This document shows positions 1 to 64,000 of a stretch of 64,000 bases of DNA, piece after piece (within the stretch, counting starts at the first letter, position 1; each line of letters opens with the position of its first letter). The notes under the pieces are model-generated. The model was not told the origin of the DNA, ran no database searches, and saw only the letters and a program-made list of their open reading frames with translations. A program made the translations under genes and the position numbers. Source of the stretch: a virus (taxonomy: Duplodnaviria; Heunggongvirae; Uroviricota; Caudoviricetes); IMG/VR virus record IMGVR_UViG_3300037455_000372, positions 75,710 through 139,709 of that record; one strand, written 5' to 3'.

Positions 1-878
1 CGACGCTTTTCCATAGCCTTGCGGAGAGCGTCACGCTTGAGGCGGCTCAGAAGGTCTGATGACTTGCCAACGGTTTTTCCGGCCGGAGCACCGAGCAAAC
101 TCTTCATAGCCTGTTCATTGGCGTCACCCTGACCATAACCCTTCATAGCGTTCGCGTCAAATGCTTCAACGCCGGAGTCGATAGCACTGACAAGATCATC
201 GATTGCACGAGATACGCTAGAGTCGTCATTCTTGAACTTGCGTTCCTTGTAAATCTCCAGAAGTCGCTTCAGCTTCTGAATATTGACTTCGGAGGCGGTG
301 GTGTCATCTGAACCAGTCAGACGTTTTGCGATATCGTCACCAGTAGTCGAACGAAGGTTGTTAGACATATTCTCGATGTAGCTGTCTACATACTGGTTAG
401 CCTTATCCGCATTTCCGAGATATTCAGACACATCCATCGTCTGGTCGTGTCCGTAAATATTCGCAATAGTGCCAACAAGCTCTTCAATGAGTCGGTCAGT
501 TTGCTCTGCGTTTTCAGCAGCTTCGGCATCTTCACCGGCTTGGTTAGCGAACGCATCTTGGTCGGGGATCGCGGTAGAGGGGTCGTCGATGCTGGAGGTA
601 ATGTCATCTTCGGACTGGCTCACGCCGCTATAATTCGATTTACTCAATATAGTATCGAGATCTTCCACGCCATCATCTTCGCTTTCTTCACCGAAAATGG
701 ATTTATCCGTAGTGCTGGTGGCCGTCTTAGGCTGTTCGATGGCCTTGGACACACCGCCAAGCTTGATGCCTTCGAACATAGAGTCGATGCCACAGATGCT
801 GGCAAGCTTGGTCACGCATTCGACCTGAGCTTTAGTAAGACCGAGTTCCGGTCGGGTGAGATATTCGGATGCCTTCAT
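1..878 (-). CDS. Hypothetical acidic protein, runs off the left edge; candidate internal head protein
   Basis: Not in the ORF track. Hand translation from ATG 878 gives MKASEYLTRPELGLTKAQVECVTKLASICGIDSMFEG..., open to base 1. Late motif at 910-917. Confidence 0.8.
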   Translation of the reverse strand, partial: MKASEYLTRPELGLTKAQVECVTKLASICGIDSMFEGIKLGGVSKAIEQPKTATSTTDKSIFGEESEDDGVEDLDTILSKSNYSGVSQSEDDITSSIDDPSTAIPDQDAFANQAGEDAEAAENAEQTDRLIEELVGTIANIYGHDQTMDVSEYLGNADKANQYVDSYIENMSNNLRSTTGDDIAKRLTGSDDTTASEVNIQKLKRLLEIYKERKFKNDDSSVSRAIDDLVSAIDSGVEAFDANAMKGYGQGDANEQAMKSLLGAPAGKTVGKSSDLLSRLKRDALRKAMEKR

Positions 879-909
879 AATAAAAAACCTGTAGGTGTTG
901 TTTCCCACA

Positions 910-917
910 AGTTTATA
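910..917 (-). promoter_or_regulatory. Putative late promoter TATAAACT
   Basis: Recurrent motif, 32 nt upstream of ATG 878. Confidence 0.6.
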
Positions 918-938
918 TAGTTTCGCATTTTATTGGGG

Positions 939-1472
939 CTACTGCGCTGGCGCAGCGGCTGCGGAACCGCCGTTACCGCCACCATATCCGGCGTCAACGC
1001 CATTGATGGTAGCCGCTCCGGGACCAGCAAATGTAGCCTTGGTGCTGAATCCGGAAACCGGCTCGCTTCGGAGAGACGCAACCGACATCTCCACGGGCTT
1101 GGGTAGGTGGTCCTGCGCTTGCTTGATAAGGTTCTTGACCTTGGAAGTGGAGTTAAGCTTAACCGTCTTGGGAGTATTGTCGTTCTTGAACGCCTCGTTA
1201 GTATCTTCGAGAGGATCACGTGAGCATCGACCGCCGCACGGCTGGTACTCGTAAGGCTTCTGCACGTCGGCTTGAGACGTAGAGCTTGCGGTCGGCTGCA
1301 GCTTCATAATGTTCTTGTAGTTCGGGAACGGCGTGACTGCATTCTGGGCAGCCGGGACGGTCAGGTGTTTGGAATAGTCGGCCTCGCACAGCGACTTGTA
1401 TAAGTCGAAAGCGGACTTGGCGACTGGGCTGTCCTTTAGGCTTTCAAGAAGCTGTACGAACTGGTTAGACAT
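939..1472 (-). CDS. Hypothetical protein with shared N-terminal leader (candidate head cargo)
   Basis: 177 aa; N-terminus QFVQLLESL...YKSLCEA; TAATG overlap with upstream gene. Confidence 0.75.
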   Translation of the reverse strand: MSNQFVQLLESLKDSPVAKSAFDLYKSLCEADYSKHLTVPAAQNAVTPFPNYKNIMKLQPTASSTSQADVQKPYEYQPCGGRCSRDPLEDTNEAFKNDNTPKTVKLNSTSKVKNLIKQAQDHLPKPVEMSVASLRSEPVSGFSTKATFAGPGAATINGVDAGYGGGNGGSAAAAPAQ

Positions 1473-1804
1473 TACACACCTTCTTGCTGCTTATTCTGTT
1501 CTTCTTCCTGTTCAGCTTGGGCTGCAGCGGCATTAGCCTTGGCTGCGGTCTCGGCATTGACTGCCTTTAGGGTTTCGTCGGCGGTATCGGCAGCCTTCTT
1601 GGCCTCGGCCACCTTGGTCACGTCGCCTTGTAGTTCGGCTACCTGTTCCTCGGAAAGCTTGGATAGGTCGACTTGGTTCAGCGTAGCGTCATTGGGGTCG
1701 ACAGTCGCCTCATAAAGCGACTTCACCGCGATAGCGACATTAGGAAGGTTCTTGACTGCGCAAATACGGTCAACGGACTCGAAAAATTTTTCTTTATTTG
1801 TCAT
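1472..1804 (-). CDS. Hypothetical Ala/Glu-rich protein with shared leader
   Basis: 110 aa; KFFESVDRIC...VKSLYEA; late-type GATAAACT at 1833-1840. Confidence 0.75.
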   Translation of the reverse strand: MTNKEKFFESVDRICAVKNLPNVAIAVKSLYEATVDPNDATLNQVDLSKLSEEQVAELQGDVTKVAEAKKAADTADETLKAVNAETAAKANAAAAQAEQEEEQNKQQEGV

Positions 1805-1835
1805 TGATAAACCGGATATTCAGCTATATCCTAGT

Positions 1836-2867
1836 TTATCTAATCGCCAGAATTGCTATTGCAAATACAAGGACAAATAGTCCCAAACCAGCAAAGCACA
1901 AACGCATCTTTCGTAGCTCGGCTTTTAAAGATTCCACGGTTTCGTCAGTTTCCCTTTTCAAGGCAGTGAACTGGTTTACCACTCCGTTATATTCGCCTTC
2001 TAGGGTAGTGACTCTTACTGGGATCATATCCTTGTAAACCGGAGTCGTATACTTCTCGGCGGCTTTCTCGTTATCGTAGTCCGACTTAAACTGGTTATAC
2101 GCATCCGCTACTTCCCTAGTATTCTGGATGCAAGTACGGACTTGGGATGCAGTCATTTCAACCGCTCGCCATAGCTTACCGATTTCCTTGCCCACCTCGT
2201 CGTCCATAGTGGGTTCGTCGTTGCCGTCGTCATACGAATCGACACGGTCGAAACTAGGCTCCTCGCCAGACATTTCATCGTCGTAGGCTTTAGCGAAATC
2301 ACCAGCGAAACGGTCTACTATAGACTGTTCCTCCTCGGTCAGTTCCGTACCGCTCTCGATTCCGTCGATGATTGTCGATATCTTCAAGTCGCTCGACTCG
2401 GCGATGCTTGGCTTGAAATAGTGAACCGTGTACAGGTCGTCACCGTCGGAACCGTCGCGTGCGAACCCGTCGTAGAATTCCTCCGGAATATGCGTGTTGA
2501 GTGGAGCAATGATGGTCAGGTTATAATCGATTCCCATACTCTCCAAGGTTTCAGTAACCGTGGGGGACCCGATAATGGTAATGTCACCTACATTGTACTC
2601 TTCGCTTTTCTGCTGGAAGCCGACAGTCAATCGTGCCGCGCCTCGCTCGGACGTTGCAACTAGGACTCGTGATGTAAACAGGCCGAACTGCATCGGAGGC
2701 ATACCGCCGTACATTTTCGGCAGAATCGTCTGCGGTATCATCACTAGACGATGGTCGAATACCTTGTGAAGACCTTCGCACTCGAACACCTTGGTCGGAA
2801 GCGCGAACATATTCCTACGGATAAGATGTCCGTCGGCGTTGATGGTCATAAGCACATTGATATTCAT
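1836..2867 (-). CDS. Hypothetical protein with acidic middle, coiled coil and C-terminal membrane anchor
   Basis: 343 aa ending in hydrophobic LCFAGLGLFVLVFAIAILAIR; ATGA overlap with upstream ORF. Confidence 0.7.
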   Translation of the reverse strand: MNINVLMTINADGHLIRRNMFALPTKVFECEGLHKVFDHRLVMIPQTILPKMYGGMPPMQFGLFTSRVLVATSERGAARLTVGFQQKSEEYNVGDITIIGSPTVTETLESMGIDYNLTIIAPLNTHIPEEFYDGFARDGSDGDDLYTVHYFKPSIAESSDLKISTIIDGIESGTELTEEEQSIVDRFAGDFAKAYDDEMSGEEPSFDRVDSYDDGNDEPTMDDEVGKEIGKLWRAVEMTASQVRTCIQNTREVADAYNQFKSDYDNEKAAEKYTTPVYKDMIPVRVTTLEGEYNGVVNQFTALKRETDETVESLKAELRKMRLCFAGLGLFVLVFAIAILAIR

Positions 2868-3319
2868 TTCTTAACCTCAAACGTAACGTAGGATAGTTTG
2901 TACTTGCGTACGATGTGGTTCTCGTCCGGAGTACCGACACCAACCGGGTAGAACTCGATCTTGTCCAGACCGTGGGTATTGATAGTATCTTGTAGAAGCT
3001 TGCCGTACTTGTTCGCCTTGAGCTTGAACGAAATGATGAACTTTCCGTCCTCTATTCGTGCGCCTACCGATTCGGCCATAGCGTGTTCCGTCCACGCCTC
3101 GAACGGCATCTTCTTTTTCAGTCGGCGTTCCACCGGAGACACTTCCTCGATGTCGTACTTGGCCTTCCCGGTCATAATCTCAAGCAGAATCTCCTCCGCA
3201 AGAGACTGCGGATAGATATTACCGCCGGACTTGGTGGACTCGTCGACCTTTGTCGGCTTGTCCAGAATCATCACCACGGCATCGACGATTGTCGGCTCAC
3301 TTCTTTTCTTCTCCGCCAT
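2864..3319 (-). CDS. Prohead-protease (gp21)-like paralogue lacking catalytic residues
   Basis: Aligns by eye with 52514..53284: GNIYP/NRSYP, NKYGKLL/TPAGKTL, FYPVGVG/FSLRGAG. Confidence 0.55.
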   Translation of the reverse strand: MAEKKRSEPTIVDAVVMILDKPTKVDESTKSGGNIYPQSLAEEILLEIMTGKAKYDIEEVSPVERRLKKKMPFEAWTEHAMAESVGARIEDGKFIISFKLKANKYGKLLQDTINTHGLDKIEFYPVGVGTPDENHIVRKYKLSYVTFEVKK

Positions 3320-3602
3320 CGGACACCCACTTGTCGATTAGGTTTTTCTTGCCAAGCGAACGAACCATATCTTCCATAAGACGCTTGCGGCCAGACCAAT
3401 ACTTGGCGATAGCCATAAGGAACAGTCGGACTTGCGGTCCGATGTTCTTGTCGTTCAGCACCTTCATAGCGTTGGCGTGCATTTCTTTGCAACCGTTCCA
3501 GTCGGCGAACAGTTTCTTCTCGTCGGCCATCATAGTGTCGTAGAGTTTCTTCTGCTCAGCCGTGAGCGAGCGGATAATGTCTTCCGGTTTGGGTTGGTTC
3601 AT
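3297..3602 (-). CDS. Hypothetical helical protein
   Basis: Start re-assigned to MNQPKPED (ATG 3602); packed between neighbouring genes. Confidence 0.65.
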   Translation of the reverse strand: MNQPKPEDIIRSLTAEQKKLYDTMMADEKKLFADWNGCKEMHANAMKVLNDKNIGPQVRLFLMAIAKYWSGRKRLMEDMVRSLGKKNLIDKWVSDGGEEKK

Positions 3603-3603
3603 C

Positions 3604-3711
3604 TTAGTCTCCAAAGATAAAGATCGCGGCAAGAATCTCCGCAATCAATTCGAGGAATTCGCCAAAGCAGCCGATACGGTCGGCTGTAGATTCATTGTCT
3701 TTCTTACGCAT
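3604..3711 (-). CDS. Small 35-aa hydrophobic peptide
   Basis: Hand-translated MRKKDNESTADRIGCFGEFLELIAEILAAIFIFGD; fills the gap and overlaps the nuclease stop by 8 nt. Confidence 0.55.
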   Translation of the reverse strand: MRKKDNESTADRIGCFGEFLELIAEILAAIFIFGD

Positions 3712-4591
3712 TATTGCCACCAAACTTGTTCAAGAGCTGAACGGCCTCGGTCTGAAGGTCCTTGCACTTGAAAACCTTGTACGCCGGTTGTTCTTCGCTA
3801 AACCAGCAAAGATAGCAATTACCGATAGGAATGCCAGTCATCTCTTGGAACATATGCTTGTAGCAAGACAGCTGGAGGGAATATTCGTCAAGCTTGCACT
3901 GCATCAAGTGGCTGCAAGGGTCTTCTAGGTGGTACTTGGACTCGGTATCGAACTTGGTATTGGTTTTCCAGTCCCAAATCTCGAACTGTCCGGACTTCAC
4001 GTTCCAAAATAGCTGGTCTACCATTCCGCATACCATATACTTCGGGCTACCGATAACCAGTTCGGACTTTATTGGAATCATCTTTCCACGGATGTCGGCA
4101 ATGAACTTGTCAACCAGCTCGGTACACTTGACATACTTGGGGAACACCGGGTCCTTGCCATCGAACAGCTTGTCGAAAATCTGCGGATCCACGCCAGCGA
4201 CAAACTGGGTGTCCTTGAACAAATCTTGGAACATTTCCTCACGGCTCATACGGCTGGACATTTCCAGCATCACGTCGTATAGGGGGTACTTGAGGAATTT
4301 CTGGGCGATGGCGTGCTCGATATAGTTATGGACGGCGGTTCCCTTAGCGGTAGAGACCACATTTCCCAGCTTCCACTGGCGTCGTAGCTGTTCTGGGGTT
4401 ATGTCTTGACCTTCGGACTGCATTCGCTTGGCAGTGGCCTCCGAACGAGCGATTTCGTCGAATGGAGGGTTGACGGAGCCGGTGACACGGGTCACCGAAA
4501 CGGTACGATGGCCGTCAAAGGTATAGCTGTGATATTCCGGGTTAAAGCGGATTACGTTGAAAACATCGAGTTTTTGAGCCAAATTGTGCAT
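3704..4591 (-). CDS. PD-(D/E)XK superfamily (RecB/Cas4-like) exonuclease
   Basis: SVTRV, KGTAVHNYIE, ELVIG..CGMVDQL, EIWDWKTN and YSLQLSCY motifs. Confidence 0.85.
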   Translation of the reverse strand: MHNLAQKLDVFNVIRFNPEYHSYTFDGHRTVSVTRVTGSVNPPFDEIARSEATAKRMQSEGQDITPEQLRRQWKLGNVVSTAKGTAVHNYIEHAIAQKFLKYPLYDVMLEMSSRMSREEMFQDLFKDTQFVAGVDPQIFDKLFDGKDPVFPKYVKCTELVDKFIADIRGKMIPIKSELVIGSPKYMVCGMVDQLFWNVKSGQFEIWDWKTNTKFDTESKYHLEDPCSHLMQCKLDEYSLQLSCYKHMFQEMTGIPIGNCYLCWFSEEQPAYKVFKCKDLQTEAVQLLNKFGGNNA

Positions 4592-4593
4592 AG

Positions 4594-4622
4594 TTGCAAT
4601 TAAAATTCCTTATTTCTAAAAT
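4594..4622 (+). promoter_or_regulatory. sigma70-like promoter TTGCAA-N17-TAAAAT
   Basis: Exact 17-nt spacing; upstream of the 4662 gene, which has a GAGGA Shine-Dalgarno. Confidence 0.65.
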
Positions 4623-4661
4623 TACATCATTCTAGTTCTAAATTCAACCAGAGAGGAAACT

Positions 4662-5105
4662 ATGATCGAATACGCAAAACTGACCAACCGGACCATTACG
4701 ATGGCCGAAAATATGGCTGCCGAACTAAAGGCAGTCCCCGGCGAACGCGGCTACAGCGCACGAATTAGCCGCATCCACAATATGCTCCACATCAACGTGG
4801 AGACCGTGGACGCCATCATCAACAAGAACATCGGCGAAAAGTGGAAGGCCATTCCGGGCTACGAAAGCTACAAGGTGAGCAACTACGGTCGCCTTATCGG
4901 CATCAACGGAACCCTCATCACTTCCTACATCAGCAAGTCCGGTATCGAGATTTTCGACCCGTACCTTTCTGACCGCTCCAAGCGTCGCCACTTGGCCGTG
5001 AAGTCCGCAATCGCTCGCGCCTTCCTCCGTCCCAAGAAGTTCCAGAAGGTCGTGTACAGCGGTTCCGACAAGATCAACACGATTCACCATCTCGCTGTTG
5101 CCTAG
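4662..5105 (+). CDS. NUMOD4-motif protein (degenerate homing-endonuclease-like)
   Basis: EKWKAIPGYESYKVSNYGRL is a NUMOD4 motif; no intact HNH motif follows. Confidence 0.7.
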   Translation: MIEYAKLTNRTITMAENMAAELKAVPGERGYSARISRIHNMLHINVETVDAIINKNIGEKWKAIPGYESYKVSNYGRLIGINGTLITSYISKSGIEIFDPYLSDRSKRRHLAVKSAIARAFLRPKKFQKVVYSGSDKINTIHHLAVA

Positions 5106-5126
5106 TCCGGTTCCCTAATACCATTA

Positions 5127-5157
5127 AAGAAGTCCGCCGTATGGCGGACTTTTTCTT
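5127..5157. terminator. Bidirectional intrinsic terminator
   Basis: AAGTCCGCC-GTAT-GGCGGACTT with A/T flanks between convergent genes. Confidence 0.8.
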
Positions 5158-5893
5158 ATGCGTCGGAAGGAATCACGTTCGGAATCTCTTGCTGCAGTTC
5201 CGGAATAACCGTGAACAGCTTCCAGTGACCCGGCGAGAACTTGCGCTTTGCCGCCGTAAGAGCGGTCTGCTGGTCGGTATATTTGCCAGAATCGAATTCG
5301 GGCAGCCATTCGCCGGACGCGCCAGTAACCTTGACCTCACCGGTAGCCTTGTCCTTTTCCCTTCTCAGGTACTTACGGTGCCACACCTCGCCTTGAACCT
5401 TGATATAGGCATTCGGGAACATTTCCTTGACCTGTTCATACGGAAGTCTGGCAATCGCAGCCGCGTTGCGTTTGGCCATCGTCTCGTTGTTCTTCTCGAA
5501 CTGTTCGGTCATACGCTGGGCAATCATTTCATCACGGTTCTTGACCGCGTCGAAACCGGCCATATTGCCTTTCGCATCACGGAACTCAGGATGTTCGGCA
5601 TCGACTTCTTGGGCGATCTGGTCACGGGTCTTCTGACCGATTACCTTGGTGCGACGTTCGGGTGCCAATACGGTAGGAGCCTTGGCAGCTCGGACGGTTC
5701 CGTCCGGCGATTTTACGGTGATGTTGCCACGGAGCTGGTTAATCACACGGCTACGAGCGGCATCTTCATAGGGGTCGTAGGACTCGCAGAAGGCTGCAAA
5801 TCCTTTCTGCAGAGCCTCCGTAGCTTCGGTACAGCCACACTTCTGGCAAACACTTTCAATAAACGCGGAAAACTGTTTCTGATTCTCGGTCAT
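5156..5893 (-). CDS. Hypothetical late protein with shared leader
   Basis: 245 aa; FSAFIESVCQKCGC...LQKGFAAFCES; late motif at 5919-5926. Confidence 0.8.
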   Translation of the reverse strand: MTENQKQFSAFIESVCQKCGCTEATEALQKGFAAFCESYDPYEDAARSRVINQLRGNITVKSPDGTVRAAKAPTVLAPERRTKVIGQKTRDQIAQEVDAEHPEFRDAKGNMAGFDAVKNRDEMIAQRMTEQFEKNNETMAKRNAAAIARLPYEQVKEMFPNAYIKVQGEVWHRKYLRREKDKATGEVKVTGASGEWLPEFDSGKYTDQQTALTAAKRKFSPGHWKLFTVIPELQQEIPNVIPSDA

Positions 5894-5918
5894 AGGAAAC
5901 CCATCTTAGTTTCCTATC

Positions 5919-5926
5919 AGTTTATA
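5919..5926 (-). promoter_or_regulatory. Putative late promoter TATAAACT abutting an RBS-sequestering hairpin
   Basis: Motif followed by inverted repeat ATAGGAAAC-N8-GTTTCCTAT (5892-5917). Confidence 0.6.
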
Positions 5927-5928
5927 AG

Positions 5929-5954
5929 AACAGTCCTCCATCTGGAGGACTGTT
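5929..5954. terminator. Hairpin, probable terminator after the ASCH gene
   Basis: AACAGTCCTCC-ATCT-GGAGGACTGTT; weak U-tract. Confidence 0.55.
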
Positions 5955-5974
5955 TCAAGCTAAAACTTGGCCGA

Positions 5975-6373
5975 TTATTCAACGTCCCAAGTAATCACGA
6001 AGTATTTCTTACCGGGTTCGGCACCCCATTCCGGCTTGCCTTCATCGATTCGAATCTTCGGGTTATTAAACACCAAGCGGCGAGACGATTCAGCCTTGCT
6101 AGGATAGCCGCAAGTCAATTCGAGCTTCTTGAACTCCTTCTTGAATGCAATCCAGCAGCCAAGGTCGACCGCGTTCTGGAAAGCCAAATCACGGTCATCG
6201 GGGCCGCCGTGGTTGCGGAAGGACTTCATCATCTCGTCCATCTTGAGGAAACGAGAGATGTAGGTCGGCTTGATTTCGCGGTACTCCTCGGTCTTAACTC
6301 CAGACTTGATCATATCGAACCAAGGCTTGTTCAAGGCGAGGTAAAGGGTATCACTAGGCTTTTTCTTCGGCAT
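5975..6373 (-). CDS. ASCH/PUA-like domain protein
   Basis: LYLALNKPWFDMIKSGVKTEEYRE signature; start re-assigned to MPKKKPS. Confidence 0.8.
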   Translation of the reverse strand: MPKKKPSDTLYLALNKPWFDMIKSGVKTEEYREIKPTYISRFLKMDEMMKSFRNHGGPDDRDLAFQNAVDLGCWIAFKKEFKKLELTCGYPSKAESSRRLVFNNPKIRIDEGKPEWGAEPGKKYFVITWDVE

Positions 6374-6851
6374 TTGCTTCCTCGAAAATAAGGTGCCATT
6401 CAAGAAGGTGAATGAAGGTGTCGGCGAAATAATGAGTCTCGGTCTCGTGCGGACGCTCAAGCTTCAAGTCGTCGATAATCTTGTCCTTGTTTTCATCGAT
6501 GAACTTGTCGATGACATCCTCGACATTCATACAGATTGCCGCGTCGATGATGTTGTCGTCGCTCACGTTGAACTTGACCGTCTTGCCTTCTTGGTCAATC
6601 GTCTTGAACATTTCAGGATACTTTGTACGAACCTTCGGTCGCCACATCTGGGCGGCAATCTTCGGAGACTCATATTTTGCAGCGGCACCGGTCTGCGCGG
6701 CGATGGCGTAATCGGTCACGAACGGTTCGAGTTCCATAGGTATGGAAACTTCGAACGGGTATTCGTGCTTCTGCTGCGGGAGCATCTTGGGCATATCCAT
6801 CACGCGATCCTTCATCATAAACTGGATGCCCAACGAAAGTGTCAATTTCAT
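6354..6851 (-). CDS. Hypothetical protein
   Basis: 165 aa; ATGA overlap with the M48 gene stop; start uncertain. Confidence 0.65.
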   Translation of the reverse strand: MKLTLSLGIQFMMKDRVMDMPKMLPQQKHEYPFEVSIPMELEPFVTDYAIAAQTGAAAKYESPKIAAQMWRPKVRTKYPEMFKTIDQEGKTVKFNVSDDNIIDAAICMNVEDVIDKFIDENKDKIIDDLKLERPHETETHYFADTFIHLLEWHLIFEEANAEEKA

Positions 6852-7657
6852 TTCTTAACCTTAACCTTGAGAATTTCTTCCATAATGGCGATAAGCTGCT
6901 TCTCGCCCATTGTCTGGCTGCCGAACAGACCTTCGAAACTCTTCATCATATAGGTTATACGTTCCTTGGAGGCCGGATGCGTATGCTGACCATCGCCGTT
7001 ACCGAAACAGAGGAGCGAAAGCTCGCTCAATACCGTGGCGACAGCGGCGGACTGCACGTTAGACCCAGACTGGAGGACTGAACAAGCGAACAGGTCGGCT
7101 TGACGCTCGATATTGCGGTTTGCGGACATAATCGTACCGTCGTAGCCGCTGTCATCGACGTGACCAAGGCAGACGTGACCAAGCTCGTGGGCGAGCACGG
7201 AACGTGCGATTTCAAGCGTGCTGGAACGCCACTGCTCCAACTTGCCTTGGTTGAAGGAGTCGATGACCTTCTTCGGGTTACTGACACCGCAACCGTTAAT
7301 CATATCCTCGTAGATAGTTTCCGGAATCTCTCCGTCGAAATCGTTCTGGAGATAGTTCGAAGCCCAGTGTACCATCTTCAGCGTGTCGCTGAACTTCTGG
7401 CCATTATCGGCAAGCACCCAGATAAGTCCGAAAAGCCCGTTCCACATAAGGATGCCACGGAGAAGCGTAACCGTGTAACGGTTGCCTTCCTTGTTGGCGT
7501 ACGCATTGATCGTCGGGTCGTCGGATTCGTACCTGAATTCGGTATTGTCCGCGCACTCACGGTAACGAGCGTTACCCTGCACAAACTTGGACATAATGCA
7601 GAGACGGAACACGGTGAAAAGGTCATCCGTATCAATAATCTTGTTGAAGTTAAGCAT
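6848..7657 (-). CDS. Zinc metallopeptidase, M48/HEXXH type
   Basis: VLAHELGH, ERQADLFA and THPASKER motifs. Confidence 0.8.
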   Translation of the reverse strand: MLNFNKIIDTDDLFTVFRLCIMSKFVQGNARYRECADNTEFRYESDDPTINAYANKEGNRYTVTLLRGILMWNGLFGLIWVLADNGQKFSDTLKMVHWASNYLQNDFDGEIPETIYEDMINGCGVSNPKKVIDSFNQGKLEQWRSSTLEIARSVLAHELGHVCLGHVDDSGYDGTIMSANRNIERQADLFACSVLQSGSNVQSAAVATVLSELSLLCFGNGDGQHTHPASKERITYMMKSFEGLFGSQTMGEKQLIAIMEEILKVKVKK

Positions 7658-7910
7658 CGAACACCTCGATATTGTTTTCGGTTAAAAAGGCAATAATGGC
7701 GTCGCGCAGTCCCACGACACCGTTCTGCTTGCGGTACTTACCCATCATACCGCGAAGTTCCGGGACGTTGGTAATCGATACCCAGCGTTTCCATTCCCTG
7801 TCGTCCATAGCACCACGGATGGTCAAATCCATACCGTAGCAGCCGGGAGCAAAGTCGGGAACCGAGACCGGGCCGTCCCTGAAGTCATCAAAAGTAAGTC
7901 TTTTTGGCAT
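7650..7910 (-). CDS. Hypothetical protein
   Basis: Start re-assigned to MPKRLTF (7910), downstream of a sigma70-like promoter. Confidence 0.6.
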   Translation of the reverse strand: MPKRLTFDDFRDGPVSVPDFAPGCYGMDLTIRGAMDDREWKRWVSITNVPELRGMMGKYRKQNGVVGLRDAIIAFLTENNIEVFDA

Positions 7911-7936
7911 ATTTTGGATATATCCTATTGTATAGA

Positions 7937-7965
7937 AATATAGCACATTGAAGTTTATCTTGCAA
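7937..7965 (-). promoter_or_regulatory. sigma70-like promoter TTGCAA-N17-TATATT with extended -10 (TGC)
   Basis: Exact spacing; divergent from the late motif at 7979. Confidence 0.65.
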
Positions 7966-7978
7966 CAACCCCAAATCG

Positions 7979-7986
7979 TATAAACT
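7979..7986 (+). promoter_or_regulatory. Putative late promoter TATAAACT
   Basis: 24 nt upstream of ATG 8011. Confidence 0.6.
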
Positions 7987-8010
7987 GCAGAATGGTAAAG
8001 AGAGGTTCCT

Positions 8011-8793
8011 ATGAACGCCGAATTCTACATCAATTTGACCAAAATGAAGACGCTTCAGAACGCGTCAATTATCGAAAGCATCAAGGACATCTACTTCAAG
8101 AGCGAGCAGAAAGCCCAGTTCGAGAGCTGCGGCAAGATTATCGACTCGCAGAAGGAGATATTCTTCGAAAACGGTTCGGTGCGTTGCACCAAGGTCTCCG
8201 ACGGAATCATCGTCGAAGCGTCCGCAGTAGGCACCAAGAACCTATACGGTGTCGTTGCTGTCGTTAGCAATGGAACTTCTATGGACGACGCGATTACCGC
8301 CGGTAAGTGCGCGTTGGACAACCCGGTCATTATGGAAGGTTTGATTGACAGTTTCAAGCAGAAGATGAAGAAGTTCGCTTCGGTCGCCGCACTGTCTATC
8401 GCGCCGTTCCTTGTCGCTTGCGCCGGTGGCGGACACCAGCCTACGCTCGACCAAGCGGCCATCCTGAATACGGACACCATTCCGGAAATGGTGCAAGCAT
8501 TCTCGCAGAAGATTCGCGAGGAGGCCAACAATGTCCAAGACTACGACGTGACCAAGACCCCGTCCGGTCAGGAAGCCCAAGAAATCTATGCCGCCCTTAT
8601 GAACGGCACTATGAAGGTGAATGTCGAAGGCGATGATGACGCACAGAAGGCCGCCGCTCAAAAAGCAGCAACAGCATTCGCTCGCGGCCTCGACCAAGAA
8701 CTACGCGCAAAGCAGAAGCTCCCTGGATCTGAAAATATGTTCCATACCGCCGCAGCCGAACCGGCTGCCCAGCCGACCGAGGAGGTCAACTAA
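8011..8793 (+). CDS. Late protein with an internal lipoprotein-like signal segment
   Basis: 260 aa; IME-G followed by KQKMKKFASVAALSIAPFLVAC (lipobox-like LVAC). Confidence 0.7.
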   Translation: MNAEFYINLTKMKTLQNASIIESIKDIYFKSEQKAQFESCGKIIDSQKEIFFENGSVRCTKVSDGIIVEASAVGTKNLYGVVAVVSNGTSMDDAITAGKCALDNPVIMEGLIDSFKQKMKKFASVAALSIAPFLVACAGGGHQPTLDQAAILNTDTIPEMVQAFSQKIREEANNVQDYDVTKTPSGQEAQEIYAALMNGTMKVNVEGDDDAQKAAAQKAATAFARGLDQELRAKQKLPGSENMFHTAAAEPAAQPTEEVN

Positions 8794-9389
8794 TGGAATT
8801 CATCGAAGACTTGAAGGAAAATTTCGACTCGGTTGATCCTACCCAGCCGACCGAAGCACAGCCGCTCGACCCGACCAAGTATTCGGCGTTCGTCAAGAAC
8901 CCCGGTGACATAACCGAGGATGTCCTCTACCAGCTCGCCGACATCATTTCGGGTCGTATGAACGTCCGCGCCGAAGCCCAGAAGCCCGGACTTCCGACCA
9001 CGCCCGACGTTGTCGACCGGTTATTGAACTCCGTCACGGTGGTGTACATCGAGGAAGAAGGCGTTCCGGTTGGTGTAGCTTCTCTCGTAGACCCTACGCA
9101 GAAGAACTATATGGGGTTCAAACCGCTAGACCTTTATTCGCTCCACTCTGGCGTGAACCTAGACGGTCGTGTCTTGCTTGAATTCTTCGCCGTTCCGGAT
9201 GAATATTTAAACAAGGGTATAGCCGATGAACTGCTCGCCCAGATCGATGCTACCGATACGAAGGTGTTTACCGTAACCGACGCTGACGACGAATCCGCAA
9301 CCGAACTTTTGAGCAAGTATGGGTTCCAGCCGGTCGCCAATATGGACATCGATAGTAACGAAGTCCCGGTGACACTTTGGCTCAGATAA
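8793..9389 (+). CDS. GNAT-family acetyltransferase
   Basis: FFAVPDEYLNKGIADELL (motif A) and LLSKYGF; TAATG overlap with upstream gene. Confidence 0.75.
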   Translation: MEFIEDLKENFDSVDPTQPTEAQPLDPTKYSAFVKNPGDITEDVLYQLADIISGRMNVRAEAQKPGLPTTPDVVDRLLNSVTVVYIEEEGVPVGVASLVDPTQKNYMGFKPLDLYSLHSGVNLDGRVLLEFFAVPDEYLNKGIADELLAQIDATDTKVFTVTDADDESATELLSKYGFQPVANMDIDSNEVPVTLWLR

Positions 9390-9405
9390 TACTAATTTAC
9401 TGTGT

Positions 9406-9642
9406 ATGATTAGAACTATCGACACAACCAAGCTTGACGAGCCGTATTTAAACATCATCGAAGTGGTGTACCTATTCTTGTTGACGGAATTCCACATCGC
9501 TATGTCTACTGTAAAGCTGTATGACATAAATGAGCACAAGTGGAATATCCGTCGCGCCTTCTGGTACACCGTAATAGGAATGCCGAGCATTCTCATACTC
9601 GGCATCTTTATATCCGCAGCTGTAAAATTTATCTTACAATAG
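9406..9642 (+). CDS. Small predicted membrane protein
   Basis: 78 aa with two hydrophobic stretches. Confidence 0.45.
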   Translation: MIRTIDTTKLDEPYLNIIEVVYLFLLTEFHIAMSTVKLYDINEHKWNIRRAFWYTVIGMPSILILGIFISAAVKFILQ

Positions 9643-10689
9643 CTCGAATATCGTAAATCTCGTGGTCGTCACGTTGATGGCCTCTTCTGCCTTGATCTGC
9701 AAATCGGCGGTCGTTCCACTGTTCAGACGGAACGAACACACGAAATTCAGTTTTGTCGCCGCGCCGCTCGGTCCGGACATATCCATCTGCTGCACCTGTG
9801 TCGGAACGGTGCTGCAGTTGAACGACACGTCGATGATATTCGACGACAGCGTTTTGGGCGTAGCGGACAACTGGAGGTTCACCATATAGCGGACACCTTC
9901 AATCAAGTTGGAAACCGTCACCTTATCGCTAGAAGCCGCCACAGTAAGATTGGAGTTCTCAGATTTACTAGCCCCACTATCAAACGGGAACTTCGTAAAC
10001 GAATTACCAACCTCTTGCGGACCAGCCGAAGCATACATCGTGAAGAAATCGGCCTTCTTAGCGTCAATCACCGTATTTGTAGCGTTACGAGTAACCTCAA
10101 TACCATAATTGGTCGTAATCGTCTTGGAGTTCGGAATCGGGGTGAATCCGTGGAACACCTCTCCATCACGAGTATTTTTTGCCGATTCAACCCAACGATA
10201 CTGAACCTTCGTTGCATTATCGTAGAAAATCGCGTTAGACGGCGGAACCAGCTGGGAACCAGTCTGCGTAGGCGAGGCGAACACCTTTTCAGTTCCACCC
10301 ATTTCTTCCACGGTAAATGTGGTCACGGACGTTGACGAAGTGTCCAGCGTACCAAACATAATTTCATCAATATACGCCGGGAGCATAGATTCCGGAATGA
10401 TACCGCTGGAATCACGCATAGCGATACGGCTAATGGGAATGCTGACGGAGCCATAGTCGGATTCGCCTTCGTCATCCCACAAGTCGCCTTTGGCAGCTTC
10501 CGTAGTCTGCTTGTAGTCAGCGGCGATATACCACTTACCCGGAGAATGCTTTCGGTCGGCCTCGGTAGTCGGCGAGTTTGCCGATGCTGGAAGCTGCAAC
10601 GCGTTCAGCAAGTCTTCACTTACCTCGGTATTCAGCGTATTGATGTTTGCAAGAGCCGTAATTCGGCGTGGTGCTTGATTCACAGACAT
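9634..10689 (-). CDS. Putative virion fibre/whisker protein with a C-terminal beta-sandwich
   Basis: 351 aa, Ser/Thr-rich, last gene of a late structural transcript; C-terminus resembles a C1q/BclA-like head (low certainty). Confidence 0.55.
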   Translation of the reverse strand: MSVNQAPRRITALANINTLNTEVSEDLLNALQLPASANSPTTEADRKHSPGKWYIAADYKQTTEAAKGDLWDDEGESDYGSVSIPISRIAMRDSSGIIPESMLPAYIDEIMFGTLDTSSTSVTTFTVEEMGGTEKVFASPTQTGSQLVPPSNAIFYDNATKVQYRWVESAKNTRDGEVFHGFTPIPNSKTITTNYGIEVTRNATNTVIDAKKADFFTMYASAGPQEVGNSFTKFPFDSGASKSENSNLTVAASSDKVTVSNLIEGVRYMVNLQLSATPKTLSSNIIDVSFNCSTVPTQVQQMDMSGPSGAATKLNFVCSFRLNSGTTADLQIKAEEAINVTTTRFTIFELL

Positions 10690-10698
10690 AGTAGCCTC

Positions 10699-13600
10699 CT
10701 AATCATCGGTAATCAGCTGGTCAGCGTCAGACACGCCGTAACCAAGCCAAATGTTTTGCTTATTATCAGACTTAATAACACCTTGCTTTGGCATTCCGCT
10801 ACCGATTTCAGCCGGTGTAGAACGGTAGTAGAGGTAGTTAAACGCCATATCAATAGACGGGTCGATTTGGCTCGGCAAATGGTATTCCACTTTTCCGGCC
10901 TTCGGAAAATCAAACATTCTGTACAAAGTCGGATCAGCGTCAAGACCGCCAGAACGGTAATCAACTGTCTCGTCATAGGTGTCAGGGTCTTCGTATCTTG
11001 GTATGTCACAACCATCCAGCATACTTGTCGCCGGACGGACAAACTTTCGAACAGACCAAAAGTTAGCGTGTACGCCAGAGTCGGTTTCAATCTTATGCTC
11101 ACCCTTGACATTTGCTGGCGGGTACAAACCGATGCCGCCATCCTCATATAGAAGCCACGGCTCTTCCAGCTTCGTCATAACCGGCTTAGCCGTAGTGGGC
11201 ATTTCCTTGATATTGGACATAGCAGTGTTCAAAGTACCGTCTTCGCGATACGGCCACTGTTCAAACAAGTAAGGAACACAACCCAACGTGATATCCATCG
11301 GAGGATAAGAGCTGTATGGGGCATACATCGCGTTACGATAGTTGTTGAAACCAGTACAAGCCGAGTTGCGCCACAAATAAGTCGTGGCCGCGTTTTGGCC
11401 AGTCTTATAATCGATATCGGCGAAGACGCCATCGTCATCGACCAACGACGGGCAACGCTGTACAAGAGCATCGTTTCCGTATAGCGGTGTCAAGTAGCAA
11501 CACGGATATTGCCTATATTCGGTAGTGTACCAGCGACCAGCTCGCTGCGAGAAGGTAAACTGCATTCTGACACGAGTGTAGGTATTACCTTGCGTATACT
11601 CAGGAGCCGTCTTATAAGGCGGAACCGTAGCAGCCAGCGCAAACTTGTGGAGATCCAAGTCCACAGAATCCGCGTTCGGGTTTCTCGTCGCGCTCGTCAC
11701 CGAAGCAAAGTTGTCGTCAATGTAATGCGTAAGGAAATCATCCAAGGCAGTCGTAGAGCAGCCTTCCGCTTCCAACCGCTTCTTCATTCGATAAATATTG
11801 TTAATGTAAACCAACGTATTGCTTTCCGGAACGACACCATTCTGCAACTCGATACGGCGACCGTTGTAGAAATGGATAGGCATTCCAGCACCGTGGCTTA
11901 CGACGTACTTCTCGATAAATTTCGCGAGTGCCTTAGACTTTGTCTTCTCGGCACCAGAGAGATACGGCATACAAGTCGAAATACTTTCAACCGGGTCGTT
12001 GGCGTCGTCATCCATCATAAAGCGATACATCTGTACGGCGTCAAAGGCAAACCACTGCTGCTGTTCATCAGATACGGTAGGCACCGTAGTAATGGCCAGA
12101 GCGGGAGCACCGTCCTTGTATGACAAATTCGTAAACGGATTCAGCCAATCGGCCAGATTCTCATTAGTCAATTCGACTTCGCTATCAGAAATTTCGAGGC
12201 GAAGGCCAACATCAGCATAACGGCGCATATCATTATATGCGCGATGCTTGCTCTTCAAGTTTCCACTCGACACGATGACAGCGTTGACCAAGCTATTGTC
12301 GGAGTAGATGCGTCCGGTAAGCGGGTCACCCACGAGGTCGCAGTCGTTTTCGTCAGCCGCCCTAGTAGAAGCATACTGAGACGAGTATTTGGTATATGGA
12401 ACCGTCTGATAATAGTTGAAGAATTCCGAACCGTGGCCTTGTGAATCACCCTCCTCGGTAAATAGAACCCCGTCGCTATTTAGCGGACACATTGAGGTGC
12501 CATCCTCATACAAGTCGGCTTTCACCACATAATCTGGCAAAGAACGAAGCGTACTATGAGCAATGTTCGAACGAATAGAATCATCGCCTTGCAATCCATA
12601 GTTGATATCCGAAGAATCGAACAAAGTTTCACCAGCAGTCGGCCAGCTCGTCCTATCCTTGATGCTAAGATACTGCGTAGTCACTTCGGCAGAACGCAAA
12701 CCAGCCGTAGTAATAAGCAAGCGCATATTGTACAAGTCGTTGGTCAGCTTCTTCATTGCCGACGCAGCTTGACGAACCGGGTTACCATACGGCTCGGTTA
12801 CTAGCTTTTTATCCTTCAGGTTCTCGGCCATAGCAACACGAAGAACCGACGCGATGTTCTTCCAGCTGGTCGAACCCGGTGTTACGTAATGAGTCGGTGG
12901 AATCGGCAACGAGTAGTACAGCGGAGTTTCAGATGCGGCCAACGCATATTCGCCATCGGGTCTCTTAGTAGCGGTTTCAAACCGAGCGTCGTGAAGAAGA
13001 CCCACGTTCGCATCATAAACCATCTTGATAATGCTATTATCCCTTGTAATATCGGTTCCCACACGGTCAAGTCGCTGCATCTTGCGGCGACCGTTCATAC
13101 GCCAAGGGAACGTGTTCGTAGCGGTCTGGTAAACGGAAGCCAAGTAGTAACGACGGTCTACGTGAGGCAACGAACGGTGGCCTTCCTTCTCGTCAATAGA
13201 GTAGAAGTTGTTGTACTGGTCCAAAGCACCGGCCGTTCCTGAACCGGTATCACCCCTAAACAGAGACGAGTCACGCACGAGACCCATACGAGTCGTACTT
13301 GGGTTGTCGTCTTCTCCAAGGTAGGCCATACCACATATGAAGAACTTGGTCTCGTCACGGTGGTAATTACGGTCAGCCGGAATCTTGCCTTCACAGACAA
13401 TAGTAGTACCGTCGACACTGGTTGCCGTTATCTGGCCAAATGCATTAAAGCTCGGTAGATTGTAACCATTCAAGCTTGCCGTCACATTAGCACGGACTTG
13501 GGTATCTACCGGCAAAGCGTCTCCACGAACGTCACACGCTTGGCGATTCGTTACAATGGTAAATCCATCGCTTGTATAGGTAATCGACGTAATGGGCAGT

Positions 13601-15201
13601 TTCTTGTTGCTGAACTGCTGCCGACCGCCCATAACGTAAACGCGAGGCTGGGACATAGCAGCATAATAGGCACTCAAGTCCTTAGCGTTCACGAACGCAC
13701 CAAGATTGTCTTCGGGCTGGTTCTGGATAGAGACAGTAATTTCGTATGTATCGCCGTCTTCAGTATCGAGAGGTGCCGGAAGCTGGATGAAGAACGGCTT
13801 CACTTCGTAACCGCCGTCCGCATCGCGCTTGTATTTCTGGTTCAACACGAAATGGTGCTTATTGTAGAAGCGGTGCGCTACCAGACGAGGATTATCCGGG
13901 TCTTCTTCATCGTAGATATCGTCGTACAGATTTCCAAAGGTCGGGTTCTCAATATCCGGGTCGCTAAATCCATCGATAGTCACGCCGTGCTTGACCAAGG
14001 TGACGCTACTAACGTCGTCGAGACGGTTGAAAGAACCGCTTGCATAAGTAAACGGCCAGTCACGAGGAAGTGCCGACACGTTAGTATCGGTCTCTTCGTT
14101 CTTAGTAGTTCCATATGACCACAGCAACCACGGATGGACGGTTTCAACATCGTCATCCGATTCCTCATTTACCGTAACACTAGATACAGTAGCGGACTGG
14201 CCAACATAGAACGAGCCAAGGCCAAATCCATTTACATACACCGGGAAACCTCGACGGTTTCCAATGTCCACGAGACCACTAGAAGTCAGCCAGTCAACAA
14301 GCGAACCTTGGCAACCGCTCACATCAGAGTATACGCCAAACCCAGTAACTGCACCGACTTTCTTATAGACATAGTCGTGAATCTCGTCGTGCGAGTAGGT
14401 CTTACGGAAATGCGGTCCGCAACACGTACCCACGTTGTCCATAGTCTTGCCGTCGGCAAGCAATTCGTCGCGGTCGGCTTCGGACATCTCGTCGTCACCG
14501 ATGGAAGCCGCAACATAGGACATCGTGCCATTCTTGATTTCGTATACGCCGTTTTCGTAGCCAGATTTCTGGTCAGTAAGATACACGTACACGTCGGCAT
14601 CGTTCAAGAATACTATACGGACAGCAAACTTATCAGAATCGATCTCGTCTTCTGTTATTTCAGGAAGGTCAAAGCTGTTATCGGCATCAATGCTGGTTGT
14701 CGTCAACGCATTACCAGCACGATCAAGCGTAACGCCATCGTTAATCAGCTTCGTGGTTGTCAGTGGGTCTTTAGAGTTCTCGTTCTTGATTAAATAAATA
14801 CGAGTATATGAGCCGACATTAGTAATGTCGTCAAAGAGACTCACTGTCAATGTATGAGTCGAACGTACGTAGTCAATCTTCTTGGCAGGGATAATAAAGG
14901 CAAGCTCGCTGTTCTTGTAGACCACATCGACGTGCGTCGTGGCCTTAAAGAAGCTTGCGTCGTCCGGAATCGGCGTGCTAGGATGCGCAACGCTAAACTC
15001 TGCGGAGACCGTACGAGGCATTTCGCACTCGTCCACGCCTTCGGCACAGTCACAGGTACCGTCGTTGGCGACTCCGCTCTCGTTAGCCGCCGGGAACCCC
15101 AATGCACCTATCGTAACGTCGCCATTGGGGAAGAATTCCCTTTCACGGTCGGGCCAAGTCACGTAATTGTGGATCTTATCGAATTCTGAAATTTCGGACA
15201 T
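10699..15201 (-). CDS. Large virion structural (tail/baseplate-associated) protein
   Basis: 1500 aa; late motif at 15227-15234; shares a motif with 15302..17182. Confidence 0.7.
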   Translation of the reverse strand: MSEISEFDKIHNYVTWPDREREFFPNGDVTIGALGFPAANESGVANDGTCDCAEGVDECEMPRTVSAEFSVAHPSTPIPDDASFFKATTHVDVVYKNSELAFIIPAKKIDYVRSTHTLTVSLFDDITNVGSYTRIYLIKNENSKDPLTTTKLINDGVTLDRAGNALTTTSIDADNSFDLPEITEDEIDSDKFAVRIVFLNDADVYVYLTDQKSGYENGVYEIKNGTMSYVAASIGDDEMSEADRDELLADGKTMDNVGTCCGPHFRKTYSHDEIHDYVYKKVGAVTGFGVYSDVSGCQGSLVDWLTSSGLVDIGNRRGFPVYVNGFGLGSFYVGQSATVSSVTVNEESDDDVETVHPWLLWSYGTTKNEETDTNVSALPRDWPFTYASGSFNRLDDVSSVTLVKHGVTIDGFSDPDIENPTFGNLYDDIYDEEDPDNPRLVAHRFYNKHHFVLNQKYKRDADGGYEVKPFFIQLPAPLDTEDGDTYEITVSIQNQPEDNLGAFVNAKDLSAYYAAMSQPRVYVMGGRQQFSNKKLPITSITYTSDGFTIVTNRQACDVRGDALPVDTQVRANVTASLNGYNLPSFNAFGQITATSVDGTTIVCEGKIPADRNYHRDETKFFICGMAYLGEDDNPSTTRMGLVRDSSLFRGDTGSGTAGALDQYNNFYSIDEKEGHRSLPHVDRRYYLASVYQTATNTFPWRMNGRRKMQRLDRVGTDITRDNSIIKMVYDANVGLLHDARFETATKRPDGEYALAASETPLYYSLPIPPTHYVTPGSTSWKNIASVLRVAMAENLKDKKLVTEPYGNPVRQAASAMKKLTNDLYNMRLLITTAGLRSAEVTTQYLSIKDRTSWPTAGETLFDSSDINYGLQGDDSIRSNIAHSTLRSLPDYVVKADLYEDGTSMCPLNSDGVLFTEEGDSQGHGSEFFNYYQTVPYTKYSSQYASTRAADENDCDLVGDPLTGRIYSDNSLVNAVIVSSGNLKSKHRAYNDMRRYADVGLRLEISDSEVELTNENLADWLNPFTNLSYKDGAPALAITTVPTVSDEQQQWFAFDAVQMYRFMMDDDANDPVESISTCMPYLSGAEKTKSKALAKFIEKYVVSHGAGMPIHFYNGRRIELQNGVVPESNTLVYINNIYRMKKRLEAEGCSTTALDDFLTHYIDDNFASVTSATRNPNADSVDLDLHKFALAATVPPYKTAPEYTQGNTYTRVRMQFTFSQRAGRWYTTEYRQYPCCYLTPLYGNDALVQRCPSLVDDDGVFADIDYKTGQNAATTYLWRNSACTGFNNYRNAMYAPYSSYPPMDITLGCVPYLFEQWPYREDGTLNTAMSNIKEMPTTAKPVMTKLEEPWLLYEDGGIGLYPPANVKGEHKIETDSGVHANFWSVRKFVRPATSMLDGCDIPRYEDPDTYDETVDYRSGGLDADPTLYRMFDFPKAGKVEYHLPSQIDPSIDMAFNYLYYRSTPAEIGSGMPKQGVIKSDNKQNIWLGYGVSDADQLITDD

Positions 15202-15226
15202 TTAACAGTTTCCAGTAGCTATTCGC

Positions 15227-15234
15227 AGTTTATA
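15227..15234 (-). promoter_or_regulatory. Putative late promoter TATAAACT
   Basis: Follows a terminator; 25 nt upstream of ATG 15201. Confidence 0.6.
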
Positions 15235-15248
15235 TAATTCGAGGCCAC

Positions 15249-15279
15249 AAAAGAACCGGCCCGATTGCTCGGACCGGCC
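15249..15279 (-). terminator. Intrinsic terminator
   Basis: GGCCGGTCCGAGCAATCGGGCCGG followed by TTCTTTT on the minus strand. Confidence 0.65.
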
Positions 15280-15301
15280 TAGGAACAACAAAACTATCTG
15301 G

Positions 15302-17182
15302 TTACTGATCTCGCGGGTCTTCTTGCAGCTGGTTACGATAAGTGTCCGATACGTGAATCGGAGACAAGTCGTAATTAGCAAACGGATTCTGGAACAGCGG
15401 GAACCCGGCGGACTGCACCTCGTAGGCTTCCTTGGACATCGGATCTACAAAACCAAACGGAGACAGCAAGATATGGTCCGGGAACTGGTAGTAGTCGTAC
15501 GTCTTCCAACGGTCTTCGGTTTCCGAGTAAATGAAGGTAGCCTTGTAGACGACCGGCCTATCAGGGACACCGACGTTTTCATCGTGAACGTAGAAGTTCG
15601 TCAGACGAGCCATACTGAACTTCGCCACCGGAGTAACTGTTGATACGCCCATACCATCGGTCTTGTACTCATCCCAGTTCTTTATGCTGTACACATAGAC
15701 CTGAGACTTGTTGATAATCAAGTCGTTGTATTCGCGTCCGTCATAAGCGTGGTTAGGCCAGATATTGAGGATAAACTCGAAGGTCATACCGTCGCTCGGC
15801 TTCTTGATTACCGGAGAACCGTTCTCTTCAACTTCGACTTCACAAGGAAGCATAATGCACAAGCCTTGGTCAAGATCCGGTCCATCGTAGTTGATGATGT
15901 TGCGCTGCTTGACGGAAGGGTCGGCGTGGTTGAATACCATCACGGCGGAATACGGCTGCAGTGAGTAAGCATTCTTGCCAACGTCCGTCAAGTATGCAGT
16001 TCCCTCCACCCATTTAGGCGTGTTGCTCGGCCATTCGGTGTAGTTGGATGTGTAAAAGATATCCACACCAGAATGTTCCTTGGTCTTGCCGCCATTCAGC
16101 TTCAAAGAACCGGTCACGCCGATTTCGGTATTTTCATCAGAACTTACCGTCGAACCATTAAGCAGCACGAAGCCATTGATATCGGTCGGAACCGTGAAAC
16201 GAAGCGTACCGCTACCATTCACGTTATAAGTAGTCGGTAGCAACAAAACGGATTTCCAATAATCGGTATTGTACTTGCGGATAGTTACAGTCGAACTGCT
16301 GTCGCGCTCGACCGTCGCTTCATCGAACGGAGCCAGCGTGGTCGGCATTTCGCTGATATACACAAAGAACTCTCCCCGATAATACACGAACTTGCCATAG
16401 TCAGCTACAGGCGGATCATAATCATCGGTATTGGCCGGTGGCGTCGGATAGATATCACAATACGGCTCATAGCCACTGGCACGCTTCGTAATGCTCTTGG
16501 CCGGATCTCTCTCGGCGTTTTCCGACTTGACATACACTACGTTTCCGTAAGACAAAAACTGTTCGTTTTCCAGATTCTGCGGAACCACGCCGTTATTAGT
16601 TTCAAGCGGAATAACAGCGTCCTTGATGTTTGTACCGGGAACAATGGCGTCTCCAGCAGACACGTCTTGGATAACCTTGCACAGCTTCACGTCGCCACCG
16701 TTGGAATACCTAATGTAGGTATTCTCTACCAAGTTCATAGTAAACTCGTTTTGAGTATCTATACGGTAATAATCGACATAATCTGGGTCAGGAATCTCGT
16801 TGACTTGGTTATACAAAGCGACATCTTCATAGAGCGTCCACTTATTCACCCCACCGAGATTTCTAGCATTGATACGGAGGACAACTTCCTCGTCCACGCC
16901 AGCAACCATCTGGTATCGGCTATTATACGCGAATCTGTTAGGATTCAACGCCTTTTCAGAGAACGTCGCGCCAGCACTCTTGGAATAGTAATACCGGGTG
17001 TGCAAATTGATGTCACGGAACCACGGTTCGGATGTCGTAGCCAAGCGAATGGTTATGATGTCATCCTTACTGTTGTTCCAATTAACGAGTCCTCTCAAGA
17101 TAGACTCGTAGTTGAACTGAGACTTGGCGATATCGCCAGTCAAATGTTCTAACGGATTGATGTCAAGTACATTTGTAGCCAT
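15302..17182 (-). CDS. Virion structural (tail-associated) protein
   Basis: 626 aa within the tail cluster; N-terminus resembles that of 17190..20321. Confidence 0.65.
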   Translation of the reverse strand: MATNVLDINPLEHLTGDIAKSQFNYESILRGLVNWNNSKDDIITIRLATTSEPWFRDINLHTRYYYSKSAGATFSEKALNPNRFAYNSRYQMVAGVDEEVVLRINARNLGGVNKWTLYEDVALYNQVNEIPDPDYVDYYRIDTQNEFTMNLVENTYIRYSNGGDVKLCKVIQDVSAGDAIVPGTNIKDAVIPLETNNGVVPQNLENEQFLSYGNVVYVKSENAERDPAKSITKRASGYEPYCDIYPTPPANTDDYDPPVADYGKFVYYRGEFFVYISEMPTTLAPFDEATVERDSSSTVTIRKYNTDYWKSVLLLPTTYNVNGSGTLRFTVPTDINGFVLLNGSTVSSDENTEIGVTGSLKLNGGKTKEHSGVDIFYTSNYTEWPSNTPKWVEGTAYLTDVGKNAYSLQPYSAVMVFNHADPSVKQRNIINYDGPDLDQGLCIMLPCEVEVEENGSPVIKKPSDGMTFEFILNIWPNHAYDGREYNDLIINKSQVYVYSIKNWDEYKTDGMGVSTVTPVAKFSMARLTNFYVHDENVGVPDRPVVYKATFIYSETEDRWKTYDYYQFPDHILLSPFGFVDPMSKEAYEVQSAGFPLFQNPFANYDLSPIHVSDTYRNQLQEDPRDQ

Positions 17183-17189
17183 ATATCAC

Positions 17190-20100
17190 CTACGATCGAA
17201 ACGTTGGATATTTCCACGGAACCACAGTCGCGTTGGTCGGTTCGCTAGTAACATAAGTTTGGTTCTGCGGTATGATATAACCAACGGATGCATTTCCACC
17301 AATAAGCCTCATACTCGAAATGATGCTACCAAGAAGATTAGTAGAAACCCAAATTTCAGCACTGGTTTCACTCTTCGCTACGACATACATCGACATACTA
17401 GACAAGGTCGTCACCGAAGTCGGTAGCGTTTTGCTGCAATTTAGTACCACACATTTGCTATCAGTACCAACATTACTCGTAAAATCGATATTAAACGACA
17501 TTATAGCAGAACCGCTATACCCAACAGCCTGTACGAACGTCAGCACAAGCATTACACCAGCGGAGGCACTAGCCCTGTCAGGGAATGACACATTTGCCAA
17601 GTGCATATAATTCGTTCCAGCACCAGCAAGCGGCTTCAGAATACCAGCAAACTGGTCGGTCAATTTCTTCTCAAGGTCAGTAACGTCAACCAAGTAAGCA
17701 AGCTCTTGGCTCAAATAACCAATCGCTTGAGTAGGCTTCTTGTGGATGTCATCAGGGAAGTTGACATTCTGAACTTGAAGCTTCGGGTGAGGCAAGTCGT
17801 GGTTATTGTGTTCTTGGAGACCGCACGACACGTTACCCGGCAAGATAAGCTGAGCCGTAGACCATATGTTACCATCCTTAGCGTCATTCGTCTGGATGTA
17901 ATGCGTGTTCGAAATTACGTGGTATGCGCCGATATAGTTCGAATACGATTCTTCCGACGGATGCGAGTTGATCGCGTGGTTCTTCCACATAAAGTAGTGA
18001 CCCGGATATTTAATGTAAGCGGACACTTGCTTATTGTCGGCATTTCCCATATAAAAGTCCATCAAGCCGCGACTATCAGAGGTATCGGCGGTCAATGCGC
18101 CCATAGAGATGCCGTGAAGAGTCAAGGCACCATATTCGCCGTGGATGTACTTAGTCGTATGCAGCCTAATACCGCCAGAACCGTGAATACCGATGTTATC
18201 CAATGCCCACATAGTAATGGACATATCTTTGCCACCGCTACGAACCTGATTGTTGTAGAATTCGAGCCAGTTATTTTCATCGGAGGCTTCTTCCGTAGAC
18301 GAATCGTACTGCCAAGAACCGGCGTGAATACCGATAGCACCTTCGTGGCACTCGGCTTCAAGGAGAACCTTGTTACTGTTCGGATTCTTTTCAGTCGACA
18401 TCGGATGCGCGATAATGCTGCTTCGACCGATACCAAGCGCGGTATGCTCGTGAGACACACGAAGGACTGCACGAGTTTCATCAAGCTGTTCATCATCAAG
18501 GTCATACGCATAAACACCGGCATACTTTTCGATACCGTAGTTCACGTAGTCTTCGTCATACTTACGGTTTTCCTTATAAGACGCATCGCCGTGAACGTAC
18601 TGGGTCGCCGTCGAATAGTCGGAAATACCAAAGTTGATGTACTGAGCAGACGTGCGCATATAGCTGTAGTTCTTCGCCACCACAAACGCGTTATGACGAT
18701 AAGTATTACCGTCAATATAGCTGCTACCATTACCGATAATGAACAGTGGACGCATCAATTCAGAGTTGGACTGACCAGCGACAAACTGGTGTCTTCCACC
18801 AGCAACCGTATTGAAACCAAATGCAGCCGACGCATACGGACCGTCATTTTCCAATCGGATGAACTTGTTGAAATCGTTACATACAGGCAGCTGGTAAGTA
18901 TGACGACGAGCTACATAGCCGTCAGTCACTTCTCCATTGACACCGGGGAAACGGTTCACCGAGTTGTCAAACGTAACCACAAGACCGTAAGAACGCATTT
19001 CCAGTGCCGTCACCGTACGGTCAAGATAGTTGCCCATATTCGGGATGCCTTTATCGTTATATACGCGAGGACGAGACAGACGGACAAAGTCGCCTACCTT
19101 AATATCGCCATATCCGTAAGGAGCCGTATCATAGCCAGAGGAAATCCTATTCTGTCCAGAATGGAAACCAGACTGAGCCAACGTATCAGTCGTAATGAGA
19201 ATCTGGTTCGGACCGATAGTTCCATTTGCGTCCGCACCGTTGCCAGCTGCACCAGTCAGCTGAAGATTGTAGACACAACCATCCTCGGTCGTAAACGTAT
19301 CTACGCAGTCAGTAACCGTATTGGCATTAGCCGCCTTCACATAACGCTGGAACGAGAACGCATAGCCACCGACATTGTTATTTTCGTTAGCGGCAAAGCC
19401 ATACTGGCCAGTAACAAAGTTACCAAGACCACCGGCTATTGCGCCATAGATACTCTGCACGGTTCCCCAGTGGCCACCAAGGATTCCGCTTTCTTCGCTA
19501 TACACAAAATTGTAAGCACCACCAACGGCGGCACTATGCTTACCGTAAACTTGGTTATACAAGCCGTAGCTAAACGTATTCGGACCGAATGCATAAGAAT
19601 CAGTACCGCCAGCGAGGGAATTAAGGGTTCCAAGCGTCTGATAGTTGGTGTCACGAACCTTCGCGACTTCCGGATTCTGAACGCCGATAATCGTACGGTC
19701 TGCACCGATCGTCATCTTGTCGTCAATGTCGAAGAACCATTCTCGGCCTCCACCGACGTGCGACGCATTATCACCGCTGAAACCCAGTGTATCGAGCGTA
19801 TAATAGGCACGAGGGAACAGATAGGTTTCGAACTGGTCGAAATGCTTCGTAGACAAGTTCTCGTCGTAAATCGGCGTACGAAGGTTAATGGGAATCGGAG
19901 CACTGTTCGTGAACATCTTGGGGTTCACTTGGTTCTTGACCTTGTCCAGCCAGTACGAATCGTCGGCGACACCGACATCGGTCGTCGTCATCGTCATAAT
20001 CTTCGAGTGCTGCACGATAGCGTAGGTTACCGGGGTATCGCTAACCATTCCTTGGCCGTCGGCGTACTGCGCGTCCAGCTTTTCGCGGATAGTATCAAAC

Positions 20101-20321
20101 TGATCCTTGTCGAAACGAGTGTACTCCCACTCGGTATAGAAGGAACTCAAAAGGAAGATATCAGTCCTCGTCATCGTTACTTCCACACCAGCACGTTCCA
20201 CCGTCCAGCCAGTGCTGGAACCGGCTGCCATTACAGAACGGATAAGTGCGTTGAGGACACTTCGAGAGTTATAGGTCAGCGCATCCAGCTGCTTAGTAAG
20301 CTCGTGTAGATTCGTAGACAT
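17190..20321 (-). CDS. Tail fibre / receptor-binding protein
   Basis: 1043 aa; Gly/Asn beta-helix (YadA-head-like) repeats such as GKHSAAVGGAYN; FIIGNG...RHNAFVV motif; late motif at 20349. Confidence 0.75.
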   Translation of the reverse strand: MSTNLHELTKQLDALTYNSRSVLNALIRSVMAAGSSTGWTVERAGVEVTMTRTDIFLLSSFYTEWEYTRFDKDQFDTIREKLDAQYADGQGMVSDTPVTYAIVQHSKIMTMTTTDVGVADDSYWLDKVKNQVNPKMFTNSAPIPINLRTPIYDENLSTKHFDQFETYLFPRAYYTLDTLGFSGDNASHVGGGREWFFDIDDKMTIGADRTIIGVQNPEVAKVRDTNYQTLGTLNSLAGGTDSYAFGPNTFSYGLYNQVYGKHSAAVGGAYNFVYSEESGILGGHWGTVQSIYGAIAGGLGNFVTGQYGFAANENNNVGGYAFSFQRYVKAANANTVTDCVDTFTTEDGCVYNLQLTGAAGNGADANGTIGPNQILITTDTLAQSGFHSGQNRISSGYDTAPYGYGDIKVGDFVRLSRPRVYNDKGIPNMGNYLDRTVTALEMRSYGLVVTFDNSVNRFPGVNGEVTDGYVARRHTYQLPVCNDFNKFIRLENDGPYASAAFGFNTVAGGRHQFVAGQSNSELMRPLFIIGNGSSYIDGNTYRHNAFVVAKNYSYMRTSAQYINFGISDYSTATQYVHGDASYKENRKYDEDYVNYGIEKYAGVYAYDLDDEQLDETRAVLRVSHEHTALGIGRSSIIAHPMSTEKNPNSNKVLLEAECHEGAIGIHAGSWQYDSSTEEASDENNWLEFYNNQVRSGGKDMSITMWALDNIGIHGSGGIRLHTTKYIHGEYGALTLHGISMGALTADTSDSRGLMDFYMGNADNKQVSAYIKYPGHYFMWKNHAINSHPSEESYSNYIGAYHVISNTHYIQTNDAKDGNIWSTAQLILPGNVSCGLQEHNNHDLPHPKLQVQNVNFPDDIHKKPTQAIGYLSQELAYLVDVTDLEKKLTDQFAGILKPLAGAGTNYMHLANVSFPDRASASAGVMLVLTFVQAVGYSGSAIMSFNIDFTSNVGTDSKCVVLNCSKTLPTSVTTLSSMSMYVVAKSETSAEIWVSTNLLGSIISSMRLIGGNASVGYIIPQNQTYVTSEPTNATVVPWKYPTFRS

Positions 20322-20348
20322 ATTCGTTGTTCCAATACATTTGCTCGT

Positions 20349-20356
20349 AGTTTATA
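20349..20356 (-). promoter_or_regulatory. Putative late promoter TATAAACT
   Basis: Directly after terminator 20373-20396. Confidence 0.6.
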
Positions 20357-20372
20357 TGTTTCTAGGTGCTAG

Positions 20373-20396
20373 AAAAGCCAGTCTTTCGGACTGGCT
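20373..20396 (-). terminator. Intrinsic terminator ending the fibre/rSAM/GT transcript
   Basis: AGCCAGTCC-GAAA-GACTGGCT-TTT on the minus strand. Confidence 0.75.
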
Positions 20397-20402
20397 GGGT
20401 AT

Positions 20403-21533
20403 TTAGTTGGAATATTCGTACATTGGTGTGCCAAAACCGCCCATCATCTGCGACCCGATGCCGGCCGCCGAGTAATCTCGGCCTCTCTGGTACATCTCGA
20501 CCCTTTCCGGCATCATCGGCTGCATATTCGAGAACTCGGCCTTCTTCATAGCGTCGTTGTACATCTCAATATGGCGGTGACGGTCATAGATTTCCGGGTT
20601 AATCCACATATGGGACGGCCTGATGACCTTGTTGATTTTGAGCAGCTGGTCTAGGCACTTCGCGGCCATCTTGAAGTTCCCGACGGCGTACTGGTACTTC
20701 GCACGGTAGTAGAACCCCTCCGGACGCATAGGAAGCTCCTCGATCATCTGCATAGAGCGGTTTCCCATCGTAATCAAGTCATTCTGCCTCAGAGCGATGT
20801 CGCACAATGCTTCCATCGACTTGGCGCGTTCCTCGTTAAGCATAGACGGGAACTCGTCTACGGTTACCTCGTACCAAGCCTTGGCCGTCTCGAAATCGTT
20901 GATATCCCGTGCCGAATTGCCCAGATAGAAGGCAGACCGCTGGGTGTGCTGCAGCTTCCAATCCTTGAGCAAGGTCTTCACGTTTCTGGACACGTCTCGA
21001 TACTTCTTGAAGTTGTCGAACATAAAGCGAGTGGTCACCACTTGCCTGTCCTTGGAGGTATTGACCATATACTCGTGGATTCTGCCCTCAAAATGGGCAT
21101 ATTCCTTCGGAGCTATACGAACCCTTGGGAAAGCAAAAGACGAGTCCACACGGGTCAACAGGGTTATACTGGCGTGCGGTATCTTGTTGACTATCTTGTC
21201 AAACGCGTCCCTAACCTTTGGCGCGTTGACCAGTATGTCATTCACGTCCACCCACAGCACATAGGGACAAGAGGCAATCTTGATTGCGTAGTTCTTGGCT
21301 CCGCCGAAGTCAAAAATGCCGTCCTCGTCGTGGAATAGGCGGCCAACTTGTTCAAGCACGACACGAGAACCCGGATGGCGAGCCTTCCAGTCGTTCACCA
21401 GCTCGACCGTACCGTCAGTGGAGCCGGTGTCCACGATAACGTACTCGTTCACAAGCGGAAGAAGAGCGTCGAGACAACGCACGACGCTCGCCTTACCGTT
21501 GCGGACTACTAGGCATCCGCTCAATCCAGCCAT
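20403..21533 (-). CDS. Family 2 glycosyltransferase with C-terminal TPR repeats
   Basis: CLVVRNG, IVDTGSTDGT, DFGGAKN, FEGRIHE motifs; TPR-like AFYLGNS.. and GFYYRAK..; start re-assigned to ATG 21533 (AAGGA SD). Confidence 0.9.
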   Translation of the reverse strand: MAGLSGCLVVRNGKASVVRCLDALLPLVNEYVIVDTGSTDGTVELVNDWKARHPGSRVVLEQVGRLFHDEDGIFDFGGAKNYAIKIASCPYVLWVDVNDILVNAPKVRDAFDKIVNKIPHASITLLTRVDSSFAFPRVRIAPKEYAHFEGRIHEYMVNTSKDRQVVTTRFMFDNFKKYRDVSRNVKTLLKDWKLQHTQRSAFYLGNSARDINDFETAKAWYEVTVDEFPSMLNEERAKSMEALCDIALRQNDLITMGNRSMQMIEELPMRPEGFYYRAKYQYAVGNFKMAAKCLDQLLKINKVIRPSHMWINPEIYDRHRHIEMYNDAMKKAEFSNMQPMMPERVEMYQRGRDYSAAGIGSQMMGGFGTPMYEYSN

Positions 21534-21535
21534 AA

Positions 21536-22555
21536 CTATTCCTTGTTGGAATCCTCGGCGAAGTCGATCATCGGTGCAAGAGCATCGAAGACTTCCCAAG
21601 TGTTGATGTGCTCGCCGTCAGCGAATTCCGGAACGTCGTCCATAGTGACCAACTGGAGGTCAATGGTGACATTTTCCTTGAAATAAGCCTGACGCTCGGT
21701 ACCCATCTTCTGTTCGGCCTCGATAGCGTCCTTGTACTCTTCGATGAGCTTGCGCTGACGTTCCTGAATAGCGTTAAACTTTTCCGGGTCATTGGCAGCC
21801 AAGGCGCGGAGCTGGTCGTCGTTCACGATACCTTCCTCGCCAAAGATAGCCAGACGATTCTGGTCGTATTCGATGAACTTCGGGTCTACCGGGTAGGCTT
21901 CGTAGCAAAGCTTACGCTCTTCTTCAGCCTTTTCACGGTTATACTTGACCGCAGCATAGAACTTGCTGGACACGTTGTTTCCGAAAATCATCTCAGCCTG
22001 ATACAAAACACCGTTCATCTTGAGAATCTTTTCACGTTCGACCGTCTTGGTAGTCACCTTAGAAGGGTAGGTCACCATAGGTTCAAGCGCATTAAGCACG
22101 TACCAAGCTTTAAAACCAGATTTCGGGTCGATTTCTGGCAATTCGGAGCTGGAAATCTGGCGAATTTCGATTTCGAGGTCTTCCTTGAAGAACTCATTTC
22201 GAGCTTCCGCCATCTTGTTTTCGGCTTCGATGGCATCCTTGTACTCTTCAGCGAGCTTACGCTGGCGTTCCTGAATAGCGTTGAACTTTTCCGGTTCCTT
22301 TACGGACAGTTCACGAAGCTGCTCATCGGTATGAATGCCTTCTTCGGAAAAGATTCCGAGACGTTTCTGGTCGTATTCGAGATAAGTTTGGTCTACCGGG
22401 TAGGCTTCGTAGCAAAGTTTACGTTCTTCTTCGGCCTTGTTACGGTTACGAGTGACCGTGTAGTAGAACTTTCCAGAGATCGGAGCCTTGAAAATGCGTT
22501 CGGCTTGCTGGAGAATGCTGTTAAGCAAAAGGAGCTTTTCGCGTTTAATCTTCAT
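21536..22555 (-). CDS. Protein with a tandem duplication of a ~160-aa helical domain (possible tail-assembly chaperone)
   Basis: Repeats KFYYTVTRNRNKAEEERKLCYEAYPVD / KFYAAVKYNREKAEEERKLCYEAYPVD; the repeat is also visible at DNA level. Confidence 0.8.
   Translation of the reverse strand: MKIKREKLLLLNSILQQAERIFKAPISGKFYYTVTRNRNKAEEERKLCYEAYPVDQTYLEYDQKRLGIFSEEGIHTDEQLRELSVKEPEKFNAIQERQRKLAEEYKDAIEAENKMAEARNEFFKEDLEIEIRQISSSELPEIDPKSGFKAWYVLNALEPMVTYPSKVTTKTVEREKILKMNGVLYQAEMIFGNNVSSKFYAAVKYNREKAEEERKLCYEAYPVDPKFIEYDQNRLAIFGEEGIVNDDQLRALAANDPEKFNAIQERQRKLIEEYKDAIEAEQKMGTERQAYFKENVTIDLQLVTMDDVPEFADGEHINTWEVFDALAPMIDFAEDSNKE
21560..22555 (-). repeat. Intragenic tandem duplication (two units of ~490 nt)
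   Basis: Near-identical blocks, e.g. GTCTACCGGGTAGGCTTCGTAGCAAAG at ~21884 and ~22391. Confidence 0.85.
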
Positions 22556-22595
22556 AAGAACCCTTATGTATGTTATTCCTTCGAGTTAAATTAGT

Positions 22596-23249
22596 TCATT
22601 CTTTCCAAGAGTTTGGCATAAATATCCAAGCATCTTTGGCGGCCTTGCAATGAGGACAACAAATAGTGGACTTTAGTGTGGTAAATTCCAATGCATACTT
22701 GTCTGGCCACTCGGTATATTGAACCGGCCTAGCTTTGCATCCGACCGGATGTCCGTGTGGATCCATAAAACCACATAATTTGAAGCTATGCTCTTCATCG
22801 GGCAAACAATCGTCGTTAAACCCGATTACACGGTATTGCCAGCCCATTTTTTCACAATATTTTACCTTTTCTTCACTCTGAACCGTATCCACAATCAAAA
22901 TCTGGTCAAATGAAACCGGTGGATTATCCAACTGGTGAAATGCGGCGACTCTTACGACATTGGGGAACTTTTGTATAGGTATCTTTCCGTTAGTCTTTAC
23001 CAGCGTCCTATACTTATTAGACGACAACCAACTGCATAATTGATTGATCCCATCATACAAAGACGGCTCTCCGCCAGTCAGCTCAATTATCCAATCTCTT
23101 GGACTCAAATTTTTTCGAATCCACGGAACTAGCCGTGCATTAGTTAGCTTGAACTTGTCATTGTCGGTATTGCGATACTTTGCCATAGGGCAATGCCAGC
23201 AAGACAAGTTACAAGAACTGGTTAATGAAATCTGGAAAAAGTTAAGCAT
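22596..23249 (-). CDS. Radical SAM protein
   Basis: CNLSCWHC (CxxxCxxC), ELTGGEP, and extra C-terminal Cys (CGF..GC...CCPHC) suggesting an auxiliary cluster. Confidence 0.88.
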   Translation of the reverse strand: MLNFFQISLTSSCNLSCWHCPMAKYRNTDNDKFKLTNARLVPWIRKNLSPRDWIIELTGGEPSLYDGINQLCSWLSSNKYRTLVKTNGKIPIQKFPNVVRVAAFHQLDNPPVSFDQILIVDTVQSEEKVKYCEKMGWQYRVIGFNDDCLPDEEHSFKLCGFMDPHGHPVGCKARPVQYTEWPDKYALEFTTLKSTICCPHCKAAKDAWIFMPNSWKE

Positions 23250-26200
23250 TAGTCTCCAGATGTACGCATCGGGCTACCGCTTTGAGAACCGATATAGATA
23301 TAGAGCGAAGGGTCTCCATCTTCAGTTTCAGCAGCCAGATCTCTGAACAAGAAACCACAGCACGCTTCACCAGCAAGAGTAGCATAGACCATTTGGAAAT
23401 TACCACGGTGACCCATCATTTCCGATTGCATACGGTTGGTTTCAAAATACACGACCGGAAGCGTACCATTTCGAAGCATTTCATCAATCTGACTCATAAG
23501 GTCAGAAATAGTCACGCCAGTCGGCAGCGTAAATGAAGTCGTTTGCGTGTCATAGTTATATTCTTCCTTACCGATATTGATCAAGTTACTACCGCCGCCA
23601 GCCGCTCTACCAAGGCCAATGTGTAGAGTTCCGTCAAGTTCTTGCTTGTCTTGTACAACGAGCGTCATTCCCTTGAACGGAGAATCAACCATCAAGTGAT
23701 GAACATCAGAGACAGACGGGTTGTAATAGTCGTATATGGCGTCACCAGTCGTATCATATCGACGGTAACCCACCCATACACGAAGTCTATCGCTTGCCGC
23801 CGTGGAAATCGTACCGGTCATCGTAGATTCGCCAGCAGTATACGACACCGTCATCGTACCATATTCGGTATCGTTGACTTCGTTTCCGTTATTATCAAGC
23901 TTAATAGTATACAACGTCATCGTTATTGTCGCAGTAGCGTCAACCACTTCGCCATAAGGTAAAGTGTAAGTAAACGTCGTCGAGCCAGCCTCCAAATCGC
24001 CAGCATACACGCTTCCGGTACGCCAGAGATACGTCGTATTTTCAGCAGTTTCCGTCCACGGTCCAGTCACGTTTGTACCACGGATAACCTTTGTGAACGT
24101 ACTGCTACTACTAATTTGCGCATAAGCGATGTTGTTGTTGGTATTGAAGCCGTTGTCTATATGGGTATGATTTTCATTCGGATTAGTCATCGTATAACGA
24201 GATGTACCCACCTTCATCAGCATAAAGTTACATTCGTCAGTGCCATAACCACCCAACGCAATACCGCCAGTATAAATCATCGGCGAATTGCACGGTGAAT
24301 ACAAATCCTTAATCGTATATGCCCAGCCTTGGGAATTGTTTGTCTCAGCAAGTCTCGTCATTAAGTTAGACACTTCATTGCTTTCGACACCATACCAATA
24401 TGCGTGACCGTATACCGTTTTATCATCACCGATAAACACGAACTTATCTTTAAAGACAGCATCCTTGTATAATGTGGAAGAACTCTGCTGCGCAGCGATT
24501 AAATGACCAGTCGTCGTACTCGAACCCGATATACTCGTATCTTGGGTAGTATTGGTATGGCCAATCCACCAAACATTATCAAAATGACCGAACGGACCCG
24601 GCGTGTTATCACGCTGATATCCAATATCATCACCCAATGTGTTAATGAAAGAGTTGGTATATTTAATCTTTCGAGTACCACTCTTGTCACCCAATATAAT
24701 CGAATTCGAGCTGCCATAGCCAGCGTTCAAATCATCACCGAGCATCAGCATATTCTTGTAGTTACCCGGCTTGCTGTACAAGTTGGCGAAATATTCCGGA
24801 TTTGTATTGAAATCATCCGCACCAGTTCCACAAGTGTGGCCACCACTCCAAATGTAATTGCCGTAGGTGATATACAGCGTAACACCCCTTACGGTCTTGG
24901 TAATCGTAGTAGGGGTACCCGACTGGCCATTCAACATCGTAAGTTCACCACTTCCAACAACCACGATGTTTCGCTTGTAAACTGGGGTTGTTCCCGAAGT
25001 ATCGGTAGTCGTCCAGATAAAATCATCGGAGGGGTACGGCCAACGATCAGTATTACCATAGCGTTCATTAAACTCCTCGACCGTCATAATGCCGTCTTTA
25101 GCGAACGAATACGGCGTAGCAGCCTTGTTCATCCGGTTACCAATCATAATCACATTTTCAGACCTAGACGGAATTACACTATCGGTACCGGCAGCGTAAA
25201 TTCCACGAGCATTACGTTGCACCGTGTTCAAAGAACCAATGCTAGATACCCCAAACACGCCGCCCGTCACCGACGGGAAGATAGAAGTTTCGGAGTAATT
25301 TTGGGAATTCATATAGTACGGGTCCATATCGGAAGCAATGTCGTAGCTACCGATAGTTTGGGTTCCGCCCCACGTACCAGCACCAATAATCAAAGAGTCG
25401 TCAATCTGAGCGATAGCATTATTGCGGCCAATGAAAACCGATTCGCGAGTGCTACCATTCTTAAAATCGCCTTTATAAGCCGAGCCATCAATATCATTCA
25501 GCACGTCATTGTGACCGAGCGCAATCGTGTTCTGTGCGGTACCGTTTACATACACCGCAGAGTCGCTAGACATCCAAATAGAGCCGCGCAAATATTGCAG
25601 TTCGCCCGAACTACCTACGTTGATGATGCTGTTGTGGGAATCCGTCACAGCAAGGTGGTCATCATTAAATACCTTGCCATCGTACTTTCCTTTACCGCCC
25701 ATCAACAATACGTGAGACGAATCTTGGTCAATCAAACCATAATTCGACATATTGATGCTGTACTTACCGGCGGCCAAGCTATCCTTACCGAGAACCATCG
25801 AGTTTTCGCCGACAGTATAGCCGTTTACTTCAATCATCTTGGTAACGGTAGACGGATCGGTATCATCAGCGTACCCCTTACCGCGAGTCAAATATACCGT
25901 GTAGTTTTCATACTCAGGCATCGTATAGATACCACGGACAGCACCAAAGTTTACGTCGACACTATCCACGATATTACGCATATACGGGTGAGTATGGTTA
26001 CGGAAAGCCCACATATCACCGTCGTCACCAACACCGCAATCCGCACCGCGAGAGTTCAGAGCCTCTACCATATTGCGGAGGTAGTTGAGTTCGACACCCA
26101 ACGTAGTCACCGCTTCAGAGGTGCTTGCATTTGCAAGGAGCTGGTTCTTGTACCAAGTGATAGCATCATTCTCGTACAAGTTGTAGAAGATAACCGGGTC

Positions 26201-27403
26201 GTTCACAAGAGCGGTATCTTCTTGGAAGTTGACGCTGAAATCGATATTGAACTTGGTGAGACCGGTCTCACTCATTTCAATAGTGTCGGTATCGATAACC
26301 GCGAAAAGAATCGGGTCTTCGTCACCGTTCACTTCGAGCTGAACCTTGTTGCCGCCGCACTTCTCGTTATCGGCTGCGACCACATTGAACGCGTGAAGCG
26401 TAACCGGAACAGCATAAAGGCCGATACGGTTGAACTTGAAGCTAATCTTCGGAGCGTCAGGGTTGTTGATACGCTGGGAAGACATCTTCATATAGTCGGC
26501 AATGTTGATGCTGATCTTGTACTTTACAGTGCCGACTTTGGCATTGTCAAGGTTAGTGCTGCTCTTGCCAGCTTCGAGATTCTGGATATGGCCACCATCA
26601 CGGATAATCGTAGACATATCGTAATGGTCAATCGGGAAATACTTCGTTACCTTCGCCATATTACGGCAAGCCGGGTCGTGAGCGACCGCATAGCCTTCAC
26701 TTGACGACGGTGCGTGATAACGGTTGAAGTTCGAAATGGACGGCATCGCCTTCGTCGTATCGGCGAAATCACCACCTTCGGTACGTGTAGTCTCATTGGA
26801 CGCGCTCCAACCCGGTTCACCGGTCTTCTCAGAGTAGTTACGCATATCCGGCGTAACGGAATTCGCCACTGGGGTATCGTTTTTCGCTGCGTAGTAGAGA
26901 GGAGCCGGAAGCGGGAGACCATATTCATCGACTTGGATATTGGACTCGGCGTTCGACGGAGTCATTTCGCCGCCGACACCAAGGTAGGTACGGAACAGAG
27001 CATACTGAGACGGGTCAGATGCATCCTGACCGTAGGTAACTAGCGTGTTAATCTTGTTACCCTTGCTATCCGTAGAAAGCGCGTAGCGGAAAGACGACTC
27101 AATGTTCTCGGCATAAAGGCACTGCTTGTAAAGCTTTCCAGCTGCAGAATCCACGTCGCCTTCGTCGAACCCGGCGACCGTGTCCGCCATAGATCCTTGG
27201 AAGATGTTGAACAGTTCGTCACCAATAGGCTTGTCATTGACTCTAGGAACCAGAGTCACCATAGACTTCGAGAAATCTTGGCGATTCTCTTCGGGAATGT
27301 AAGCTAGGCCGTAATAACCAATCCAATATTGGGTGGTATCACCACCGGCAATCGAATTATTGAGAATGTCGAGACCACGGAGGGTAATAACGCTTCTGTT
27401 CAT
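23249..27403 (-). CDS. Long tail fibre / baseplate-fibre protein
   Basis: 1384 aa; N-terminal ITLRGLDIL...FNRIGLYAV fibre-attachment-like region; beta-helix-like repeats (NSIILG, SIINVG); late motif at 27436. Confidence 0.7.
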   Translation of the reverse strand: MNRSVITLRGLDILNNSIAGGDTTQYWIGYYGLAYIPEENRQDFSKSMVTLVPRVNDKPIGDELFNIFQGSMADTVAGFDEGDVDSAAGKLYKQCLYAENIESSFRYALSTDSKGNKINTLVTYGQDASDPSQYALFRTYLGVGGEMTPSNAESNIQVDEYGLPLPAPLYYAAKNDTPVANSVTPDMRNYSEKTGEPGWSASNETTRTEGGDFADTTKAMPSISNFNRYHAPSSSEGYAVAHDPACRNMAKVTKYFPIDHYDMSTIIRDGGHIQNLEAGKSSTNLDNAKVGTVKYKISINIADYMKMSSQRINNPDAPKISFKFNRIGLYAVPVTLHAFNVVAADNEKCGGNKVQLEVNGDEDPILFAVIDTDTIEMSETGLTKFNIDFSVNFQEDTALVNDPVIFYNLYENDAITWYKNQLLANASTSEAVTTLGVELNYLRNMVEALNSRGADCGVGDDGDMWAFRNHTHPYMRNIVDSVDVNFGAVRGIYTMPEYENYTVYLTRGKGYADDTDPSTVTKMIEVNGYTVGENSMVLGKDSLAAGKYSINMSNYGLIDQDSSHVLLMGGKGKYDGKVFNDDHLAVTDSHNSIINVGSSGELQYLRGSIWMSSDSAVYVNGTAQNTIALGHNDVLNDIDGSAYKGDFKNGSTRESVFIGRNNAIAQIDDSLIIGAGTWGGTQTIGSYDIASDMDPYYMNSQNYSETSIFPSVTGGVFGVSSIGSLNTVQRNARGIYAAGTDSVIPSRSENVIMIGNRMNKAATPYSFAKDGIMTVEEFNERYGNTDRWPYPSDDFIWTTTDTSGTTPVYKRNIVVVGSGELTMLNGQSGTPTTITKTVRGVTLYITYGNYIWSGGHTCGTGADDFNTNPEYFANLYSKPGNYKNMLMLGDDLNAGYGSSNSIILGDKSGTRKIKYTNSFINTLGDDIGYQRDNTPGPFGHFDNVWWIGHTNTTQDTSISGSSTTTGHLIAAQQSSSTLYKDAVFKDKFVFIGDDKTVYGHAYWYGVESNEVSNLMTRLAETNNSQGWAYTIKDLYSPCNSPMIYTGGIALGGYGTDECNFMLMKVGTSRYTMTNPNENHTHIDNGFNTNNNIAYAQISSSSTFTKVIRGTNVTGPWTETAENTTYLWRTGSVYAGDLEAGSTTFTYTLPYGEVVDATATITMTLYTIKLDNNGNEVNDTEYGTMTVSYTAGESTMTGTISTAASDRLRVWVGYRRYDTTGDAIYDYYNPSVSDVHHLMVDSPFKGMTLVVQDKQELDGTLHIGLGRAAGGGSNLINIGKEEYNYDTQTTSFTLPTGVTISDLMSQIDEMLRNGTLPVVYFETNRMQSEMMGHRGNFQMVYATLAGEACCGFLFRDLAAETEDGDPSLYIYIGSQSGSPMRTSGD

Positions 27404-27435
27404 ACCGAGATTTACCTAATTTCTTTCAAGAAACT

Positions 27436-27443
27436 AGTTTATA
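27436..27443 (-). promoter_or_regulatory. Putative late promoter TATAAACT
   Basis: 32 nt upstream of ATG 27403. Confidence 0.6.
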
Positions 27444-27467
27444 TACTTCGGTGGCGGAACAGCTCGC

Positions 27468-30400
27468 CTAGAAGCCGCAATCGTCGTCTAGGCAAGCATC
27501 TTCTTCATAGGATTCCAACCCCAAGCCTTCGTCGTTATTACCGTCGAAGACGGGACTCAATCCGGACGACCCTTCCATTCCGTGAGCCACGATACTGATT
27601 CCAGCCGTGGCGACTGCCTTCATAACCACTCGGATGCCGTCAAACACGACGTTAATCGGCTTGCAACAGCGGATCTGTTCCTTGATTCGCTCGATATCCT
27701 CGTTAGTGACGGAGACACTTGGGAATTTCGGCTCGTCCAAGACATCAAGAACGACGTGCGGCGTCGGAACCCACTGGCCGACCTTGAGGCCAAGCCCGGA
27801 ATCCTTCTGGATTCGCTCGTCGATATCGGTCTGGCGAACCAATTCGCCATACGGGTCCTCGGTATTCGTCCACATAGTAATCAACTCGCCGACCAGACCG
27901 AACGTGGCCATCAGCATATTGATACCGGCCTTCGTGCCGTTCAGCGCATAATACTGCGGAAGGTGGGAAATCGTTTCCCTCAAGGCGTTCTCGCGTTCCT
28001 CGTTGGTACGATAAATACCGCTCTCGCTAACGTCGTCAGACACGGCTGTAATGTCGTAGCCCATAAACCGAGCCAGATATCCGATAAGGTCGAAATCAAG
28101 CACGCTGGCATCCTTCAAGTAGGCCAGACGCTCGATGCGCTCGGCCAACGGATAGTCCATATCAGGGACACCACGGAACGACGCGTCCATATCGTCACGC
28201 GGCGCGACCGTACCATAGTCGTACTTGGACGAATACTGCAGCTTCACGTCCTGAGTAGTGTCAAGATTTTCCATATGCGGATGCTCGAAGTGGTAGTTAC
28301 GAGACATACCAGCAGCTTGCAGATATGCATTACCATTTTCAGCTTCAGCTGCTACGAAATTGTCACCGTAGACACGGTACTTGTACTCAGAATCGGTCTC
28401 TACCGGGTCAGCCTCGTCAAACTCCGGATTACGGTACATCTCGACTTCGATGTTATCGATCTTGAAAGTACGCTTCTTGCGCATCGGAACCCACGCACTG
28501 CTCTTGGAGACGCGCCACGCGATTTCTTCATCCTCGCAGAGCTGGTTAGTCGTGTACACGATTTCACCGTCGGTAAACCGATGTCCCTTCCAAGTAAACT
28601 CGCCGTTAAGATTTCCCACATTTGCGCGAGCGACAAAACCTTTATAAATCCGTCCGCCAGCCACAATAGACGCGTCGCATTCAACGACAACACTCTCGTC
28701 ACTAGGAACCGCAGTAACAACGGCCTCATAGATGTTCGACGGCTCGCCGCCTTCGTAACTGTACGCCGCTTCGCCACTCGGATCAATGATTACATTGTCG
28801 CCGACAGATAGTCCGTGCTTGTACTTCGTGCGGACGGTCTTGCCATTGACCTCAAGAATCTCGTTCGAAGTAGCGAACGTCGCTTGGTTGCTGACCTTGT
28901 TCCAGTCATACGCATAGACCGTATACTTGTACCACATACCGACATACAAGGTCATCTCGCGACCGACCAGCGACTGGCCATCGTTCATACCAGCTTCACC
29001 AGCAATCTTGATGTTGAAAATGCCACCACCGTTCACGTCGCTAGTAACCGTATGCCATCCGTTGTACGCGCTATGGTCTGCAAACCTGATGAAAACACGA
29101 GTTCCCTTGTGCAAATCTGTTTCGGGAACACGTCCAATCAGGTTGACTTGAGCGGTATTCTCGTCAATGAAACGGATACGTCTAACCTTGTAGCCTTGGC
29201 TCAGCGCATAAGCCGGGTTCGTAACAGACGTATCAATCAAATTCTGCTGGGCATACAGCGTAAACGGAGTCAACACCGTATTGCGGTCGAGCTTGACCCA
29301 GTTACCTACACCAACCTTATAGAACTCACGGACAGTAGCGTCGCTTTCCTTCCGGTCAACTTCAATGACTTCGCCTTCTTGGAGAGGTTCACCAGTCTTC
29401 GCATTGATAGGACGACGATAAATTGCAGTCGCCTTCTTGTGTTCCGGGTCGTGTTCATCGCTAATCTCGCCAGTACAATACACGCCTTCTGCAGTAGAAT
29501 CGCTTGTATACTGGATAACATCAGGTGAAAGCACGTCAATAACAGCGTCCGTCACGTTGAACACGTCACTCAACGACGGGTCAGACACAACCACGTCAGA
29601 AACCGTAATGCGCATACCGTCAACCAAGCCGTGACCGGCAGAAGTCATCGTAACAATCCACTTGCCAGACTCATTCTTGGTAGCAATAAGGTTACTGTCG
29701 ATATCAATAACATAGACCGGCGCGATACCCTTCTTCAGTACCGTTCCGCTAGTTTCTTCGTCGATGACATTCACGGCTCGGTCAGCCATATCCACGTCTA
29801 CGACATTGTGCTGATTCTTTCCATAAAACTCTACGAAACCAGCACGAGCCATATCATCTACGCCGATATCATTACCATAGTACAGATATTCACGTTCCTT
29901 CCAGCCATAACGTAGATGGGTATCGCTACTCTTCTTGATATACAGAGGAATACGAACGGTTTCCATATCATCTACCGTGTAGTCAATCTTCTCGTCGTAG
30001 TCAAGAGTTGCCACGGCACCGGCATACGGCATAAAGGAATTGGTCATTTTCTTGTAGCCGACCGAGAAATGCTTCACAGTATCAAGGATCAAGTCAGTCT
30101 GTTCGAGGACTTGTTCACCCTTCATAACGATAGACTTCTTAATCTGGTAGACATTATGGTCATCCGGCTTGTACACGTAGGTTCCGTCCGGATAATCAAC
30201 GTCCGCGTCATACATAACCACGTCGCTAACCATCTTCAGTACACAGAACTGGTCATCCTCGACGTTCTTGAATCGAGCAATCATATACTCGTTCGTGTAA
30301 ATCGGACCGGTATAACGTCTAATAGCAGCAACCGTGTCGTCGCCGAGCTTACGAACGTGGTCAACCTTAGAGACATAGGATTCCGACGATTCCTCGACAA

Positions 30401-32279
30401 GACGCATAGGCGTATTCTTAGCGATTTTAACGCCGATTCCAGTCTCTGGATTGTAAGCTGGGTGGAATATGTGAATACAGCCTTCGGCATACTTGGTTAT
30501 TCTAAACAGACGCTGCTCGGAGTTTCCGTTCACTTCACAATCAAGAAGCACAACATCACCCGGCTGCCAGTAATAGCCGCTGTAAATGGCGTATTCGTGT
30601 TCACCGGTTTCAGCGTTGCTCGCAGACATACTCGTAATTACACCGACAGACGGAATCGTAATCTCGATTTCTTCCGATGTTTCCGGATGGAAGGTCGACT
30701 TTACATTCTTATGAATACCGATACGATACAATCCATTCGTCTTATCAATCTTGGACGCTGTAACAATCGCTATACCATCCCAAGCTTCGGGACACAAGAT
30801 GAACGCGCCGACGTTCAGATCAACCGGAGAATAAAACTCGCGGAGGCCAATCTGCTTCCACTTGCTGCCCTTGATTCGAACAACGACATCGTTATCCTTA
30901 ATAGTCGCCTTCGACAGCTTAATATCGCTGGAAAGGCCAACCGACATATCGTCCAAGAAGCGATATTCGCCACTCCAGCGAAGAAGCGGCATACGATTCG
31001 TACCGTCGATGGTATAGTAGCTCTCCGACAGCGGAATAGACACCAAGGTAAGCGATTTCTTATCGGTAATCATTCCGATAATGTCGTAAATGTCATACGT
31101 CAATGACACAGGGAACACGGAGGTATACAGTTCGCCATCTTCCTTGCGAGACTTGCTGGTTATGTCGCTGTTCATCTTCAGCAAGGCAACTTGCTCGTTA
31201 CCGTGCATCAAGTAAAACATCGCGTCGCTGTAAATACCGGGTGTACCAGTCGATGTGTAAATCTTCAGCATACCAGTAGAATCCACATCGATTCGACTCA
31301 CTCGGTAACGGTCGATGTTCGGACTCAGTGCGGTGTCCGGAATAGGAACATAAGTGCTAGACGACACATTGGTAAGCTTCGAGCTACTGGTATCGCGCAG
31401 ATAAAAAATTCCAGACGGATATTCACCAACCCAGTTGAACGCGTTTCCTTCGGCAAACTTGATGTAAGTATTGTAATTGCCATCAGCAACCGCAGCTTGG
31501 TTATAGTAATCCACAATCACTTGGTCGGTCTTGTTGTCGACACCGTCTACGTCTACAAGGACAGAATCGATGGCCGAAACGCGATTTACGTCCGTAACCT
31601 TGATTGTAAAGAAAATCTCGTAATAGTTGACACTCTTGTCCTTGGACTGACCGCCATAGCGGCGAAGAACGTGGCCTACATCGGACACCTTAAACTCGAT
31701 AGCCGTAGATGGACTGTTGTCCGTACCGGTAAACGGGTCTTGGGAAGTCCCGGCGGTGTCCCTAATCATCGTGTCGTCCGCCGCAGAATAGTAGTAAGCG
31801 ACCGTACGAACCGGGTCGGCGTTTCGGTACTTGATATAGACAACCGTACCGTCCTTGGTCGTCTTGTCGACCAAGTGCCTACCAGATGCCGACGTAATGA
31901 CATCCTCGACTTCCGGTAAGTCAATCTCGGCTTCCTTGGCGTATTCAGCACCCTCGTTACCGACAATCACGTTAGACTTCACGTTGTTTCGAGGCACCGA
32001 CAGATAGCGAACCGAGTCACCTCGTTCCGAAGCGAGCTGCAGCATCGAGCACAGCCGTTCCATTTCGTTGCGGACGGCATTCTGGTCAGTGGAAGTACAC
32101 ACACGGACAAACTCGAATTCCTCGGTCGTCTCGATATTACGGTAGGCGTTGTTGATGTAGTCTGACATCACTTGCATCAACGTAACCACATCTGGTTCCG
32201 TCTTCAAGAATTCCGGCAAGTAGCCAACGAAGTCGTTGAAGCGGAACTGACCATTCTTGTTATAGACTATCGGATTCAT
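27468..32279 (-). CDS. gp7: Baseplate wedge protein, T4 gp7-like, greatly enlarged
   Basis: N-terminal YLPEFLK; C-terminal LPQYYALNGTKAGINMLM...KPINV motifs typical of wedge initiators; follows the gp6-like gene. Confidence 0.6.
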   Translation of the reverse strand: MNPIVYNKNGQFRFNDFVGYLPEFLKTEPDVVTLMQVMSDYINNAYRNIETTEEFEFVRVCTSTDQNAVRNEMERLCSMLQLASERGDSVRYLSVPRNNVKSNVIVGNEGAEYAKEAEIDLPEVEDVITSASGRHLVDKTTKDGTVVYIKYRNADPVRTVAYYYSAADDTMIRDTAGTSQDPFTGTDNSPSTAIEFKVSDVGHVLRRYGGQSKDKSVNYYEIFFTIKVTDVNRVSAIDSVLVDVDGVDNKTDQVIVDYYNQAAVADGNYNTYIKFAEGNAFNWVGEYPSGIFYLRDTSSSKLTNVSSSTYVPIPDTALSPNIDRYRVSRIDVDSTGMLKIYTSTGTPGIYSDAMFYLMHGNEQVALLKMNSDITSKSRKEDGELYTSVFPVSLTYDIYDIIGMITDKKSLTLVSIPLSESYYTIDGTNRMPLLRWSGEYRFLDDMSVGLSSDIKLSKATIKDNDVVVRIKGSKWKQIGLREFYSPVDLNVGAFILCPEAWDGIAIVTASKIDKTNGLYRIGIHKNVKSTFHPETSEEIEITIPSVGVITSMSASNAETGEHEYAIYSGYYWQPGDVVLLDCEVNGNSEQRLFRITKYAEGCIHIFHPAYNPETGIGVKIAKNTPMRLVEESSESYVSKVDHVRKLGDDTVAAIRRYTGPIYTNEYMIARFKNVEDDQFCVLKMVSDVVMYDADVDYPDGTYVYKPDDHNVYQIKKSIVMKGEQVLEQTDLILDTVKHFSVGYKKMTNSFMPYAGAVATLDYDEKIDYTVDDMETVRIPLYIKKSSDTHLRYGWKEREYLYYGNDIGVDDMARAGFVEFYGKNQHNVVDVDMADRAVNVIDEETSGTVLKKGIAPVYVIDIDSNLIATKNESGKWIVTMTSAGHGLVDGMRITVSDVVVSDPSLSDVFNVTDAVIDVLSPDVIQYTSDSTAEGVYCTGEISDEHDPEHKKATAIYRRPINAKTGEPLQEGEVIEVDRKESDATVREFYKVGVGNWVKLDRNTVLTPFTLYAQQNLIDTSVTNPAYALSQGYKVRRIRFIDENTAQVNLIGRVPETDLHKGTRVFIRFADHSAYNGWHTVTSDVNGGGIFNIKIAGEAGMNDGQSLVGREMTLYVGMWYKYTVYAYDWNKVSNQATFATSNEILEVNGKTVRTKYKHGLSVGDNVIIDPSGEAAYSYEGGEPSNIYEAVVTAVPSDESVVVECDASIVAGGRIYKGFVARANVGNLNGEFTWKGHRFTDGEIVYTTNQLCEDEEIAWRVSKSSAWVPMRKKRTFKIDNIEVEMYRNPEFDEADPVETDSEYKYRVYGDNFVAAEAENGNAYLQAAGMSRNYHFEHPHMENLDTTQDVKLQYSSKYDYGTVAPRDDMDASFRGVPDMDYPLAERIERLAYLKDASVLDFDLIGYLARFMGYDITAVSDDVSESGIYRTNEERENALRETISHLPQYYALNGTKAGINMLMATFGLVGELITMWTNTEDPYGELVRQTDIDERIQKDSGLGLKVGQWVPTPHVVLDVLDEPKFPSVSVTNEDIERIKEQIRCCKPINVVFDGIRVVMKAVATAGISIVAHGMEGSSGLSPVFDGNNDEGLGLESYEEDACLDDDCGF

Positions 32280-32282
32280 TGA

Positions 32283-34868
32283 TTACTCCGTGAGCAAAAC
32301 GCTTTCCACCGACACGGCAAGCTCAATCTGGTCGGTCGGAATGGTGATCTGGACAATTTCGTTGTCGTTCGAATAGTTAGTGATGTTACCAGCGTCGTCG
32401 ATAAGGTTCTTGGTTACATAATACTTCAGCACGTTACGAACGAGCTTGATATACTCAAGCGCGTATTCAATGTAGTCGTGCAGCGAATTACCTTCGATTT
32501 CGGACATATCCACTATCTTGTCCGTATTCTTGAAGGTAAGCGAATCGTAACCCTTATCCCAACCCTTGATGGCTTGGATAACGAAATACAACGCATCAGC
32601 CGCATCAGCGTGACCAGCAGACTGCTCGTCAAGCAACGCCTTGTGGACAGTCGTGTAGATAACCATCATCGCCTGTTCCCAGATGTAGGCCACAAACTTG
32701 TCGATATCCAAATCAGAAAGCTTGTTGGTCGCATTGGACGCCAGTTTCGGACGCACCGTGTACTTGTAGTAATCTGCGATACGAGTCTGGAGAGCAGCAA
32801 GCGACTGAACCGTAAAGGTATTCTGGAAAGTCGTCTTCGCGTGGTCGCCAACATAGGTATAACCGAGCGAGAAATCAAACCCATCGAGCGCGATGTTACC
32901 CGGAACGATGTATTCATAAGTCATCTGGCCGAGCCAGCGAAGGTCATTGATATCCAACTCGACATAGCGGTCATTGACCGGCGAGAAGGTTACATCGACA
33001 CCGGCCACTTCCGTAAGCGTATGGACGATAGCCTCAATACGAGAACGGTAAATCGGCGTAGCGAAGTCGGTATTCTCCAAGAGATACTTGTAAACAGCAT
33101 TCTTGATACGTTCCTTCACGTCGGTAAAGTTATTGCCTCGGAACAACGTAACCTTCATATGGGCTTCCATATCGTGAACCGACGGATAGACATAGTTGTG
33201 ATATCCGCCACCAACAGTAATCATTCCGCGCTGGTTAAGAGCGGTCATACAGTTGTACAGTTCAGAACCATCTTCGACGAAGTCAAGCGGAGACAGCAAG
33301 GCGGAATACACTTGGTAATCCAGCGGATAGGTCGGCTGGATGCTCTGCAAAATTTGCTGCTGGACTTCGTTAGAGAGCTTTTCGCCATTCTCCAGTCGGA
33401 CGTTCTTCAGCGCATCGCCGAGACGCTTGTAGATGGCAATATGGCCTTCATCAAGCCCGTTACGCTCCAGCTCACGGTAGTCATACTGCCAAGTGTACAT
33501 AAGGCCGTTCACCTTGTAGCCTTCGAGGAAATACTCGTCGGCGGTCGTCGGATAGAACGTATTGTCCTTCTGGCGATACAAGCTCTTCAACGCGCTGAAA
33601 CGCACTTGGTTCATATACTTAACGTCGATGCCGCCATTCAGCAGTTTCGTGTTAAGGATATCCTCGCCGTAGGCCGTGGCGTACTTGACATCAGAATAGC
33701 GACGGAGGAAAATCTTGTAGCTCGTACGGTTCACGAGACGGTCCAGCGTGTTGAACAAGTACGGAGCGTTCGCCTTGATGGACTCGATACTTTCAATGTC
33801 GAGGCCGTTACGGATATCAGTAGTGATAGCAATGTTTAGGTCGTTAACCGTAATATCGCTTTCGGTACCGTCGTCCTGACAGATTACGATGCGGCTGCTA
33901 TTGGTCGAAAGGGTGGTACCGGCCACGTTGAGCAAGTTACCCTCTTCGCCAGTCGTGGAGAAGTAAGTCACGTTGATAACGCCGTAAGGAATGGCGGACT
34001 TCAAGCCGTCGCCAAAACGGAGCTGCACGTTGCCGTCATTTGCCGTAGACAGCTCCACCGTGTAGTTATCGGTGTAGTTGTCTTGACCAGACGCGAACTG
34101 TTCAATATCGTTCAGAACAGATTCCTTCGCTGGGTCGATCAGTCCCCTACGAGAAATACGCCAGTACAGCTTATCGTCCACCACAACGCTGGGGTCGATA
34201 TTGTCCATCAACGTAGCGTCAGACATAACCCTAGTGAACGCGGAAGAGCGGTGAGCCACATTTCCATCATCGTCAAAGTTAGGGTCATTGTCGCCAAAAT
34301 AGTCACTGAAGGTAAGGTCGTGAATAATGAAGGTCTGGTTCTGATTACCGGTGGAAATAAGAGACTCGGTCTTGAAACGGCCTTCCGCGAGCACGGCCTT
34401 TCCAGAAACGAGAGTCATCAAACCAGTCTGTTCCGTGTCGGTGTTACGGTCATAGCGGAACTCCATATTGTCCATAGCGGTCAGCGTGGTACTACCCATA
34501 GTGAACTCGGTTCCAAGAGGGATGCGGACGCGGATCGTATTGAACTTGCCGGTCTTCGTCGTCTGAATGCCGATACCGGCCTTGGCCGGAACCGGACGGC
34601 GGATGCTATAACCAAGCATACGAGCGTTGGCATAGATGGACGGCAAGGAGTTTGCCGATTCAAGGAAAGCATTCTTGAACGAAGATTCGGCGTAGTACGC
34701 CATCAAGTCGGACGTACCGGCGAACAAGTCGGTCATCAAGCGACCGTATGAACTCTCCGAGTAGTCTGCCAAGTTTCCACCCTTGGCCTTCATAATCGTA
34801 AGCAAGTGCTCACGGACGGACTCGAACGAGATATTCGTATACTTACGTGAAATCGATGTGCTCGCCAT
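32283..34868 (-). CDS. gp6: Baseplate wedge subunit, T4 gp6-like
   Basis: YTNISFESVREHL, AFLESA..LPSIYANARMLGY, VQLRFGDG, ESIESIKANAP..RLVNRTSY. Confidence 0.85.
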   Translation of the reverse strand: MASTSISRKYTNISFESVREHLLTIMKAKGGNLADYSESSYGRLMTDLFAGTSDLMAYYAESSFKNAFLESANSLPSIYANARMLGYSIRRPVPAKAGIGIQTTKTGKFNTIRVRIPLGTEFTMGSTTLTAMDNMEFRYDRNTDTEQTGLMTLVSGKAVLAEGRFKTESLISTGNQNQTFIIHDLTFSDYFGDNDPNFDDDGNVAHRSSAFTRVMSDATLMDNIDPSVVVDDKLYWRISRRGLIDPAKESVLNDIEQFASGQDNYTDNYTVELSTANDGNVQLRFGDGLKSAIPYGVINVTYFSTTGEEGNLLNVAGTTLSTNSSRIVICQDDGTESDITVNDLNIAITTDIRNGLDIESIESIKANAPYLFNTLDRLVNRTSYKIFLRRYSDVKYATAYGEDILNTKLLNGGIDVKYMNQVRFSALKSLYRQKDNTFYPTTADEYFLEGYKVNGLMYTWQYDYRELERNGLDEGHIAIYKRLGDALKNVRLENGEKLSNEVQQQILQSIQPTYPLDYQVYSALLSPLDFVEDGSELYNCMTALNQRGMITVGGGYHNYVYPSVHDMEAHMKVTLFRGNNFTDVKERIKNAVYKYLLENTDFATPIYRSRIEAIVHTLTEVAGVDVTFSPVNDRYVELDINDLRWLGQMTYEYIVPGNIALDGFDFSLGYTYVGDHAKTTFQNTFTVQSLAALQTRIADYYKYTVRPKLASNATNKLSDLDIDKFVAYIWEQAMMVIYTTVHKALLDEQSAGHADAADALYFVIQAIKGWDKGYDSLTFKNTDKIVDMSEIEGNSLHDYIEYALEYIKLVRNVLKYYVTKNLIDDAGNITNYSNDNEIVQITIPTDQIELAVSVESVLLTE

Positions 34869-34895
34869 TTTTCAACCTTCTGTTAGTCATATCGC

Positions 34896-34935
34896 AGTTT
34901 ATATACTTTTGGGGGGTCGCCCGACCGTATAAACT
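34896..34935. promoter_or_regulatory. Back-to-back late motifs (34896-34903 minus, 34928-34935 plus)
   Basis: TATAAACT on each strand of the divergent gp6/gp14 gap. Confidence 0.6.
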
Positions 34936-34953
34936 AGGTTAGAGGTTGACAAA

Positions 34954-35967
34954 ATGCCAGAATTCGTATTACATCTTTCAGGAAACTGCCGTGCGACTAC
35001 GGTTATCGTGCCGAATTTCAGTGTTCTGGCATCGGTCTCTCCGCATATGTGGAACGACCGGACCGGAGGTTATGTCGAACGCTCCGAAAAGATGCAAATC
35101 AACAACCCGGACTTCCAGCACGACACCCGTCTCGGACTGGTTTTCTACAACCGTAGACACAATGCGTTCCGTGACCAAGAGCGTTACAATGTAATGAGCC
35201 GTGCGTTTGTCAACCGTCAAGGAACCCTTTACAAGTATTACACGACCTCACTGAACGTGAACAATACCCCACTGTTCCACGAGGACTCTAACCGCGAGGT
35301 GGAGCGCGTCTTCGACCTACCGGTACTTATGGGGTTCAATCCTCAGAACGAACTTTATTCTCGTTTCGGAATCCAGTACACCACGAAGCAAGAAATTTAC
35401 GTCCATATGGGACTGTTCCTAGAGCTTAACTACAGGAGCCTCCGCGAACTGGGCGTTAAGCCAGCTTGCGACCCGAACGAGCACAACCCGATCTGGTACC
35501 AGCGCGGCTACGAGGACTTCCGCTACTACGGCTATACCGCAGCGCAGATTTTCCCCAAGGCAGGAGACTTGCTCAAGCTCGAATTCAACAACATCCTCTA
35601 CCAAGTAGACAGCGTAGTGGACGAAATCCCGGAATTTGAGTACAAATGGCGTAAATACTGGTGGAAACTCTATCTGGACACCGCAATGGACAACGGAAAA
35701 ACTGTCAGCGACGAAGTTCTCAACTCGCCGGACCAAGAGAACTTCATCAACAAACTATTCGGTCGAAATGTTATGGGTTCGTCTACGGACGGTACCGACC
35801 CGAACAGCAACGCTACCCAAGGCAACAATATGCTCGCCATCAACGACACCATCGACGAACTCAAGAAGGACGTTCTATTCCGTCCTCCGGAAGTCGACAA
35901 GTGCGTACAAGACATCACGAACGACCCGGCTTACTACGCTTGCGGATCGTTGCTTGGGCAGTGGTAG
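34954..35967 (+). CDS. gp14: Neck/head-completion protein, T4 gp14-like
   Basis: PLFHED, SRFGIQ and FPKAGDLL..LYQVDSV match remembered gp14 motifs. Confidence 0.7.
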   Translation: MPEFVLHLSGNCRATTVIVPNFSVLASVSPHMWNDRTGGYVERSEKMQINNPDFQHDTRLGLVFYNRRHNAFRDQERYNVMSRAFVNRQGTLYKYYTTSLNVNNTPLFHEDSNREVERVFDLPVLMGFNPQNELYSRFGIQYTTKQEIYVHMGLFLELNYRSLRELGVKPACDPNEHNPIWYQRGYEDFRYYGYTAAQIFPKAGDLLKLEFNNILYQVDSVVDEIPEFEYKWRKYWWKLYLDTAMDNGKTVSDEVLNSPDQENFINKLFGRNVMGSSTDGTDPNSNATQGNNMLAINDTIDELKKDVLFRPPEVDKCVQDITNDPAYYACGSLLGQW

Positions 35968-35973
35968 AGTTAA

Positions 35974-36366
35974 TTACTGAAATAAATAGTTTGGCTTGTT
36001 CAGCGAAAGCGATAGCGTCCCGTCAACGGGCCGCACACGCAAGCCTCTCTCTCGGCACATCTGCATAAGGATGTAGAAAAAGTCTATATCCGGAATCTTT
36101 ACGCGGCGTTCCGTGCAGAACTCGTCCACGTTCTTGTACCACCAGTTGTAATTGATAACCATACGGTCGGTAGTCCACGCAGCATTCCAAGGATGCGGAG
36201 TACGGTCGAACTGGTCGAAGAATGGGTCATGATCAGCCGGAGCAATTTCGGGTATAAAAACTTGTTGGAATACGACCCTCGTCAAGAACTCCCGAACAGA
36301 CTTGATACGGTCTTGGGTAAACTTGATGCGATCTTCCTCGGACACCTTCTTATTGGTGCGCGGCAT
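35974..36366 (-). CDS. Hypothetical protein
   Basis: Start re-assigned to MPRTNKK; extended -10 TGCTATAAT upstream (~36394-36402). Confidence 0.6.
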   Translation of the reverse strand: MPRTNKKVSEEDRIKFTQDRIKSVREFLTRVVFQQVFIPEIAPADHDPFFDQFDRTPHPWNAAWTTDRMVINYNWWYKNVDEFCTERRVKIPDIDFFYILMQMCRERGLRVRPVDGTLSLSLNKPNYLFQ

Positions 36367-36402
36367 ATAGAAATATTCAGAAATCATACTTGAATTATAG
36401 CA

Positions 36403-36429
36403 AAAAGGGGAGCGGTCGCCCACTCCCCT
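36403..36429 (-). terminator. Intrinsic terminator after the AAA gene
   Basis: AGGGGAGTGG-GCGA-CCGCTCCCCT-TTTT on the minus strand. Confidence 0.7.
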
Positions 36430-36449
36430 AGCTCTCTCAGGAAAAGAAA

Positions 36450-38351
36450 CTAGTCTTCGTCACGGTCAATGTAGCTGTTGCCGGACATCTTGTTACGCTT
36501 GTTAACGCGGTCGATAGCGGCACGGAGCTTTTCAGGCGTGCATACCGGCGCGTCTTCGGCCTCGGCCTTTTTGGACTCTGCCTCGACCTCGGCTTCAACG
36601 TCGGCAAGTTCCACAGGAGCATCTTCAGTTTCTTCAGTACCGCTGTAAATCACGATATCGGTAAAGATGTTCGTAATGTCGGCGGCGGTGATACCGGACT
36701 CGATAGCGTACTTGATAACCTCGTCATACTTCGGGTCGGTGAAGTCGGTCGGATGTTCCTTGTTCACGCGCTCATCGTTGTACTTGAAGAGGTAACGCAT
36801 CGTGTTGATGCTCGGCAAGCCAATCTCGAACATTTCGTCGATACGGCCACTGCGGCGCATAATTCTCTGGTTCACCTTCTTCGGGTCGTTAATCGTCGCA
36901 AAGAAGATGTAGGAAACTTGGTCGTTCTTGGCAGCTTGGTTAAGCTTGTCGAAGAAGCTCAGATATGCAATCACATTGTCGTTCTTGTCAGTAAGCTGGT
37001 AGGAGTCCATATCATCGAGAATGATGATGCACTTCTTGATGGCCTTGACATAACGGAGCATCGCGTCAGTCTGGTCGCTATCGACGATAACATCGGCGGT
37101 GATCTTGAATGTGCAAACTTCTGGATAAGCGTTGGAAATCTGCTGTGCGCCAATAGTCTTACCAGTACCCGGCTGGCCGACAAGCGCGTAGCTTCGTGAC
37201 AGACCCTTGTCGAAGGCAATCTTGATGGCCTTGATAATCTTCGGAATGGTATCGCTCACGGATTCGGGCGGAATGGCCACCGGGCGAAGCATTTCCTTGA
37301 GGTCGCCATCTTCGTCGAACGAATAGAGATACGTCGTCGGGTCGATACTCATTGCAAACATCATCTCGACATAGAGTTCGACGTTGCGCTTGAGCATATT
37401 GGTGTCAGCCTTCGGAGAAACCTTGTTGCGGTTCTTCGGAATCCAGAACATCTTGAGCTGGTTAGACGGAACATAGACAAGACCAGTGCCGTCTTCGCTT
37501 TCGGTAGAACGGACAATCTGGATAGCGTAGAAAATGTTGTCATCGAACTGGAACTTGAACACCGCGTTAAATACGCTGCTCTTGACCTTTTCGCCTTCGC
37601 CGTCGATGTGCTTGTACTGTTCGCAGTTCTCGTCGAACACGTACTGCAGCTGAACGTCGCGGTCGTCTTCGTCGGAATCCTTCGTTCGAGTCGGCATAAC
37701 GCGCTTGCACTCGACGATATTCGTGCTCAACGGAGTAATCGTGTGTTCAATCTGGTCGAGCGCGGAAAACCACTTCATCGGTTCCTTGCTGTTCATAATC
37801 TTCACGAACGCGAGGTTAGAGGACGGAGTGATCGTGATGGTGGTGTTAAGGTCGTTATCGTGCTTCTTGCTGATTTCGCGGAACTCTTCGAGAGTCACGT
37901 CGACGTAAGACGGCTCAGCCGTAGAAACCATCACATAGAGCTGGTCGACCACATTCCACTTGAAGTTAATGCGGTTGCATACCGTGTCGCCGATGGCATA
38001 GAGAGCCATACAGTTCTGCATAAAGCCAGCCACCTTGGAAACGGACTTGGCACCGCTGTGCTTTGCGATAAGGTTCGTCATAGAGCAAGCAAGAAGCGCA
38101 ACCTTGGTAATGTTGGTGTTCTTGTATGCCTTGACCACTTCCTTGAGCGCGTCAATCTTGTTCTTGCCGATTACGCTACTCGGAATGTCGATCTGCGGCA
38201 ATGCATCAATCATCGCCTCGATGGTTTTGGTCAACTCCTTGAAGGTATCAATGGAGTCTCGGTCGTCGGACTTGCCGCCAATCATATGGTTAAGCCATTC
38301 TGGCGCACCGATGCCGAAATTGTTAACGAATTTTTTTACGGGGTTTAACAT
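36450..38351 (-). CDS. AAA+ ATPase with a long N-terminal region
   Basis: Walker A GQPGTGKT, Walker B IIILDD, sensor/Arg finger FATIN..RRSGRID; start re-assigned to ATG 38351 (GAAAGGA SD). Confidence 0.9.
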   Translation of the reverse strand: MLNPVKKFVNNFGIGAPEWLNHMIGGKSDDRDSIDTFKELTKTIEAMIDALPQIDIPSSVIGKNKIDALKEVVKAYKNTNITKVALLACSMTNLIAKHSGAKSVSKVAGFMQNCMALYAIGDTVCNRINFKWNVVDQLYVMVSTAEPSYVDVTLEEFREISKKHDNDLNTTITITPSSNLAFVKIMNSKEPMKWFSALDQIEHTITPLSTNIVECKRVMPTRTKDSDEDDRDVQLQYVFDENCEQYKHIDGEGEKVKSSVFNAVFKFQFDDNIFYAIQIVRSTESEDGTGLVYVPSNQLKMFWIPKNRNKVSPKADTNMLKRNVELYVEMMFAMSIDPTTYLYSFDEDGDLKEMLRPVAIPPESVSDTIPKIIKAIKIAFDKGLSRSYALVGQPGTGKTIGAQQISNAYPEVCTFKITADVIVDSDQTDAMLRYVKAIKKCIIILDDMDSYQLTDKNDNVIAYLSFFDKLNQAAKNDQVSYIFFATINDPKKVNQRIMRRSGRIDEMFEIGLPSINTMRYLFKYNDERVNKEHPTDFTDPKYDEVIKYAIESGITAADITNIFTDIVIYSGTEETEDAPVELADVEAEVEAESKKAEAEDAPVCTPEKLRAAIDRVNKRNKMSGNSYIDRDED

Positions 38352-38385
38352 TTGACTTGTTTCCTTTCTTTCAATAAACGAACCA

Positions 38386-38598
38386 CTAAGGGTGCGAAAT
38401 CTTGATGTCATTCGCCGCTGCCACCTGATTCTTGAAACGAGCGGATTTCCAATACCGGTCCATCCGTTTAGAAATCGCGAACTCCGCATCCTTCCTCACG
38501 AAGTGAAAGCGCATTCCTCGAACCAACGTCTTGGGGATCCAATGCACTATTCGCCAAATAACGTGGGCGCAGCAAGCGATGTACAGAACAGACTTCAC
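38386..38598 (-). CDS. Small basic protein with a hydrophobic N-terminal segment
   Basis: GTG start after an AGGA SD, just behind the upstream stop: MKSVLYIACCAHVIWRIVHW. Confidence 0.5.
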   Translation of the reverse strand: MKSVLYIACCAHVIWRIVHWIPKTLVRGMRFHFVRKDAEFAISKRMDRYWKSARFKNQVAAANDIKISHP

Positions 38599-38608
38599 AA
38601 GTTTCCTA

Positions 38609-38833
38609 CTAACGAGACCTTGAGGACAGACGACCGATTGACGCGTCTTGGCACTTGTCATTATTGGTCTTGGCCGTGCCGAAAGTCTTCTTCATCGTGT
38701 TAACGAGCTTCATAAGCATATGGACTACGATTCCGACATACATAAGGTACTGAGCCTTGTCGAGAATCTTGAAGAGCCAGTCATACTTCTTCGGCTTAGG
38801 CTCCTCGATAATTTGGATAAGCATTTTTAACAT
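38609..38833 (-). CDS. Small single-pass membrane protein
   Basis: YLMYVGIVVHMLMKLV hydrophobic stretch; first gene after a sigma70-like promoter. Confidence 0.55.
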   Translation of the reverse strand: MLKMLIQIIEEPKPKKYDWLFKILDKAQYLMYVGIVVHMLMKLVNTMKKTFGTAKTNNDKCQDASIGRLSSRSR

Positions 38834-38863
38834 AAAAATCTCCGCCTGAGTTAGACGGAGAAA

Positions 38864-38892
38864 ATAATAGCTGCGAAAAATTTGAAACTCAA
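38864..38892 (-). promoter_or_regulatory. sigma70-like promoter TTGAGT-N17-TATTAT
   Basis: Exact spacing; upstream of the small-membrane-protein/AAA operon. Confidence 0.55.
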
Positions 38893-38924
38893 GCCGATTT
38901 GGGTCGAGTTATGTAAAAAGATAT

Positions 38925-39560
38925 TTACTTACGTTCAACAAATTCGGAACACCAGACAGAGTTTCCGTTGCGGAAATCTTCGTCGACATCCCAGAACTCG
39001 CCATCCGGTCCGTATTCGGGGTTCAAGCCGTGAGCGTCGATGCCGTCGGCGGCCATTTCTTCCTCGAAGTCCTTGAGTTCTTTCAAGTCACTTTCTTCAA
39101 GACCGCTGGTATCGCCGTTAACCAAAGCAGAAAGCAATTTTTCCGGAACATAGGCACAGCGAATTTCGCCGCGAGAAGTATCGGTCTTCTTGATTGCCAC
39201 GTTCTGAACCGGCACATAACCCTTGGACACTTCGATGTAGTCTTCCGGATGTTCAGGCGTGTCTGTCTCAGCATAACCTTCGATACCGTGTTCGGCCAGC
39301 TTGGTGATTACCGTGTCAATGGCATCGGATTCGTCAGAAGCTTGGACGGTAATTTCAAGCGGATGGGGGTCGATACCACCGTGACTCAAGGTCACGTCGA
39401 AGTTCGGCCTATCGGAAAGGTTAATGTACTTGCAGTCTGCACCAGTAGATTCGCAGAACGCCTCGAACCCCTTCTGGAGAAGCGGAAGCGCATCCTTGCA
39501 GTTGAGCTTGTCGCACACGCCTTCCATAAAGGCCGCATACATTTGTTGTTTTTTGTCCAT
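38925..39560 (-). CDS. Hypothetical acidic protein with shared leader
   Basis: YAAFMEGVCDKLNC...LQKGFEAFCES, nearly identical to the N-terminus of 5156..5893. Confidence 0.8.
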   Translation of the reverse strand: MDKKQQMYAAFMEGVCDKLNCKDALPLLQKGFEAFCESTGADCKYINLSDRPNFDVTLSHGGIDPHPLEITVQASDESDAIDTVITKLAEHGIEGYAETDTPEHPEDYIEVSKGYVPVQNVAIKKTDTSRGEIRCAYVPEKLLSALVNGDTSGLEESDLKELKDFEEEMAADGIDAHGLNPEYGPDGEFWDVDEDFRNGNSVWCSEFVERK

Positions 39561-39574
39561 AAGAGGTTCCTCTT

Positions 39575-40324
39575 TTAGCTAAGGTCGGTCATCATAAACG
39601 GTTGTGCGGACTGAGCCTTCAGTTCTTCCATAAGGCGTTTCCACTCTTCCAAACCGTCAGTGTAAATCTGTTGTCCGTTCACCTTGCCGCCACCCGGAAG
39701 AGGCATATCGTCCTTCTTCAAGATACGTCCAAGCTGGATTTCCGCACGGGCGAGAGCCATATCTTGGAACAGCGGGTTGGCAAACACTTCGTACTTCTTC
39801 GCCTTGACATAGACCGTAGCGATTGCCACACGGTCAGACTTCGGCGTCGGGTAGACACGAAGAATGTGCTGTTGCGGATGGAGCTTGATGTTGTACTGTG
39901 TACCCACCAGCTTCTTCACGTCTTGCAAGTAGCGCAAGGCACCGGAATAAGTAATCAAGTCGAACTGTCCAAGTCCGCCCAAACCGGCACCGCCGACACC
40001 CATTAGGGATTCGCCCGGACCCACGTCCCAAGCCATCATCGGCGAAAAAGTGTTACCATAGGACGGCGATACGTCGACCACTTCCATAATCTCGTCAGGC
40101 ACTCGGTACTGGATAACCCCAGCCTTCAATCGGAGCACCATAGCGTCCATATAGGAAGCTTCGTCTTGGTTGATACGGTAGAACCAGTTCAAGGTATCGT
40201 TCACGGCCATATGGAGGTGACCGAGGCCATTGCGTTCCTCAACCACCATTTCGATTTCGGTGCAAGGATAACCAAGCATCGCCTTGATTTTTTCAACCAT
40301 ATCATCGGTCGTGATAATCTGCAT
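39575..40324 (-). CDS. gp13: Neck protein, T4 gp13-like
   Basis: KIKAMLGYPCTEIE; C-terminal PLPGGGKVNGQQIYTDG. Confidence 0.8.
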   Translation of the reverse strand: MQIITTDDMVEKIKAMLGYPCTEIEMVVEERNGLGHLHMAVNDTLNWFYRINQDEASYMDAMVLRLKAGVIQYRVPDEIMEVVDVSPSYGNTFSPMMAWDVGPGESLMGVGGAGLGGLGQFDLITYSGALRYLQDVKKLVGTQYNIKLHPQQHILRVYPTPKSDRVAIATVYVKAKKYEVFANPLFQDMALARAEIQLGRILKKDDMPLPGGGKVNGQQIYTDGLEEWKRLMEELKAQSAQPFMMTDLS

Positions 40325-40335
40325 CGGCTACCTCA

Positions 40336-40833
40336 TTAAGCAGAAAACTGCTGGTACTTGTAAATGATGGTGGTCATAGCCTCGTCGAAATCGGCGAAGA
40401 TATTCTTGACTCCTTCGGGGAACTTGTCGTTCTTCTTCACGGCGTCGTTCATATGCTTGTCGATGTACTTGAGGAGTTCAAGGACAGCCTTGTCGTCCAG
40501 ATCGGTCGACTTGGAGGCAGCCGGGAATTCCTTGTCGCACGGCTTGTTGGTCAGTGCCATATAGGTCTCGGCAAGCTTGTCACCGGCATCGCGGCAAAGG
40601 TCATAAGCCTCGTTCAAGAGGGTATGCTTAACCATTCGGTCTACATTCCAGTGGATTTGGTTAAGTGCGTTCGCCTCCACGAGGAGCCAGACGGCCATTT
40701 CCTTCAAAGTTTCGTAGTTATTGCCAACACCATCCCCGGCTTCCAGTCGAGGAGCATAGGCAGCCAATACGGCAGCACTGTTGTTGGGGCAGACACGCTG
40801 TACGGACTCGCAAAAAAGCTTGTAATTCGCCAT
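40336..40833 (-). CDS. Ferritin/Dps-like four-helix protein with shared leader
   Basis: QIHWNV...KHTLLNEAYD...DKLAETY resembles the Dps ferroxidase motif; N-terminus LFCESVQRVC. Confidence 0.65.
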   Translation of the reverse strand: MANYKLFCESVQRVCPNNSAAVLAAYAPRLEAGDGVGNNYETLKEMAVWLLVEANALNQIHWNVDRMVKHTLLNEAYDLCRDAGDKLAETYMALTNKPCDKEFPAASKSTDLDDKAVLELLKYIDKHMNDAVKKNDKFPEGVKNIFADFDEAMTTIIYKYQQFSA

Positions 40834-40860
40834 TTTTAAGCACCAGATTGTTTACAATGC

Positions 40861-40899
40861 AGTTTATATGTTGCACCGAAACCACCGAATTGCTATATT
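40861..40899. promoter_or_regulatory. Divergent pair: late TATAAACT (40861-40868, minus) and sigma70-like TTGCAC-N17-TATATT (40871-40899, plus)
   Basis: Both read directly from the sequence, with exact spacing. Confidence 0.6.
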
Positions 40900-40923
40900 C
40901 TTGAAAAACTATCCGAGGTAAAT

Positions 40924-41241
40924 ATGACCCAAGAAGAACAGACTACCGAACTGAATCCAGAACAGAAGGCAAAGAAGAGCCAAGTCGAAGCCTTCATCAA
41001 GGAAATCGAAAAGCACGAAAACGACCCGGAATACCGTCATATGATGGAAAATCTCCGCCGAGTACAGAAAGAGTTTAAGGAATTTATGGCTTTGCCGAAG
41101 GAACAGCGTTCCAAGATTATGTTCGGCATTCAAGTCCAGCTTATCCGCCGCGAAATCGATGCGAATCCGGAATCTCCGTACAACTGGCAGCGTCGCGAAA
41201 AAGAGGAACGCGGTCGAGGAACCGTCACGAAGATCGGCTAA
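40924..41241 (+). CDS. Hypothetical charged helical protein
   Basis: 105 aa; GAGG SD; sigma70-like promoter upstream. Confidence 0.65.
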   Translation: MTQEEQTTELNPEQKAKKSQVEAFIKEIEKHENDPEYRHMMENLRRVQKEFKEFMALPKEQRSKIMFGIQVQLIRREIDANPESPYNWQRREKEERGRGTVTKIG

Positions 41242-41636
41242 TCCTTGGCCACGCGCACCATATAACAGACATTCGATTTAGGATGGGGTTCGTTTACGAA
41301 AACGAATCCCATTTTTTCATAGAACCCGAACGCGTCGCGCTTTGCTACTAGCTTGATTGCACGGTGTTCTTGCATAACCATTTCCATAATACGCCGTCCG
41401 ATGCCCATTTTCTGGTAAGGCTTTGCCACCTCTAGGCACCATACCTTTGCAAACGCCGGATAATATCCCAGCTGGACGACCGCAATGCCGACAATCTTGC
41501 CGTCGATTCTGGCAACATACGCCGGAAATCCGAAAAAGTCGTTCTTTTTCATCATTGCGGTGAGCAAAGTGAGGTCTTCGTTGCCAGGAATCTCGGCTAC
41601 AGACCTCGGCATTTCAATTTTATCTAGTGTTTCCAT
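41238..41636 (-). CDS. GNAT-family acetyltransferase
   Basis: LEVAKPYQKMGIGRRIM and AFGFYEKMGF. Confidence 0.9.
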   Translation of the reverse strand: METLDKIEMPRSVAEIPGNEDLTLLTAMMKKNDFFGFPAYVARIDGKIVGIAVVQLGYYPAFAKVWCLEVAKPYQKMGIGRRIMEMVMQEHRAIKLVAKRDAFGFYEKMGFVFVNEPHPKSNVCYMVRVAKD

Positions 41637-42220
41637 CCAAAATGACTCGGAAACGCGTCAACGACTCCGTGTAACGGCGTGTTTATCGTGAATGGTTTCC
41701 ACGTCTTGAAGTTGAACTCTTGGGAAGGATCAACCGCTTCCTCCGACGCGACCGCTAGGAGAATGTACGGCGGATTGTCAACCGACTTGAACAGTCCGGA
41801 CACGCCCACGGCGATTGCCTCCACAGCAACACCAAGCGACACCACTTCAAGTTCGACGGTCTTACCCAAGTTTTCAGCAAGGAAGTCAACGATTTCAGGG
41901 TTCTGGTAGACATCGCCGCGAGAAACAACCACCATCTTCGAGTAGACAGTCCAACCGTTCGGAATGCCGTCGAACAATATGTCAATGATTTTCTTCTTCG
42001 ACACCTCGTCAAGGAAAATACCGAAATATTGCGGTTTTTCGCCATTTCCGATGTCCATCAAGTGTTTCCGGTAATACTCGCGACGGAAGGCGATCGCGTG
42101 TTCCTTTGTCCACTGAACCATACGCGGTTCACCCAAGTCTCGTCCGGCTTTTTCGGACTCGATATATTTGTCACGGAGCATTTCTTCTTTTTGCTCCGCC
42201 ATCATAGCCTTCATATCCAT
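41624..42220 (-). CDS. 2H-phosphoesterase-like protein with degenerate His motifs and a small N-terminal domain
   Basis: YFGIFLDE..IPNGWTVY-SKMV..LGKTVELEV..AIAVGV..NPPYILLAV follows the tRNA-ligase-type 2H pattern but lacks both HxT motifs. Confidence 0.55.
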   Translation of the reverse strand: MDMKAMMAEQKEEMLRDKYIESEKAGRDLGEPRMVQWTKEHAIAFRREYYRKHLMDIGNGEKPQYFGIFLDEVSKKKIIDILFDGIPNGWTVYSKMVVVSRGDVYQNPEIVDFLAENLGKTVELEVVSLGVAVEAIAVGVSGLFKSVDNPPYILLAVASEEAVDPSQEFNFKTWKPFTINTPLHGVVDAFPSHFGWKH

Positions 42221-42314
42221 TGGCCGGACCTCCCTACTATCAAATATAGTTTATCGACCAAAAAGCGTCCACCGATTACTCGATGGACGTGTAAACACTT
42301 ATAAACACCAATAA

Positions 42315-42740
42315 CTAGGCGGTTTCGGTCGTGTCGTCAGCAGACTTCTTCTTGCGAGAGGTCTTCTTTGCGATAACGACAGCGTCACCAGCTTCCTCGC
42401 CGACGGAAATGCCGTTCACGAGGTCGTTAGCCTTCTCGTCTTCCTTGACGAAAGCGTTATAGGCTTCTTCCTGAACAGCTTCCGGAAGGGGTTCAGACTT
42501 CGTTTCAGCGGTCGGCTGCACAAACATCGTACCGAAGTCCATCTTCTCAAGATTCTTCAAGAAATCCTGATACTCGGCGCGGTACTTCGCAATCATATCT
42601 TCAGTGACTGCGTTTGCGTTGAGTGCGTTGGAAGCGCGGTTCTGCTCGGCCACCTTGGCGGCCATATGCTGCTGAACCATAGCTTCAGTCTGGGGAGAAC
42701 GAGGCATCGTCTTGATGCTGGTTACTTTGAAATTGAGCAT
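42315..42740 (-). CDS. Hypothetical late protein
   Basis: 141 aa; TATAAACA at 42783-42790. Confidence 0.7.
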   Translation of the reverse strand: MLNFKVTSIKTMPRSPQTEAMVQQHMAAKVAEQNRASNALNANAVTEDMIAKYRAEYQDFLKNLEKMDFGTMFVQPTAETKSEPLPEAVQEEAYNAFVKEDEKANDLVNGISVGEEAGDAVVIAKKTSRKKKSADDTTETA

Positions 42741-42785
42741 TGTTTGTCCATTGTTGTGGGGAGATACCCCGTGTTATCACTATGT

Positions 42786-43001
42786 TTATAACTTCTTTCC
42801 CATCTTGATGCCGGTGAGTACCGGTGTATCGGCTCCGCCAGTCAGTTCCTTCTCGTACGTAAGGTCTTCCATATAGGCTTCGAGACGGCTCTTGCACTTG
42901 ACAGTTTCCTTGCCGCCCATAGGGAGAGTGGGCATCGTCTGGTTCGCTGCGGCAATAGTCTGCTGCCGCTTCTTGTTCAGCAAAAAATCAATATCTAGCA
43001 T
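42786..43001 (-). CDS. Hypothetical protein
   Basis: 71 aa; TGATG overlap with the gp15 stop. Confidence 0.6.
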   Translation of the reverse strand: MLDIDFLLNKKRQQTIAAANQTMPTLPMGGKETVKCKSRLEAYMEDLTYEKELTGGADTPVLTGIKMGKKL

Positions 43002-44605
43002 CAGGTCACTTCCGTGGTTCTAAGTGCAATCATAGTCTCAGAGAAATTAGTCTTGACACCAAACGCACCCTTCTTGCCTTCATCGTAAAGCACGAAGTAG
43101 AAAGAGTAGATGGTTGTGTTGTCGCAACGTATCGGTTCGCTTTCAAAACGCTTGAACATCGAAGTCGTGTGATATGCGAAATAGAGTTTTCCATCGCTCA
43201 CACCCCAGTCGAACCACACCTCACCCTTCGGTATTACAGTACCGTCAGAAAGCGTCACGTCTTCTGGATTGTACAGGTATTGGAAAACCGTATCGCACTG
43301 CTGCTTGAACTGCAGCGTCGCCTTGAAGGTATAGGACTCCTCAATCTTTCCTTCCTTGTTATCGCCAAACCAGTTGAGGATGTGCGACCAGTCCGTAGCG
43401 GTCTCATAACCACCCGGCGCATAGCTTCCGTTACCCGGTGCCAAGTCCGGAACAAATTCACGAGTTTCGTCGTTCACCGCAACGAAGTCACGACCCATAC
43501 CGCTGTAATCGACTTCAAGGTCGGTGTCCTCGTCGAAGTTAAGATGGATCAAGTCAAACTGCGGAACCTCTACCGGACGCGCAACATCGCCGACAACCAC
43601 GTCCTCCCAAGAGTAAATGGGAATCGGGTCGCCGTCGGCATCAGTTATCTCCTTACCAGCCGCATTCTTCTGGTTTCCCTTGTAGATAGGGTTGTAACCG
43701 CCCATCGTCTTTCCAATCTGGTTCCGGTGAGTAATGTCGTTAGGATCTCGAATTGTCAAATCGAGTTCCTTCATCGTCATATCCTTCCAGTATTCCTCGC
43801 CGTTCTCGTCAGTCCTACGAACAAGCGTACGCGTGAAGGTTTTCAGGAGAGACCAGCCTTCACGGATGGACGGCTCGACGGTTTCCCAGAGGTGTTTCTT
43901 CTGCTGCGCGATTTCATCCGGATAAACGAACACTTGGAGCGAATCTTGATACTCGTTGTTCACAATGAAATTCATCTGCGCATACTTGATTATGGCCGGG
44001 AGTTCATAGGGACGGTGATAGACAGCGATTGCCTCAATAGTGTAGGTAGTCTTGTAGAACTGGTACTCATTGCTGGTGTCACCCTTCTCGTCGTCAAGGT
44101 TATCGCTCCACGTAATCTTGAACGGAATCGGACGCTCGATCTTCGGTGCGAAATCCCATTCCTTGATACGGACGGTTCTATAGGTGTTGAAGTACGGCTC
44201 GATCTGTTCCTTCAAGAAAAAGAAGTCCGCCAAGTTGTCCGAAAGTACAGTAAGCTCGAACGTAATCGTCATCGGCGTAGGCTGGATATCACGGACGAAC
44301 TTCTCGATATCCTCGGCGAGGATTTCGCGAGCGTAGGTCGGCTGTACCATATGAGTCTCGTCGTGACGGTTAGACACATACCGGAAACCAGCGCAAGGAA
44401 CCGGCATCGGCTCTTGGGCTGTGGCCGTCGATGACACATAGTTTGCAAAGTCGTCAGAATTGTGCGAGTACAGCGGCACAGCTACCGTACGGTTCTCCAC
44501 AGTGCGGTTCTGGTCATCATAGCGTTTCACTCTCAAATTGTTGAAAACGTCCATAATGGCAATCATTACTTTCTCAATTTCGCGAACGTAGTATACCGGA
44601 GTCAT
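43001..44605 (-). CDS. gp15: Tail terminator / sheath stabiliser, T4 gp15-like, with C-terminal extension
   Basis: EIEKVMIAIMDVFNNL, VAVPL, PTPMTITFEL..EQIEPYFN; ~280 extra residues including a LamG-like LNFDE..DYSG motif. Confidence 0.8.
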   Translation of the reverse strand: MTPVYYVREIEKVMIAIMDVFNNLRVKRYDDQNRTVENRTVAVPLYSHNSDDFANYVSSTATAQEPMPVPCAGFRYVSNRHDETHMVQPTYAREILAEDIEKFVRDIQPTPMTITFELTVLSDNLADFFFLKEQIEPYFNTYRTVRIKEWDFAPKIERPIPFKITWSDNLDDEKGDTSNEYQFYKTTYTIEAIAVYHRPYELPAIIKYAQMNFIVNNEYQDSLQVFVYPDEIAQQKKHLWETVEPSIREGWSLLKTFTRTLVRRTDENGEEYWKDMTMKELDLTIRDPNDITHRNQIGKTMGGYNPIYKGNQKNAAGKEITDADGDPIPIYSWEDVVVGDVARPVEVPQFDLIHLNFDEDTDLEVDYSGMGRDFVAVNDETREFVPDLAPGNGSYAPGGYETATDWSHILNWFGDNKEGKIEESYTFKATLQFKQQCDTVFQYLYNPEDVTLSDGTVIPKGEVWFDWGVSDGKLYFAYHTTSMFKRFESEPIRCDNTTIYSFYFVLYDEGKKGAFGVKTNFSETMIALRTTEVT

Positions 44606-44622
44606 CTATACACCTCATTCGC

Positions 44623-44649
44623 AGTTTATCATAACCAACCATATAAACT
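44623..44649. promoter_or_regulatory. Back-to-back late motifs (GATAAACT minus 44623-44630; TATAAACT plus 44642-44649)
   Basis: Divergent gap between gp15 and the 44672 gene. Confidence 0.6.
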
Positions 44650-44671
44650 GACGGTAAAGAGAGGTTATATT

Positions 44672-44986
44672 ATGACACCAGCAACCGACGAACAGAAGCT
44701 TTTCATTTTCCGTCTCGGAAAACTCGCAACCGACGAAAACCGCGCCGTCATTGAAGGCGTTACCAAGGCGTTCGGCCTAATCAACAACATCGATACGACC
44801 TTGACGGAAGCCGAAGTGAGCAAGTTCGACGCGATCAACTTCCTCGAAGCCCAGCGCGGAGACACCGACCCCAAGGCGTTCCTCGAATCTGTGTCAGCAA
44901 CGGTTCTCGCAGAAACCCAGCCAGCCGACTTCGGACAAGTCCGTAAGGCTCTAAACGAATACAGACAGTTCCTCTCCAGAGAATAA
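44672..44986 (+). CDS. Small late protein (candidate head cargo)
   Basis: Start re-assigned to ATG 44672 (GAGG SD); VIEG, LTEA and FLES sites. Confidence 0.7.
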   Translation: MTPATDEQKLFIFRLGKLATDENRAVIEGVTKAFGLINNIDTTLTEAEVSKFDAINFLEAQRGDTDPKAFLESVSATVLAETQPADFGQVRKALNEYRQFLSRE

Positions 44987-44987
44987 C

Positions 44988-45014
44988 AAAAAGGCCGCTA
45001 AACAGCGGCCTTTC
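44988..45014. terminator. Bidirectional intrinsic terminator
   Basis: AAAGGCCGCT-AAAC-AGCGGCCTTT. Confidence 0.8.
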
Positions 45015-45037
45015 TGCTACTATGCAGATGTAACCTC

Positions 45038-45445
45038 CTACTCGATGTTAATTTTCTTCACTTCATCTTCAGGCTTCTTGACCTTCGGAATCTTCACGGT
45101 CAGCACGCCGTCGGCATACGCGTACTTGGCGTTTTCAATGTCGAGCTTGGTAGCAAAGTAAGTAGCGTACTTGTACTCCTTGCCGTTGATCGTGCGCTTG
45201 GCCTCGACCTTGATGTACTGACCCTTGCGTTCAACGTCAAGGGATTCTTTCGGGCAGCCCGGAAGGTCAATGATAACCGTTTCGCCTTCGCCGTCCTCAT
45301 AGGTGAACGTACTCGGCTGATAAGCATCGTCAGAAATCTGCGGCTTATGTTCCGCGTCGATAGAACCGGCGATTTCACGAACAAGCTGGGCGAAATCACG
45401 ACCGAAAGGCATACTGAAGGAAGGAAGAATTGTAGTACCAAACAT
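45038..45445 (-). CDS. hsp20: Small heat-shock protein (Hsp20/alpha-crystallin)
   Basis: IIDLPGCPKESLDV and AKYAYADGVLTVKIPK. Confidence 0.92.
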   Translation of the reverse strand: MFGTTILPSFSMPFGRDFAQLVREIAGSIDAEHKPQISDDAYQPSTFTYEDGEGETVIIDLPGCPKESLDVERKGQYIKVEAKRTINGKEYKYATYFATKLDIENAKYAYADGVLTVKIPKVKKPEDEVKKINIE

Positions 45446-45491
45446 TTTTTACCTCTTTGTTAAATTGGTTTTGTTTCTTCGCCGTTACTAT

Positions 45492-45510
45492 AGCAAAAAG
45501 CGTGCCAAAA
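45492..45510 (-). promoter_or_regulatory. sigma54-type -24/-12 consensus TTGGCACGCTTTTTGCT (overlaps a sigma70-like TTGTGT-N17-TATAGT)
   Basis: Perfect GG-N10-GC match upstream of hsp20. Confidence 0.55.
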
Positions 45511-45514
45511 CACA

Positions 45515-45540
45515 AAGGCTGCGGTTTTACCCGCAGCCCC
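45515..45540 (-). terminator. Intrinsic terminator
   Basis: GGCTGCGG-GTAAAA-CCGCAGCC-TTT on the minus strand. Confidence 0.7.
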
Positions 45541-45566
45541 GTGAGGAGGAATCATGATGAGAAGTT

Positions 45567-46043
45567 CTAGCGCAGCTTAATCTGGTCTTTATAGTCTTCT
45601 TGGGTGATAGGCTCGTTGCCCCAAGCACTGGCCGTGCTGCAGATGGAATACCGATTCTTCAAGAGGTTCAGCACCTCGTCCTTGTCCAGAACCTCGCGCT
45701 TTTCGGCCTCTTCGCGGTCTTCCTCGGCTCCCTTTCCGTTGGGTTTCTTCTGGATAGGGTACTCCATACGGCGATAATTGAGATCTCCAAGCCCCGGAGT
45801 ATTGTTAATCGGGTCATCTTCGACGAATTTTTCCTGTTCCGCAGCAAGACGGTCTTCGGTGTGCCAGTAATTCTGCTCGTAGGCACGCTTAACGAACTTC
45901 TCGGCCTTGCCGCTCTTGATGTCGCCCACGTCCGGTATCAAGCTCTGGGCTTGCACGAAGATGTCGTGACGCCAGTCCGGATGGGTATCGAAATTGTCAC
46001 CAACCATTCCTAGTACATTACCGCTGTTAATTTTCTGAGCCAT
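45567..46043 (-). CDS. Hypothetical late protein
   Basis: 158 aa; late motif at 46071-46078. Confidence 0.7.
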   Translation of the reverse strand: MAQKINSGNVLGMVGDNFDTHPDWRHDIFVQAQSLIPDVGDIKSGKAEKFVKRAYEQNYWHTEDRLAAEQEKFVEDDPINNTPGLGDLNYRRMEYPIQKKPNGKGAEEDREEAEKREVLDKDEVLNLLKNRYSICSTASAWGNEPITQEDYKDQIKLR

Positions 46044-46160
46044 AGTGAAGCCTCGGTGTTATCATACCCAAGTTTATATGATTTTGAAACGCGCTTCGCT
46101 TCAAAATTGTACTATTTTAGTTGAAAAATGCAACTGATAAGCTATTCTATGAGGTTCCAA

Positions 46161-46391
46161 ATGAAAAAGATTCTTTTCGCACTGTTCACGCTGGCCGCCA
46201 TCTCGTTCGCCAGCAAGCCGCTCGTACTCGAAGTTTGCAACGATAGGACTTGCTATCTCCAGATTATCGCCGACGCAAAGTCTTGGACTTGGATTAACGA
46301 TTTCAACGGGAAGCGGTACATCCGCGTCTACTTGTACAATTCCAACAAAATGATCGACATTCAGGCGACTTCCGTCAAGGTCAAAAAATAA
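46161..46391 (+). CDS. Small secreted protein (Sec signal peptide)
   Basis: MKKILFALFTLAAISFA-SK signal; GAGG SD; start re-assigned. Confidence 0.7.
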   Translation: MKKILFALFTLAAISFASKPLVLEVCNDRTCYLQIIADAKSWTWINDFNGKRYIRVYLYNSNKMIDIQATSVKVKK

Positions 46392-46436
46392 ACCGCTACG
46401 AACGGTCGGGTTTCCATTTCGTAGCGGTCTATCTCG

Positions 46437-47180
46437 CTATTTGCTCGCCTTGGATTTCTCCGCCGCGTTCTTTTTCTTGTTCAGCTTCAGCTGCGCCGCT
46501 CGGAGAGCCGGGTCGCTTACGACGGTCGCCGCATCGACACCATCCTCGTTGACCTCGATATCGGGGTCAATCTTGTTCAAGGTATCGACAGCCTTGTCCA
46601 TATCCGACGGATTCAAGTCAAGACTGATGTTGCCACTAATCTCGGCCTTCTCGCGTTCGGCCTCCTTCTGAACAACGCCAGCGTACTCGTCGATGTTGAG
46701 GCATTCGTGATAAATGTTCTCGTTGAGCGACGTGAACTTGATATACTTTGACTTGATCGACATCGCCTTCTGCACTTGCATAAATGCACGGGACACAATC
46801 TGGCCAAGGTAGTAGTAAGGGTCATTGTTCTTGGACTTCTCGGCCATTTTAACCGGGTCGAACGACTTGCAGTATTTGAGAGCACAGAACTGGGCGCGAG
46901 CGAACATCTCTTCCTTCCAGTCGTCCGTGTACTTGCGCCAAGACTTCATACCTTGCGTCTTCAAGATAACGATACGGATGGCAGTAGCGAGTTCATTGCT
47001 TACTGGATAACCATTACCATAAAGCTGCACGTTACGCTTGTGCTCAAGCAACAATTTAGTCAAGTATTCCGAGTCAATCTTGTCATACTTCATCGAGGCT
47101 TCGGTCTGGTTGCCATTCTTATCGAAGACAGCCGGAGCAGCCGGACGAGTCTTGGGTCCGTTAATGTTGTGATTCTTCAT
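46437..47180 (-). CDS. gp55: Late-transcription sigma factor, T4 gp55-like
   Basis: YTDDWKEEMFARA and FDP...DPYYYLGQIVSRAF parallel gp55 YTQSWKQEMIADG and FDE..NPHAYITQACFNAF. Confidence 0.8.
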   Translation of the reverse strand: MKNHNINGPKTRPAAPAVFDKNGNQTEASMKYDKIDSEYLTKLLLEHKRNVQLYGNGYPVSNELATAIRIVILKTQGMKSWRKYTDDWKEEMFARAQFCALKYCKSFDPVKMAEKSKNNDPYYYLGQIVSRAFMQVQKAMSIKSKYIKFTSLNENIYHECLNIDEYAGVVQKEAEREKAEISGNISLDLNPSDMDKAVDTLNKIDPDIEVNEDGVDAATVVSDPALRAAQLKLNKKKNAAEKSKASK

Positions 47181-47223
47181 AGAGAAAAACCTTCTATCTC
47201 TTTTGACCTAAATTAGGTCATTT

Positions 47224-48243
47224 TTAGAACGAATGGACATCTACAGAATAATAGGCTTGATAGTTGGTCGGGAAGTGGCCAGTCTCTACCTTCACCGTGA
47301 AGGATATACCATCCGTGAGGTTTTCCGTAACCACCACGCCAGCCTCGAACGAGTCACACGGACGAGTCGTATCCATCACGAAATTCCAAGAAGAGCCACC
47401 GCCGGTTACCTCGTATTTGATCAAGTCCGTACCATCTTCGTAATTCGGATTGTCGATATTTATAGTCAGCTTGGCAACAAACCCACCGATCGTATCAATC
47501 GACGGTGTGACCAAACCGTTCTTGTCCATCGAGAAATTTTTTCCAGTAATAGACGGAATAATCGCTTTTGGCTTAATCACCATATCGGAATCAAGCATCA
47601 ACTGGTCACTGCGTGCCTTGAGATATCCAGACGGAGGGACGATGGCATCGGCATTAACTTCAAGACCGTTATCACCAATCTTAATAGTTCTGCCATCGAC
47701 TTTGATAGTGAGACCGTCCGCATTAACAGCGAACACCTTGTCATCATAACGGAGCTGGATAACACCGTTCGGAGAAACGGTCATAACACCGCCGCCGAGG
47801 CCGTGACAATGAGGACAGTCAACTACGCCGGTACCTCCACACGTTTCACACGGAAGGTGGTACAAGCCATCGGTGTCCTTGTAACGAGTATCGGCGTGAC
47901 ACTTAGTACAAACGCCATTTGGTGCAGCCGGGTCACACGGATCAGTCGGCGTTTCGTCGTTGTCGTCGTCATTAGTCGGCTCGACACCGGTACCACCGCA
48001 ATGGTCACATACATTACCCAATCCAGTTCCGCCACACGTCGGGCAATCGACCTTTCCAGTTCCTTGACAATAGTCGCAAGACACTTCATAGTCGCCTACC
48101 GGGAACGGCACACGAACTGTCTTTCGCTTTCCAGTGTCCTGAAGCTCAGTCACAGGAAGCCAAAGGCGTGTTTTGTCATCTTCTGTTCCTTCCTTGCGAG
48201 GAAGGGAATAAATCTTGGTTAGAGTAATAACTTGTTCAGCCAT
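47224..48243 (-). CDS. DnaJ-type Zn-finger (CxxCxGxG) protein fused to fibre-shaft-like repeats
   Basis: Five CxxCxGxG motifs plus one CxxC, followed by NADGLTIKVDGRTIKIGDNGLEV repeats. Confidence 0.7.
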   Translation of the reverse strand: MAEQVITLTKIYSLPRKEGTEDDKTRLWLPVTELQDTGKRKTVRVPFPVGDYEVSCDYCQGTGKVDCPTCGGTGLGNVCDHCGGTGVEPTNDDDNDETPTDPCDPAAPNGVCTKCHADTRYKDTDGLYHLPCETCGGTGVVDCPHCHGLGGGVMTVSPNGVIQLRYDDKVFAVNADGLTIKVDGRTIKIGDNGLEVNADAIVPPSGYLKARSDQLMLDSDMVIKPKAIIPSITGKNFSMDKNGLVTPSIDTIGGFVAKLTINIDNPNYEDGTDLIKYEVTGGGSSWNFVMDTTRPCDSFEAGVVVTENLTDGISFTVKVETGHFPTNYQAYYSVDVHSF

Positions 48244-48245
48244 TG

Positions 48246-50993
48246 TTAACTCCTGTCGGTCTTCAAACCGTCCCCATCATCAGTTCCGATGATATCTTGT
48301 TTTAATTCACCCTCGTCTTCATACTCGTCGGTTCCCAACGCTTCTATGAGTTCGCTATATACACATTCAGTCTTGTACTTGTTATACTCGTCACAGAACT
48401 GCTGTTTAGACATAACCGACTTGTAATAGTTAAAGCCCCAGACGTGACGCATACCGGCGATATAGCCTTCCATCTCCGGAGTTCCAGCCGCAAGAGCCGT
48501 TCGTTCGGCATCTTCCATATCGGCGCAATTCAAACGCTGGTCTAGCGTTCCAGTCACCGGGTACAAACGGTGAGCGAGAATATTAGTAGTACACTTGATT
48601 TGCCACAGCGAATAAAGTTTTTCGTCGCTGTCCAACTCGGTCGAATACAGAGTCATTTCGTCAAGCGTCAACGGATCAAGCACGGTATACGGCAGCTGCC
48701 AAGTATCATCGGTCAGTGCAAACGAATTGATAAAAGTTCGATTACCACTTATCGGAGTCTCAATATCCTCGCATCGGTCAGAACTACCTTCTCCGTCACA
48801 ATCTGGCGAAATGATGTCAATATCACCAGTAGCAAGCACGCCGCCACGGTCTGTAAACCAAGAATGCTCATTCACGTCAACCATATGCTCGGTTGCGGCA
48901 CCCTTTACGTGCAAGTGATAGACATAGTAGTCCATACCGGTCATATTCGTTCCAGAACCGATATAGGCATACAGATGCCAGCCATCTTCTTCGTGACGCC
49001 AGAACTTGATGGTAAAGCCGTTCGTGTCGTTGCTGTTCTTGTAATCATCCGTCATACGGATGTTGTAGAACTTAGGAATGTCACACCAATGGACACAATC
49101 CGGAGCCTTGATACAGTCGATAGCGCAGCAAGGCATATCTTGAAGATTTTCGACAATACCCATACCAGCCTTGTATTCGAAATCGGGTTCCTTACGGACA
49201 CAGTCTTCCTTGACCGGGTCGCCCGGCGTACGGCCACGATAGCCAACCAGTTCAGCAGCTTCACCAACAGTTACCGAGTATTCAGTAATGCTCACTTGAT
49301 GGTCGGCATTGTTCGGCACGATGGACGCACCAGTGCAAAGCAGTTTCACTTCTCTCTGAAGATGGTTCAGATAACAAGAAGCGTTCAAATAGTAATAGTC
49401 AATGTGGTAGGTCTCGCCGCACTTACAGAAGTCGATGTCGTTCTGCACTATGATGGAGCGCGATACGTCGATTGTGGTGCCGTCGTTCGCGTCCGGCGGA
49501 CCCATAAATACCCAGTCGCCACAAGTCACGTACCACAAGCCGTTCTGTCCGTCCTTCTGGTTCGAAAGAAGGATAACGTCACCCGGTTTCAAGCGATACG
49601 AGCACGCCGTACGGCTACCACACTTGTACGGAACGTCGTCAGCGCAAACATAATCTACCTTGTCAGAAACACGCGCACCAAGATCGATTACATAGGTATC
49701 GTCAACAATGGCCGGTTGCGGTTTCTTATAACAATCTTTCGGACAAGTTTCCAAAGCCGGTTCTTCGTCGGTCGGGTCGTCATAACCTTGCCATTCACCC
49801 TTGGACACAACCCACAAACCGTTTTCGTCCGGGTTAATCTGGTGTGTAAGCCACACCACGTCGCCTTCAAGGAGCTGCACTCCGTCGATATAGCTTTCGC
49901 CATACTTGTGAGCAAGGCTGTAGTTAAGCTTCAAGCGAACCTGTACATACTTATACTTGGTGCAATCGCCTTCGATACGCACATACATCGTCTTGCCTAG
50001 CTTACCGGCAGCCGGATTCGAAACGGTCGCGCCGGACTCGTCCGTCATATCGTAGACGAGCGACATATCGCTAGGAACGAAGCAAATACCGACACCGGTG
50101 TATCGCGCCGGGGTGTTCTGCTGTTCGGCGTAGTTTTCCTCGTCGTACTTGTAACGAATCAACCCTAAGTTATTCCTATCCAAATTGGCTTGGTCAAATC
50201 CGATGTGGATTTCATAGGTGCCACAAGCATCCATACCGTCGCCATCGACATTCAGCATCTTAGGCGTCAGAAGGAACGAAGCCATAGTGCCATCGTCATT
50301 GAAGGTAATATCCTTCGACAAGATGGTGTACACGGTCTCGCCTTGGATGATGTACACGTTCATACCCTTTACGAAATTCTTTCCGTGCAGAACGATTTCC
50401 GCGCTCGTATTGATTCGTGTAGCCAAGTTCTCGATATAGGTAATCTGCGGCAACAGTTCGTCGGTGGCCTTCACCGCGTCCGAAACTGTAATGTTGATGA
50501 CACCGGTCTCGGCAACATCGTTTCCGTTTTCAGTCCCGACAACATAAAACGACAGCGGAATCTGGCGAATCACGTCGCCATTGGACTGGATCGGAGGGAC
50601 ATCGAGAACGACATTCTGGATATTGCCATTTCCGTAAAGGCCGAGCATTTCGATGTCAATACCTTGGTGTACCGTGAATATGTACACCTTGTCAGCCTTC
50701 TTGGTAAAGGTCAACCATTCGGGAGATGTCGTGTCTTGGTCGTAGAAGTCGCCACGGACTTCAACAAGGTCTGCATAGTAGTTCTGCAGACCGATGCCAT
50801 TCAAGTCCATCTGGACGATGATGGCTGGCTCTTCACAGTATACTTCAAACGAATTTACTACACAGCTGCGCCGTGCAAACCCAGTAACCGAAAAGCTCGT
50901 CAGAAGGAAATCCTTCGACGGCGTTACGATAATCGGTGTAGACTCTTCGGCGAACGGTATCGCATAATTGCTCAAAGTAAGTGAAAGTGCCAT
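48246..50993 (-). CDS. Cys-rich virion structural/decoration protein with an IPT/TIG-like domain
   Basis: PQITYI...IVLHGKNF (Ig-like); two GD.V.L..Q...NGLW.V..G.W repeats common in phage structural proteins. Confidence 0.65.
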   Translation of the reverse strand: MALSLTLSNYAIPFAEESTPIIVTPSKDFLLTSFSVTGFARRSCVVNSFEVYCEEPAIIVQMDLNGIGLQNYYADLVEVRGDFYDQDTTSPEWLTFTKKADKVYIFTVHQGIDIEMLGLYGNGNIQNVVLDVPPIQSNGDVIRQIPLSFYVVGTENGNDVAETGVINITVSDAVKATDELLPQITYIENLATRINTSAEIVLHGKNFVKGMNVYIIQGETVYTILSKDITFNDDGTMASFLLTPKMLNVDGDGMDACGTYEIHIGFDQANLDRNNLGLIRYKYDEENYAEQQNTPARYTGVGICFVPSDMSLVYDMTDESGATVSNPAAGKLGKTMYVRIEGDCTKYKYVQVRLKLNYSLAHKYGESYIDGVQLLEGDVVWLTHQINPDENGLWVVSKGEWQGYDDPTDEEPALETCPKDCYKKPQPAIVDDTYVIDLGARVSDKVDYVCADDVPYKCGSRTACSYRLKPGDVILLSNQKDGQNGLWYVTCGDWVFMGPPDANDGTTIDVSRSIIVQNDIDFCKCGETYHIDYYYLNASCYLNHLQREVKLLCTGASIVPNNADHQVSITEYSVTVGEAAELVGYRGRTPGDPVKEDCVRKEPDFEYKAGMGIVENLQDMPCCAIDCIKAPDCVHWCDIPKFYNIRMTDDYKNSNDTNGFTIKFWRHEEDGWHLYAYIGSGTNMTGMDYYVYHLHVKGAATEHMVDVNEHSWFTDRGGVLATGDIDIISPDCDGEGSSDRCEDIETPISGNRTFINSFALTDDTWQLPYTVLDPLTLDEMTLYSTELDSDEKLYSLWQIKCTTNILAHRLYPVTGTLDQRLNCADMEDAERTALAAGTPEMEGYIAGMRHVWGFNYYKSVMSKQQFCDEYNKYKTECVYSELIEALGTDEYEDEGELKQDIIGTDDGDGLKTDRS

Positions 50994-50997
50994 TGTC

Positions 50998-51552
50998 TTA
51001 TCCCAAGCGTTGAACGGTGTCTCTGTAAGTCTTCAGATACGGTACCAGAGATGTCGTCAGCTTAGAATCCTTGAACTTCGGTGCCAAGTTTTGACGTTCC
51101 TTCGGTAGCCATACTTCAGGATTCTGCATAGCATTGATGACAGTCGTCAATAGATCAACAAACTCCGGCAATGATTCCGCCTTATGCACAGAATCTTCGT
51201 GCTTCTTTGCGACATCCTCTTGGATTGTCTCAACCATCGCTTCCATCTTTTCCAGATTCGACTCGGCATCGGCTTTCGTCGGACCGGACTTGATTTTCTG
51301 GTTCAACGCTTGGTATTCGCGCACGTTCTTGTTGTACGCCTCCATAAATTCGCGAGAACCGTCATTCGGCTGCGCCACTTGCATCTGAGGATAGTAACCG
51401 TTGGGTACTTGCTGTACCGGCTGCTGGTAGAACGGCTGTTGCTGCGGCGGAGCCATATTCGGATATGGCTGCTGGTAAACCGGCTGCTGTTGTACGGGCT
51501 GCTGGACTGGCTGCTGACCTCTCGGTGCAAATGTAAAATCTGTTGATTGCAT
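50998..51552 (-). CDS. Late protein with a Gln/Pro-rich N-terminus and coiled coil
   Basis: QQPVQQPVQQQPVYQQP; late motif at 51569-51576. Confidence 0.7.
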   Translation of the reverse strand: MQSTDFTFAPRGQQPVQQPVQQQPVYQQPYPNMAPPQQQPFYQQPVQQVPNGYYPQMQVAQPNDGSREFMEAYNKNVREYQALNQKIKSGPTKADAESNLEKMEAMVETIQEDVAKKHEDSVHKAESLPEFVDLLTTVINAMQNPEVWLPKERQNLAPKFKDSKLTTSLVPYLKTYRDTVQRLG

Positions 51553-51608
51553 AAATCCTCTTTTCCGTAGTTTATAACGGGGCAGGGTTTCTCCCCCTAA
51601 ATTAGTTC

Positions 51609-51637
51609 AAAAAGGGGTGTCTACGCGAGACACCCCT
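51609..51637 (-). terminator. Intrinsic terminator after the scaffold gene
   Basis: AGGGGTGTCT-CGCGT-AGACACCCCT-TTTT. Confidence 0.75.
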
Positions 51638-51658
51638 AAAGTTCTAAATGTGGAGATT

Positions 51659-52510
51659 TTAAGCGAATTTTCCAGTTCCGATACCGGCAAAGTCCTTCAA
51701 CTGGGCCATAGCCTCGGCCACGTCGCTATCGTCGGAACAACCGCTCTCCAAAGATTCGAGATTTACATTACCGGTCGGCAAGGTGCTTCTCTGCGGCTGG
51801 AGACCCTTGCCAAGACTCTCGAAACGGCTTTCGACCTTATTCGGAGAAGACGGCTTGGTTTCCATATCCAGTTCGTGGTTGATTTCCTTCAGAGCGTTGG
51901 CGACATTGTTCATATTCAAGTCGCCGTCACAATCCGGGTCGATATCGAGCATAAACACGTCGTTGCTATCTCCGGAAATGAACTTCGCGATGGCTTCCTT
52001 GGTGATGTCTCGCACATCGACCGTCGGCTTCATAAATTGGTTAAGAACCTTCTGAACCTCGTCCGGCTTCATACCGTTCACTTGGCTAAGGATGAAATTC
52101 TTCTTTTCCAATTCGTTCTCGCGCTGCTTGCTCTTGTTGAGAGCCTGATAGGCTTCCTTCAAACGCTGTTCATCGGCCTTACGCTCACGCTTTGCGTCGG
52201 CCAGTTCCTCGCTAAACGAAATACCGGCACTCTCCAAGCAAGAAGACACGGCCTTCAAGACCTTGTACATCTTGTCGTTGATGGCGTTGGACTTGTACTT
52301 CTCGACACTTTCAGCAACGGCTTCGCCGATCATCTTGTCGGCACGCTGCATAACGCACTCAAGCATCTTTTCGACTTGCTTGCGCTGTTTCGAACTGTCG
52401 GACTCGATCGCAGAAGCGAGTTCAGAACGGTATGCCGATTCAATCTTCCCCACGATTTCTGGGGAAATCTGCGACATTTCGGCTTCTGTCAAAATCTTCG
52501 AGAGTTCCAT
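51659..52510 (-). CDS. gp22: Prohead core scaffolding protein, T4 gp22-like
   Basis: Coiled-coil; ILTEAEM..SPEIVGKIESAY; directly downstream of the protease. Confidence 0.75.
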   Translation of the reverse strand: MELSKILTEAEMSQISPEIVGKIESAYRSELASAIESDSSKQRKQVEKMLECVMQRADKMIGEAVAESVEKYKSNAINDKMYKVLKAVSSCLESAGISFSEELADAKRERKADEQRLKEAYQALNKSKQRENELEKKNFILSQVNGMKPDEVQKVLNQFMKPTVDVRDITKEAIAKFISGDSNDVFMLDIDPDCDGDLNMNNVANALKEINHELDMETKPSSPNKVESRFESLGKGLQPQRSTLPTGNVNLESLESGCSDDSDVAEAMAQLKDFAGIGTGKFA

Positions 52511-52513
52511 CTT

Positions 52514-53284
52514 TTAAACTCCTTGACGCAATGCTGAAATTAGTGCATTCTTGTTATAGACACCATAGCACTCTTCTAGGTTTCCATAACCGCGAGCGAT
52601 AGCGCGGCCATAACGACCCATCACGCTCTCGATAGACTCGACCAGCGGTCGAGGTGCGACCTTGGAAACAGACTCGGTAAGCGGCTTGGCCTTGGCTGAA
52701 ACGCTTTCGGTGCGGCTGTTGAAAATGGCATCTTGACCGAAGGACGGGTTACCGACAACGTCGATGGTAATCATCGTATAGTCGTCGCCGATCTCTTCGT
52801 GGTCGCCAGCCGGTACAGTAGAACCAGCTCCACGGAGAGAGAATCCCGGATGATAACCGCCACGGATCAAGCCAGCGAGCGTCTTACCGGCAGGGGTTTC
52901 CTCCAGCACGACCATTCGCACCATAAGCTTGTCGCCTTCCATATGAAGGTCTTCGATAAGAGCGCAGACCTTCTCCAAATTCATTTCGAAAATCGGATAA
53001 TCCTTCGCGTCACCATTGACATCGAGGCGCGGGTGATTGAGTTCGGCGGCAAGACGGCCACGAGACACCATCTCGGCCATAAGACGCTTCATTTCACGCT
53101 CAATGATTCGACGAGGATATGAACGGTTATTGATACCTGGAATGTCACAGACGATACCAATACCCTCGATTACAAGACGCTTTACGCCGACACCGAACTC
53201 GTCGGTACGGTCGAGCAACTGTGCCTTCACGCCTTCAAGAAAAATATCACCGACTAAATGCTGCATAGCTGTACCCCTCACCAT
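52514..53284 (-). CDS. gp21: Prohead protease, T4 gp21-like
   Basis: NNRSYP, AELNHP (His), FSLRGAG (Ser), TIDVVGNPS (Asp). Confidence 0.93.
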   Translation of the reverse strand: MVRGTAMQHLVGDIFLEGVKAQLLDRTDEFGVGVKRLVIEGIGIVCDIPGINNRSYPRRIIEREMKRLMAEMVSRGRLAAELNHPRLDVNGDAKDYPIFEMNLEKVCALIEDLHMEGDKLMVRMVVLEETPAGKTLAGLIRGGYHPGFSLRGAGSTVPAGDHEEIGDDYTMITIDVVGNPSFGQDAIFNSRTESVSAKAKPLTESVSKVAPRPLVESIESVMGRYGRAIARGYGNLEECYGVYNKNALISALRQGV

Positions 53285-53443
53285 TTACTTTTTCGGTCCG
53301 ATAGACTCCATAATGGCGACCGACGCACCGTCGATACCTTTTTTCATTGCCGACTCGACATACGACGAAATGATTCTCTTTACGGAATCAGTGTCATTAT
53401 TCAAAATACCCGACAATAAAGCTTTTCCATCCTTTTCTATCAT
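53285..53443 (-). CDS. Small prohead core protein (gp67/gp68-like position)
   Basis: Start re-assigned to MIEKDG, downstream of the late motif at 53469-53476; YVES and IMES sites. Confidence 0.6.
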   Translation of the reverse strand: MIEKDGKALLSGILNNDTDSVKRIISSYVESAMKKGIDGASVAIMESIGPKK

Positions 53444-53501
53444 CGTCAAAACCCGCTTGGTTATATGCAGTTTATATGCTGTTGATAAGTTCCAAAAACA
53501 C

Positions 53502-53528
53502 AAAAGGCTGGCAAATGCCAGCCTTTTT
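53502..53528. terminator. Bidirectional intrinsic terminator
   Basis: AAAAGGCTGGC-AAAT-GCCAGCCTTTTT. Confidence 0.8.
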
Positions 53529-53544
53529 AGATATGTATAACCAT

Positions 53545-54045
53545 TTAATCTTCTTGCTTAGGGATTCTCCACCAAGTTATCGGATATTCGAACACAGTTT
53601 CGCCGTTGCACAGCATACATCGGCGAGAAAAGTAGTTACTCTCGAACATTTTTACCAATCCAGAGAGTTCGGGCTTGTCGGCGAATATCGTCGCATACAC
53701 CGCCGAAATTCCTGGATCTTGCCTAGCTCGTTCCACGGCCATTTCGAGGAATTTCTTGCCAACCCCCTCGCCGCGCAACTCGGACTTCAGCGTGCCGATT
53801 TTCAAGCGAAAGCTAGGTGCGAAAGGCTTCTCCATCCGGCTATAATCCTCGAACTTACCCTCAATCTTCGTATAGAGCATAGCCTTCAAATTGCCTTCGG
53901 CGTCATAGACAACGTCGCAGCTCGTGTGTTCCTCAGCCTTGTTCCGGAACCAAGTGCTGAAATTGCGGTACATCGACTTCAAACTGTCAAAAAACGGGTC
54001 GTCCAGATTCAACTGGTCAAACGTAGTAGAAATTATATCGGCCAT
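53545..54045 (-). CDS. GNAT-family acetyltransferase (LDDPFFDSLK subtype)
   Basis: NLDDPFFDSLK..F..WF..K, LKIGTLK..RGEGVGKKFLE. Confidence 0.75.
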   Translation of the reverse strand: MADIISTTFDQLNLDDPFFDSLKSMYRNFSTWFRNKAEEHTSCDVVYDAEGNLKAMLYTKIEGKFEDYSRMEKPFAPSFRLKIGTLKSELRGEGVGKKFLEMAVERARQDPGISAVYATIFADKPELSGLVKMFESNYFSRRCMLCNGETVFEYPITWWRIPKQED

Positions 54046-54053
54046 AATGCCTT

Positions 54054-54082
54054 ATTTTAGCAATAAAATGTTTGAATTCCAA
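54054..54082 (-). promoter_or_regulatory. sigma70-like promoter TTGGAA-N17-TAAAAT with extended -10
   Basis: Exact spacing; between the capsid terminator and the GNAT start. Confidence 0.6.
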
Positions 54083-54084
54083 AC

Positions 54085-54115
54085 AAAAAACGGTGGCGAA
54101 TCGCTTCGCCACCGT
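54085..54115 (-). terminator. Intrinsic terminator after the major capsid gene
   Basis: ACGGTGGCGAA-GCGA-TTCGCCACCGT-TTTTTT. Confidence 0.85.
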
Positions 54116-54147
54116 CACCTAACCAAGGAGCAAAGTTAGGTCAACAA

Positions 54148-55650
54148 TTACCAGTTGTTGTTCTCGAAGGAGAGACCACCGGCCACGTTGACAAGGTTGT
54201 CCTTAGCACCCGGAACAGTCTCGTAAGAGAGACCCGGCTGCAGAGAAGCACCGCCAACAGAACCGTTGCTTTCCCACGGGTTGTTCTCAAGGTCAATGCC
54301 AGTGATAACGCTAGACACATTCTTGAAGTGGATCAAGCGGTAGAACTGACCAGCACCGAGAAGGTTAGCCACAATGGCATAACGAGACTTCACGATGAGA
54401 CGCGGAGAACCATCTTCCTGACCAGCGGTCTTACAGAAGATATACGGGATGTAAGGCATCATGATGATACCAGATTCACCCTGACGCGGTCCCTTATAAC
54501 CAATCAAGGCATAAGAGGCGTTGGCATAGATGTCCTGATAGAGCTTGATGTTGCCATTCAAGAGGCTACCAGCATCAGCCACACCACCAGCCGGCTGCAC
54601 AGCGGCATCAGTCTGGAGGTAGGTCGGAGTGTAGATACCGTTGTTCAAGGTAGCGACAGCAGCAGCGATGTCCGGAGACACGATTGCAAAGTTACCGCAA
54701 CCCATACGAGTGGTGAGAGCAATCTTACGAGAGACAGCAATCATCGTGTTAACGATACCACCGGCGATACGTTCAGCAGCCCAGCGACCCATACCAGCGT
54801 TGAGGCGGTTCGGATCAGCGAGGTCCATATCAATCGGCTTTTCACCACCGAGAGACGGAGTCTGAGCAACAATCACCATAGCCATGAGGATTTCACGGTC
54901 GATATTCTGTTGAATTTCGAACTGGAGACCTTCGAGGAGGAGAGCTTCAACGTCCTGACCGTGAGCGGCGGCCATATCTTGCTGAAGTTCGATGGTGTAG
55001 TGAGACTTGATGGCACGAGTACCAACCTTGATGGCACCAGAAATCACCTTGATAGATGCTTTCTTGATGTTGAAGGAGTATGCACCATACTGGTCGTCAC
55101 CGGCGACATAGGAGCCACCGAAGTTGTTGTAGAGGAGACCCGGTTCACGCGGATCGAAGGTAGAACCAGTAGCAGATGCGCCAGTAGTAGCGGTGCCTTC
55201 CATATAGTTAGAAAGCATTTCGCCAGCACCAGTGCTCCACGGGTTAAACGTACCAGCGAAGCCAGTGTGGTCGGCAACGAGGTCGTAACCGATTTCTTGC
55301 TTCTGGCCGTTACGGAAAGCAGTGGTCTTCGTCGGTTCGTTATCATAGAGATAACGGAGAGCGAAGTAGATACCCATCGGAGTCGTGGTCGGAATCACAG
55401 CTACGGTCTTCATAGCGAGGAGTTCCGGGAACTGACGACGGATCATCGGAAGAGCGTACTGCTGATACTGAGCAACGTCAGCGGAGACGTTGGCAGCTTC
55501 AATCAATGCGCCACGGTTCAACTTATTCTGGTTTTCCAGAAGGGTAGCAATCACGCTGGCTTCTGCACGGGTGTGCATAGCAGGGCCGAGGTTGGACTCA
55601 AGCACAGACTGCCACTTACGAGTGAGGTTCTTCTTTTGAAGTGTCTGCAT
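54148..55650 (-). CDS. gp23: Major capsid protein, T4 gp23-like
   Basis: KWQSVLE, ATLLENQ, LPMIRRQFP, IFALR-like IYFALRY, YTIELQQDMAAAHG, EIQQNIDREIL, YIPY, KSRYA. Confidence 0.95.
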   Translation of the reverse strand: MQTLQKKNLTRKWQSVLESNLGPAMHTRAEASVIATLLENQNKLNRGALIEAANVSADVAQYQQYALPMIRRQFPELLAMKTVAVIPTTTPMGIYFALRYLYDNEPTKTTAFRNGQKQEIGYDLVADHTGFAGTFNPWSTGAGEMLSNYMEGTATTGASATGSTFDPREPGLLYNNFGGSYVAGDDQYGAYSFNIKKASIKVISGAIKVGTRAIKSHYTIELQQDMAAAHGQDVEALLLEGLQFEIQQNIDREILMAMVIVAQTPSLGGEKPIDMDLADPNRLNAGMGRWAAERIAGGIVNTMIAVSRKIALTTRMGCGNFAIVSPDIAAAVATLNNGIYTPTYLQTDAAVQPAGGVADAGSLLNGNIKLYQDIYANASYALIGYKGPRQGESGIIMMPYIPYIFCKTAGQEDGSPRLIVKSRYAIVANLLGAGQFYRLIHFKNVSSVITGIDLENNPWESNGSVGGASLQPGLSYETVPGAKDNLVNVAGGLSFENNNW

Positions 55651-55739
55651 AGTGTTACCTACTTAGGTTGTGCCTTTTGGGTAGCACCACGCTTCCCGAA
55701 GGCTTCTTGACATAATGTTTAGCAGACCTAAAAAACACC

Positions 55740-55758
55740 TTCAAAAAAGGTGCCAAAA
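55740..55758 (-). promoter_or_regulatory. sigma54-like box TTTTGGCACCTTTTTTGA overlapped by palindrome CACCTT-N5-AAGGTG
   Basis: GG-N10-GA (one mismatch at -12); no late motif in this intergenic region. Confidence 0.35.
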
Positions 55759-55772
55759 CCTACATTGAAACG

Positions 55773-55800
55773 AAAAAGGCGGTCGAATGACCGCCATTTT
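55773..55800 (-). terminator. Intrinsic terminator after the portal gene
   Basis: GGCGGTCA-TTCG-ACCGCC-TTTTT. Confidence 0.75.
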
Positions 55801-55802
55801 CG

Positions 55803-57503
55803 CTACATTCCCGGTACTGGAGGAGGTGCGCCGCCGCCCATATCAGGTGCGCCACCGCCTTCACCACCTTCGTCGCCGCCTTCACCGGAGGCTTCGTTCT
55901 CCTCTTCCTTGCACCATTTCTTGTTGAGCAAGTAGACTTCGTCGGTGAGACGCAAGCCATAACGGAGAGCAAACTGCTTGGAAAGTGCTCCGTTCGGGTT
56001 TTCCTTTGACGAAACGTGCTTCATCATAGAGTCAAATACGGCAAGCTTAGTCGTCCATTCCTCAGAATCAATGAAGTTCTTGAAACCGTTGGACTTCTTG
56101 AAACGAACCGTATAGAGTTCCTGAATCTTGATATTGTCGTCAATGGAATTGTCGGTATTGAGTACCATAATGAGAAGACGGATAAGAATTTCCTCAAACG
56201 GAGTCTGGTAACGCTCAACCAAACGAGCGAAAGACACTTCAGCCTGAGTAACTTCACCAATCTTACCCTGAGAGTAGTTCTGGGAGTCGCCAGCAAGAGC
56301 GGTAATACGTCCCGGAGGAACCATCAAGGCGTTCACAAGGTTTCTCTTAAAGAATTTCAAGTCGTCAATGTTGCCAAGCTGCTCGCCGCCAGCCATACGC
56401 TCGATACCAGAACCGGTACGACCGTTACCAACGCCAATCACAAAGTGTTCAGTCAAACCAATCGCTTTACCAAAGTTCGTAATTTCGCCAGTCATCGGGT
56501 TGTAATCGAGCTTACGCGAGAACATCTTGGACTGGTCTTTCATATACTTTTCGGCGGTCGCCTTGGTCATACCAGAAACGTCGCACTTGAGAACGAGCTT
56601 TTCAGAACCCCAAAGAACACGGTACATCACCACCGAGTCTTCGATGGTATTCAGTTGGTTATATGGCTTCATAGCCGGTTCAAGGATAGAACGAGGGTCA
56701 TTGATGCCGCCCGGACCGGCCATACCGAGGGAAGCGTAAAGGATCTGCTGCGGAGAGAAGTCAATGTAGTTCTTGCCGTTGGTCTGCTGCGACACCGGAC
56801 CGGTGAGCATCTGGCGGAAACCGATGATAAGGTTGTCCTGAACCACGACAATCATATTTTCTTCCGGAAGCATATTCAAGCCGACAATCTTGTTCGACTC
56901 GACATCGTAAATAACTTCGAAGAAGATACGGCCACGCGTGAGTAGGTACTTCATATACTCCCAACCCTTGCTATGGAGCTGGAAGATACGTCGTAACACT
57001 TGCTGGCGGAAAATCTTGCCAAGCTTGATTTTCACGGCATCGCCGATTTCCGCATCCGGGTCAATCTTGAGCGAACAGATTTCGTCAAGGTCATCCTTGT
57101 ACATACCCTCGTTACAGAGCTGGATCAAGGATTCGTTCACTTCCGAACGGCAAGCGACCGTATCGTACTTCAATGCACGCTCGACGTTCTTGCGCCAGTA
57201 AAGCTCGACTTGGTTTTCGGCGATGGCGTTCTGGATGCGCTGCGGGTCGATCTTGTCGGTCGCTATACCCAAAGCTGGCATATAGCTGCTGAAACCGTCA
57301 GGCGAGTTGCCGTTCGGGTACATCATCTGGCTAATGCCTTGGCCTACGATGTTTCGTGACGCACGGATTTGTCTAACCACGTCGCCACGGTTAAAGATTC
57401 GGTCAAATAACTGACCCTTTTCATTAGCAGCACCGTAATCTCGGACGTGCGATAGCACGCGAGAAGCAACGGTATCTGTCTTTGGTAGTTTCTTTGATAG
57501 CAT
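55803..57503 (-). CDS. gp20: Portal vertex protein, T4 gp20-like
   Basis: YNQLNTIEDSVVMYR, CDVSGMTKATAEKYM, DDLKFFKRNLVNALMVP, EVSFARLVERYQ. Confidence 0.95.
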   Translation of the reverse strand: MLSKKLPKTDTVASRVLSHVRDYGAANEKGQLFDRIFNRGDVVRQIRASRNIVGQGISQMMYPNGNSPDGFSSYMPALGIATDKIDPQRIQNAIAENQVELYWRKNVERALKYDTVACRSEVNESLIQLCNEGMYKDDLDEICSLKIDPDAEIGDAVKIKLGKIFRQQVLRRIFQLHSKGWEYMKYLLTRGRIFFEVIYDVESNKIVGLNMLPEENMIVVVQDNLIIGFRQMLTGPVSQQTNGKNYIDFSPQQILYASLGMAGPGGINDPRSILEPAMKPYNQLNTIEDSVVMYRVLWGSEKLVLKCDVSGMTKATAEKYMKDQSKMFSRKLDYNPMTGEITNFGKAIGLTEHFVIGVGNGRTGSGIERMAGGEQLGNIDDLKFFKRNLVNALMVPPGRITALAGDSQNYSQGKIGEVTQAEVSFARLVERYQTPFEEILIRLLIMVLNTDNSIDDNIKIQELYTVRFKKSNGFKNFIDSEEWTTKLAVFDSMMKHVSSKENPNGALSKQFALRYGLRLTDEVYLLNKKWCKEEENEASGEGGDEGGEGGGAPDMGGGAPPPVPGM

Positions 57504-57506
57504 AGT

Positions 57507-57704
57507 CTATCCCCAGGACAAAACTAGTCCATTGTACTCAATGACAAACTGAGGAATGCGTTCCTTCACATAATAGTCCTTGAGTTCCTGTAAATGAATG
57601 TTCTTGGAAAGCAGTCTCTTCTGTAGCAAGAGACAGTTCGATATGTAGATGAAATCGTCAGCACCTACGTGAAACAAAGGCTTTCCGTTATAATTATCCG
57701 CCAT
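57507..57704 (-). CDS. Hypothetical small protein
   Basis: Start re-assigned to MADNYNGK; bridges the 57694 gene and portal. Confidence 0.6.
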   Translation of the reverse strand: MADNYNGKPLFHVGADDFIYISNCLLLQKRLLSKNIHLQELKDYYVKERIPQFVIEYNGLVLSWG

Positions 57705-58437
57705 ACGACGCCAGCTGCCTCCATAAGCGAGCATAGTTGTCGCCATCTTCCGTGTTCTTCGAGCACAGATCGTTCTTGATGAAATACTTCGCGAGACGAA
57801 CGGCCAGCAAGTGGCCTTCAGGCAGAAGCTGACGATAATCGGCCAGCCCACCCTTCTTCAAATAATCAACGATTTCGTTACGTGAACCCAGCGAGCGGAC
57901 GCTGAAAGTCGACTCGACGGACGGCAGAACATAACGAGCATAGGAGTCGTCCGAAACAAGTTCGCTGTTATTCCTAATTGCCGCCATAATAAAGTTGGCG
58001 ATGGTCAATGCACGTTCGAGACGCTGTTCCTTGGACATTCCGTCGGCCTCCTCTTCCACATACTCGCCACGGCCACGCTGTTCCGGCGGGAGGTAGGAGG
58101 TTTCCTCGACAAGAGCTATGACAGGTTCGAACTTCTTCCAGTAGCCATCCGTCTTACCGCCAGCCATCAGATACATCGCGTCAAGGTCGTCATAATCAGC
58201 GGACAAGGCGGCAATACCCTTTTCGCCGAGCAGACCCTTGAGCTGCATAATGAACTTGTCCAGATTGGTGTAAGCCCAAGAACCGTTCGTCGCGTTCGCT
58301 ATGGGGTTTCCCATATCGTCGATAGCACCAGAGAAGTAGGAATCGCTCTTTTCGATAGGACAGCGCAAACGCTTCATAAGATAAGCGTACACCATATCGT
58401 CGAACTCTGCTTTCTTTGTCTTGTACACCTTTGCCAT
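57694..58437 (-). CDS. Conserved T4-like hypothetical (virion-associated) protein
   Basis: YAYLMKRL..PIEKSDSYFSGAIDDMGN resembles a remembered T4-superfamily motif YAYKFI..PF..W.AY..GIID..G; start re-assigned to MAKVYK. Confidence 0.55.
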   Translation of the reverse strand: MAKVYKTKKAEFDDMVYAYLMKRLRCPIEKSDSYFSGAIDDMGNPIANATNGSWAYTNLDKFIMQLKGLLGEKGIAALSADYDDLDAMYLMAGGKTDGYWKKFEPVIALVEETSYLPPEQRGRGEYVEEEADGMSKEQRLERALTIANFIMAAIRNNSELVSDDSYARYVLPSVESTFSVRSLGSRNEIVDYLKKGGLADYRQLLPEGHLLAVRLAKYFIKNDLCSKNTEDGDNYARLWRQLASYGG

Positions 58438-58445
58438 TGTTATAC

Positions 58446-60632
58446 CTACTTTGTAGCCTTGAGGGTCTGGTCGTGTGTGAACACCATATCCCAAGCGTTC
58501 TTGTTCTTCATATTGTCGTTGTTCATAAAGCACGGAACAGTCGGCTGCGGAGCGGGGCCGGTACTCATAGGCGGATGCGGCTTACTCTTGTCTTGCCAGA
58601 CCTCAATGTGGAAGGCCGGGTCCTTGACCTTCGGACCGCCATATTCAGCGGGGCCGAAATAAGCCTTCAAATATCCTTCGAGTCGAGCCTCGTAACAAGC
58701 GTTGTTGATTCGCTTCAACTGTTCTTCGCTATAATGGAATTCCTTTCTAGTAGACGCCGGACCCATATCGACGGCTTGCACGACATTCTGGTCTTGTCCG
58801 TGGTTGGAGACCGGAGTACCAGCCGCCAAAAAGTCCTCGCATTTCTTCAACATTTTCTTGCGAGCTTCCTCGATGTCGGAAGACTTTTCGAGACGCTTCA
58901 GCACACCGTTATTGACACGCTTGGACACGTCAGTATATTGCTGGTCAACCTCACGACCCCTCGCGCCATAGTTCACCGCGATCTGTCCGTTATGACTCTG
59001 ACGGTTATTAAGCATAGCGCGAGTCTGCGCTTCAGGGCTACGATAAACCGACGTAATTACTACGCCCGGTACTTGAGCCTTCGCCAAGATGTAGCGAATC
59101 GTGTCCATCGTGATATCGGACACTTCGTTTGAACCCTTTTCAGCCCAGTTCACAATCTTGAAATTCTTCGGATCGACCGGAATGTTGATGTTCTTGTTTT
59201 CATACACCTTGATAGTGCCTTTCACCAGCCAGCCGAAATTACGTTTCAGCAAGTGGGGCATCGTATGAACCGGTTTCGCCGGAACCTTTCCAAATTCAAT
59301 GGTATCGACGCCGCATTCCCTATAAATCTTGTTGGCCTCGTCGATTCTGCGCTTACGAAGCTCATATGCGTTCGGGTTAGAGTCGTAGGTCATATGAGAT
59401 AGCAAGTCGGCGATAAGCTGGAAATGCAGATACGCAAGCTTCTTGTTTTGCGGAACACCGTTTGCGACGACCACATTGGTACCATATTCAGCCGTTGTTG
59501 CAGTTACTACCTTCTTGTTGTCGTCAAGGTAAGTCATATCCGGCAACATATGCAACGTCATTGTCTTGGTAGACCCGATAAGATAAGCCATACCGACATT
59601 CGCGCAATACGAAATAAAGCCAGATTCTGGGCAAATCTTTGGATCGACTGCAAGGCCGTTCGTCTTCAAATAACTGCATACAGCCGTCTTTACCGCTTCT
59701 GGGCAAGAGTTGTGGGTAATGCAACCCCAGTGCAAATACGCCCAGTTATTGTCATTCTTAATTGCACCCCACAACAAAAGCTGAATCATCTTGAAATAAG
59801 CGAGCTGCAGCTGGCCTTCGGTAAGCTCAAACTCCTTCTGCTCGTCAGTAAGTTCGGAATAGCTCTTATCGGACACTTCGTACAAAGTATTGAACTGTTC
59901 CGCCGTAATCCCATTGACAGCGTCACCTTGAGTTCGGCCTTCTTCATCTACGTCAGGAACGGAGAAAATCATCTTCAAAACGAGCAGTCTAGCGATTCCG
60001 CCAGTATTCAGCTTGATACCGGCACCAATAGCCACGCTACCGTCGTCGGCCTCATAAAACTTGTTGGACTTGAATGTCTCGTGGTCATAAAGGAACGTCC
60101 AATCCGGAGGATAGGAACCTTTCTTGAAGGCATTGGCAAAACTAATCGGCAAGCCGCTAAATCCGATACAAATAGGCGGAACAACTTCCGGGTCGAACTT
60201 GCAACCGCCTTGGATAGACGCAACCAAGTTCGAAAGGGATTGTCGGGTAGCTTCAGCGGCACCGCCAGTAAGTCCACCCAAGGCGGCACCAATACCGTCA
60301 AGTTCTGCGGCAGACATAGCACCACGTTGGTCGAGCTTGTTGACGATTCCTTCTACACCCGGACAGAGAACGCCGTACTCTTCGTTACTCAAATAGTCTT
60401 GCAGCATTTCCGCAATGGCGTCACACAAATCCGAAATTCGATGCTGGTTATATTCGGGAACGCCAGCACGCTGCCAAGCGGTCAAATTGTTAGATTCGTC
60501 CGCTATATCGAAAAAACCGTGCTTGGTCATAATCTCATAAAACTTGCCGGAAGTGCCTTTAGCCTTCTCGGTAGCATTATCGATCATTCCCTTGGTCTTA
60601 CCAGAAAAATGTCCATTAGGCATCGAGTTCAT
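58446..60632 (-). CDS. Two-domain lysin: GH24/T4-lysozyme-like muramidase plus M15-like Zn peptidase
   Basis: LYDHE..FYEADDGSVAIGAG..RKRRIDEA (lysozyme-like); ITSVYRSPEAQ..SNH..AVD..FHIE (M15-like); start may be 60623. Confidence 0.6.
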   Translation of the reverse strand: MNSMPNGHFSGKTKGMIDNATEKAKGTSGKFYEIMTKHGFFDIADESNNLTAWQRAGVPEYNQHRISDLCDAIAEMLQDYLSNEEYGVLCPGVEGIVNKLDQRGAMSAAELDGIGAALGGLTGGAAEATRQSLSNLVASIQGGCKFDPEVVPPICIGFSGLPISFANAFKKGSYPPDWTFLYDHETFKSNKFYEADDGSVAIGAGIKLNTGGIARLLVLKMIFSVPDVDEEGRTQGDAVNGITAEQFNTLYEVSDKSYSELTDEQKEFELTEGQLQLAYFKMIQLLLWGAIKNDNNWAYLHWGCITHNSCPEAVKTAVCSYLKTNGLAVDPKICPESGFISYCANVGMAYLIGSTKTMTLHMLPDMTYLDDNKKVVTATTAEYGTNVVVANGVPQNKKLAYLHFQLIADLLSHMTYDSNPNAYELRKRRIDEANKIYRECGVDTIEFGKVPAKPVHTMPHLLKRNFGWLVKGTIKVYENKNINIPVDPKNFKIVNWAEKGSNEVSDITMDTIRYILAKAQVPGVVITSVYRSPEAQTRAMLNNRQSHNGQIAVNYGARGREVDQQYTDVSKRVNNGVLKRLEKSSDIEEARKKMLKKCEDFLAAGTPVSNHGQDQNVVQAVDMGPASTRKEFHYSEEQLKRINNACYEARLEGYLKAYFGPAEYGGPKVKDPAFHIEVWQDKSKPHPPMSTGPAPQPTVPCFMNNDNMKNKNAWDMVFTHDQTLKATK

Positions 60633-60686
60633 ATTTTGCAGTTTATATACTTTTAGCCATTTCCTTTGAAATTAGTCCATTTACAC

Positions 60687-60712
60687 AAAAAAGCCGCCCC
60701 TTGCGGAGCGGC
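60687..60712 (-). terminator. Intrinsic terminator
   Basis: GCCGCTCC-GCAA-GGGGCGGC-TTTTTT. Confidence 0.75.
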
Positions 60713-60734
60713 CTTTGAGGATACTACGAAAGTA

Positions 60735-62579
60735 TTAGGCGTTACGTACGGATTCGACGATAGCGTCAAGTTCCTTCTGGAGGTTGTCGCCTTCGGAACG
60801 CTTGGTAGCGTCGGAAACGATGGATTCCAGCTTGGCCTTGGCAGCGTCTTCGTCGGCATTCATCTGAGCCATAGCGGCTTCCACCATAGCGATGGTTTCG
60901 CCAACGGCATCAGACTTCTTTTCCGGAGCGGCGGTCACCGATTCCACGACAGGTTCGGCCTTTTCCTTGACCTCTACGGATTCGAGGATGCTGTCAAGCT
61001 TACCCTTGAGTTCAGAAGTCTTTGCGGCTTCGGCTTCGAGCTGAGCCTTTTCGGCAGCGGCCTTAGAAGCCTGAGCAAAGTTGGCAACGATAGATTCAAC
61101 CTGAGCCTTCTGGTCACGAGACTTTTCAGTCTTCACGAAGTTAGACATAACCGACTCAATCTGAGCGATAGTCTTGGCCTTCTTTTCCTTGGCTTCGTAA
61201 GCTTCGATCTGAGCCTGAACCTTTTCGGCAATACGGTTAGAACGGAATTCCTTGGCAATGGCTTCTACCTTTGCTTCGGCGTCTTCGGCATTAAAGCCTT
61301 CCTGAACGATCTGTTCGTCAGCCTTTGCGGCACCGTTTGAGGCACCGCATTCTTCGTTGACTTGAACGTCAGTGCCAGCGTCAGCACCAGCTTCTTCGGT
61401 CACAGCGTCGTCGGTCACAGAGGCGTCACCTTCGGTCACAGTAGCTTCGCCTTCGGGAATTGCTTCCTCCTTGGCGGTTTCTTCTGCGGCAGCAGCCGGT
61501 TCAGTCACTTCAGTAGCGGCACCAGCTTCACCTTCGGTCAAGGCTTGAGCTTTCTTGGCGACAGCTTCGAAGTCGAAATCATCGTCCTTCTCTTCCTTCT
61601 TGTCGTCCTTCTTGTCGTCCTTGCCTTCGTCCTTGGATTCGTCCTTACCTTCATCCTTGGGTTCGTCAGCCTTCGGTTCATCCTTGGCTTCACCGTCAGC
61701 CGGAGCGGCATCGCCACCTTCAGCCGGAGCTGCATCGGCTTCAAGACCAAGGTCTTCTTCGGCATCGATATCGCCGAGATCCTTGTCAAGGTCATCGAGA
61801 CCGTCGAGGCCACCAGCATCGAGTTCGGCAGCTCCGTCTTCAGGAGCCGGTTCGCCTTCTACGCCGAGGTCAGCACCGAGGCCGTCGGCAGCACCAGCAT
61901 CTTCGATGCCAGTGTCGAGAGCACCGAGACCGTCATCGGCAGCAAGCGGGTCAGCACCGAGACCGTCGTCGACATTAGGTTCGAGAGAGGGTTCAGTCGG
62001 TTCAACAGTCGGTTCAATCGGTTCCATAGTCGGAGCCGGTCCGCCAACTGCGTTCGGGTCTTCAACCGGAGCAGCGGCATCTTCGCCAGCCGCCGGAGCA
62101 ATATCGTCAGCAACAGTACCGTTCGGCTGAGCGTCGGAGACGTTCTGGGACTGCTGGGCGTTCTTGGCCTTTGCGATAGTGTCCTTGATGAAGCCAACAA
62201 GGTCACCCTTGATGATGGAGCCGCCCTGAGCAAGCTGGGCGCACTGCACGGCACCGCAAATGTCGGTGATGTCTGCAGCAGTAATCGTGGTTCCCGGACG
62301 CTTTGCAGCTTCTTCGGCAAACTTGTCAATTACAAACTTCTGGGTCTGTTCGTCTTGGAGGTCGTCACCAAGGTCGGCAAATTTTTCAGAAGAATCGCCG
62401 TAGTTGGGATCGGTGGACGGATTAACCGTCATCAACTCGTCGAAACCCTTCGGTTCGAAATCTTCTTCGGGAGGCAGACCAAGGTCCAACTGGCTACCAA
62501 AAGACTCTAGCTGAGCCTTCGCATCGTCAATCGCGAAGATGCTCTTCACTGCGTTCTTGTTAAGTTCTGCTTGTGTCAT
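60735..62579 (-). CDS. Very acidic, low-complexity late protein with coiled-coil C-terminus (prohead core/internal protein candidate)
   Basis: 614 aa; DDGLGA repeats; many (I/L/V)xE-(S/G/A) sites; late motif at 62625-62632. Confidence 0.7.
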   Translation of the reverse strand: MTQAELNKNAVKSIFAIDDAKAQLESFGSQLDLGLPPEEDFEPKGFDELMTVNPSTDPNYGDSSEKFADLGDDLQDEQTQKFVIDKFAEEAAKRPGTTITAADITDICGAVQCAQLAQGGSIIKGDLVGFIKDTIAKAKNAQQSQNVSDAQPNGTVADDIAPAAGEDAAAPVEDPNAVGGPAPTMEPIEPTVEPTEPSLEPNVDDGLGADPLAADDGLGALDTGIEDAGAADGLGADLGVEGEPAPEDGAAELDAGGLDGLDDLDKDLGDIDAEEDLGLEADAAPAEGGDAAPADGEAKDEPKADEPKDEGKDESKDEGKDDKKDDKKEEKDDDFDFEAVAKKAQALTEGEAGAATEVTEPAAAAEETAKEEAIPEGEATVTEGDASVTDDAVTEEAGADAGTDVQVNEECGASNGAAKADEQIVQEGFNAEDAEAKVEAIAKEFRSNRIAEKVQAQIEAYEAKEKKAKTIAQIESVMSNFVKTEKSRDQKAQVESIVANFAQASKAAAEKAQLEAEAAKTSELKGKLDSILESVEVKEKAEPVVESVTAAPEKKSDAVGETIAMVEAAMAQMNADEDAAKAKLESIVSDATKRSEGDNLQKELDAIVESVRNA

Positions 62580-62647
62580 TGTTCAGTATCCTTATTTGTA
62601 GCCAATTAGGCTCATTTTCCGAATAGTTTATATTATGTCCCAGATTT

Positions 62648-64000
62648 TTAATTTTCGTCATAGGCGATAGCGATATCCGGTACACAATATCCGGGATTCG
62701 AATTGCCGCTAACTTCAAGCTGTAGATACACATAGTCGGTCTCGCCAGCTTGCAACGGGTTATAAATACCTCCGTCTACGCGGCACATATTGTACTGGCC
62801 ACACATAAATAGCTGCTGGTTGAAGACATAGCTACCCATACCCGGTCTCGAAACACACTGGTAGGCGTTGATGCACTTTCCAGCCTTGAGAACCTTTTCC
62901 GGGTCAATTTCAATAACTTCCTCATTGGTTCCGCCGTTATACACAACCACTCCATCAACGACGACATCGTTCACGTAGTTGGCAATCGGAGAATGCGGAT
63001 TTCCGATGAAACGGAGCGGGTACTGTCCGCCAGCGTGGTTGACAAAGCGGTACACCTTGTTCAAGTCGAGCGTAAGCATCGGTCTGCGGGCACCGCCAAC
63101 CAAGTAACAGAACTGTCCAAGGTCATCGCACTCGGCTGTAACCTCGTAGACTTCCATCGGCTTTCCGTTGTACTTCTGGGTCGGGTCGTAATAGGGACGG
63201 CCTTCCTCCGGAACGCTGGTGTAAATCGGGTCGCCGTTCGCATCAAAATCGGTCTTGAACCAACCGTCGTTAGGAACATAAATCTCGTGGAGCGGGGTAC
63301 CCGGACGAATGAAGGTAGGGACAAAGCTCTGGCCGACCGTATTCATCAAGCGAGCCGGTACGATAATATGGCCAGTGTTGAACTTCGGGTCGCCGTAGGG
63401 GTCACCCGGAATCTTGTAAACGAGTCCGAACTTTCCTTCATTGTTCATCAAGTCGATTGTTTCGCCAGTGACCGGGTCTTTCCCATAAATAATCAAGAAG
63501 ACGGAATTTCCTTCGACTTGCACATATTTCGGGTCAAGCGTCCGGTTAGGGTCGAACTTGCCATCAACATACGGAAGGAACTGAATCATCGAAGCGACCG
63601 GGTTCAGAGAGTTGTTCACGAACTCGATACGAATCGGTTCGCCAGTCTCCTCAACTATACGGTCGGGGTCGGTGTACGACGGAATCGGAATGAGCGGCTG
63701 ACGGTCGCCATTAAGATAGATGACGTTTCCATAGCCACAGTCCTTGTACTCGACGATGTACTTCTTGCGTGACAACCTCTGGTCTGGGTACTGTCCGTAC
63801 AAGCCAGCCACGGTCAGGTAGAACGGATGTTCCTTGCTGTAATTCCAGATGTCGTTCACGGCGATGCCGGACTTCTGGTTCGTAGGACGGCTGTATGAAA
63901 TAGAGTTACCGATGTACAGCTTGGCAGCAAGAGGATCGGTTGGTCTTTCACCAATGGGATATATACGGATATTGCTGAGCTGTACATCGGGAGGATTTGT
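62648..64000 (-). CDS. Virion structural protein, 5' part beyond the window edge; C-terminal cupredoxin-like module
   Basis: Frame stays open from 63859 to 64000; LTLDLNKVYRF..YPLRF..YQCVSRPGMG. Confidence 0.65.
   Translation of the reverse strand, partial: TNPPDVQLSNIRIYPIGERPTDPLAAKLYIGNSISYSRPTNQKSGIAVNDIWNYSKEHPFYLTVAGLYGQYPDQRLSRKKYIVEYKDCGYGNVIYLNGDRQPLIPIPSYTDPDRIVEETGEPIRIEFVNNSLNPVASMIQFLPYVDGKFDPNRTLDPKYVQVEGNSVFLIIYGKDPVTGETIDLMNNEGKFGLVYKIPGDPYGDPKFNTGHIIVPARLMNTVGQSFVPTFIRPGTPLHEIYVPNDGWFKTDFDANGDPIYTSVPEEGRPYYDPTQKYNGKPMEVYEVTAECDDLGQFCYLVGGARRPMLTLDLNKVYRFVNHAGGQYPLRFIGNPHSPIANYVNDVVVDGVVVYNGGTNEEVIEIDPEKVLKAGKCINAYQCVSRPGMGSYVFNQQLFMCGQYNMCRVDGGIYNPLQAGETDYVYLQLEVSGNSNPGYCVPDIAIAYDEN

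Follow-up and report, generated by a model that had tools for sequence, protein, structure and literature searches.

The question raised by this locus, a 64,000-nucleotide stretch (hereafter the window) from the genome of a 355-kb uncultured rumen jumbo phage with a T4-type head, is whether otherwise unrelated late proteins begin with a common leader and whether such a leader could address them to the phage head. The original prediction placed one leader on the 5893, 39560, 1804, 1472 and 40833 proteins, named here by the positions at which their genes start, with looser versions at 878, 8011 and 44672. In the motifs given below, a slash marks the junction after the glutamate.

The class-1 leader

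The 5893 protein (5156-5893, minus strand) and the 39560 protein (38925-39560, minus strand) share an N-terminal leader of about 38 residues, and past residue 42 they are unrelated. Leave-one-out profiles recover both of them among 2,537 open reading frames, with E-values of 5e-7 and 4e-5, respectively, together with a third copy that lies outside the window (genome positions 265413-265754). This leader is termed class 1.

5783-5893, minus strand: class-1 leader, residues 1-37 of the 245-aa 5893 protein, from profile matches; predicted cut FCE/S after Glu37 and an internal cut-like site, FIE/S, at Glu13
5156-5782, minus strand: cargo part of the 5893 protein, without assigned family or fold
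39450-39560, minus strand: class-1 leader of the 211-aa 39560 protein, from profiles; predicted cut FCE/S after Glu37

The class-1 leader is 37 residues long, with two helices and two cut-like sites, and its consensus is M..QK.Y.AF[MI]ESVC.KF.C.EALPAL.EGF.A[FL]CE/[AS]. In a search of 1.84e9 proteins, 181 protein clusters match the leader profile at E<=1e-3, 109 of them at E<=1e-10. The figures on position and cargo are drawn from 150 listed matches of these 181 clusters, and in 138 of the 150 the leader starts at residues 1-5. Counted from the junction Glu, positions -36 to +1 have a high information content, which falls to background level from +2 onwards; when P1 was left unconstrained, it is Glu in 143 of 149 sequences. 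Among 131 class-1 sequences aligned on the junction Glu, P3 is F, L, Y, M, I or W in every one, and P1' is A, S, T or G in 128. The core of helix 1 in the same 131 sequences consists of Y or F (126), any two residues, F (128), one of M, I, L or V, and E, and three cysteines are conserved, namely C16 (130), C21 (112) and C36 (120).

Codon-position identity within the leader is 0.65, 0.70 and 0.38 at positions 1, 2 and 3, respectively, and different codons are used in 265 of the 505 codon pairs that encode identical residues. The low identity at the third position and the differing codons indicate that selection acts on the leader protein, not on the DNA. Searches of Pfam and PHROGs with the leader proteins and 150 metagenomic members gave no match to the leader, nor did tblastn find one in 50,697 cultured-phage records. 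A signal peptide was rejected by inspection, the leader being amphipathic and charged and having no hydrophobic core. A hydrophobic-x-E-[SAG] site by itself is frequent, at an estimated one per about 200-250 residues, so that the motif alone would be weak evidence. The reading as a portable N-terminal module on unrelated, putatively late proteins is supported by the 181 clusters, the position almost always at residue 1, the many unrelated cargo groups, the stop of conservation at Glu-Ala or Glu-Ser, and the T4-type head genes described below.

Other leader classes

Neither the leave-one-out profiles nor a separate, independent profile of 10 sequences recovered the 1804, 1472 and 40833 N-termini, and they were rejected as class-1 members because both tests failed to recover them; of the five proteins to which one leader had been ascribed, the 5893 and 39560 proteins are thus the two that leave-one-out recovery sustains. 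The three N-termini have a hydrophobic-x-E-[SAGT] site in helix 1, followed by a hydrophobic-x-E-[SAG] site at residues 26-44. This two-site architecture is found at 6-7 N-termini genome-wide, compared to 0.5-0.6 expected. The 878, 1804 and 1472 proteins are tied through relatives, including orthologues in a 422-kb relative, to a second leader, termed class 2, and the 40833 protein carries a leader of its own kind.

771-878, minus strand: class-2 leader, residues 1-36 of a 297-aa protein, ending MFE/G (jackhmmer E 9e-5)
1383-1472, minus strand: class-2-like leader, residues 1-30 of the 177-aa 1472 protein (939-1472), ending LCE/A
1709-1804, minus strand: class-2-like leader, residues 1-32 of the 110-aa 1804 protein (1472-1804), ending LYE/A
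40741-40833, minus strand: variable leader with two helices, residues 1-31 of the Dps-like 40833 protein (40336-40833); predicted cut RLE/A after Glu31

A search with the 1804 protein found a protein of the relative G005 (E 5e-18) that is itself a weak class-2 member (E 0.008). The 1472 gene is translationally coupled to the 1804 gene, and a full-length homologue of its product in G005 (119304-119885) has a class-2 leader. The 878 gene extends beyond the left end of the window, and its orthologues in G001 and G002 retain the class-2 leader. Of the looser versions, the one at 878 holds as a class-2 leader, and those at 8011 and 44672 do not: late promoters are present at both, no leader profile matches either, and they were rejected as leaders. 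The E/S sites of the 8011 protein are absent from its G002 orthologue, and chance is the best reading of the resemblance in both proteins.

Class 1 and class 2 can be aligned end to end by hhalign, but with a P of 0.04-0.07, and the classes could not be merged. What had been proposed as a single leader family pools at least three leader classes whose mutual homology this alignment does not establish. A further leader class in the clade, of the type 'GYKAC.E/G', is found in G003; a jackhmmer search started from it gave no matches, and it went undetected by a class-1 profile of 130 sequences. The profile scan of the genome and its relatives that had been suggested recovered the class-1 core, the extra copy and many metagenomic clusters, and left several of the named examples out. 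No class-1 copy was found in the close relatives G002 and G004, which counts against a targeting function; both keep the Dps-like leader, and G002 has a class-2 leader in addition. The class-2, Dps-like and 'GYKAC.E/G' leaders appear to serve the same job as class 1.

Expression context

The T4-late-like motif TATAAACT occurs 58 times, compared to 10.8 expected, and its usual spacing is 30-40 nt upstream of the ATGs of structural genes. A late motif had been noted ahead of the leader genes or of their operons, and it is indeed present: TATAAACT, with its 5-fold enrichment, lies directly ahead of the 5893, 40833, 878, 8011 and 44672 genes and of the copy outside the window, the variant GATAAACT is present at 1804, and the 1472 and 39560 genes are downstream members of late-motif operons.

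910-917: TATAAACT before the 878 gene
1833-1840, minus strand: GATAAACT, the late-motif variant ahead of the 1804/1472 gene pair
5919-5926, minus strand: TATAAACT, 33 nt ahead of the 5893 ATG
40861-40868, minus strand: TATAAACT, heading the operon of the Dps-like gene, a neck/adaptor gene (39575-40324) and the 39560 gene
46437-47180, minus strand: gp55-like late sigma factor (PHROG 234 at 5e-13)

Of 10 class-1 genes, 5 have the motif 18-42 nt before the ATG, as do 7 of 15 class-2 genes, and the remaining five class-1 genes have a same-strand TATAAACT 1.3-1.8 kb upstream. Judging from the sequence, the gp55-like sigma factor is likely to be the reader of this motif. Moreover, several leader copies reside within structural operons, either beside the neck gene, for which a PHROG head-tail adaptor match was obtained, or beside the capsid gene in G005.

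Predicted maturation sites of the head proteins

The genome carries T4-type gp23, gp21, gp20 and scaffold genes, with matches to PHROG 207, 138 and 213.

51659-52510, minus strand: scaffold, gp22-like by position, helical, starting with ILTE/A (from gene order and a six-genome alignment)
52514-53284, minus strand: prohead protease of the gp21 type, whose C-terminal LTE/S site is conserved (PHROG 207)
53285-53443, minus strand: 52-aa prohead-core-like protein with two conserved hydrophobic-E/S sites, behind TATAAACT
54148-55650, minus strand: major capsid protein of the gp23 type, with a predicted maturation cut LIE/A after Glu51 (PHROG 138 at 1.5e-68)

The capsid protein aligns to T4 gp23, its E/[AS]-A-N being kept in six genomes, and the protease matches T4 gp21 (PDB 5JBL) at 3e-11. 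Family searches with the scaffold gave no matches. The LIE-A, LTE-A and LTE-S sites that had been pointed out in the capsid protein, scaffold and protease, respectively, are all present, and E/[AS] junctions are conserved across six genomes in the capsid protein, the C-terminus of the protease and the small core protein. The end junction of the leader is identical to the conserved sites of the capsid protein and the protease. A complex prediction for the leader (132-row alignment) with a scaffold monomer gave a score of 0.00, was run without controls and counts neither way.

The cargo proteins

BLAST sorts the 133 cargo parts, which range from 45 to 415 aa in length, into 74 groups, 56 of which are singletons. 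In the Pfam and PHROGs searches with the leader proteins and the 150 metagenomic members, they were almost unrecognised except for a few zinc ribbons and DUF6926. The gene context of two metagenomic members consists of phage-like arrays of small uncharacterised genes alone. The median pI of the cargo is 4.84, compared to a genome median of 6.04, with 107 of the 133 parts below 5.5 and 6 above 8. The T4 internal proteins IPI-III are basic, and the mostly acidic character of the cargo is therefore counted against a targeting function; the combination of small size and high basicity seen in IPI-III is not a feature of the class-1 cargo.

In the AlphaFold2 model of the 5893 protein, helices at residues 3-19 and 22-38 are followed by a linker of low confidence, after which the cargo is folded at 90-234. 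This cargo has six homologues and gave only sub-threshold matches in Pfam, and the protein model had no PDB or BFVD fold match at E<=0.001, the only rows obtained being weak, non-significant HU/IHF-like ones. The cargo of the 39560 protein (residues 46-210) shares 51% identity with a G003 protein that bears a different leader.

The succession of helical hairpin, low-confidence linker and folded cargo is found again in the AlphaFold2 model of a different protein, that of 40833, in which helices at residues 2-14 and 19-34 and a segment with pLDDT < 50 at residues 33-37 precede a four-helix bundle. The best 50 PDB matches of this model are all Dps (TM 0.6-0.7, rmsd 2.5-3.5 Å); in addition, the protein matches PHROG 858, and its Pfam match to DUF5856 is under the cut-off of that family. 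Residues H61, H70, D85 and E89 do not vary among 50 homologues, and their equivalence to the ferroxidase ligands of Dps (His, His, Asp and Glu) was judged by eye. The N-terminal extension is hypervariable in length and sequence across homologues; Glu31-Ala32 is invariant in the 50 aligned homologues and visibly so in a 54-homologue alignment too.

Comparison with known systems

The capsid-targeting sequence (CTS) of T4 is found on IPI, IPII, IPIII and Alt (Mullaney and Black 1996; for reviews, see PMC9026906 and PMC3012670). It reads MKTYQEFIAE, in which Y4 and F7 are the targeting residues and I8 and E10 the processing residues (PMC9026906, PMC8442874), and T4 gp21 cleaves after L-x-E or I-x-E, as first observed at a Glu-Ala bond (PMC9026906). 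When the cut site of T4 carries an Asp, processing is prevented but targeting is retained (PMC9026906). Similar to the CTS, the leader is N-terminal and is the sole conserved part of otherwise unrelated proteins, its genes would be expressed late as judged by the promoter motif, and it ends with hydrophobic-x-Glu before a small residue. Its Y-x-x-F-[IM] core parallels Y4 and F7, and the genome has the genes for a gp21-type protease, a scaffold that is gp22-like by gene order, and a gp23-type capsid protein. Unlike the CTS, the leader comprises 37 residues in two helices, about four times the roughly ten of T4, with two cut-like sites and three conserved cysteines, and it precedes at least 74 groups of acidic cargo instead of a handful of basic proteins. 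Its sequence shows no detectable homology with MKTYQEFIAE, the resemblance being confined to Y-x-x-F-[MI].

The N-terminal propeptides that precede head and ejection proteins in the phiKZ-like giant phages phiKZ, 201phi2-1 and SPN3US (PMC5694885, PMC10052503) are likewise longer than the CTS and contain several internal cut sites; they sit on packaged proteins of jumbo phages that have a gp21-related protease, as the present phage does. However, proteases of the phiKZ-like phages cut after S-x-E or A-x-E, with a small P3, whereas P3 of class 1 is always hydrophobic or aromatic; the phiKZ-like propeptides span 80-160 residues without a single portable conserved module, and the head genes of the present phage are T4-type.

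In encapsulins, the cargo-loading peptides usually sit at the C-terminus, bind directly to the shell protein and remain uncleaved. The leader resembles them in being a short terminal peptide on unrelated cargo, which for encapsulins includes ferritin-superfamily proteins in an HK97-fold shell and here includes one Dps-like protein; this is an analogy only, since the leader is N-terminal, predicted to be cleaved and without sequence relation to these tags.

Proposed role and alternative explanations

The leader is a portable N-terminal module, is under selection at the protein level and is linked to the late motif. On balance it is probably this clade's extended version of the T4 CTS, that is, a propeptide, as far as the sequences allow us to judge. 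The leader would be translated late as a 37-residue helix-turn-helix propeptide, helix 1 of which bears the T4-like Y-x-x-F-[MI] determinants, and it would bring the protein behind it to dock on the scaffolding core as the prohead assembles. The gp21-type protease would then cut after the invariant Glu (hydrophobic-Cys-Glu/Ala or Ser), and would probably cut at the internal F-[MI]-E/S site as well. Freed inside the head, the cargo could stay with the DNA or enter the host by ejection.

The acidic cargo, which is unlike the T4 internal proteins, and the three conserved cysteines, which a mere cut-off tag does not explain, would fit an uncleaved docking or oligomerisation domain for a non-capsid target such as a common host or phage hub or an intracellular complex, the variable C-termini being effector or specificity domains in the style of polymorphic toxins. 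We regard this as unlikely: conservation ends exactly at a Glu followed by a small residue, a junction kept in the capsid protein and the protease; expression of the leader genes appears to depend on the late promoter motif of structural genes; several copies are in structural operons (with the neck gene, or with the capsid gene in G005); and the Dps-like family shows a hypervariable extension and then an invariant Glu-Ala. The remaining two readings concern the nature of the leader itself. In some metagenomic copies the upstream regions are conserved too, which would suit a 5' nucleotide element such as a ribosome-loading or recombination site, but this explanation, like chance or low complexity, is hardly credible in view of leave-one-out E-values of 5e-7 to 1e-10, the 181 clusters in 1.84e9 proteins and the drop in identity at the third codon position relative to the first two; the profile statistics and the codon-position pattern refute it for class 1. 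A leader peptide of the RiPP type, with the variable part as the modified core, would follow a parallel logic of conserved leader, hypervariable remainder and cleavage junction, with Cys in the leader, and a radical SAM gene is located at 22596-23249. It is very improbable and was rejected on account of the size of the cargo, of which one modelled class-1 example folds into a domain, and of the scattered leader genes, none of which is beside the radical SAM gene, itself coupled to a tail-fibre operon.

If the leader does target the head, as the propeptide reading proposes, the fate of the cargo could still differ. As a sub-case of that reading, the cargo could be made up of internal structural, DNA-condensing or DNA-protecting proteins or scaffold auxiliaries that are retained in the head or degraded. 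One cargo has a Dps-like miniferritin fold, and assembled Dps cages would be too big for passage through a tail channel; the weak and non-significant HU/IHF-like matches of the 5893 cargo may point the same way, as does the fact that the T4 core proteins gp67, gp68 and gp22 are processed substrates too (PMC9026906). Against this, 74 unrelated cargo groups with fast turnover resemble an arms-race repertoire more than structural parts, and T4's internal proteins, as well as Alt, undergo ejection (PMC9026906), so that we consider retention or degradation the less expected outcome, with perhaps a minor share of the probability given head targeting.

Implications

We tentatively put forward, at somewhat less than an even chance, that the hairpin of 37 residues serves as a general address for loading cargo into a T4-type capsid, that its conserved cysteines point to a metal- or thiol-based docking chemistry, and that the packaged, perhaps injected, repertoire can be read from it. 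To our knowledge, no such docking chemistry is known for the T4 CTS. If this is true, the CTS would no longer be confined to a peptide of 10 residues but would include a folded module of two helices, which should lend itself more readily to structural work together with its receptor in the scaffolding core, and the longer, more specific tag could be used to load foreign proteins into phage capsids. The profile would then list the proteins packaged by a large clade of uncultured jumbo phages from the rumen, covering at least 74 unrelated, mostly acidic families, to which the sister leader classes would add a Dps-like miniferritin in an HK97-fold shell, in an encapsulin-like manner. This would provide a sequence-only route to head-packaged proteins of uncultured jumbo phages, which are otherwise hard to predict. 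The proteins carried in the T4 head include anti-restriction and host-takeover factors, and dozens of uncharacterised families would come into view here, many of them acidic enough to merit tests for DNA mimicry or for inhibition of defence.

A single statistically supported leader family

The proteins encoded at 5893 and 39560, named like the others here by start position, are very alike over their ~38 N-terminal residues and show no relation past residue 42. The original prediction had given the same leader to the proteins at 1804, 1472 and 40833, and a profile of these five examples also found a sixth protein, located outside the window (genome 265413-265754, E 1.3e-10). Leave-one-out profiles recovered the 5893 and 39560 proteins and this third copy (E 5e-7, 4e-5, down to 1e-10), but not 1804, 1472 or 40833, and an independent profile including relatives' copies again matched only the same three in this genome. 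Because both tests return these three only, the 37-residue leader, referred to as class 1, is one solid family with three members in the genome, two of them in the window, and 16 columns invariant among the three; the other three examples fall outside it.

Among 63 IMG/VR loci related via the capsid protein, five long relatives were taken in full.

Relatives analysed in full (genome, length, capsid-protein identity)
G001, 308 kb, 96%
G002, 348 kb, 88%
G003, 253 kb, 75%
G004, 260 kb, 74%
G005, 422 kb, 68%

The proposed scan of the genome and relatives yielded ten copies across the six genomes, all at ORF residue 1: three in the phage under study, two in G001, three in G003 and two in G005; profile search of the full G002 and G004 genomes found none. 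The ten-copy profile, searched against 1.84 billion cluster representatives, matched 181 clusters at E<=1e-3, of which 109 reached E<=1e-10. The leader begins at residues 1-5 in 138 of the 150 matches listed, and the remainder look like mis-called starts or read-through of an upstream ORF. No match was found in 50,697 cultured-phage records, Pfam or PHROGs.

When the copies are aligned on the final Glu (P1), information content is high from -36 to +1 and at background from +2. P3 is F, L, Y, M, I or W in 131/131, P2 is Cys in 120/131 and P1' is A, S, T or G in 128/131, and with P1 left unconstrained it is Glu in 143/149. Selection on the leader acts at the protein level, judging from pairwise identities of 0.65, 0.70 and 0.38 at codon positions 1, 2 and 3 and from the codons themselves, which differ in over half of the pairs that encode the same residue. 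In the AlphaFold2 model of the 5893 protein, helices 3-19 and 22-38 (pLDDT 74-81) are followed by a low-confidence linker and a folded cargo (90-234) of helices and a long beta-hairpin. Three metagenomic sequences (P0033, P0034 and P0049) have the leader followed by just 4-5 residues and a stop (...FCE-TFHK), the whole being fused in frame to an ORF upstream; these may be remnants consisting of the leader alone, left when cargo was lost or exchanged, or else artefacts of gene calling.

Other leader types and the Dps-like protein

When the N-termini of the six genomes were compared all against all, without bias towards any leader, class 1 emerged together with a further family from G005. Jackhmmer extended this class 2 to ~20 G005 proteins with the pattern ..[LI]F.E[SA][VI]..[LM]GL[ST]..Q.EA...L..AC[FL]E|[ASG], where the bar marks the predicted cut. 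Three of the predicted examples are linked to it: class 2 reaches the 878 protein (E 9e-5) and its orthologues, the 1472 protein has a full-length G005 homologue that is a member, and a search with the 1804 protein leads to one in G005 (E 5e-18), itself a weak member (E 0.008). The N-termini at 8011 and 44672 have the late motif upstream, yet match no leader profile, and their inclusion is unsupported. Classes 1 and 2 align end to end in hhalign with P of 0.04-0.07 only, so homology is not shown. A crude two-motif architecture (hydrophobic-x-E-[SAGT] with Glu at 5-16, then hydrophobic-x-E-[SAG] with Glu at 26-44) occurs at 6-7 N-termini in the genome, where internal windows or shuffled sequences lead one to expect 0.5-0.6.

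The Dps-like protein at 40833 stands apart from both classes. Its homologues (54 and 50 sequences in two alignments) have an N-terminal extension of ~18-48 residues, variable in sequence, with an invariant Glu31-Ala32 and then a conserved x-D-G-K-G at the domain start. In its AlphaFold2 model, helices span residues 2-14 and 19-34, pLDDT dips at 33-37, where the cut is predicted, and a four-helix bundle follows, for which the best 50 PDB matches are all Dps (TM 0.6-0.7).

Three side observations concern N-termini. A late protein outside the window (genome 260990-261763) and its G001 orthologue carry a leader-like two-helix motif twice (residues 1-42 and 142-179). The all-against-all comparison also returned a 27-member tandem-array family, found at genome 280117-283059 and 48955-52780 (outside the window) and in G002, G003 and G005, whose members share only ~20 N-terminal residues (M-[KRE]-T-[IVF]-R-x-x-x-F-E-T-N-S-S-S-x-H) and then diverge; it is a second family of conserved head and variable body, unrelated to the leader. 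The 260-aa late protein at 8011-8793 (plus) contains in mid-protein a stretch that by eye resembles a lipoprotein signal (...FLVAC...), and its gene may be a fusion since the G001 ORF corresponds to the first ~120 residues only.

Late motif and head genes

The late motif TATAAACT, which differs from TATAAATA of T4 in the last two bases, has 58 sites in the genome against 10.8 expected and lies ~30-40 nt upstream of the ATG in genes for fibre, baseplate and core proteins. The predicted placement of leader genes behind it holds directly, at 18-42 nt, for 5/10 class-1 and 7/15 class-2 genes; for the other five class-1 genes the motif lies 1.3-1.8 kb upstream on the same strand. The copy at 40868 stands at the start of an operon in which the Dps-like gene is followed by one for a neck/adaptor protein and then by the 39560 gene. 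G002 contains 14 exact copies against 10.6 expected, and its late motif may therefore differ.

The window lies at bases 75710-139709 of a single 355,392 bp contig and includes:
46437-47180, minus, late sigma factor, gp55-like
52514-53284, prohead protease, gp21-type, a T4-type head gene
53545-54045, minus, 166-aa gene in mid head module, between the small core protein and capsid protein genes
54148-55650, major capsid protein, gp23-type (PHROG 138, E 1.5e-68)
55803-57503, portal, gp20-type, a T4-type head gene

PDB alignments relate the capsid protein to T4 gp23 and the protease to T4 gp21; capsid-protein identity to cultured phages is at most ~31%. Two further genes lie between or beside those of the capsid protein and protease, one for a core-like protein of 52 aa and one for a helical scaffold of 283 aa, assigned by gene order.

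Cleavage-like junctions and cargo

T4 gp21 cuts after the Glu of L/I-x-E, and a Glu-Ala bond was where this was originally observed (PMC9026906). The claim that such sites recur in head proteins is borne out for the capsid protein, with x-x-E|[AS]-A-N at the end of the T4-like delta region, and for the protease, with L-T-E|S near its C-terminus, both kept in the six genomes; the small core protein has a conserved pair of hydrophobic-E|S sites. The class-1 leader ends in a junction of exactly this kind and has a second, F-[MI]-E|S, inside. The T4 capsid targeting sequence (CTS), MKTYQEFIAE, requires Y4 and F7 for targeting and I8 and E10 for processing (PMC9026906, PMC8442874), and in helix 1 of the leader the near-invariant residues run Y/F, x, x, F, M/I, E, a resemblance for which homology is not demonstrated. 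T4 internal proteins are diverse, with the CTS alone conserved (PMC3012670), and giant phages of the phiKZ-like type are known to have long propeptides (PMC5694885).

The 133 cargo parts, of 45-415 aa, form 74 BLAST groups, 56 of them singletons, and Pfam recognises almost nothing among class-1 cargo. Residues 46-210 of the 39560 protein share 51% identity with residues 142-304 in an ORF of G003; this ORF plausibly begins at an internal Met, after which comes a leader of another type, ending in ...GYKACME|G. Orthologous cargo thus carries different leaders in related phages, which argues for leaders being interchangeable modules with one function. As a weak lead, the 5893 cargo (5156-5782) might bind DNA; several Foldseek matches, all non-significant, are HU/IHF-type DNA-binding proteins. 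At locus L156, on the metagenome contig of P0137, a 433-aa protein with a divergent class-1 leader adjoins Pfam Tad4 and WDGH genes; Tad4 is, as we read its name, a Thoeris anti-defence family, and the locus would be a counter-defence neighbourhood.

Interpretation

The simplest account, which we consider moderately probable from these sequence comparisons, is that the leader would be an extended T4-type capsid-targeting propeptide cut by the gp21-type protease. In the main alternative the leader would stay uncleaved and serve to dock the protein to a different partner. Three points count against the propeptide: the cargo is acidic (median pI 4.84 compared to 6.04 for the genome), whereas T4 internal proteins are basic; the conserved Cys residues of the leader are left unexplained by it; and G002 and G004 are without class 1. 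The cut-like junctions and the CTS-like helix 1 fit the capsid-targeting propeptide. The principle of a conserved tag on diverse internal proteins is already established for T4 (PMC3012670). What is new is the form and scale: the tag is a helical hairpin of 37 residues that contains Cys and two cut-like sites, it is found on at least 74 cargo groups, the clade has sister leader classes besides, and the tagged cargo includes a Dps-like protein.

Follow-up and report, generated by a model that had tools for sequence, protein, structure and literature searches.

A radical SAM gene exchanged with tail-fibre tips, beside a separable glycosyltransferase pair, in a giant rumen phage

The receptor-binding tips of tail fibres set the host range of phages, and what mainly stands in the way of engineering or expressing such tips is their folding helpers. 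Modules that join a fibre tip to a cognate chaperone or adhesin are familiar from T4 (gp37/gp38), lambda (Stf/Tfa) and Mu (S/U). Modules of fibre tip and chaperone or adhesin have also been described in the Alteromonas phages A5 and V22 (PMC10579305). On the side of protein glycosylation, TPR-containing O-glycosyltransferases act on flagellin in Listeria (GmaR, PMC9638930) and in Caulobacter (FlmG, PMC7591256). In mycobacteriophages, O-glycosylation of the virion at the C-termini of capsid and tail-tube proteins has been demonstrated by mass spectrometry (Freeman et al. 2023, Cell Host Microbe 31:1216, cited in PMC11256854). Beyond the capsid and tail tube of mycobacteriophages, no such demonstration is known so far for phage virion proteins.

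Here we analyse a locus of a giant rumen phage within a window of 64,000 nucleotides (positions 75,710 to 139,709 of IMG/VR record IMGVR_UViG_3300037455_000372). It holds four genes, all on the minus strand, encoding a fibre, a radical SAM enzyme (rSAM), a repeat protein and a glycosyltransferase (GT). Our analysis suggests a fibre-maturation region made of two separable modules on one late transcript, in which the rSAM would mature the fibre tip and the GT with its partner would glycosylate fibre proteins, a reading to which we give an even chance.

The fibre-type ORF (23249..27403, 1384 aa) combines a conserved N-terminal part of about 480 aa with a mosaic distal part, and 5' of it lies a late-promoter-like motif, TATAAACT (27436..27443, minus strand). 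The window contains 15 copies of TATAAACT against 1.5 expected, mostly right upstream of structural genes; the motif scan of the window finds no copy within 20403-27403, and the next one (20349..20356, minus strand) stands 5' of the following fibre-type gene, of 1043 aa (17190-20321). The rSAM gene (22596..23249, 217 aa, with an auxiliary Cys4 site) shares the sequence TAATG with the stop of the fibre gene. It is followed after 40 nt by the repeat gene (21536..22555, 339 aa), a tandem duplication of a helical domain of about 170 aa with halves at 22046-22555 and 21539-22045, and after a further 2 nt (TAG-TT-ATG) by the GT2-TPR glycosyltransferase gene (20403..21533, 376 aa). An intrinsic-terminator-like hairpin with a T-run (20373..20396, minus strand; -16.1 kcal/mol, z -4.6) ends the unit. 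The overlap, both spacers, the terminator and the single late motif had all been noticed in a preliminary description of this DNA and are borne out here; with the late motif 5' and the terminator 3', one late unit of four genes is supported. The base composition given there holds in its order, the rSAM gene being AT-richer (42.0% GC) than the repeat gene (48.5%) and the GT gene (53.1%), but its 58% for the GT proves too high once the whole gene is counted. At third codon positions the rSAM gene has a GC fraction of 0.445 against 0.52-0.71 for its neighbours. RNA-library contigs from four runs (three studies) span the junction between helical gene and GT; RNA-library contigs of four runs give no cover over 22710-23673, the rSAM gene and tip, which is uninformative, since it seems to be an rSAM-less variant that those runs sampled.

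The 1384-aa protein has no match of its own in Pfam, PHROGs, PDB sequences or the phage collection, and we call it a fibre from its position, size and mosaicism. Its gene comes after baseplate-wedge genes (phrog_219), its N-terminus of about 480 aa is common to seven related jumbo phages, and the fibre tips of relatives are also found in a protein matching phrog_7389, tail fiber. Its own tip, which we assign to class A, comprises the last ~115 codons (23252..23604), and it is this stretch that is swapped along with the rSAM gene. The class-A alignment is highly variable and has an invariant cysteine in C-[GSA]-[YF]-[LM]-F, while class-B tips have an invariant cysteine of their own; a cysteine motif for all classes was considered and dropped, since A and B differ and follow no common pattern. 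Across the tip alignments compared there is no residue or motif common to all classes, so that no common target site can be named. A scan with class-B tips returned only already known contigs and one partial contig, and all five testable class-B loci carry the rSAM.

What kind of enzyme is encoded next to this tip? The rSAM begins 12 residues before its CX3CX2C motif and has no additional N-terminal domain. The three cysteines of that motif (C13/C17/C20) and four further ones after the barrel (C132/C171/C198/C201, with C198-x2-C201) are invariant in 24 homologues, as is LTGGEP, the GGE SAM-binding motif, in the homologue alignment. The enzyme is predicted to bind a SAM-cleaving [4Fe-4S] cluster via CX3CX2C, and it probably holds a second, fully Cys-ligated cluster of a twitch-like type (C...C...CxxC). 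Its score against PF04055, 27.1 bits, is slightly below the gathering threshold of 29.5; two members of the family, P0215 and P0217, reach 39.9 and 37.5 bits, most homologues carry a precomputed PF04055 annotation, and the protein matches phrog_13987 at 2e-10. Clustered at 50% identity, the rSAM family gives about 100 clusters. Searches of Pfam, PHROG and NCBIfam return radical SAM families only and no chaperone families, and the Pfam HMM search gives no PF13186 SPASM match. Within its 217 aa we find no RRE or other peptide-binding domain, and no short leader-bearing precursor peptide adjoins the gene, whose neighbour is the large fibre-type protein. The AF2 model (pLDDT 93.7) matches 82 chains at Z of 8 or more, all of them rSAM enzymes among the matches listed, with VIA Z scores of 14.0 for SuiB (rmsd 3.6 over 189 aligned residues), 13.1 for MoaA and 12.6 for SkfB. 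The top neighbours include the peptide maturases SuiB, SkfB, EpeE, PqqE and anSME, and also the small-molecule enzymes MoaA, viperin, BlsE, DesII and BtrN. A complex prediction of the rSAM with the class-A tip scored 0.00, with a partner pLDDT below 50, and we read nothing from it for or against an interaction. Neither megablast of the cassette nor tblastn of the rSAM returned anything from the phage collection.

That the rSAM belongs with the tip is indicated by a comparison of about 45 related loci, sampled mainly via searches seeded with the rSAM itself, 30 of which have the rSAM. In 19 of these 30 its start and the stop of the co-directional ORF upstream overlap, and in 9 more the two are 1-9 nt apart; in 28 of the 30, then, the rSAM start overlaps or lies no more than 9 nt from the stop of a fibre-type gene, which argues for co-expression of rSAM and fibre at a fixed ratio. 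By their C-termini the proteins upstream, of 175 to 1422 aa, form at least four unrelated classes, and the rSAM tree tracks the class of the fibre tip rather than the phage backbone: constraining the rSAMs of jumbo backbones to one clade costs 89 lnL units (p-AU 4e-106). Two loci illustrate the exchange. L008 has the jumbo-phage fibre N-terminus, helical protein and GT, yet carries a class-B tip common to phages of about 40 kb with a P22-type portal, and its rSAM nests among the rSAMs of those phages. L038 is nearly the same as our window in the GT (99% identical) and helical protein (97%), and its fibre is 79% identical up to about residue 1268; beyond this it has a different tip of about 220 aa, without rSAM, and DNA identity to the window restarts exactly at the rSAM stop. 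The same break is seen at position 22598 in X3, a metatranscriptome contig. Module 1 is thus the last ~115 fibre codons plus the 217-aa rSAM gene (about 22599-23604 in the window). The slot itself can be filled otherwise: L046 has in it a different rSAM, of 315 aa and with weak SPASM-domain similarity, which again overlaps the stop of the upstream gene, and L039 has a small GT-A-like protein there. The protein P0201 is GT2-like by language-model features only and has no Pfam, PDB or PHROG match.

Such co-transfer could come from physical linkage at a recombination hot spot alone. The rSAM might then have a job unrelated to fibres, in host metabolism or counter-defence, and simply have moved with tips from the recombination-prone fibre end. 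Fibre 3' ends are indeed exchange hot spots (PMC10579305), the GC and GC3 of the rSAM gene lie under those of its neighbours, the tip classes have no motif in common, and replication genes are also found near the rSAM in two loci (L009, L002). We nevertheless consider this explanation unlikely, though it survives better than the two taken up below. The tight junction recurs in four classes of tip and in no fewer than two types of virion, the swap in L038 takes tip and rSAM as one piece with its boundary precisely at the rSAM stop, a place in late structural units would be poor timing for takeover or counter-defence, and a scan of 185,579 cellular genomes with the rSAM alignment found no relatives.

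The second module follows the backbone instead of the tip. The GT scores above cut-off against both PF00535 (35.2 bits, threshold 23.3, residues 8-97) and TPR_2 (28.6 bits, threshold 27, residues 271-301). Its best PDB sequence matches are GmaR (2e-6) and the ThuS-like 7msk (1.5e-4), with SunS also among its closest solved relatives, so that the earlier placing of this GT with protein- and peptide-glycosylating GT2 enzymes stands; against the SunS family model TIGR04195 it scores 21.3 bits, far under the cut-off of 350. Also confirmed is the DVND seen in the GT, GmaR having DADE at the same place. Among 17 homologues D96 of this D96-V-N-D99 is invariant and D99 nearly so, with N, S, T, R or D at the third position; activity is not assured, because the third-position Asp of the usual DxD is absent. 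The GT is 80-99% identical among strains with far more diverged fibres and rSAMs, and between 99% and 32% identity it stays paired with the helical protein (spacing 0-4 nt) within fibre clusters, whether an rSAM is present or not.

In most relatives the helical protein is a single copy of 158-182 aa. The two halves of the window's version are 56% identical (E 1e-66), and since tandem fusion is recurrent, the protein is suggested to work as a dimer. Its AF2 model (pLDDT 92.7) is mostly helical; it has no PDB match (best E 2), and its matches in AFDB, BFVD and the ESM-Atlas are uncharacterised viral proteins. As leads only, one cluster of these carries DUF1617 on 11% of its members and two matches are named 'terminase'. 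Importance of the Cys in the repeat protein was also considered and dropped, since it is not conserved.

The preliminary description had taken rSAM, repeat gene and GT for one co-inherited system with one product, a reading that is not supported: about 20 of the 30 rSAM loci, small podovirus-like phages included, have neither GT nor repeat gene, the GT being absent within 6-10 kb, and in L038, L042 and L043 the 7 kb upstream of the pair contain no enzyme of this rSAM family. The linkage to tail genes, whose loss in relatives it had named as a refutation, is kept in all relatives found.

Could the GT pair act on something other than the virion? Its target might be non-structural, such as the host envelope, which could be altered to block superinfection, or it might be a catalytically dead binder. 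Its PHROG family is filed as 'moron, auxiliary metabolic gene', beta-1,4-glycosyltransferase, the JGI name of its relatives is 'involved in cell wall biosynthesis', and its DxD is non-canonical and variable at the third position. We regard this as improbable: the nearest solved enzymes (GmaR, the ThuS-like enzyme, SunS) glycosylate proteins or peptides, the soluble TPR architecture is that of the flagellin glycosyltransferases (PMC9638930, PMC7591256), giant fibre genes flank the pair in all lineages, even at 32% identity, the GT has its place in a late unit and no separate promoter motif, and purifying selection on it is strong (80-99% identity against 45-79% for the fibres). Equally doubtful is a single sugar pathway along the lines of the preliminary description, in which the rSAM would tailor a nucleotide-sugar by dehydration, epimerisation or C-C chemistry for the GT2-TPR enzyme to put on virion proteins: the sugar and nucleotide enzymes BlsE, DesII, BtrN and viperin among the rSAM's structural neighbours, the GT-A-like protein in the slot of L039, the joint late unit here and in seven related jumbo phages, and a fusion of a family member to a weak GT2-like domain (P0215, 469 aa; PF00535 20.7 bits, below cut-off) speak for it, but that fusion was seen only once, on a contig of 2.8 kb, each module occurs without the other as just described, and the rSAM phylogeny tracks tip class while the GT tracks the backbone.

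Returning to two separable modules, we think the most likely roles, as judged from the genes and their surroundings, would be a tip-specific fibre maturase for the rSAM and fibre glycosylation for the GT pair. Module 1 would then be a host-recognition cassette, a C-terminal tip with a translationally coupled minimal rSAM in the slot where other phages have a tail-fibre chaperone or adhesin gene. In the anaerobic host the rSAM would modify the tip encoded beside it post-translationally by radical chemistry, perhaps through a cross-link, an epimerisation or an oxidation, which the tip would require in order to fold, be stable or bind its receptor. Module 2 is a conserved pair in which the TPR part of the GT and the helical protein of about 170 aa would recruit a protein substrate, most likely at least one of the surrounding Ser/Thr-rich fibre proteins, to which the GT-A domain would add a sugar. 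More generally, and more tentatively, we propose a phage-restricted family of two-cluster rSAMs of about 215 aa that performs radical chemistry on fibre receptor-binding tips; enzyme and tip would pass between jumbo and small anaerobic-gut phages as one host-range cassette of two parts.

If this is true, it would be the first case of a virion protein modified by a radical SAM enzyme, adding virion proteins to the substrates of rSAM enzymes and a new class of fibre maturase to the known chaperones, and it would make a very small, well-delimited two-cluster rSAM available for mechanistic study. As a corollary, should the rSAM be a required partner, attempts to produce or transplant such rumen and gut phage tips would fail in its absence or under aerobic conditions. 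The GT2-TPR pair, for its part, joins a rising number of genomic hints at fibre glycosylation by many large phages. The module of rSAM and tip appears to be undescribed, in that our literature searches found no paper that connects tail-fibre tips with radical SAM enzymes.

How, then, do the two modules compare with the systems from which we started? Like GmaR and FlmG, and like the glycocin S-glycosyltransferases SunS and ThuS, the phage GT joins a GT-A (GT2) domain to helical TPR-type repeats, and we count it as a further likeness that those enzymes are cytoplasmic and that they act on proteins bound for an extracellular filament. The distance is very large, with about 25-30% identity over the first ~110 residues, and unlike GmaR-type enzymes the phage GT has D-x-N-D in place of D-A-D-E, is restricted to phages and is paired with a small helical protein from a dedicated gene. 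As in the mycobacteriophage system, a phage-encoded GT is thought to decorate the phage's own structural proteins, but here the fibre targets are inferred, the GT belongs to another family and an rSAM gene lies alongside.

For module 1 there are two models. Like SuiB, SkfB, EpeE/YydG, PqqE and anSME, the phage rSAM has CX3CX2C, GGE and post-barrel cysteines, these enzymes being among its best structural matches at Z 10-14, and as with rSAM peptide and protein maturases its gene adjoins that of its presumed substrate; MoaA and viperin score as high against it as the peptide maturases do. Unlike those maturases it has only 217 aa, lacks an RRE and a SPASM HMM match and is 12-20% identical to them, and what it is presumed to act on is a folded tip, part of a protein of up to 1400 aa, with no leader peptide. 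The other model is the module of the Tfa/gp38 type: as there, the rSAM gene sits directly 3' of the fibre gene, is swapped with the distal fibre part between morphologically different phages, and is present or absent depending on the type of tip. The partner in this case is an iron-sulfur enzyme with no detectable similarity to Tfa, gp38 or the intramolecular chaperone families, which implies catalysis instead of, or besides, chaperoning.

The window covers bases 75710-139709 of an IMG/VR phage record of 355 kb, and the sequencing runs, both RNA and DNA, that share its sequence are metagenomes of bovine and sheep guts. T4-type baseplate-wedge genes (phrog_219) lie upstream of the locus considered here and are followed by a series of very large genes whose products are rich in Gly/Ser/Thr/Asn and are presumably fibres. 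Four genes on the minus strand make up the locus itself: a 1384-aa fibre-type ORF (23249-27403), a 217-aa radical SAM (rSAM) ORF whose start overlaps the fibre stop as TAATG (22596-23249), a 339-aa repeat ORF 40 nt further on (21536-22555) and, after another 2 nt, a 376-aa glycosyltransferase (GT) ORF (20403-21533). A hairpin with a T-run at 20373-20396 is far stabler than shuffled sequence (z -4.6). The octamer TATAAACT occurs 15 times in the window against 1.5 expected, a tenfold excess, with copies just upstream of structural genes (for example at 15227, 20349, 27436, 34896, 40861, 46071 and 51569), and is probably the core of the phage's late promoter. Since it precedes the fibre gene (27436) and the next fibre gene (20349) with no copy between, the four genes look like a single late unit. 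Gene order, overlap, both gaps, hairpin and late motif are thus all present as the preliminary description had listed them. Composition changes along the unit, GC being 42.0% in rSAM, 48.5% in the repeat gene and 53.1% in the GT, and GC3 0.445, 0.60 and 0.71, the last a maximum for the neighbourhood. A related 425-kb phage (L006) has an HNH endonuclease gene (RRXRR + HNH; L006:5139-6410) inserted immediately ahead of its fibre gene.

Which of its neighbours is the partner of rSAM? We scored the contexts of rSAM homologues at 30 loci from assemblies and IMG/VR. The rSAM start overlaps the stop codon of a co-directional upstream ORF in 19 of the 30, follows that stop by 1-9 nt in nine more and by 35 nt in one. 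Only at L018 does no gene end at the rSAM start; there a 408-aa reverse-strand gene (L018:4607-5833), probably an insertion, separates rSAM from a fibre-type gene. The upstream proteins are between 175 and 1422 aa long, and their C-termini sort into classes unrelated to one another. The window and six more jumbo phages have class A. Class B is shared by a single jumbo phage (L008) and phages of ~35-45 kb whose portal is P22-type and whose polymerase is family A, one class-B protein matching the PHROG 'tail fiber protein' family. Class C proteins are ~210 aa, and those of class D have N-termini in common. The repeat gene and GT accompany rSAM in the jumbo clade only.

The rSAM phylogeny sorts by these tip classes. 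All seven class-A enzymes form one clade (98/96), and the rSAM of L008, a jumbo backbone with a class-B tip, nests among the small-phage enzymes. Grouping all eight jumbo-backbone rSAMs in one clade is rejected by the data (delta lnL 89, p-AU 4e-106), in a test run after the tree was seen with a constraint group set by gene content. Moreover, a near-identical strain, L038 (GT 99% and repeat protein 97% identical), has a fibre 79% identical to that of the window up to about residue 1268, then an unrelated tip of ~220 aa and no rSAM, and the stop codon of rSAM is the exact point where nucleotide identity restarts; the segment exchanged is window ~22599-23604 (versus L038:1411-5880). In run X3, a bovine RNA library, one contig breaks likewise at window 22598, with L038-type sequence beyond. 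In strains whose GTs are 80-88% identical, rSAM is 57-67% and the fibre ~45% identical. Phylogeny, swap and divergence together show that rSAM goes with the fibre tip, not with the GT. The earlier proposal of one virion-modification system joining rSAM, repeat protein and GT to the fibre operon therefore stands in part only, and an integrated sugar pathway, which the shared late unit might bring to mind, seems to us improbable. L038 and the window make a natural allele pair for learning what rSAM does.

What kind of enzyme travels with the tip? Family searches match rSAM to generic radical SAM only, and a pattern scan of 185,579 cellular genomes found no relatives. The family is compact (~170 clusters at 90% identity, ~100 at 50%), its members nearly all 195-300 aa and unnamed. 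Besides CX3CX2C and LTGGEP there are four further invariant cysteines (C132, C171, C198, C201), whose C...C...CxxC spacing we take to be that of the BtrN twitch cluster. With a pLDDT of 93.7 the AF2 model is of high confidence; it aligns best with SuiB (Z 14.0), MoaA (13.1) and SkfB (12.6), then with viperins and BlsE (12.4), PqqE, EpeE, anSME and BtrN. The modelled fold is firmly of the radical SAM class; any substrate class is a loose assignment. Within the family, P0233 (387 aa) carries a ~170-aa insertion immediately behind CX3CX2C, and P0217 and P0249 carry insertions of 40-60 aa at the same place. One member only (P0215, L053:1126-2535; contig of 2.8 kb) has a C-terminal fusion to a domain weakly similar to GT2; a second rSAM gene (L053:278-1129) overlaps and precedes it.

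Other enzymes, too, can occupy the slot that follows the fibre stop. In L046 the upstream gene's stop is overlapped by another type of rSAM, 315 aa long and weakly similar to SPASM (L046:222-1169), which lies two genes upstream of a distant repeat-type gene and GT (32% identical). In L039 (GT 93% identical) the 223-aa P0201 (L039:5257-5928) overlaps the fibre stop; it carries a WGCED-type motif, language-model features place it with small GT2/Glyco_transf_7C enzymes, and it has no match in Pfam, PDB or PHROG. As Pfam finds nothing, a GT-like P0201 is a lead only. That rSAM is a hitch-hiking accessory gene we consider unlikely. Given that rSAM is intact and strongly conserved, as a radical enzyme with two putative clusters, the most economical reading is that it would act as a catalyst on the fibre tip.

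The other two genes keep their own company. The repeat gene, whose product is mostly helical, and the GT are adjacent, 0-4 nt apart, in all relatives across the identity range of 99-32%, and whether rSAM is present or not their flanks are always giant fibre-type genes. The GT joins a GT2 domain to TPR-type repeats behind it, and its best solved relatives are GmaR, a ThuS-like enzyme and SunS; the family 'DxD' is D-x-[NSTR]-D, with positions one and four conserved. Family members (alignment A2) close, after the TPR region, with a short conserved stretch, G-x-x-x-Y / G-D-x-Q-Y. Each half of the helical protein is a ~170-aa domain (model pLDDT 92.7), the halves being 56% identical; no conserved polar or Cys residues point to catalysis, and its look-alikes are uncharacterised phage proteins only. 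Most lineages have one copy of this gene, and at least three have a tandem duplication (window/L038, L014, L039; separately L045), a recurrence which suggests that the protein may work as a dimer. RNA-library contigs from four runs (three studies) span the helical-gene/GT junction, compatible with expression though short of proof of a transcript.

By analogy with GmaR (PMC9638930) and FlmG (PMC7591256), and with the virion glycosylation demonstrated in mycobacteriophages according to Freeman et al. 2023 as cited in PMC11256854, the pair most likely acts on fibre proteins as a glycosylating system. A non-virion target for the GT is doubtful in our judgement.

The best-supported interpretation is that of a fibre-maturation region of two modules. 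In it rSAM holds the same position, and shows the same modular behaviour, as a tail-fibre chaperone or adhesin gene; fibre-plus-chaperone modules move between unrelated phage families (PMC10579305). The most testable part of the finding is the cassette of rSAM and tip. The finding as a whole falls among kinds already known, namely fibre-tip accessory modules, rSAM maturases and phage virion glycosylation.
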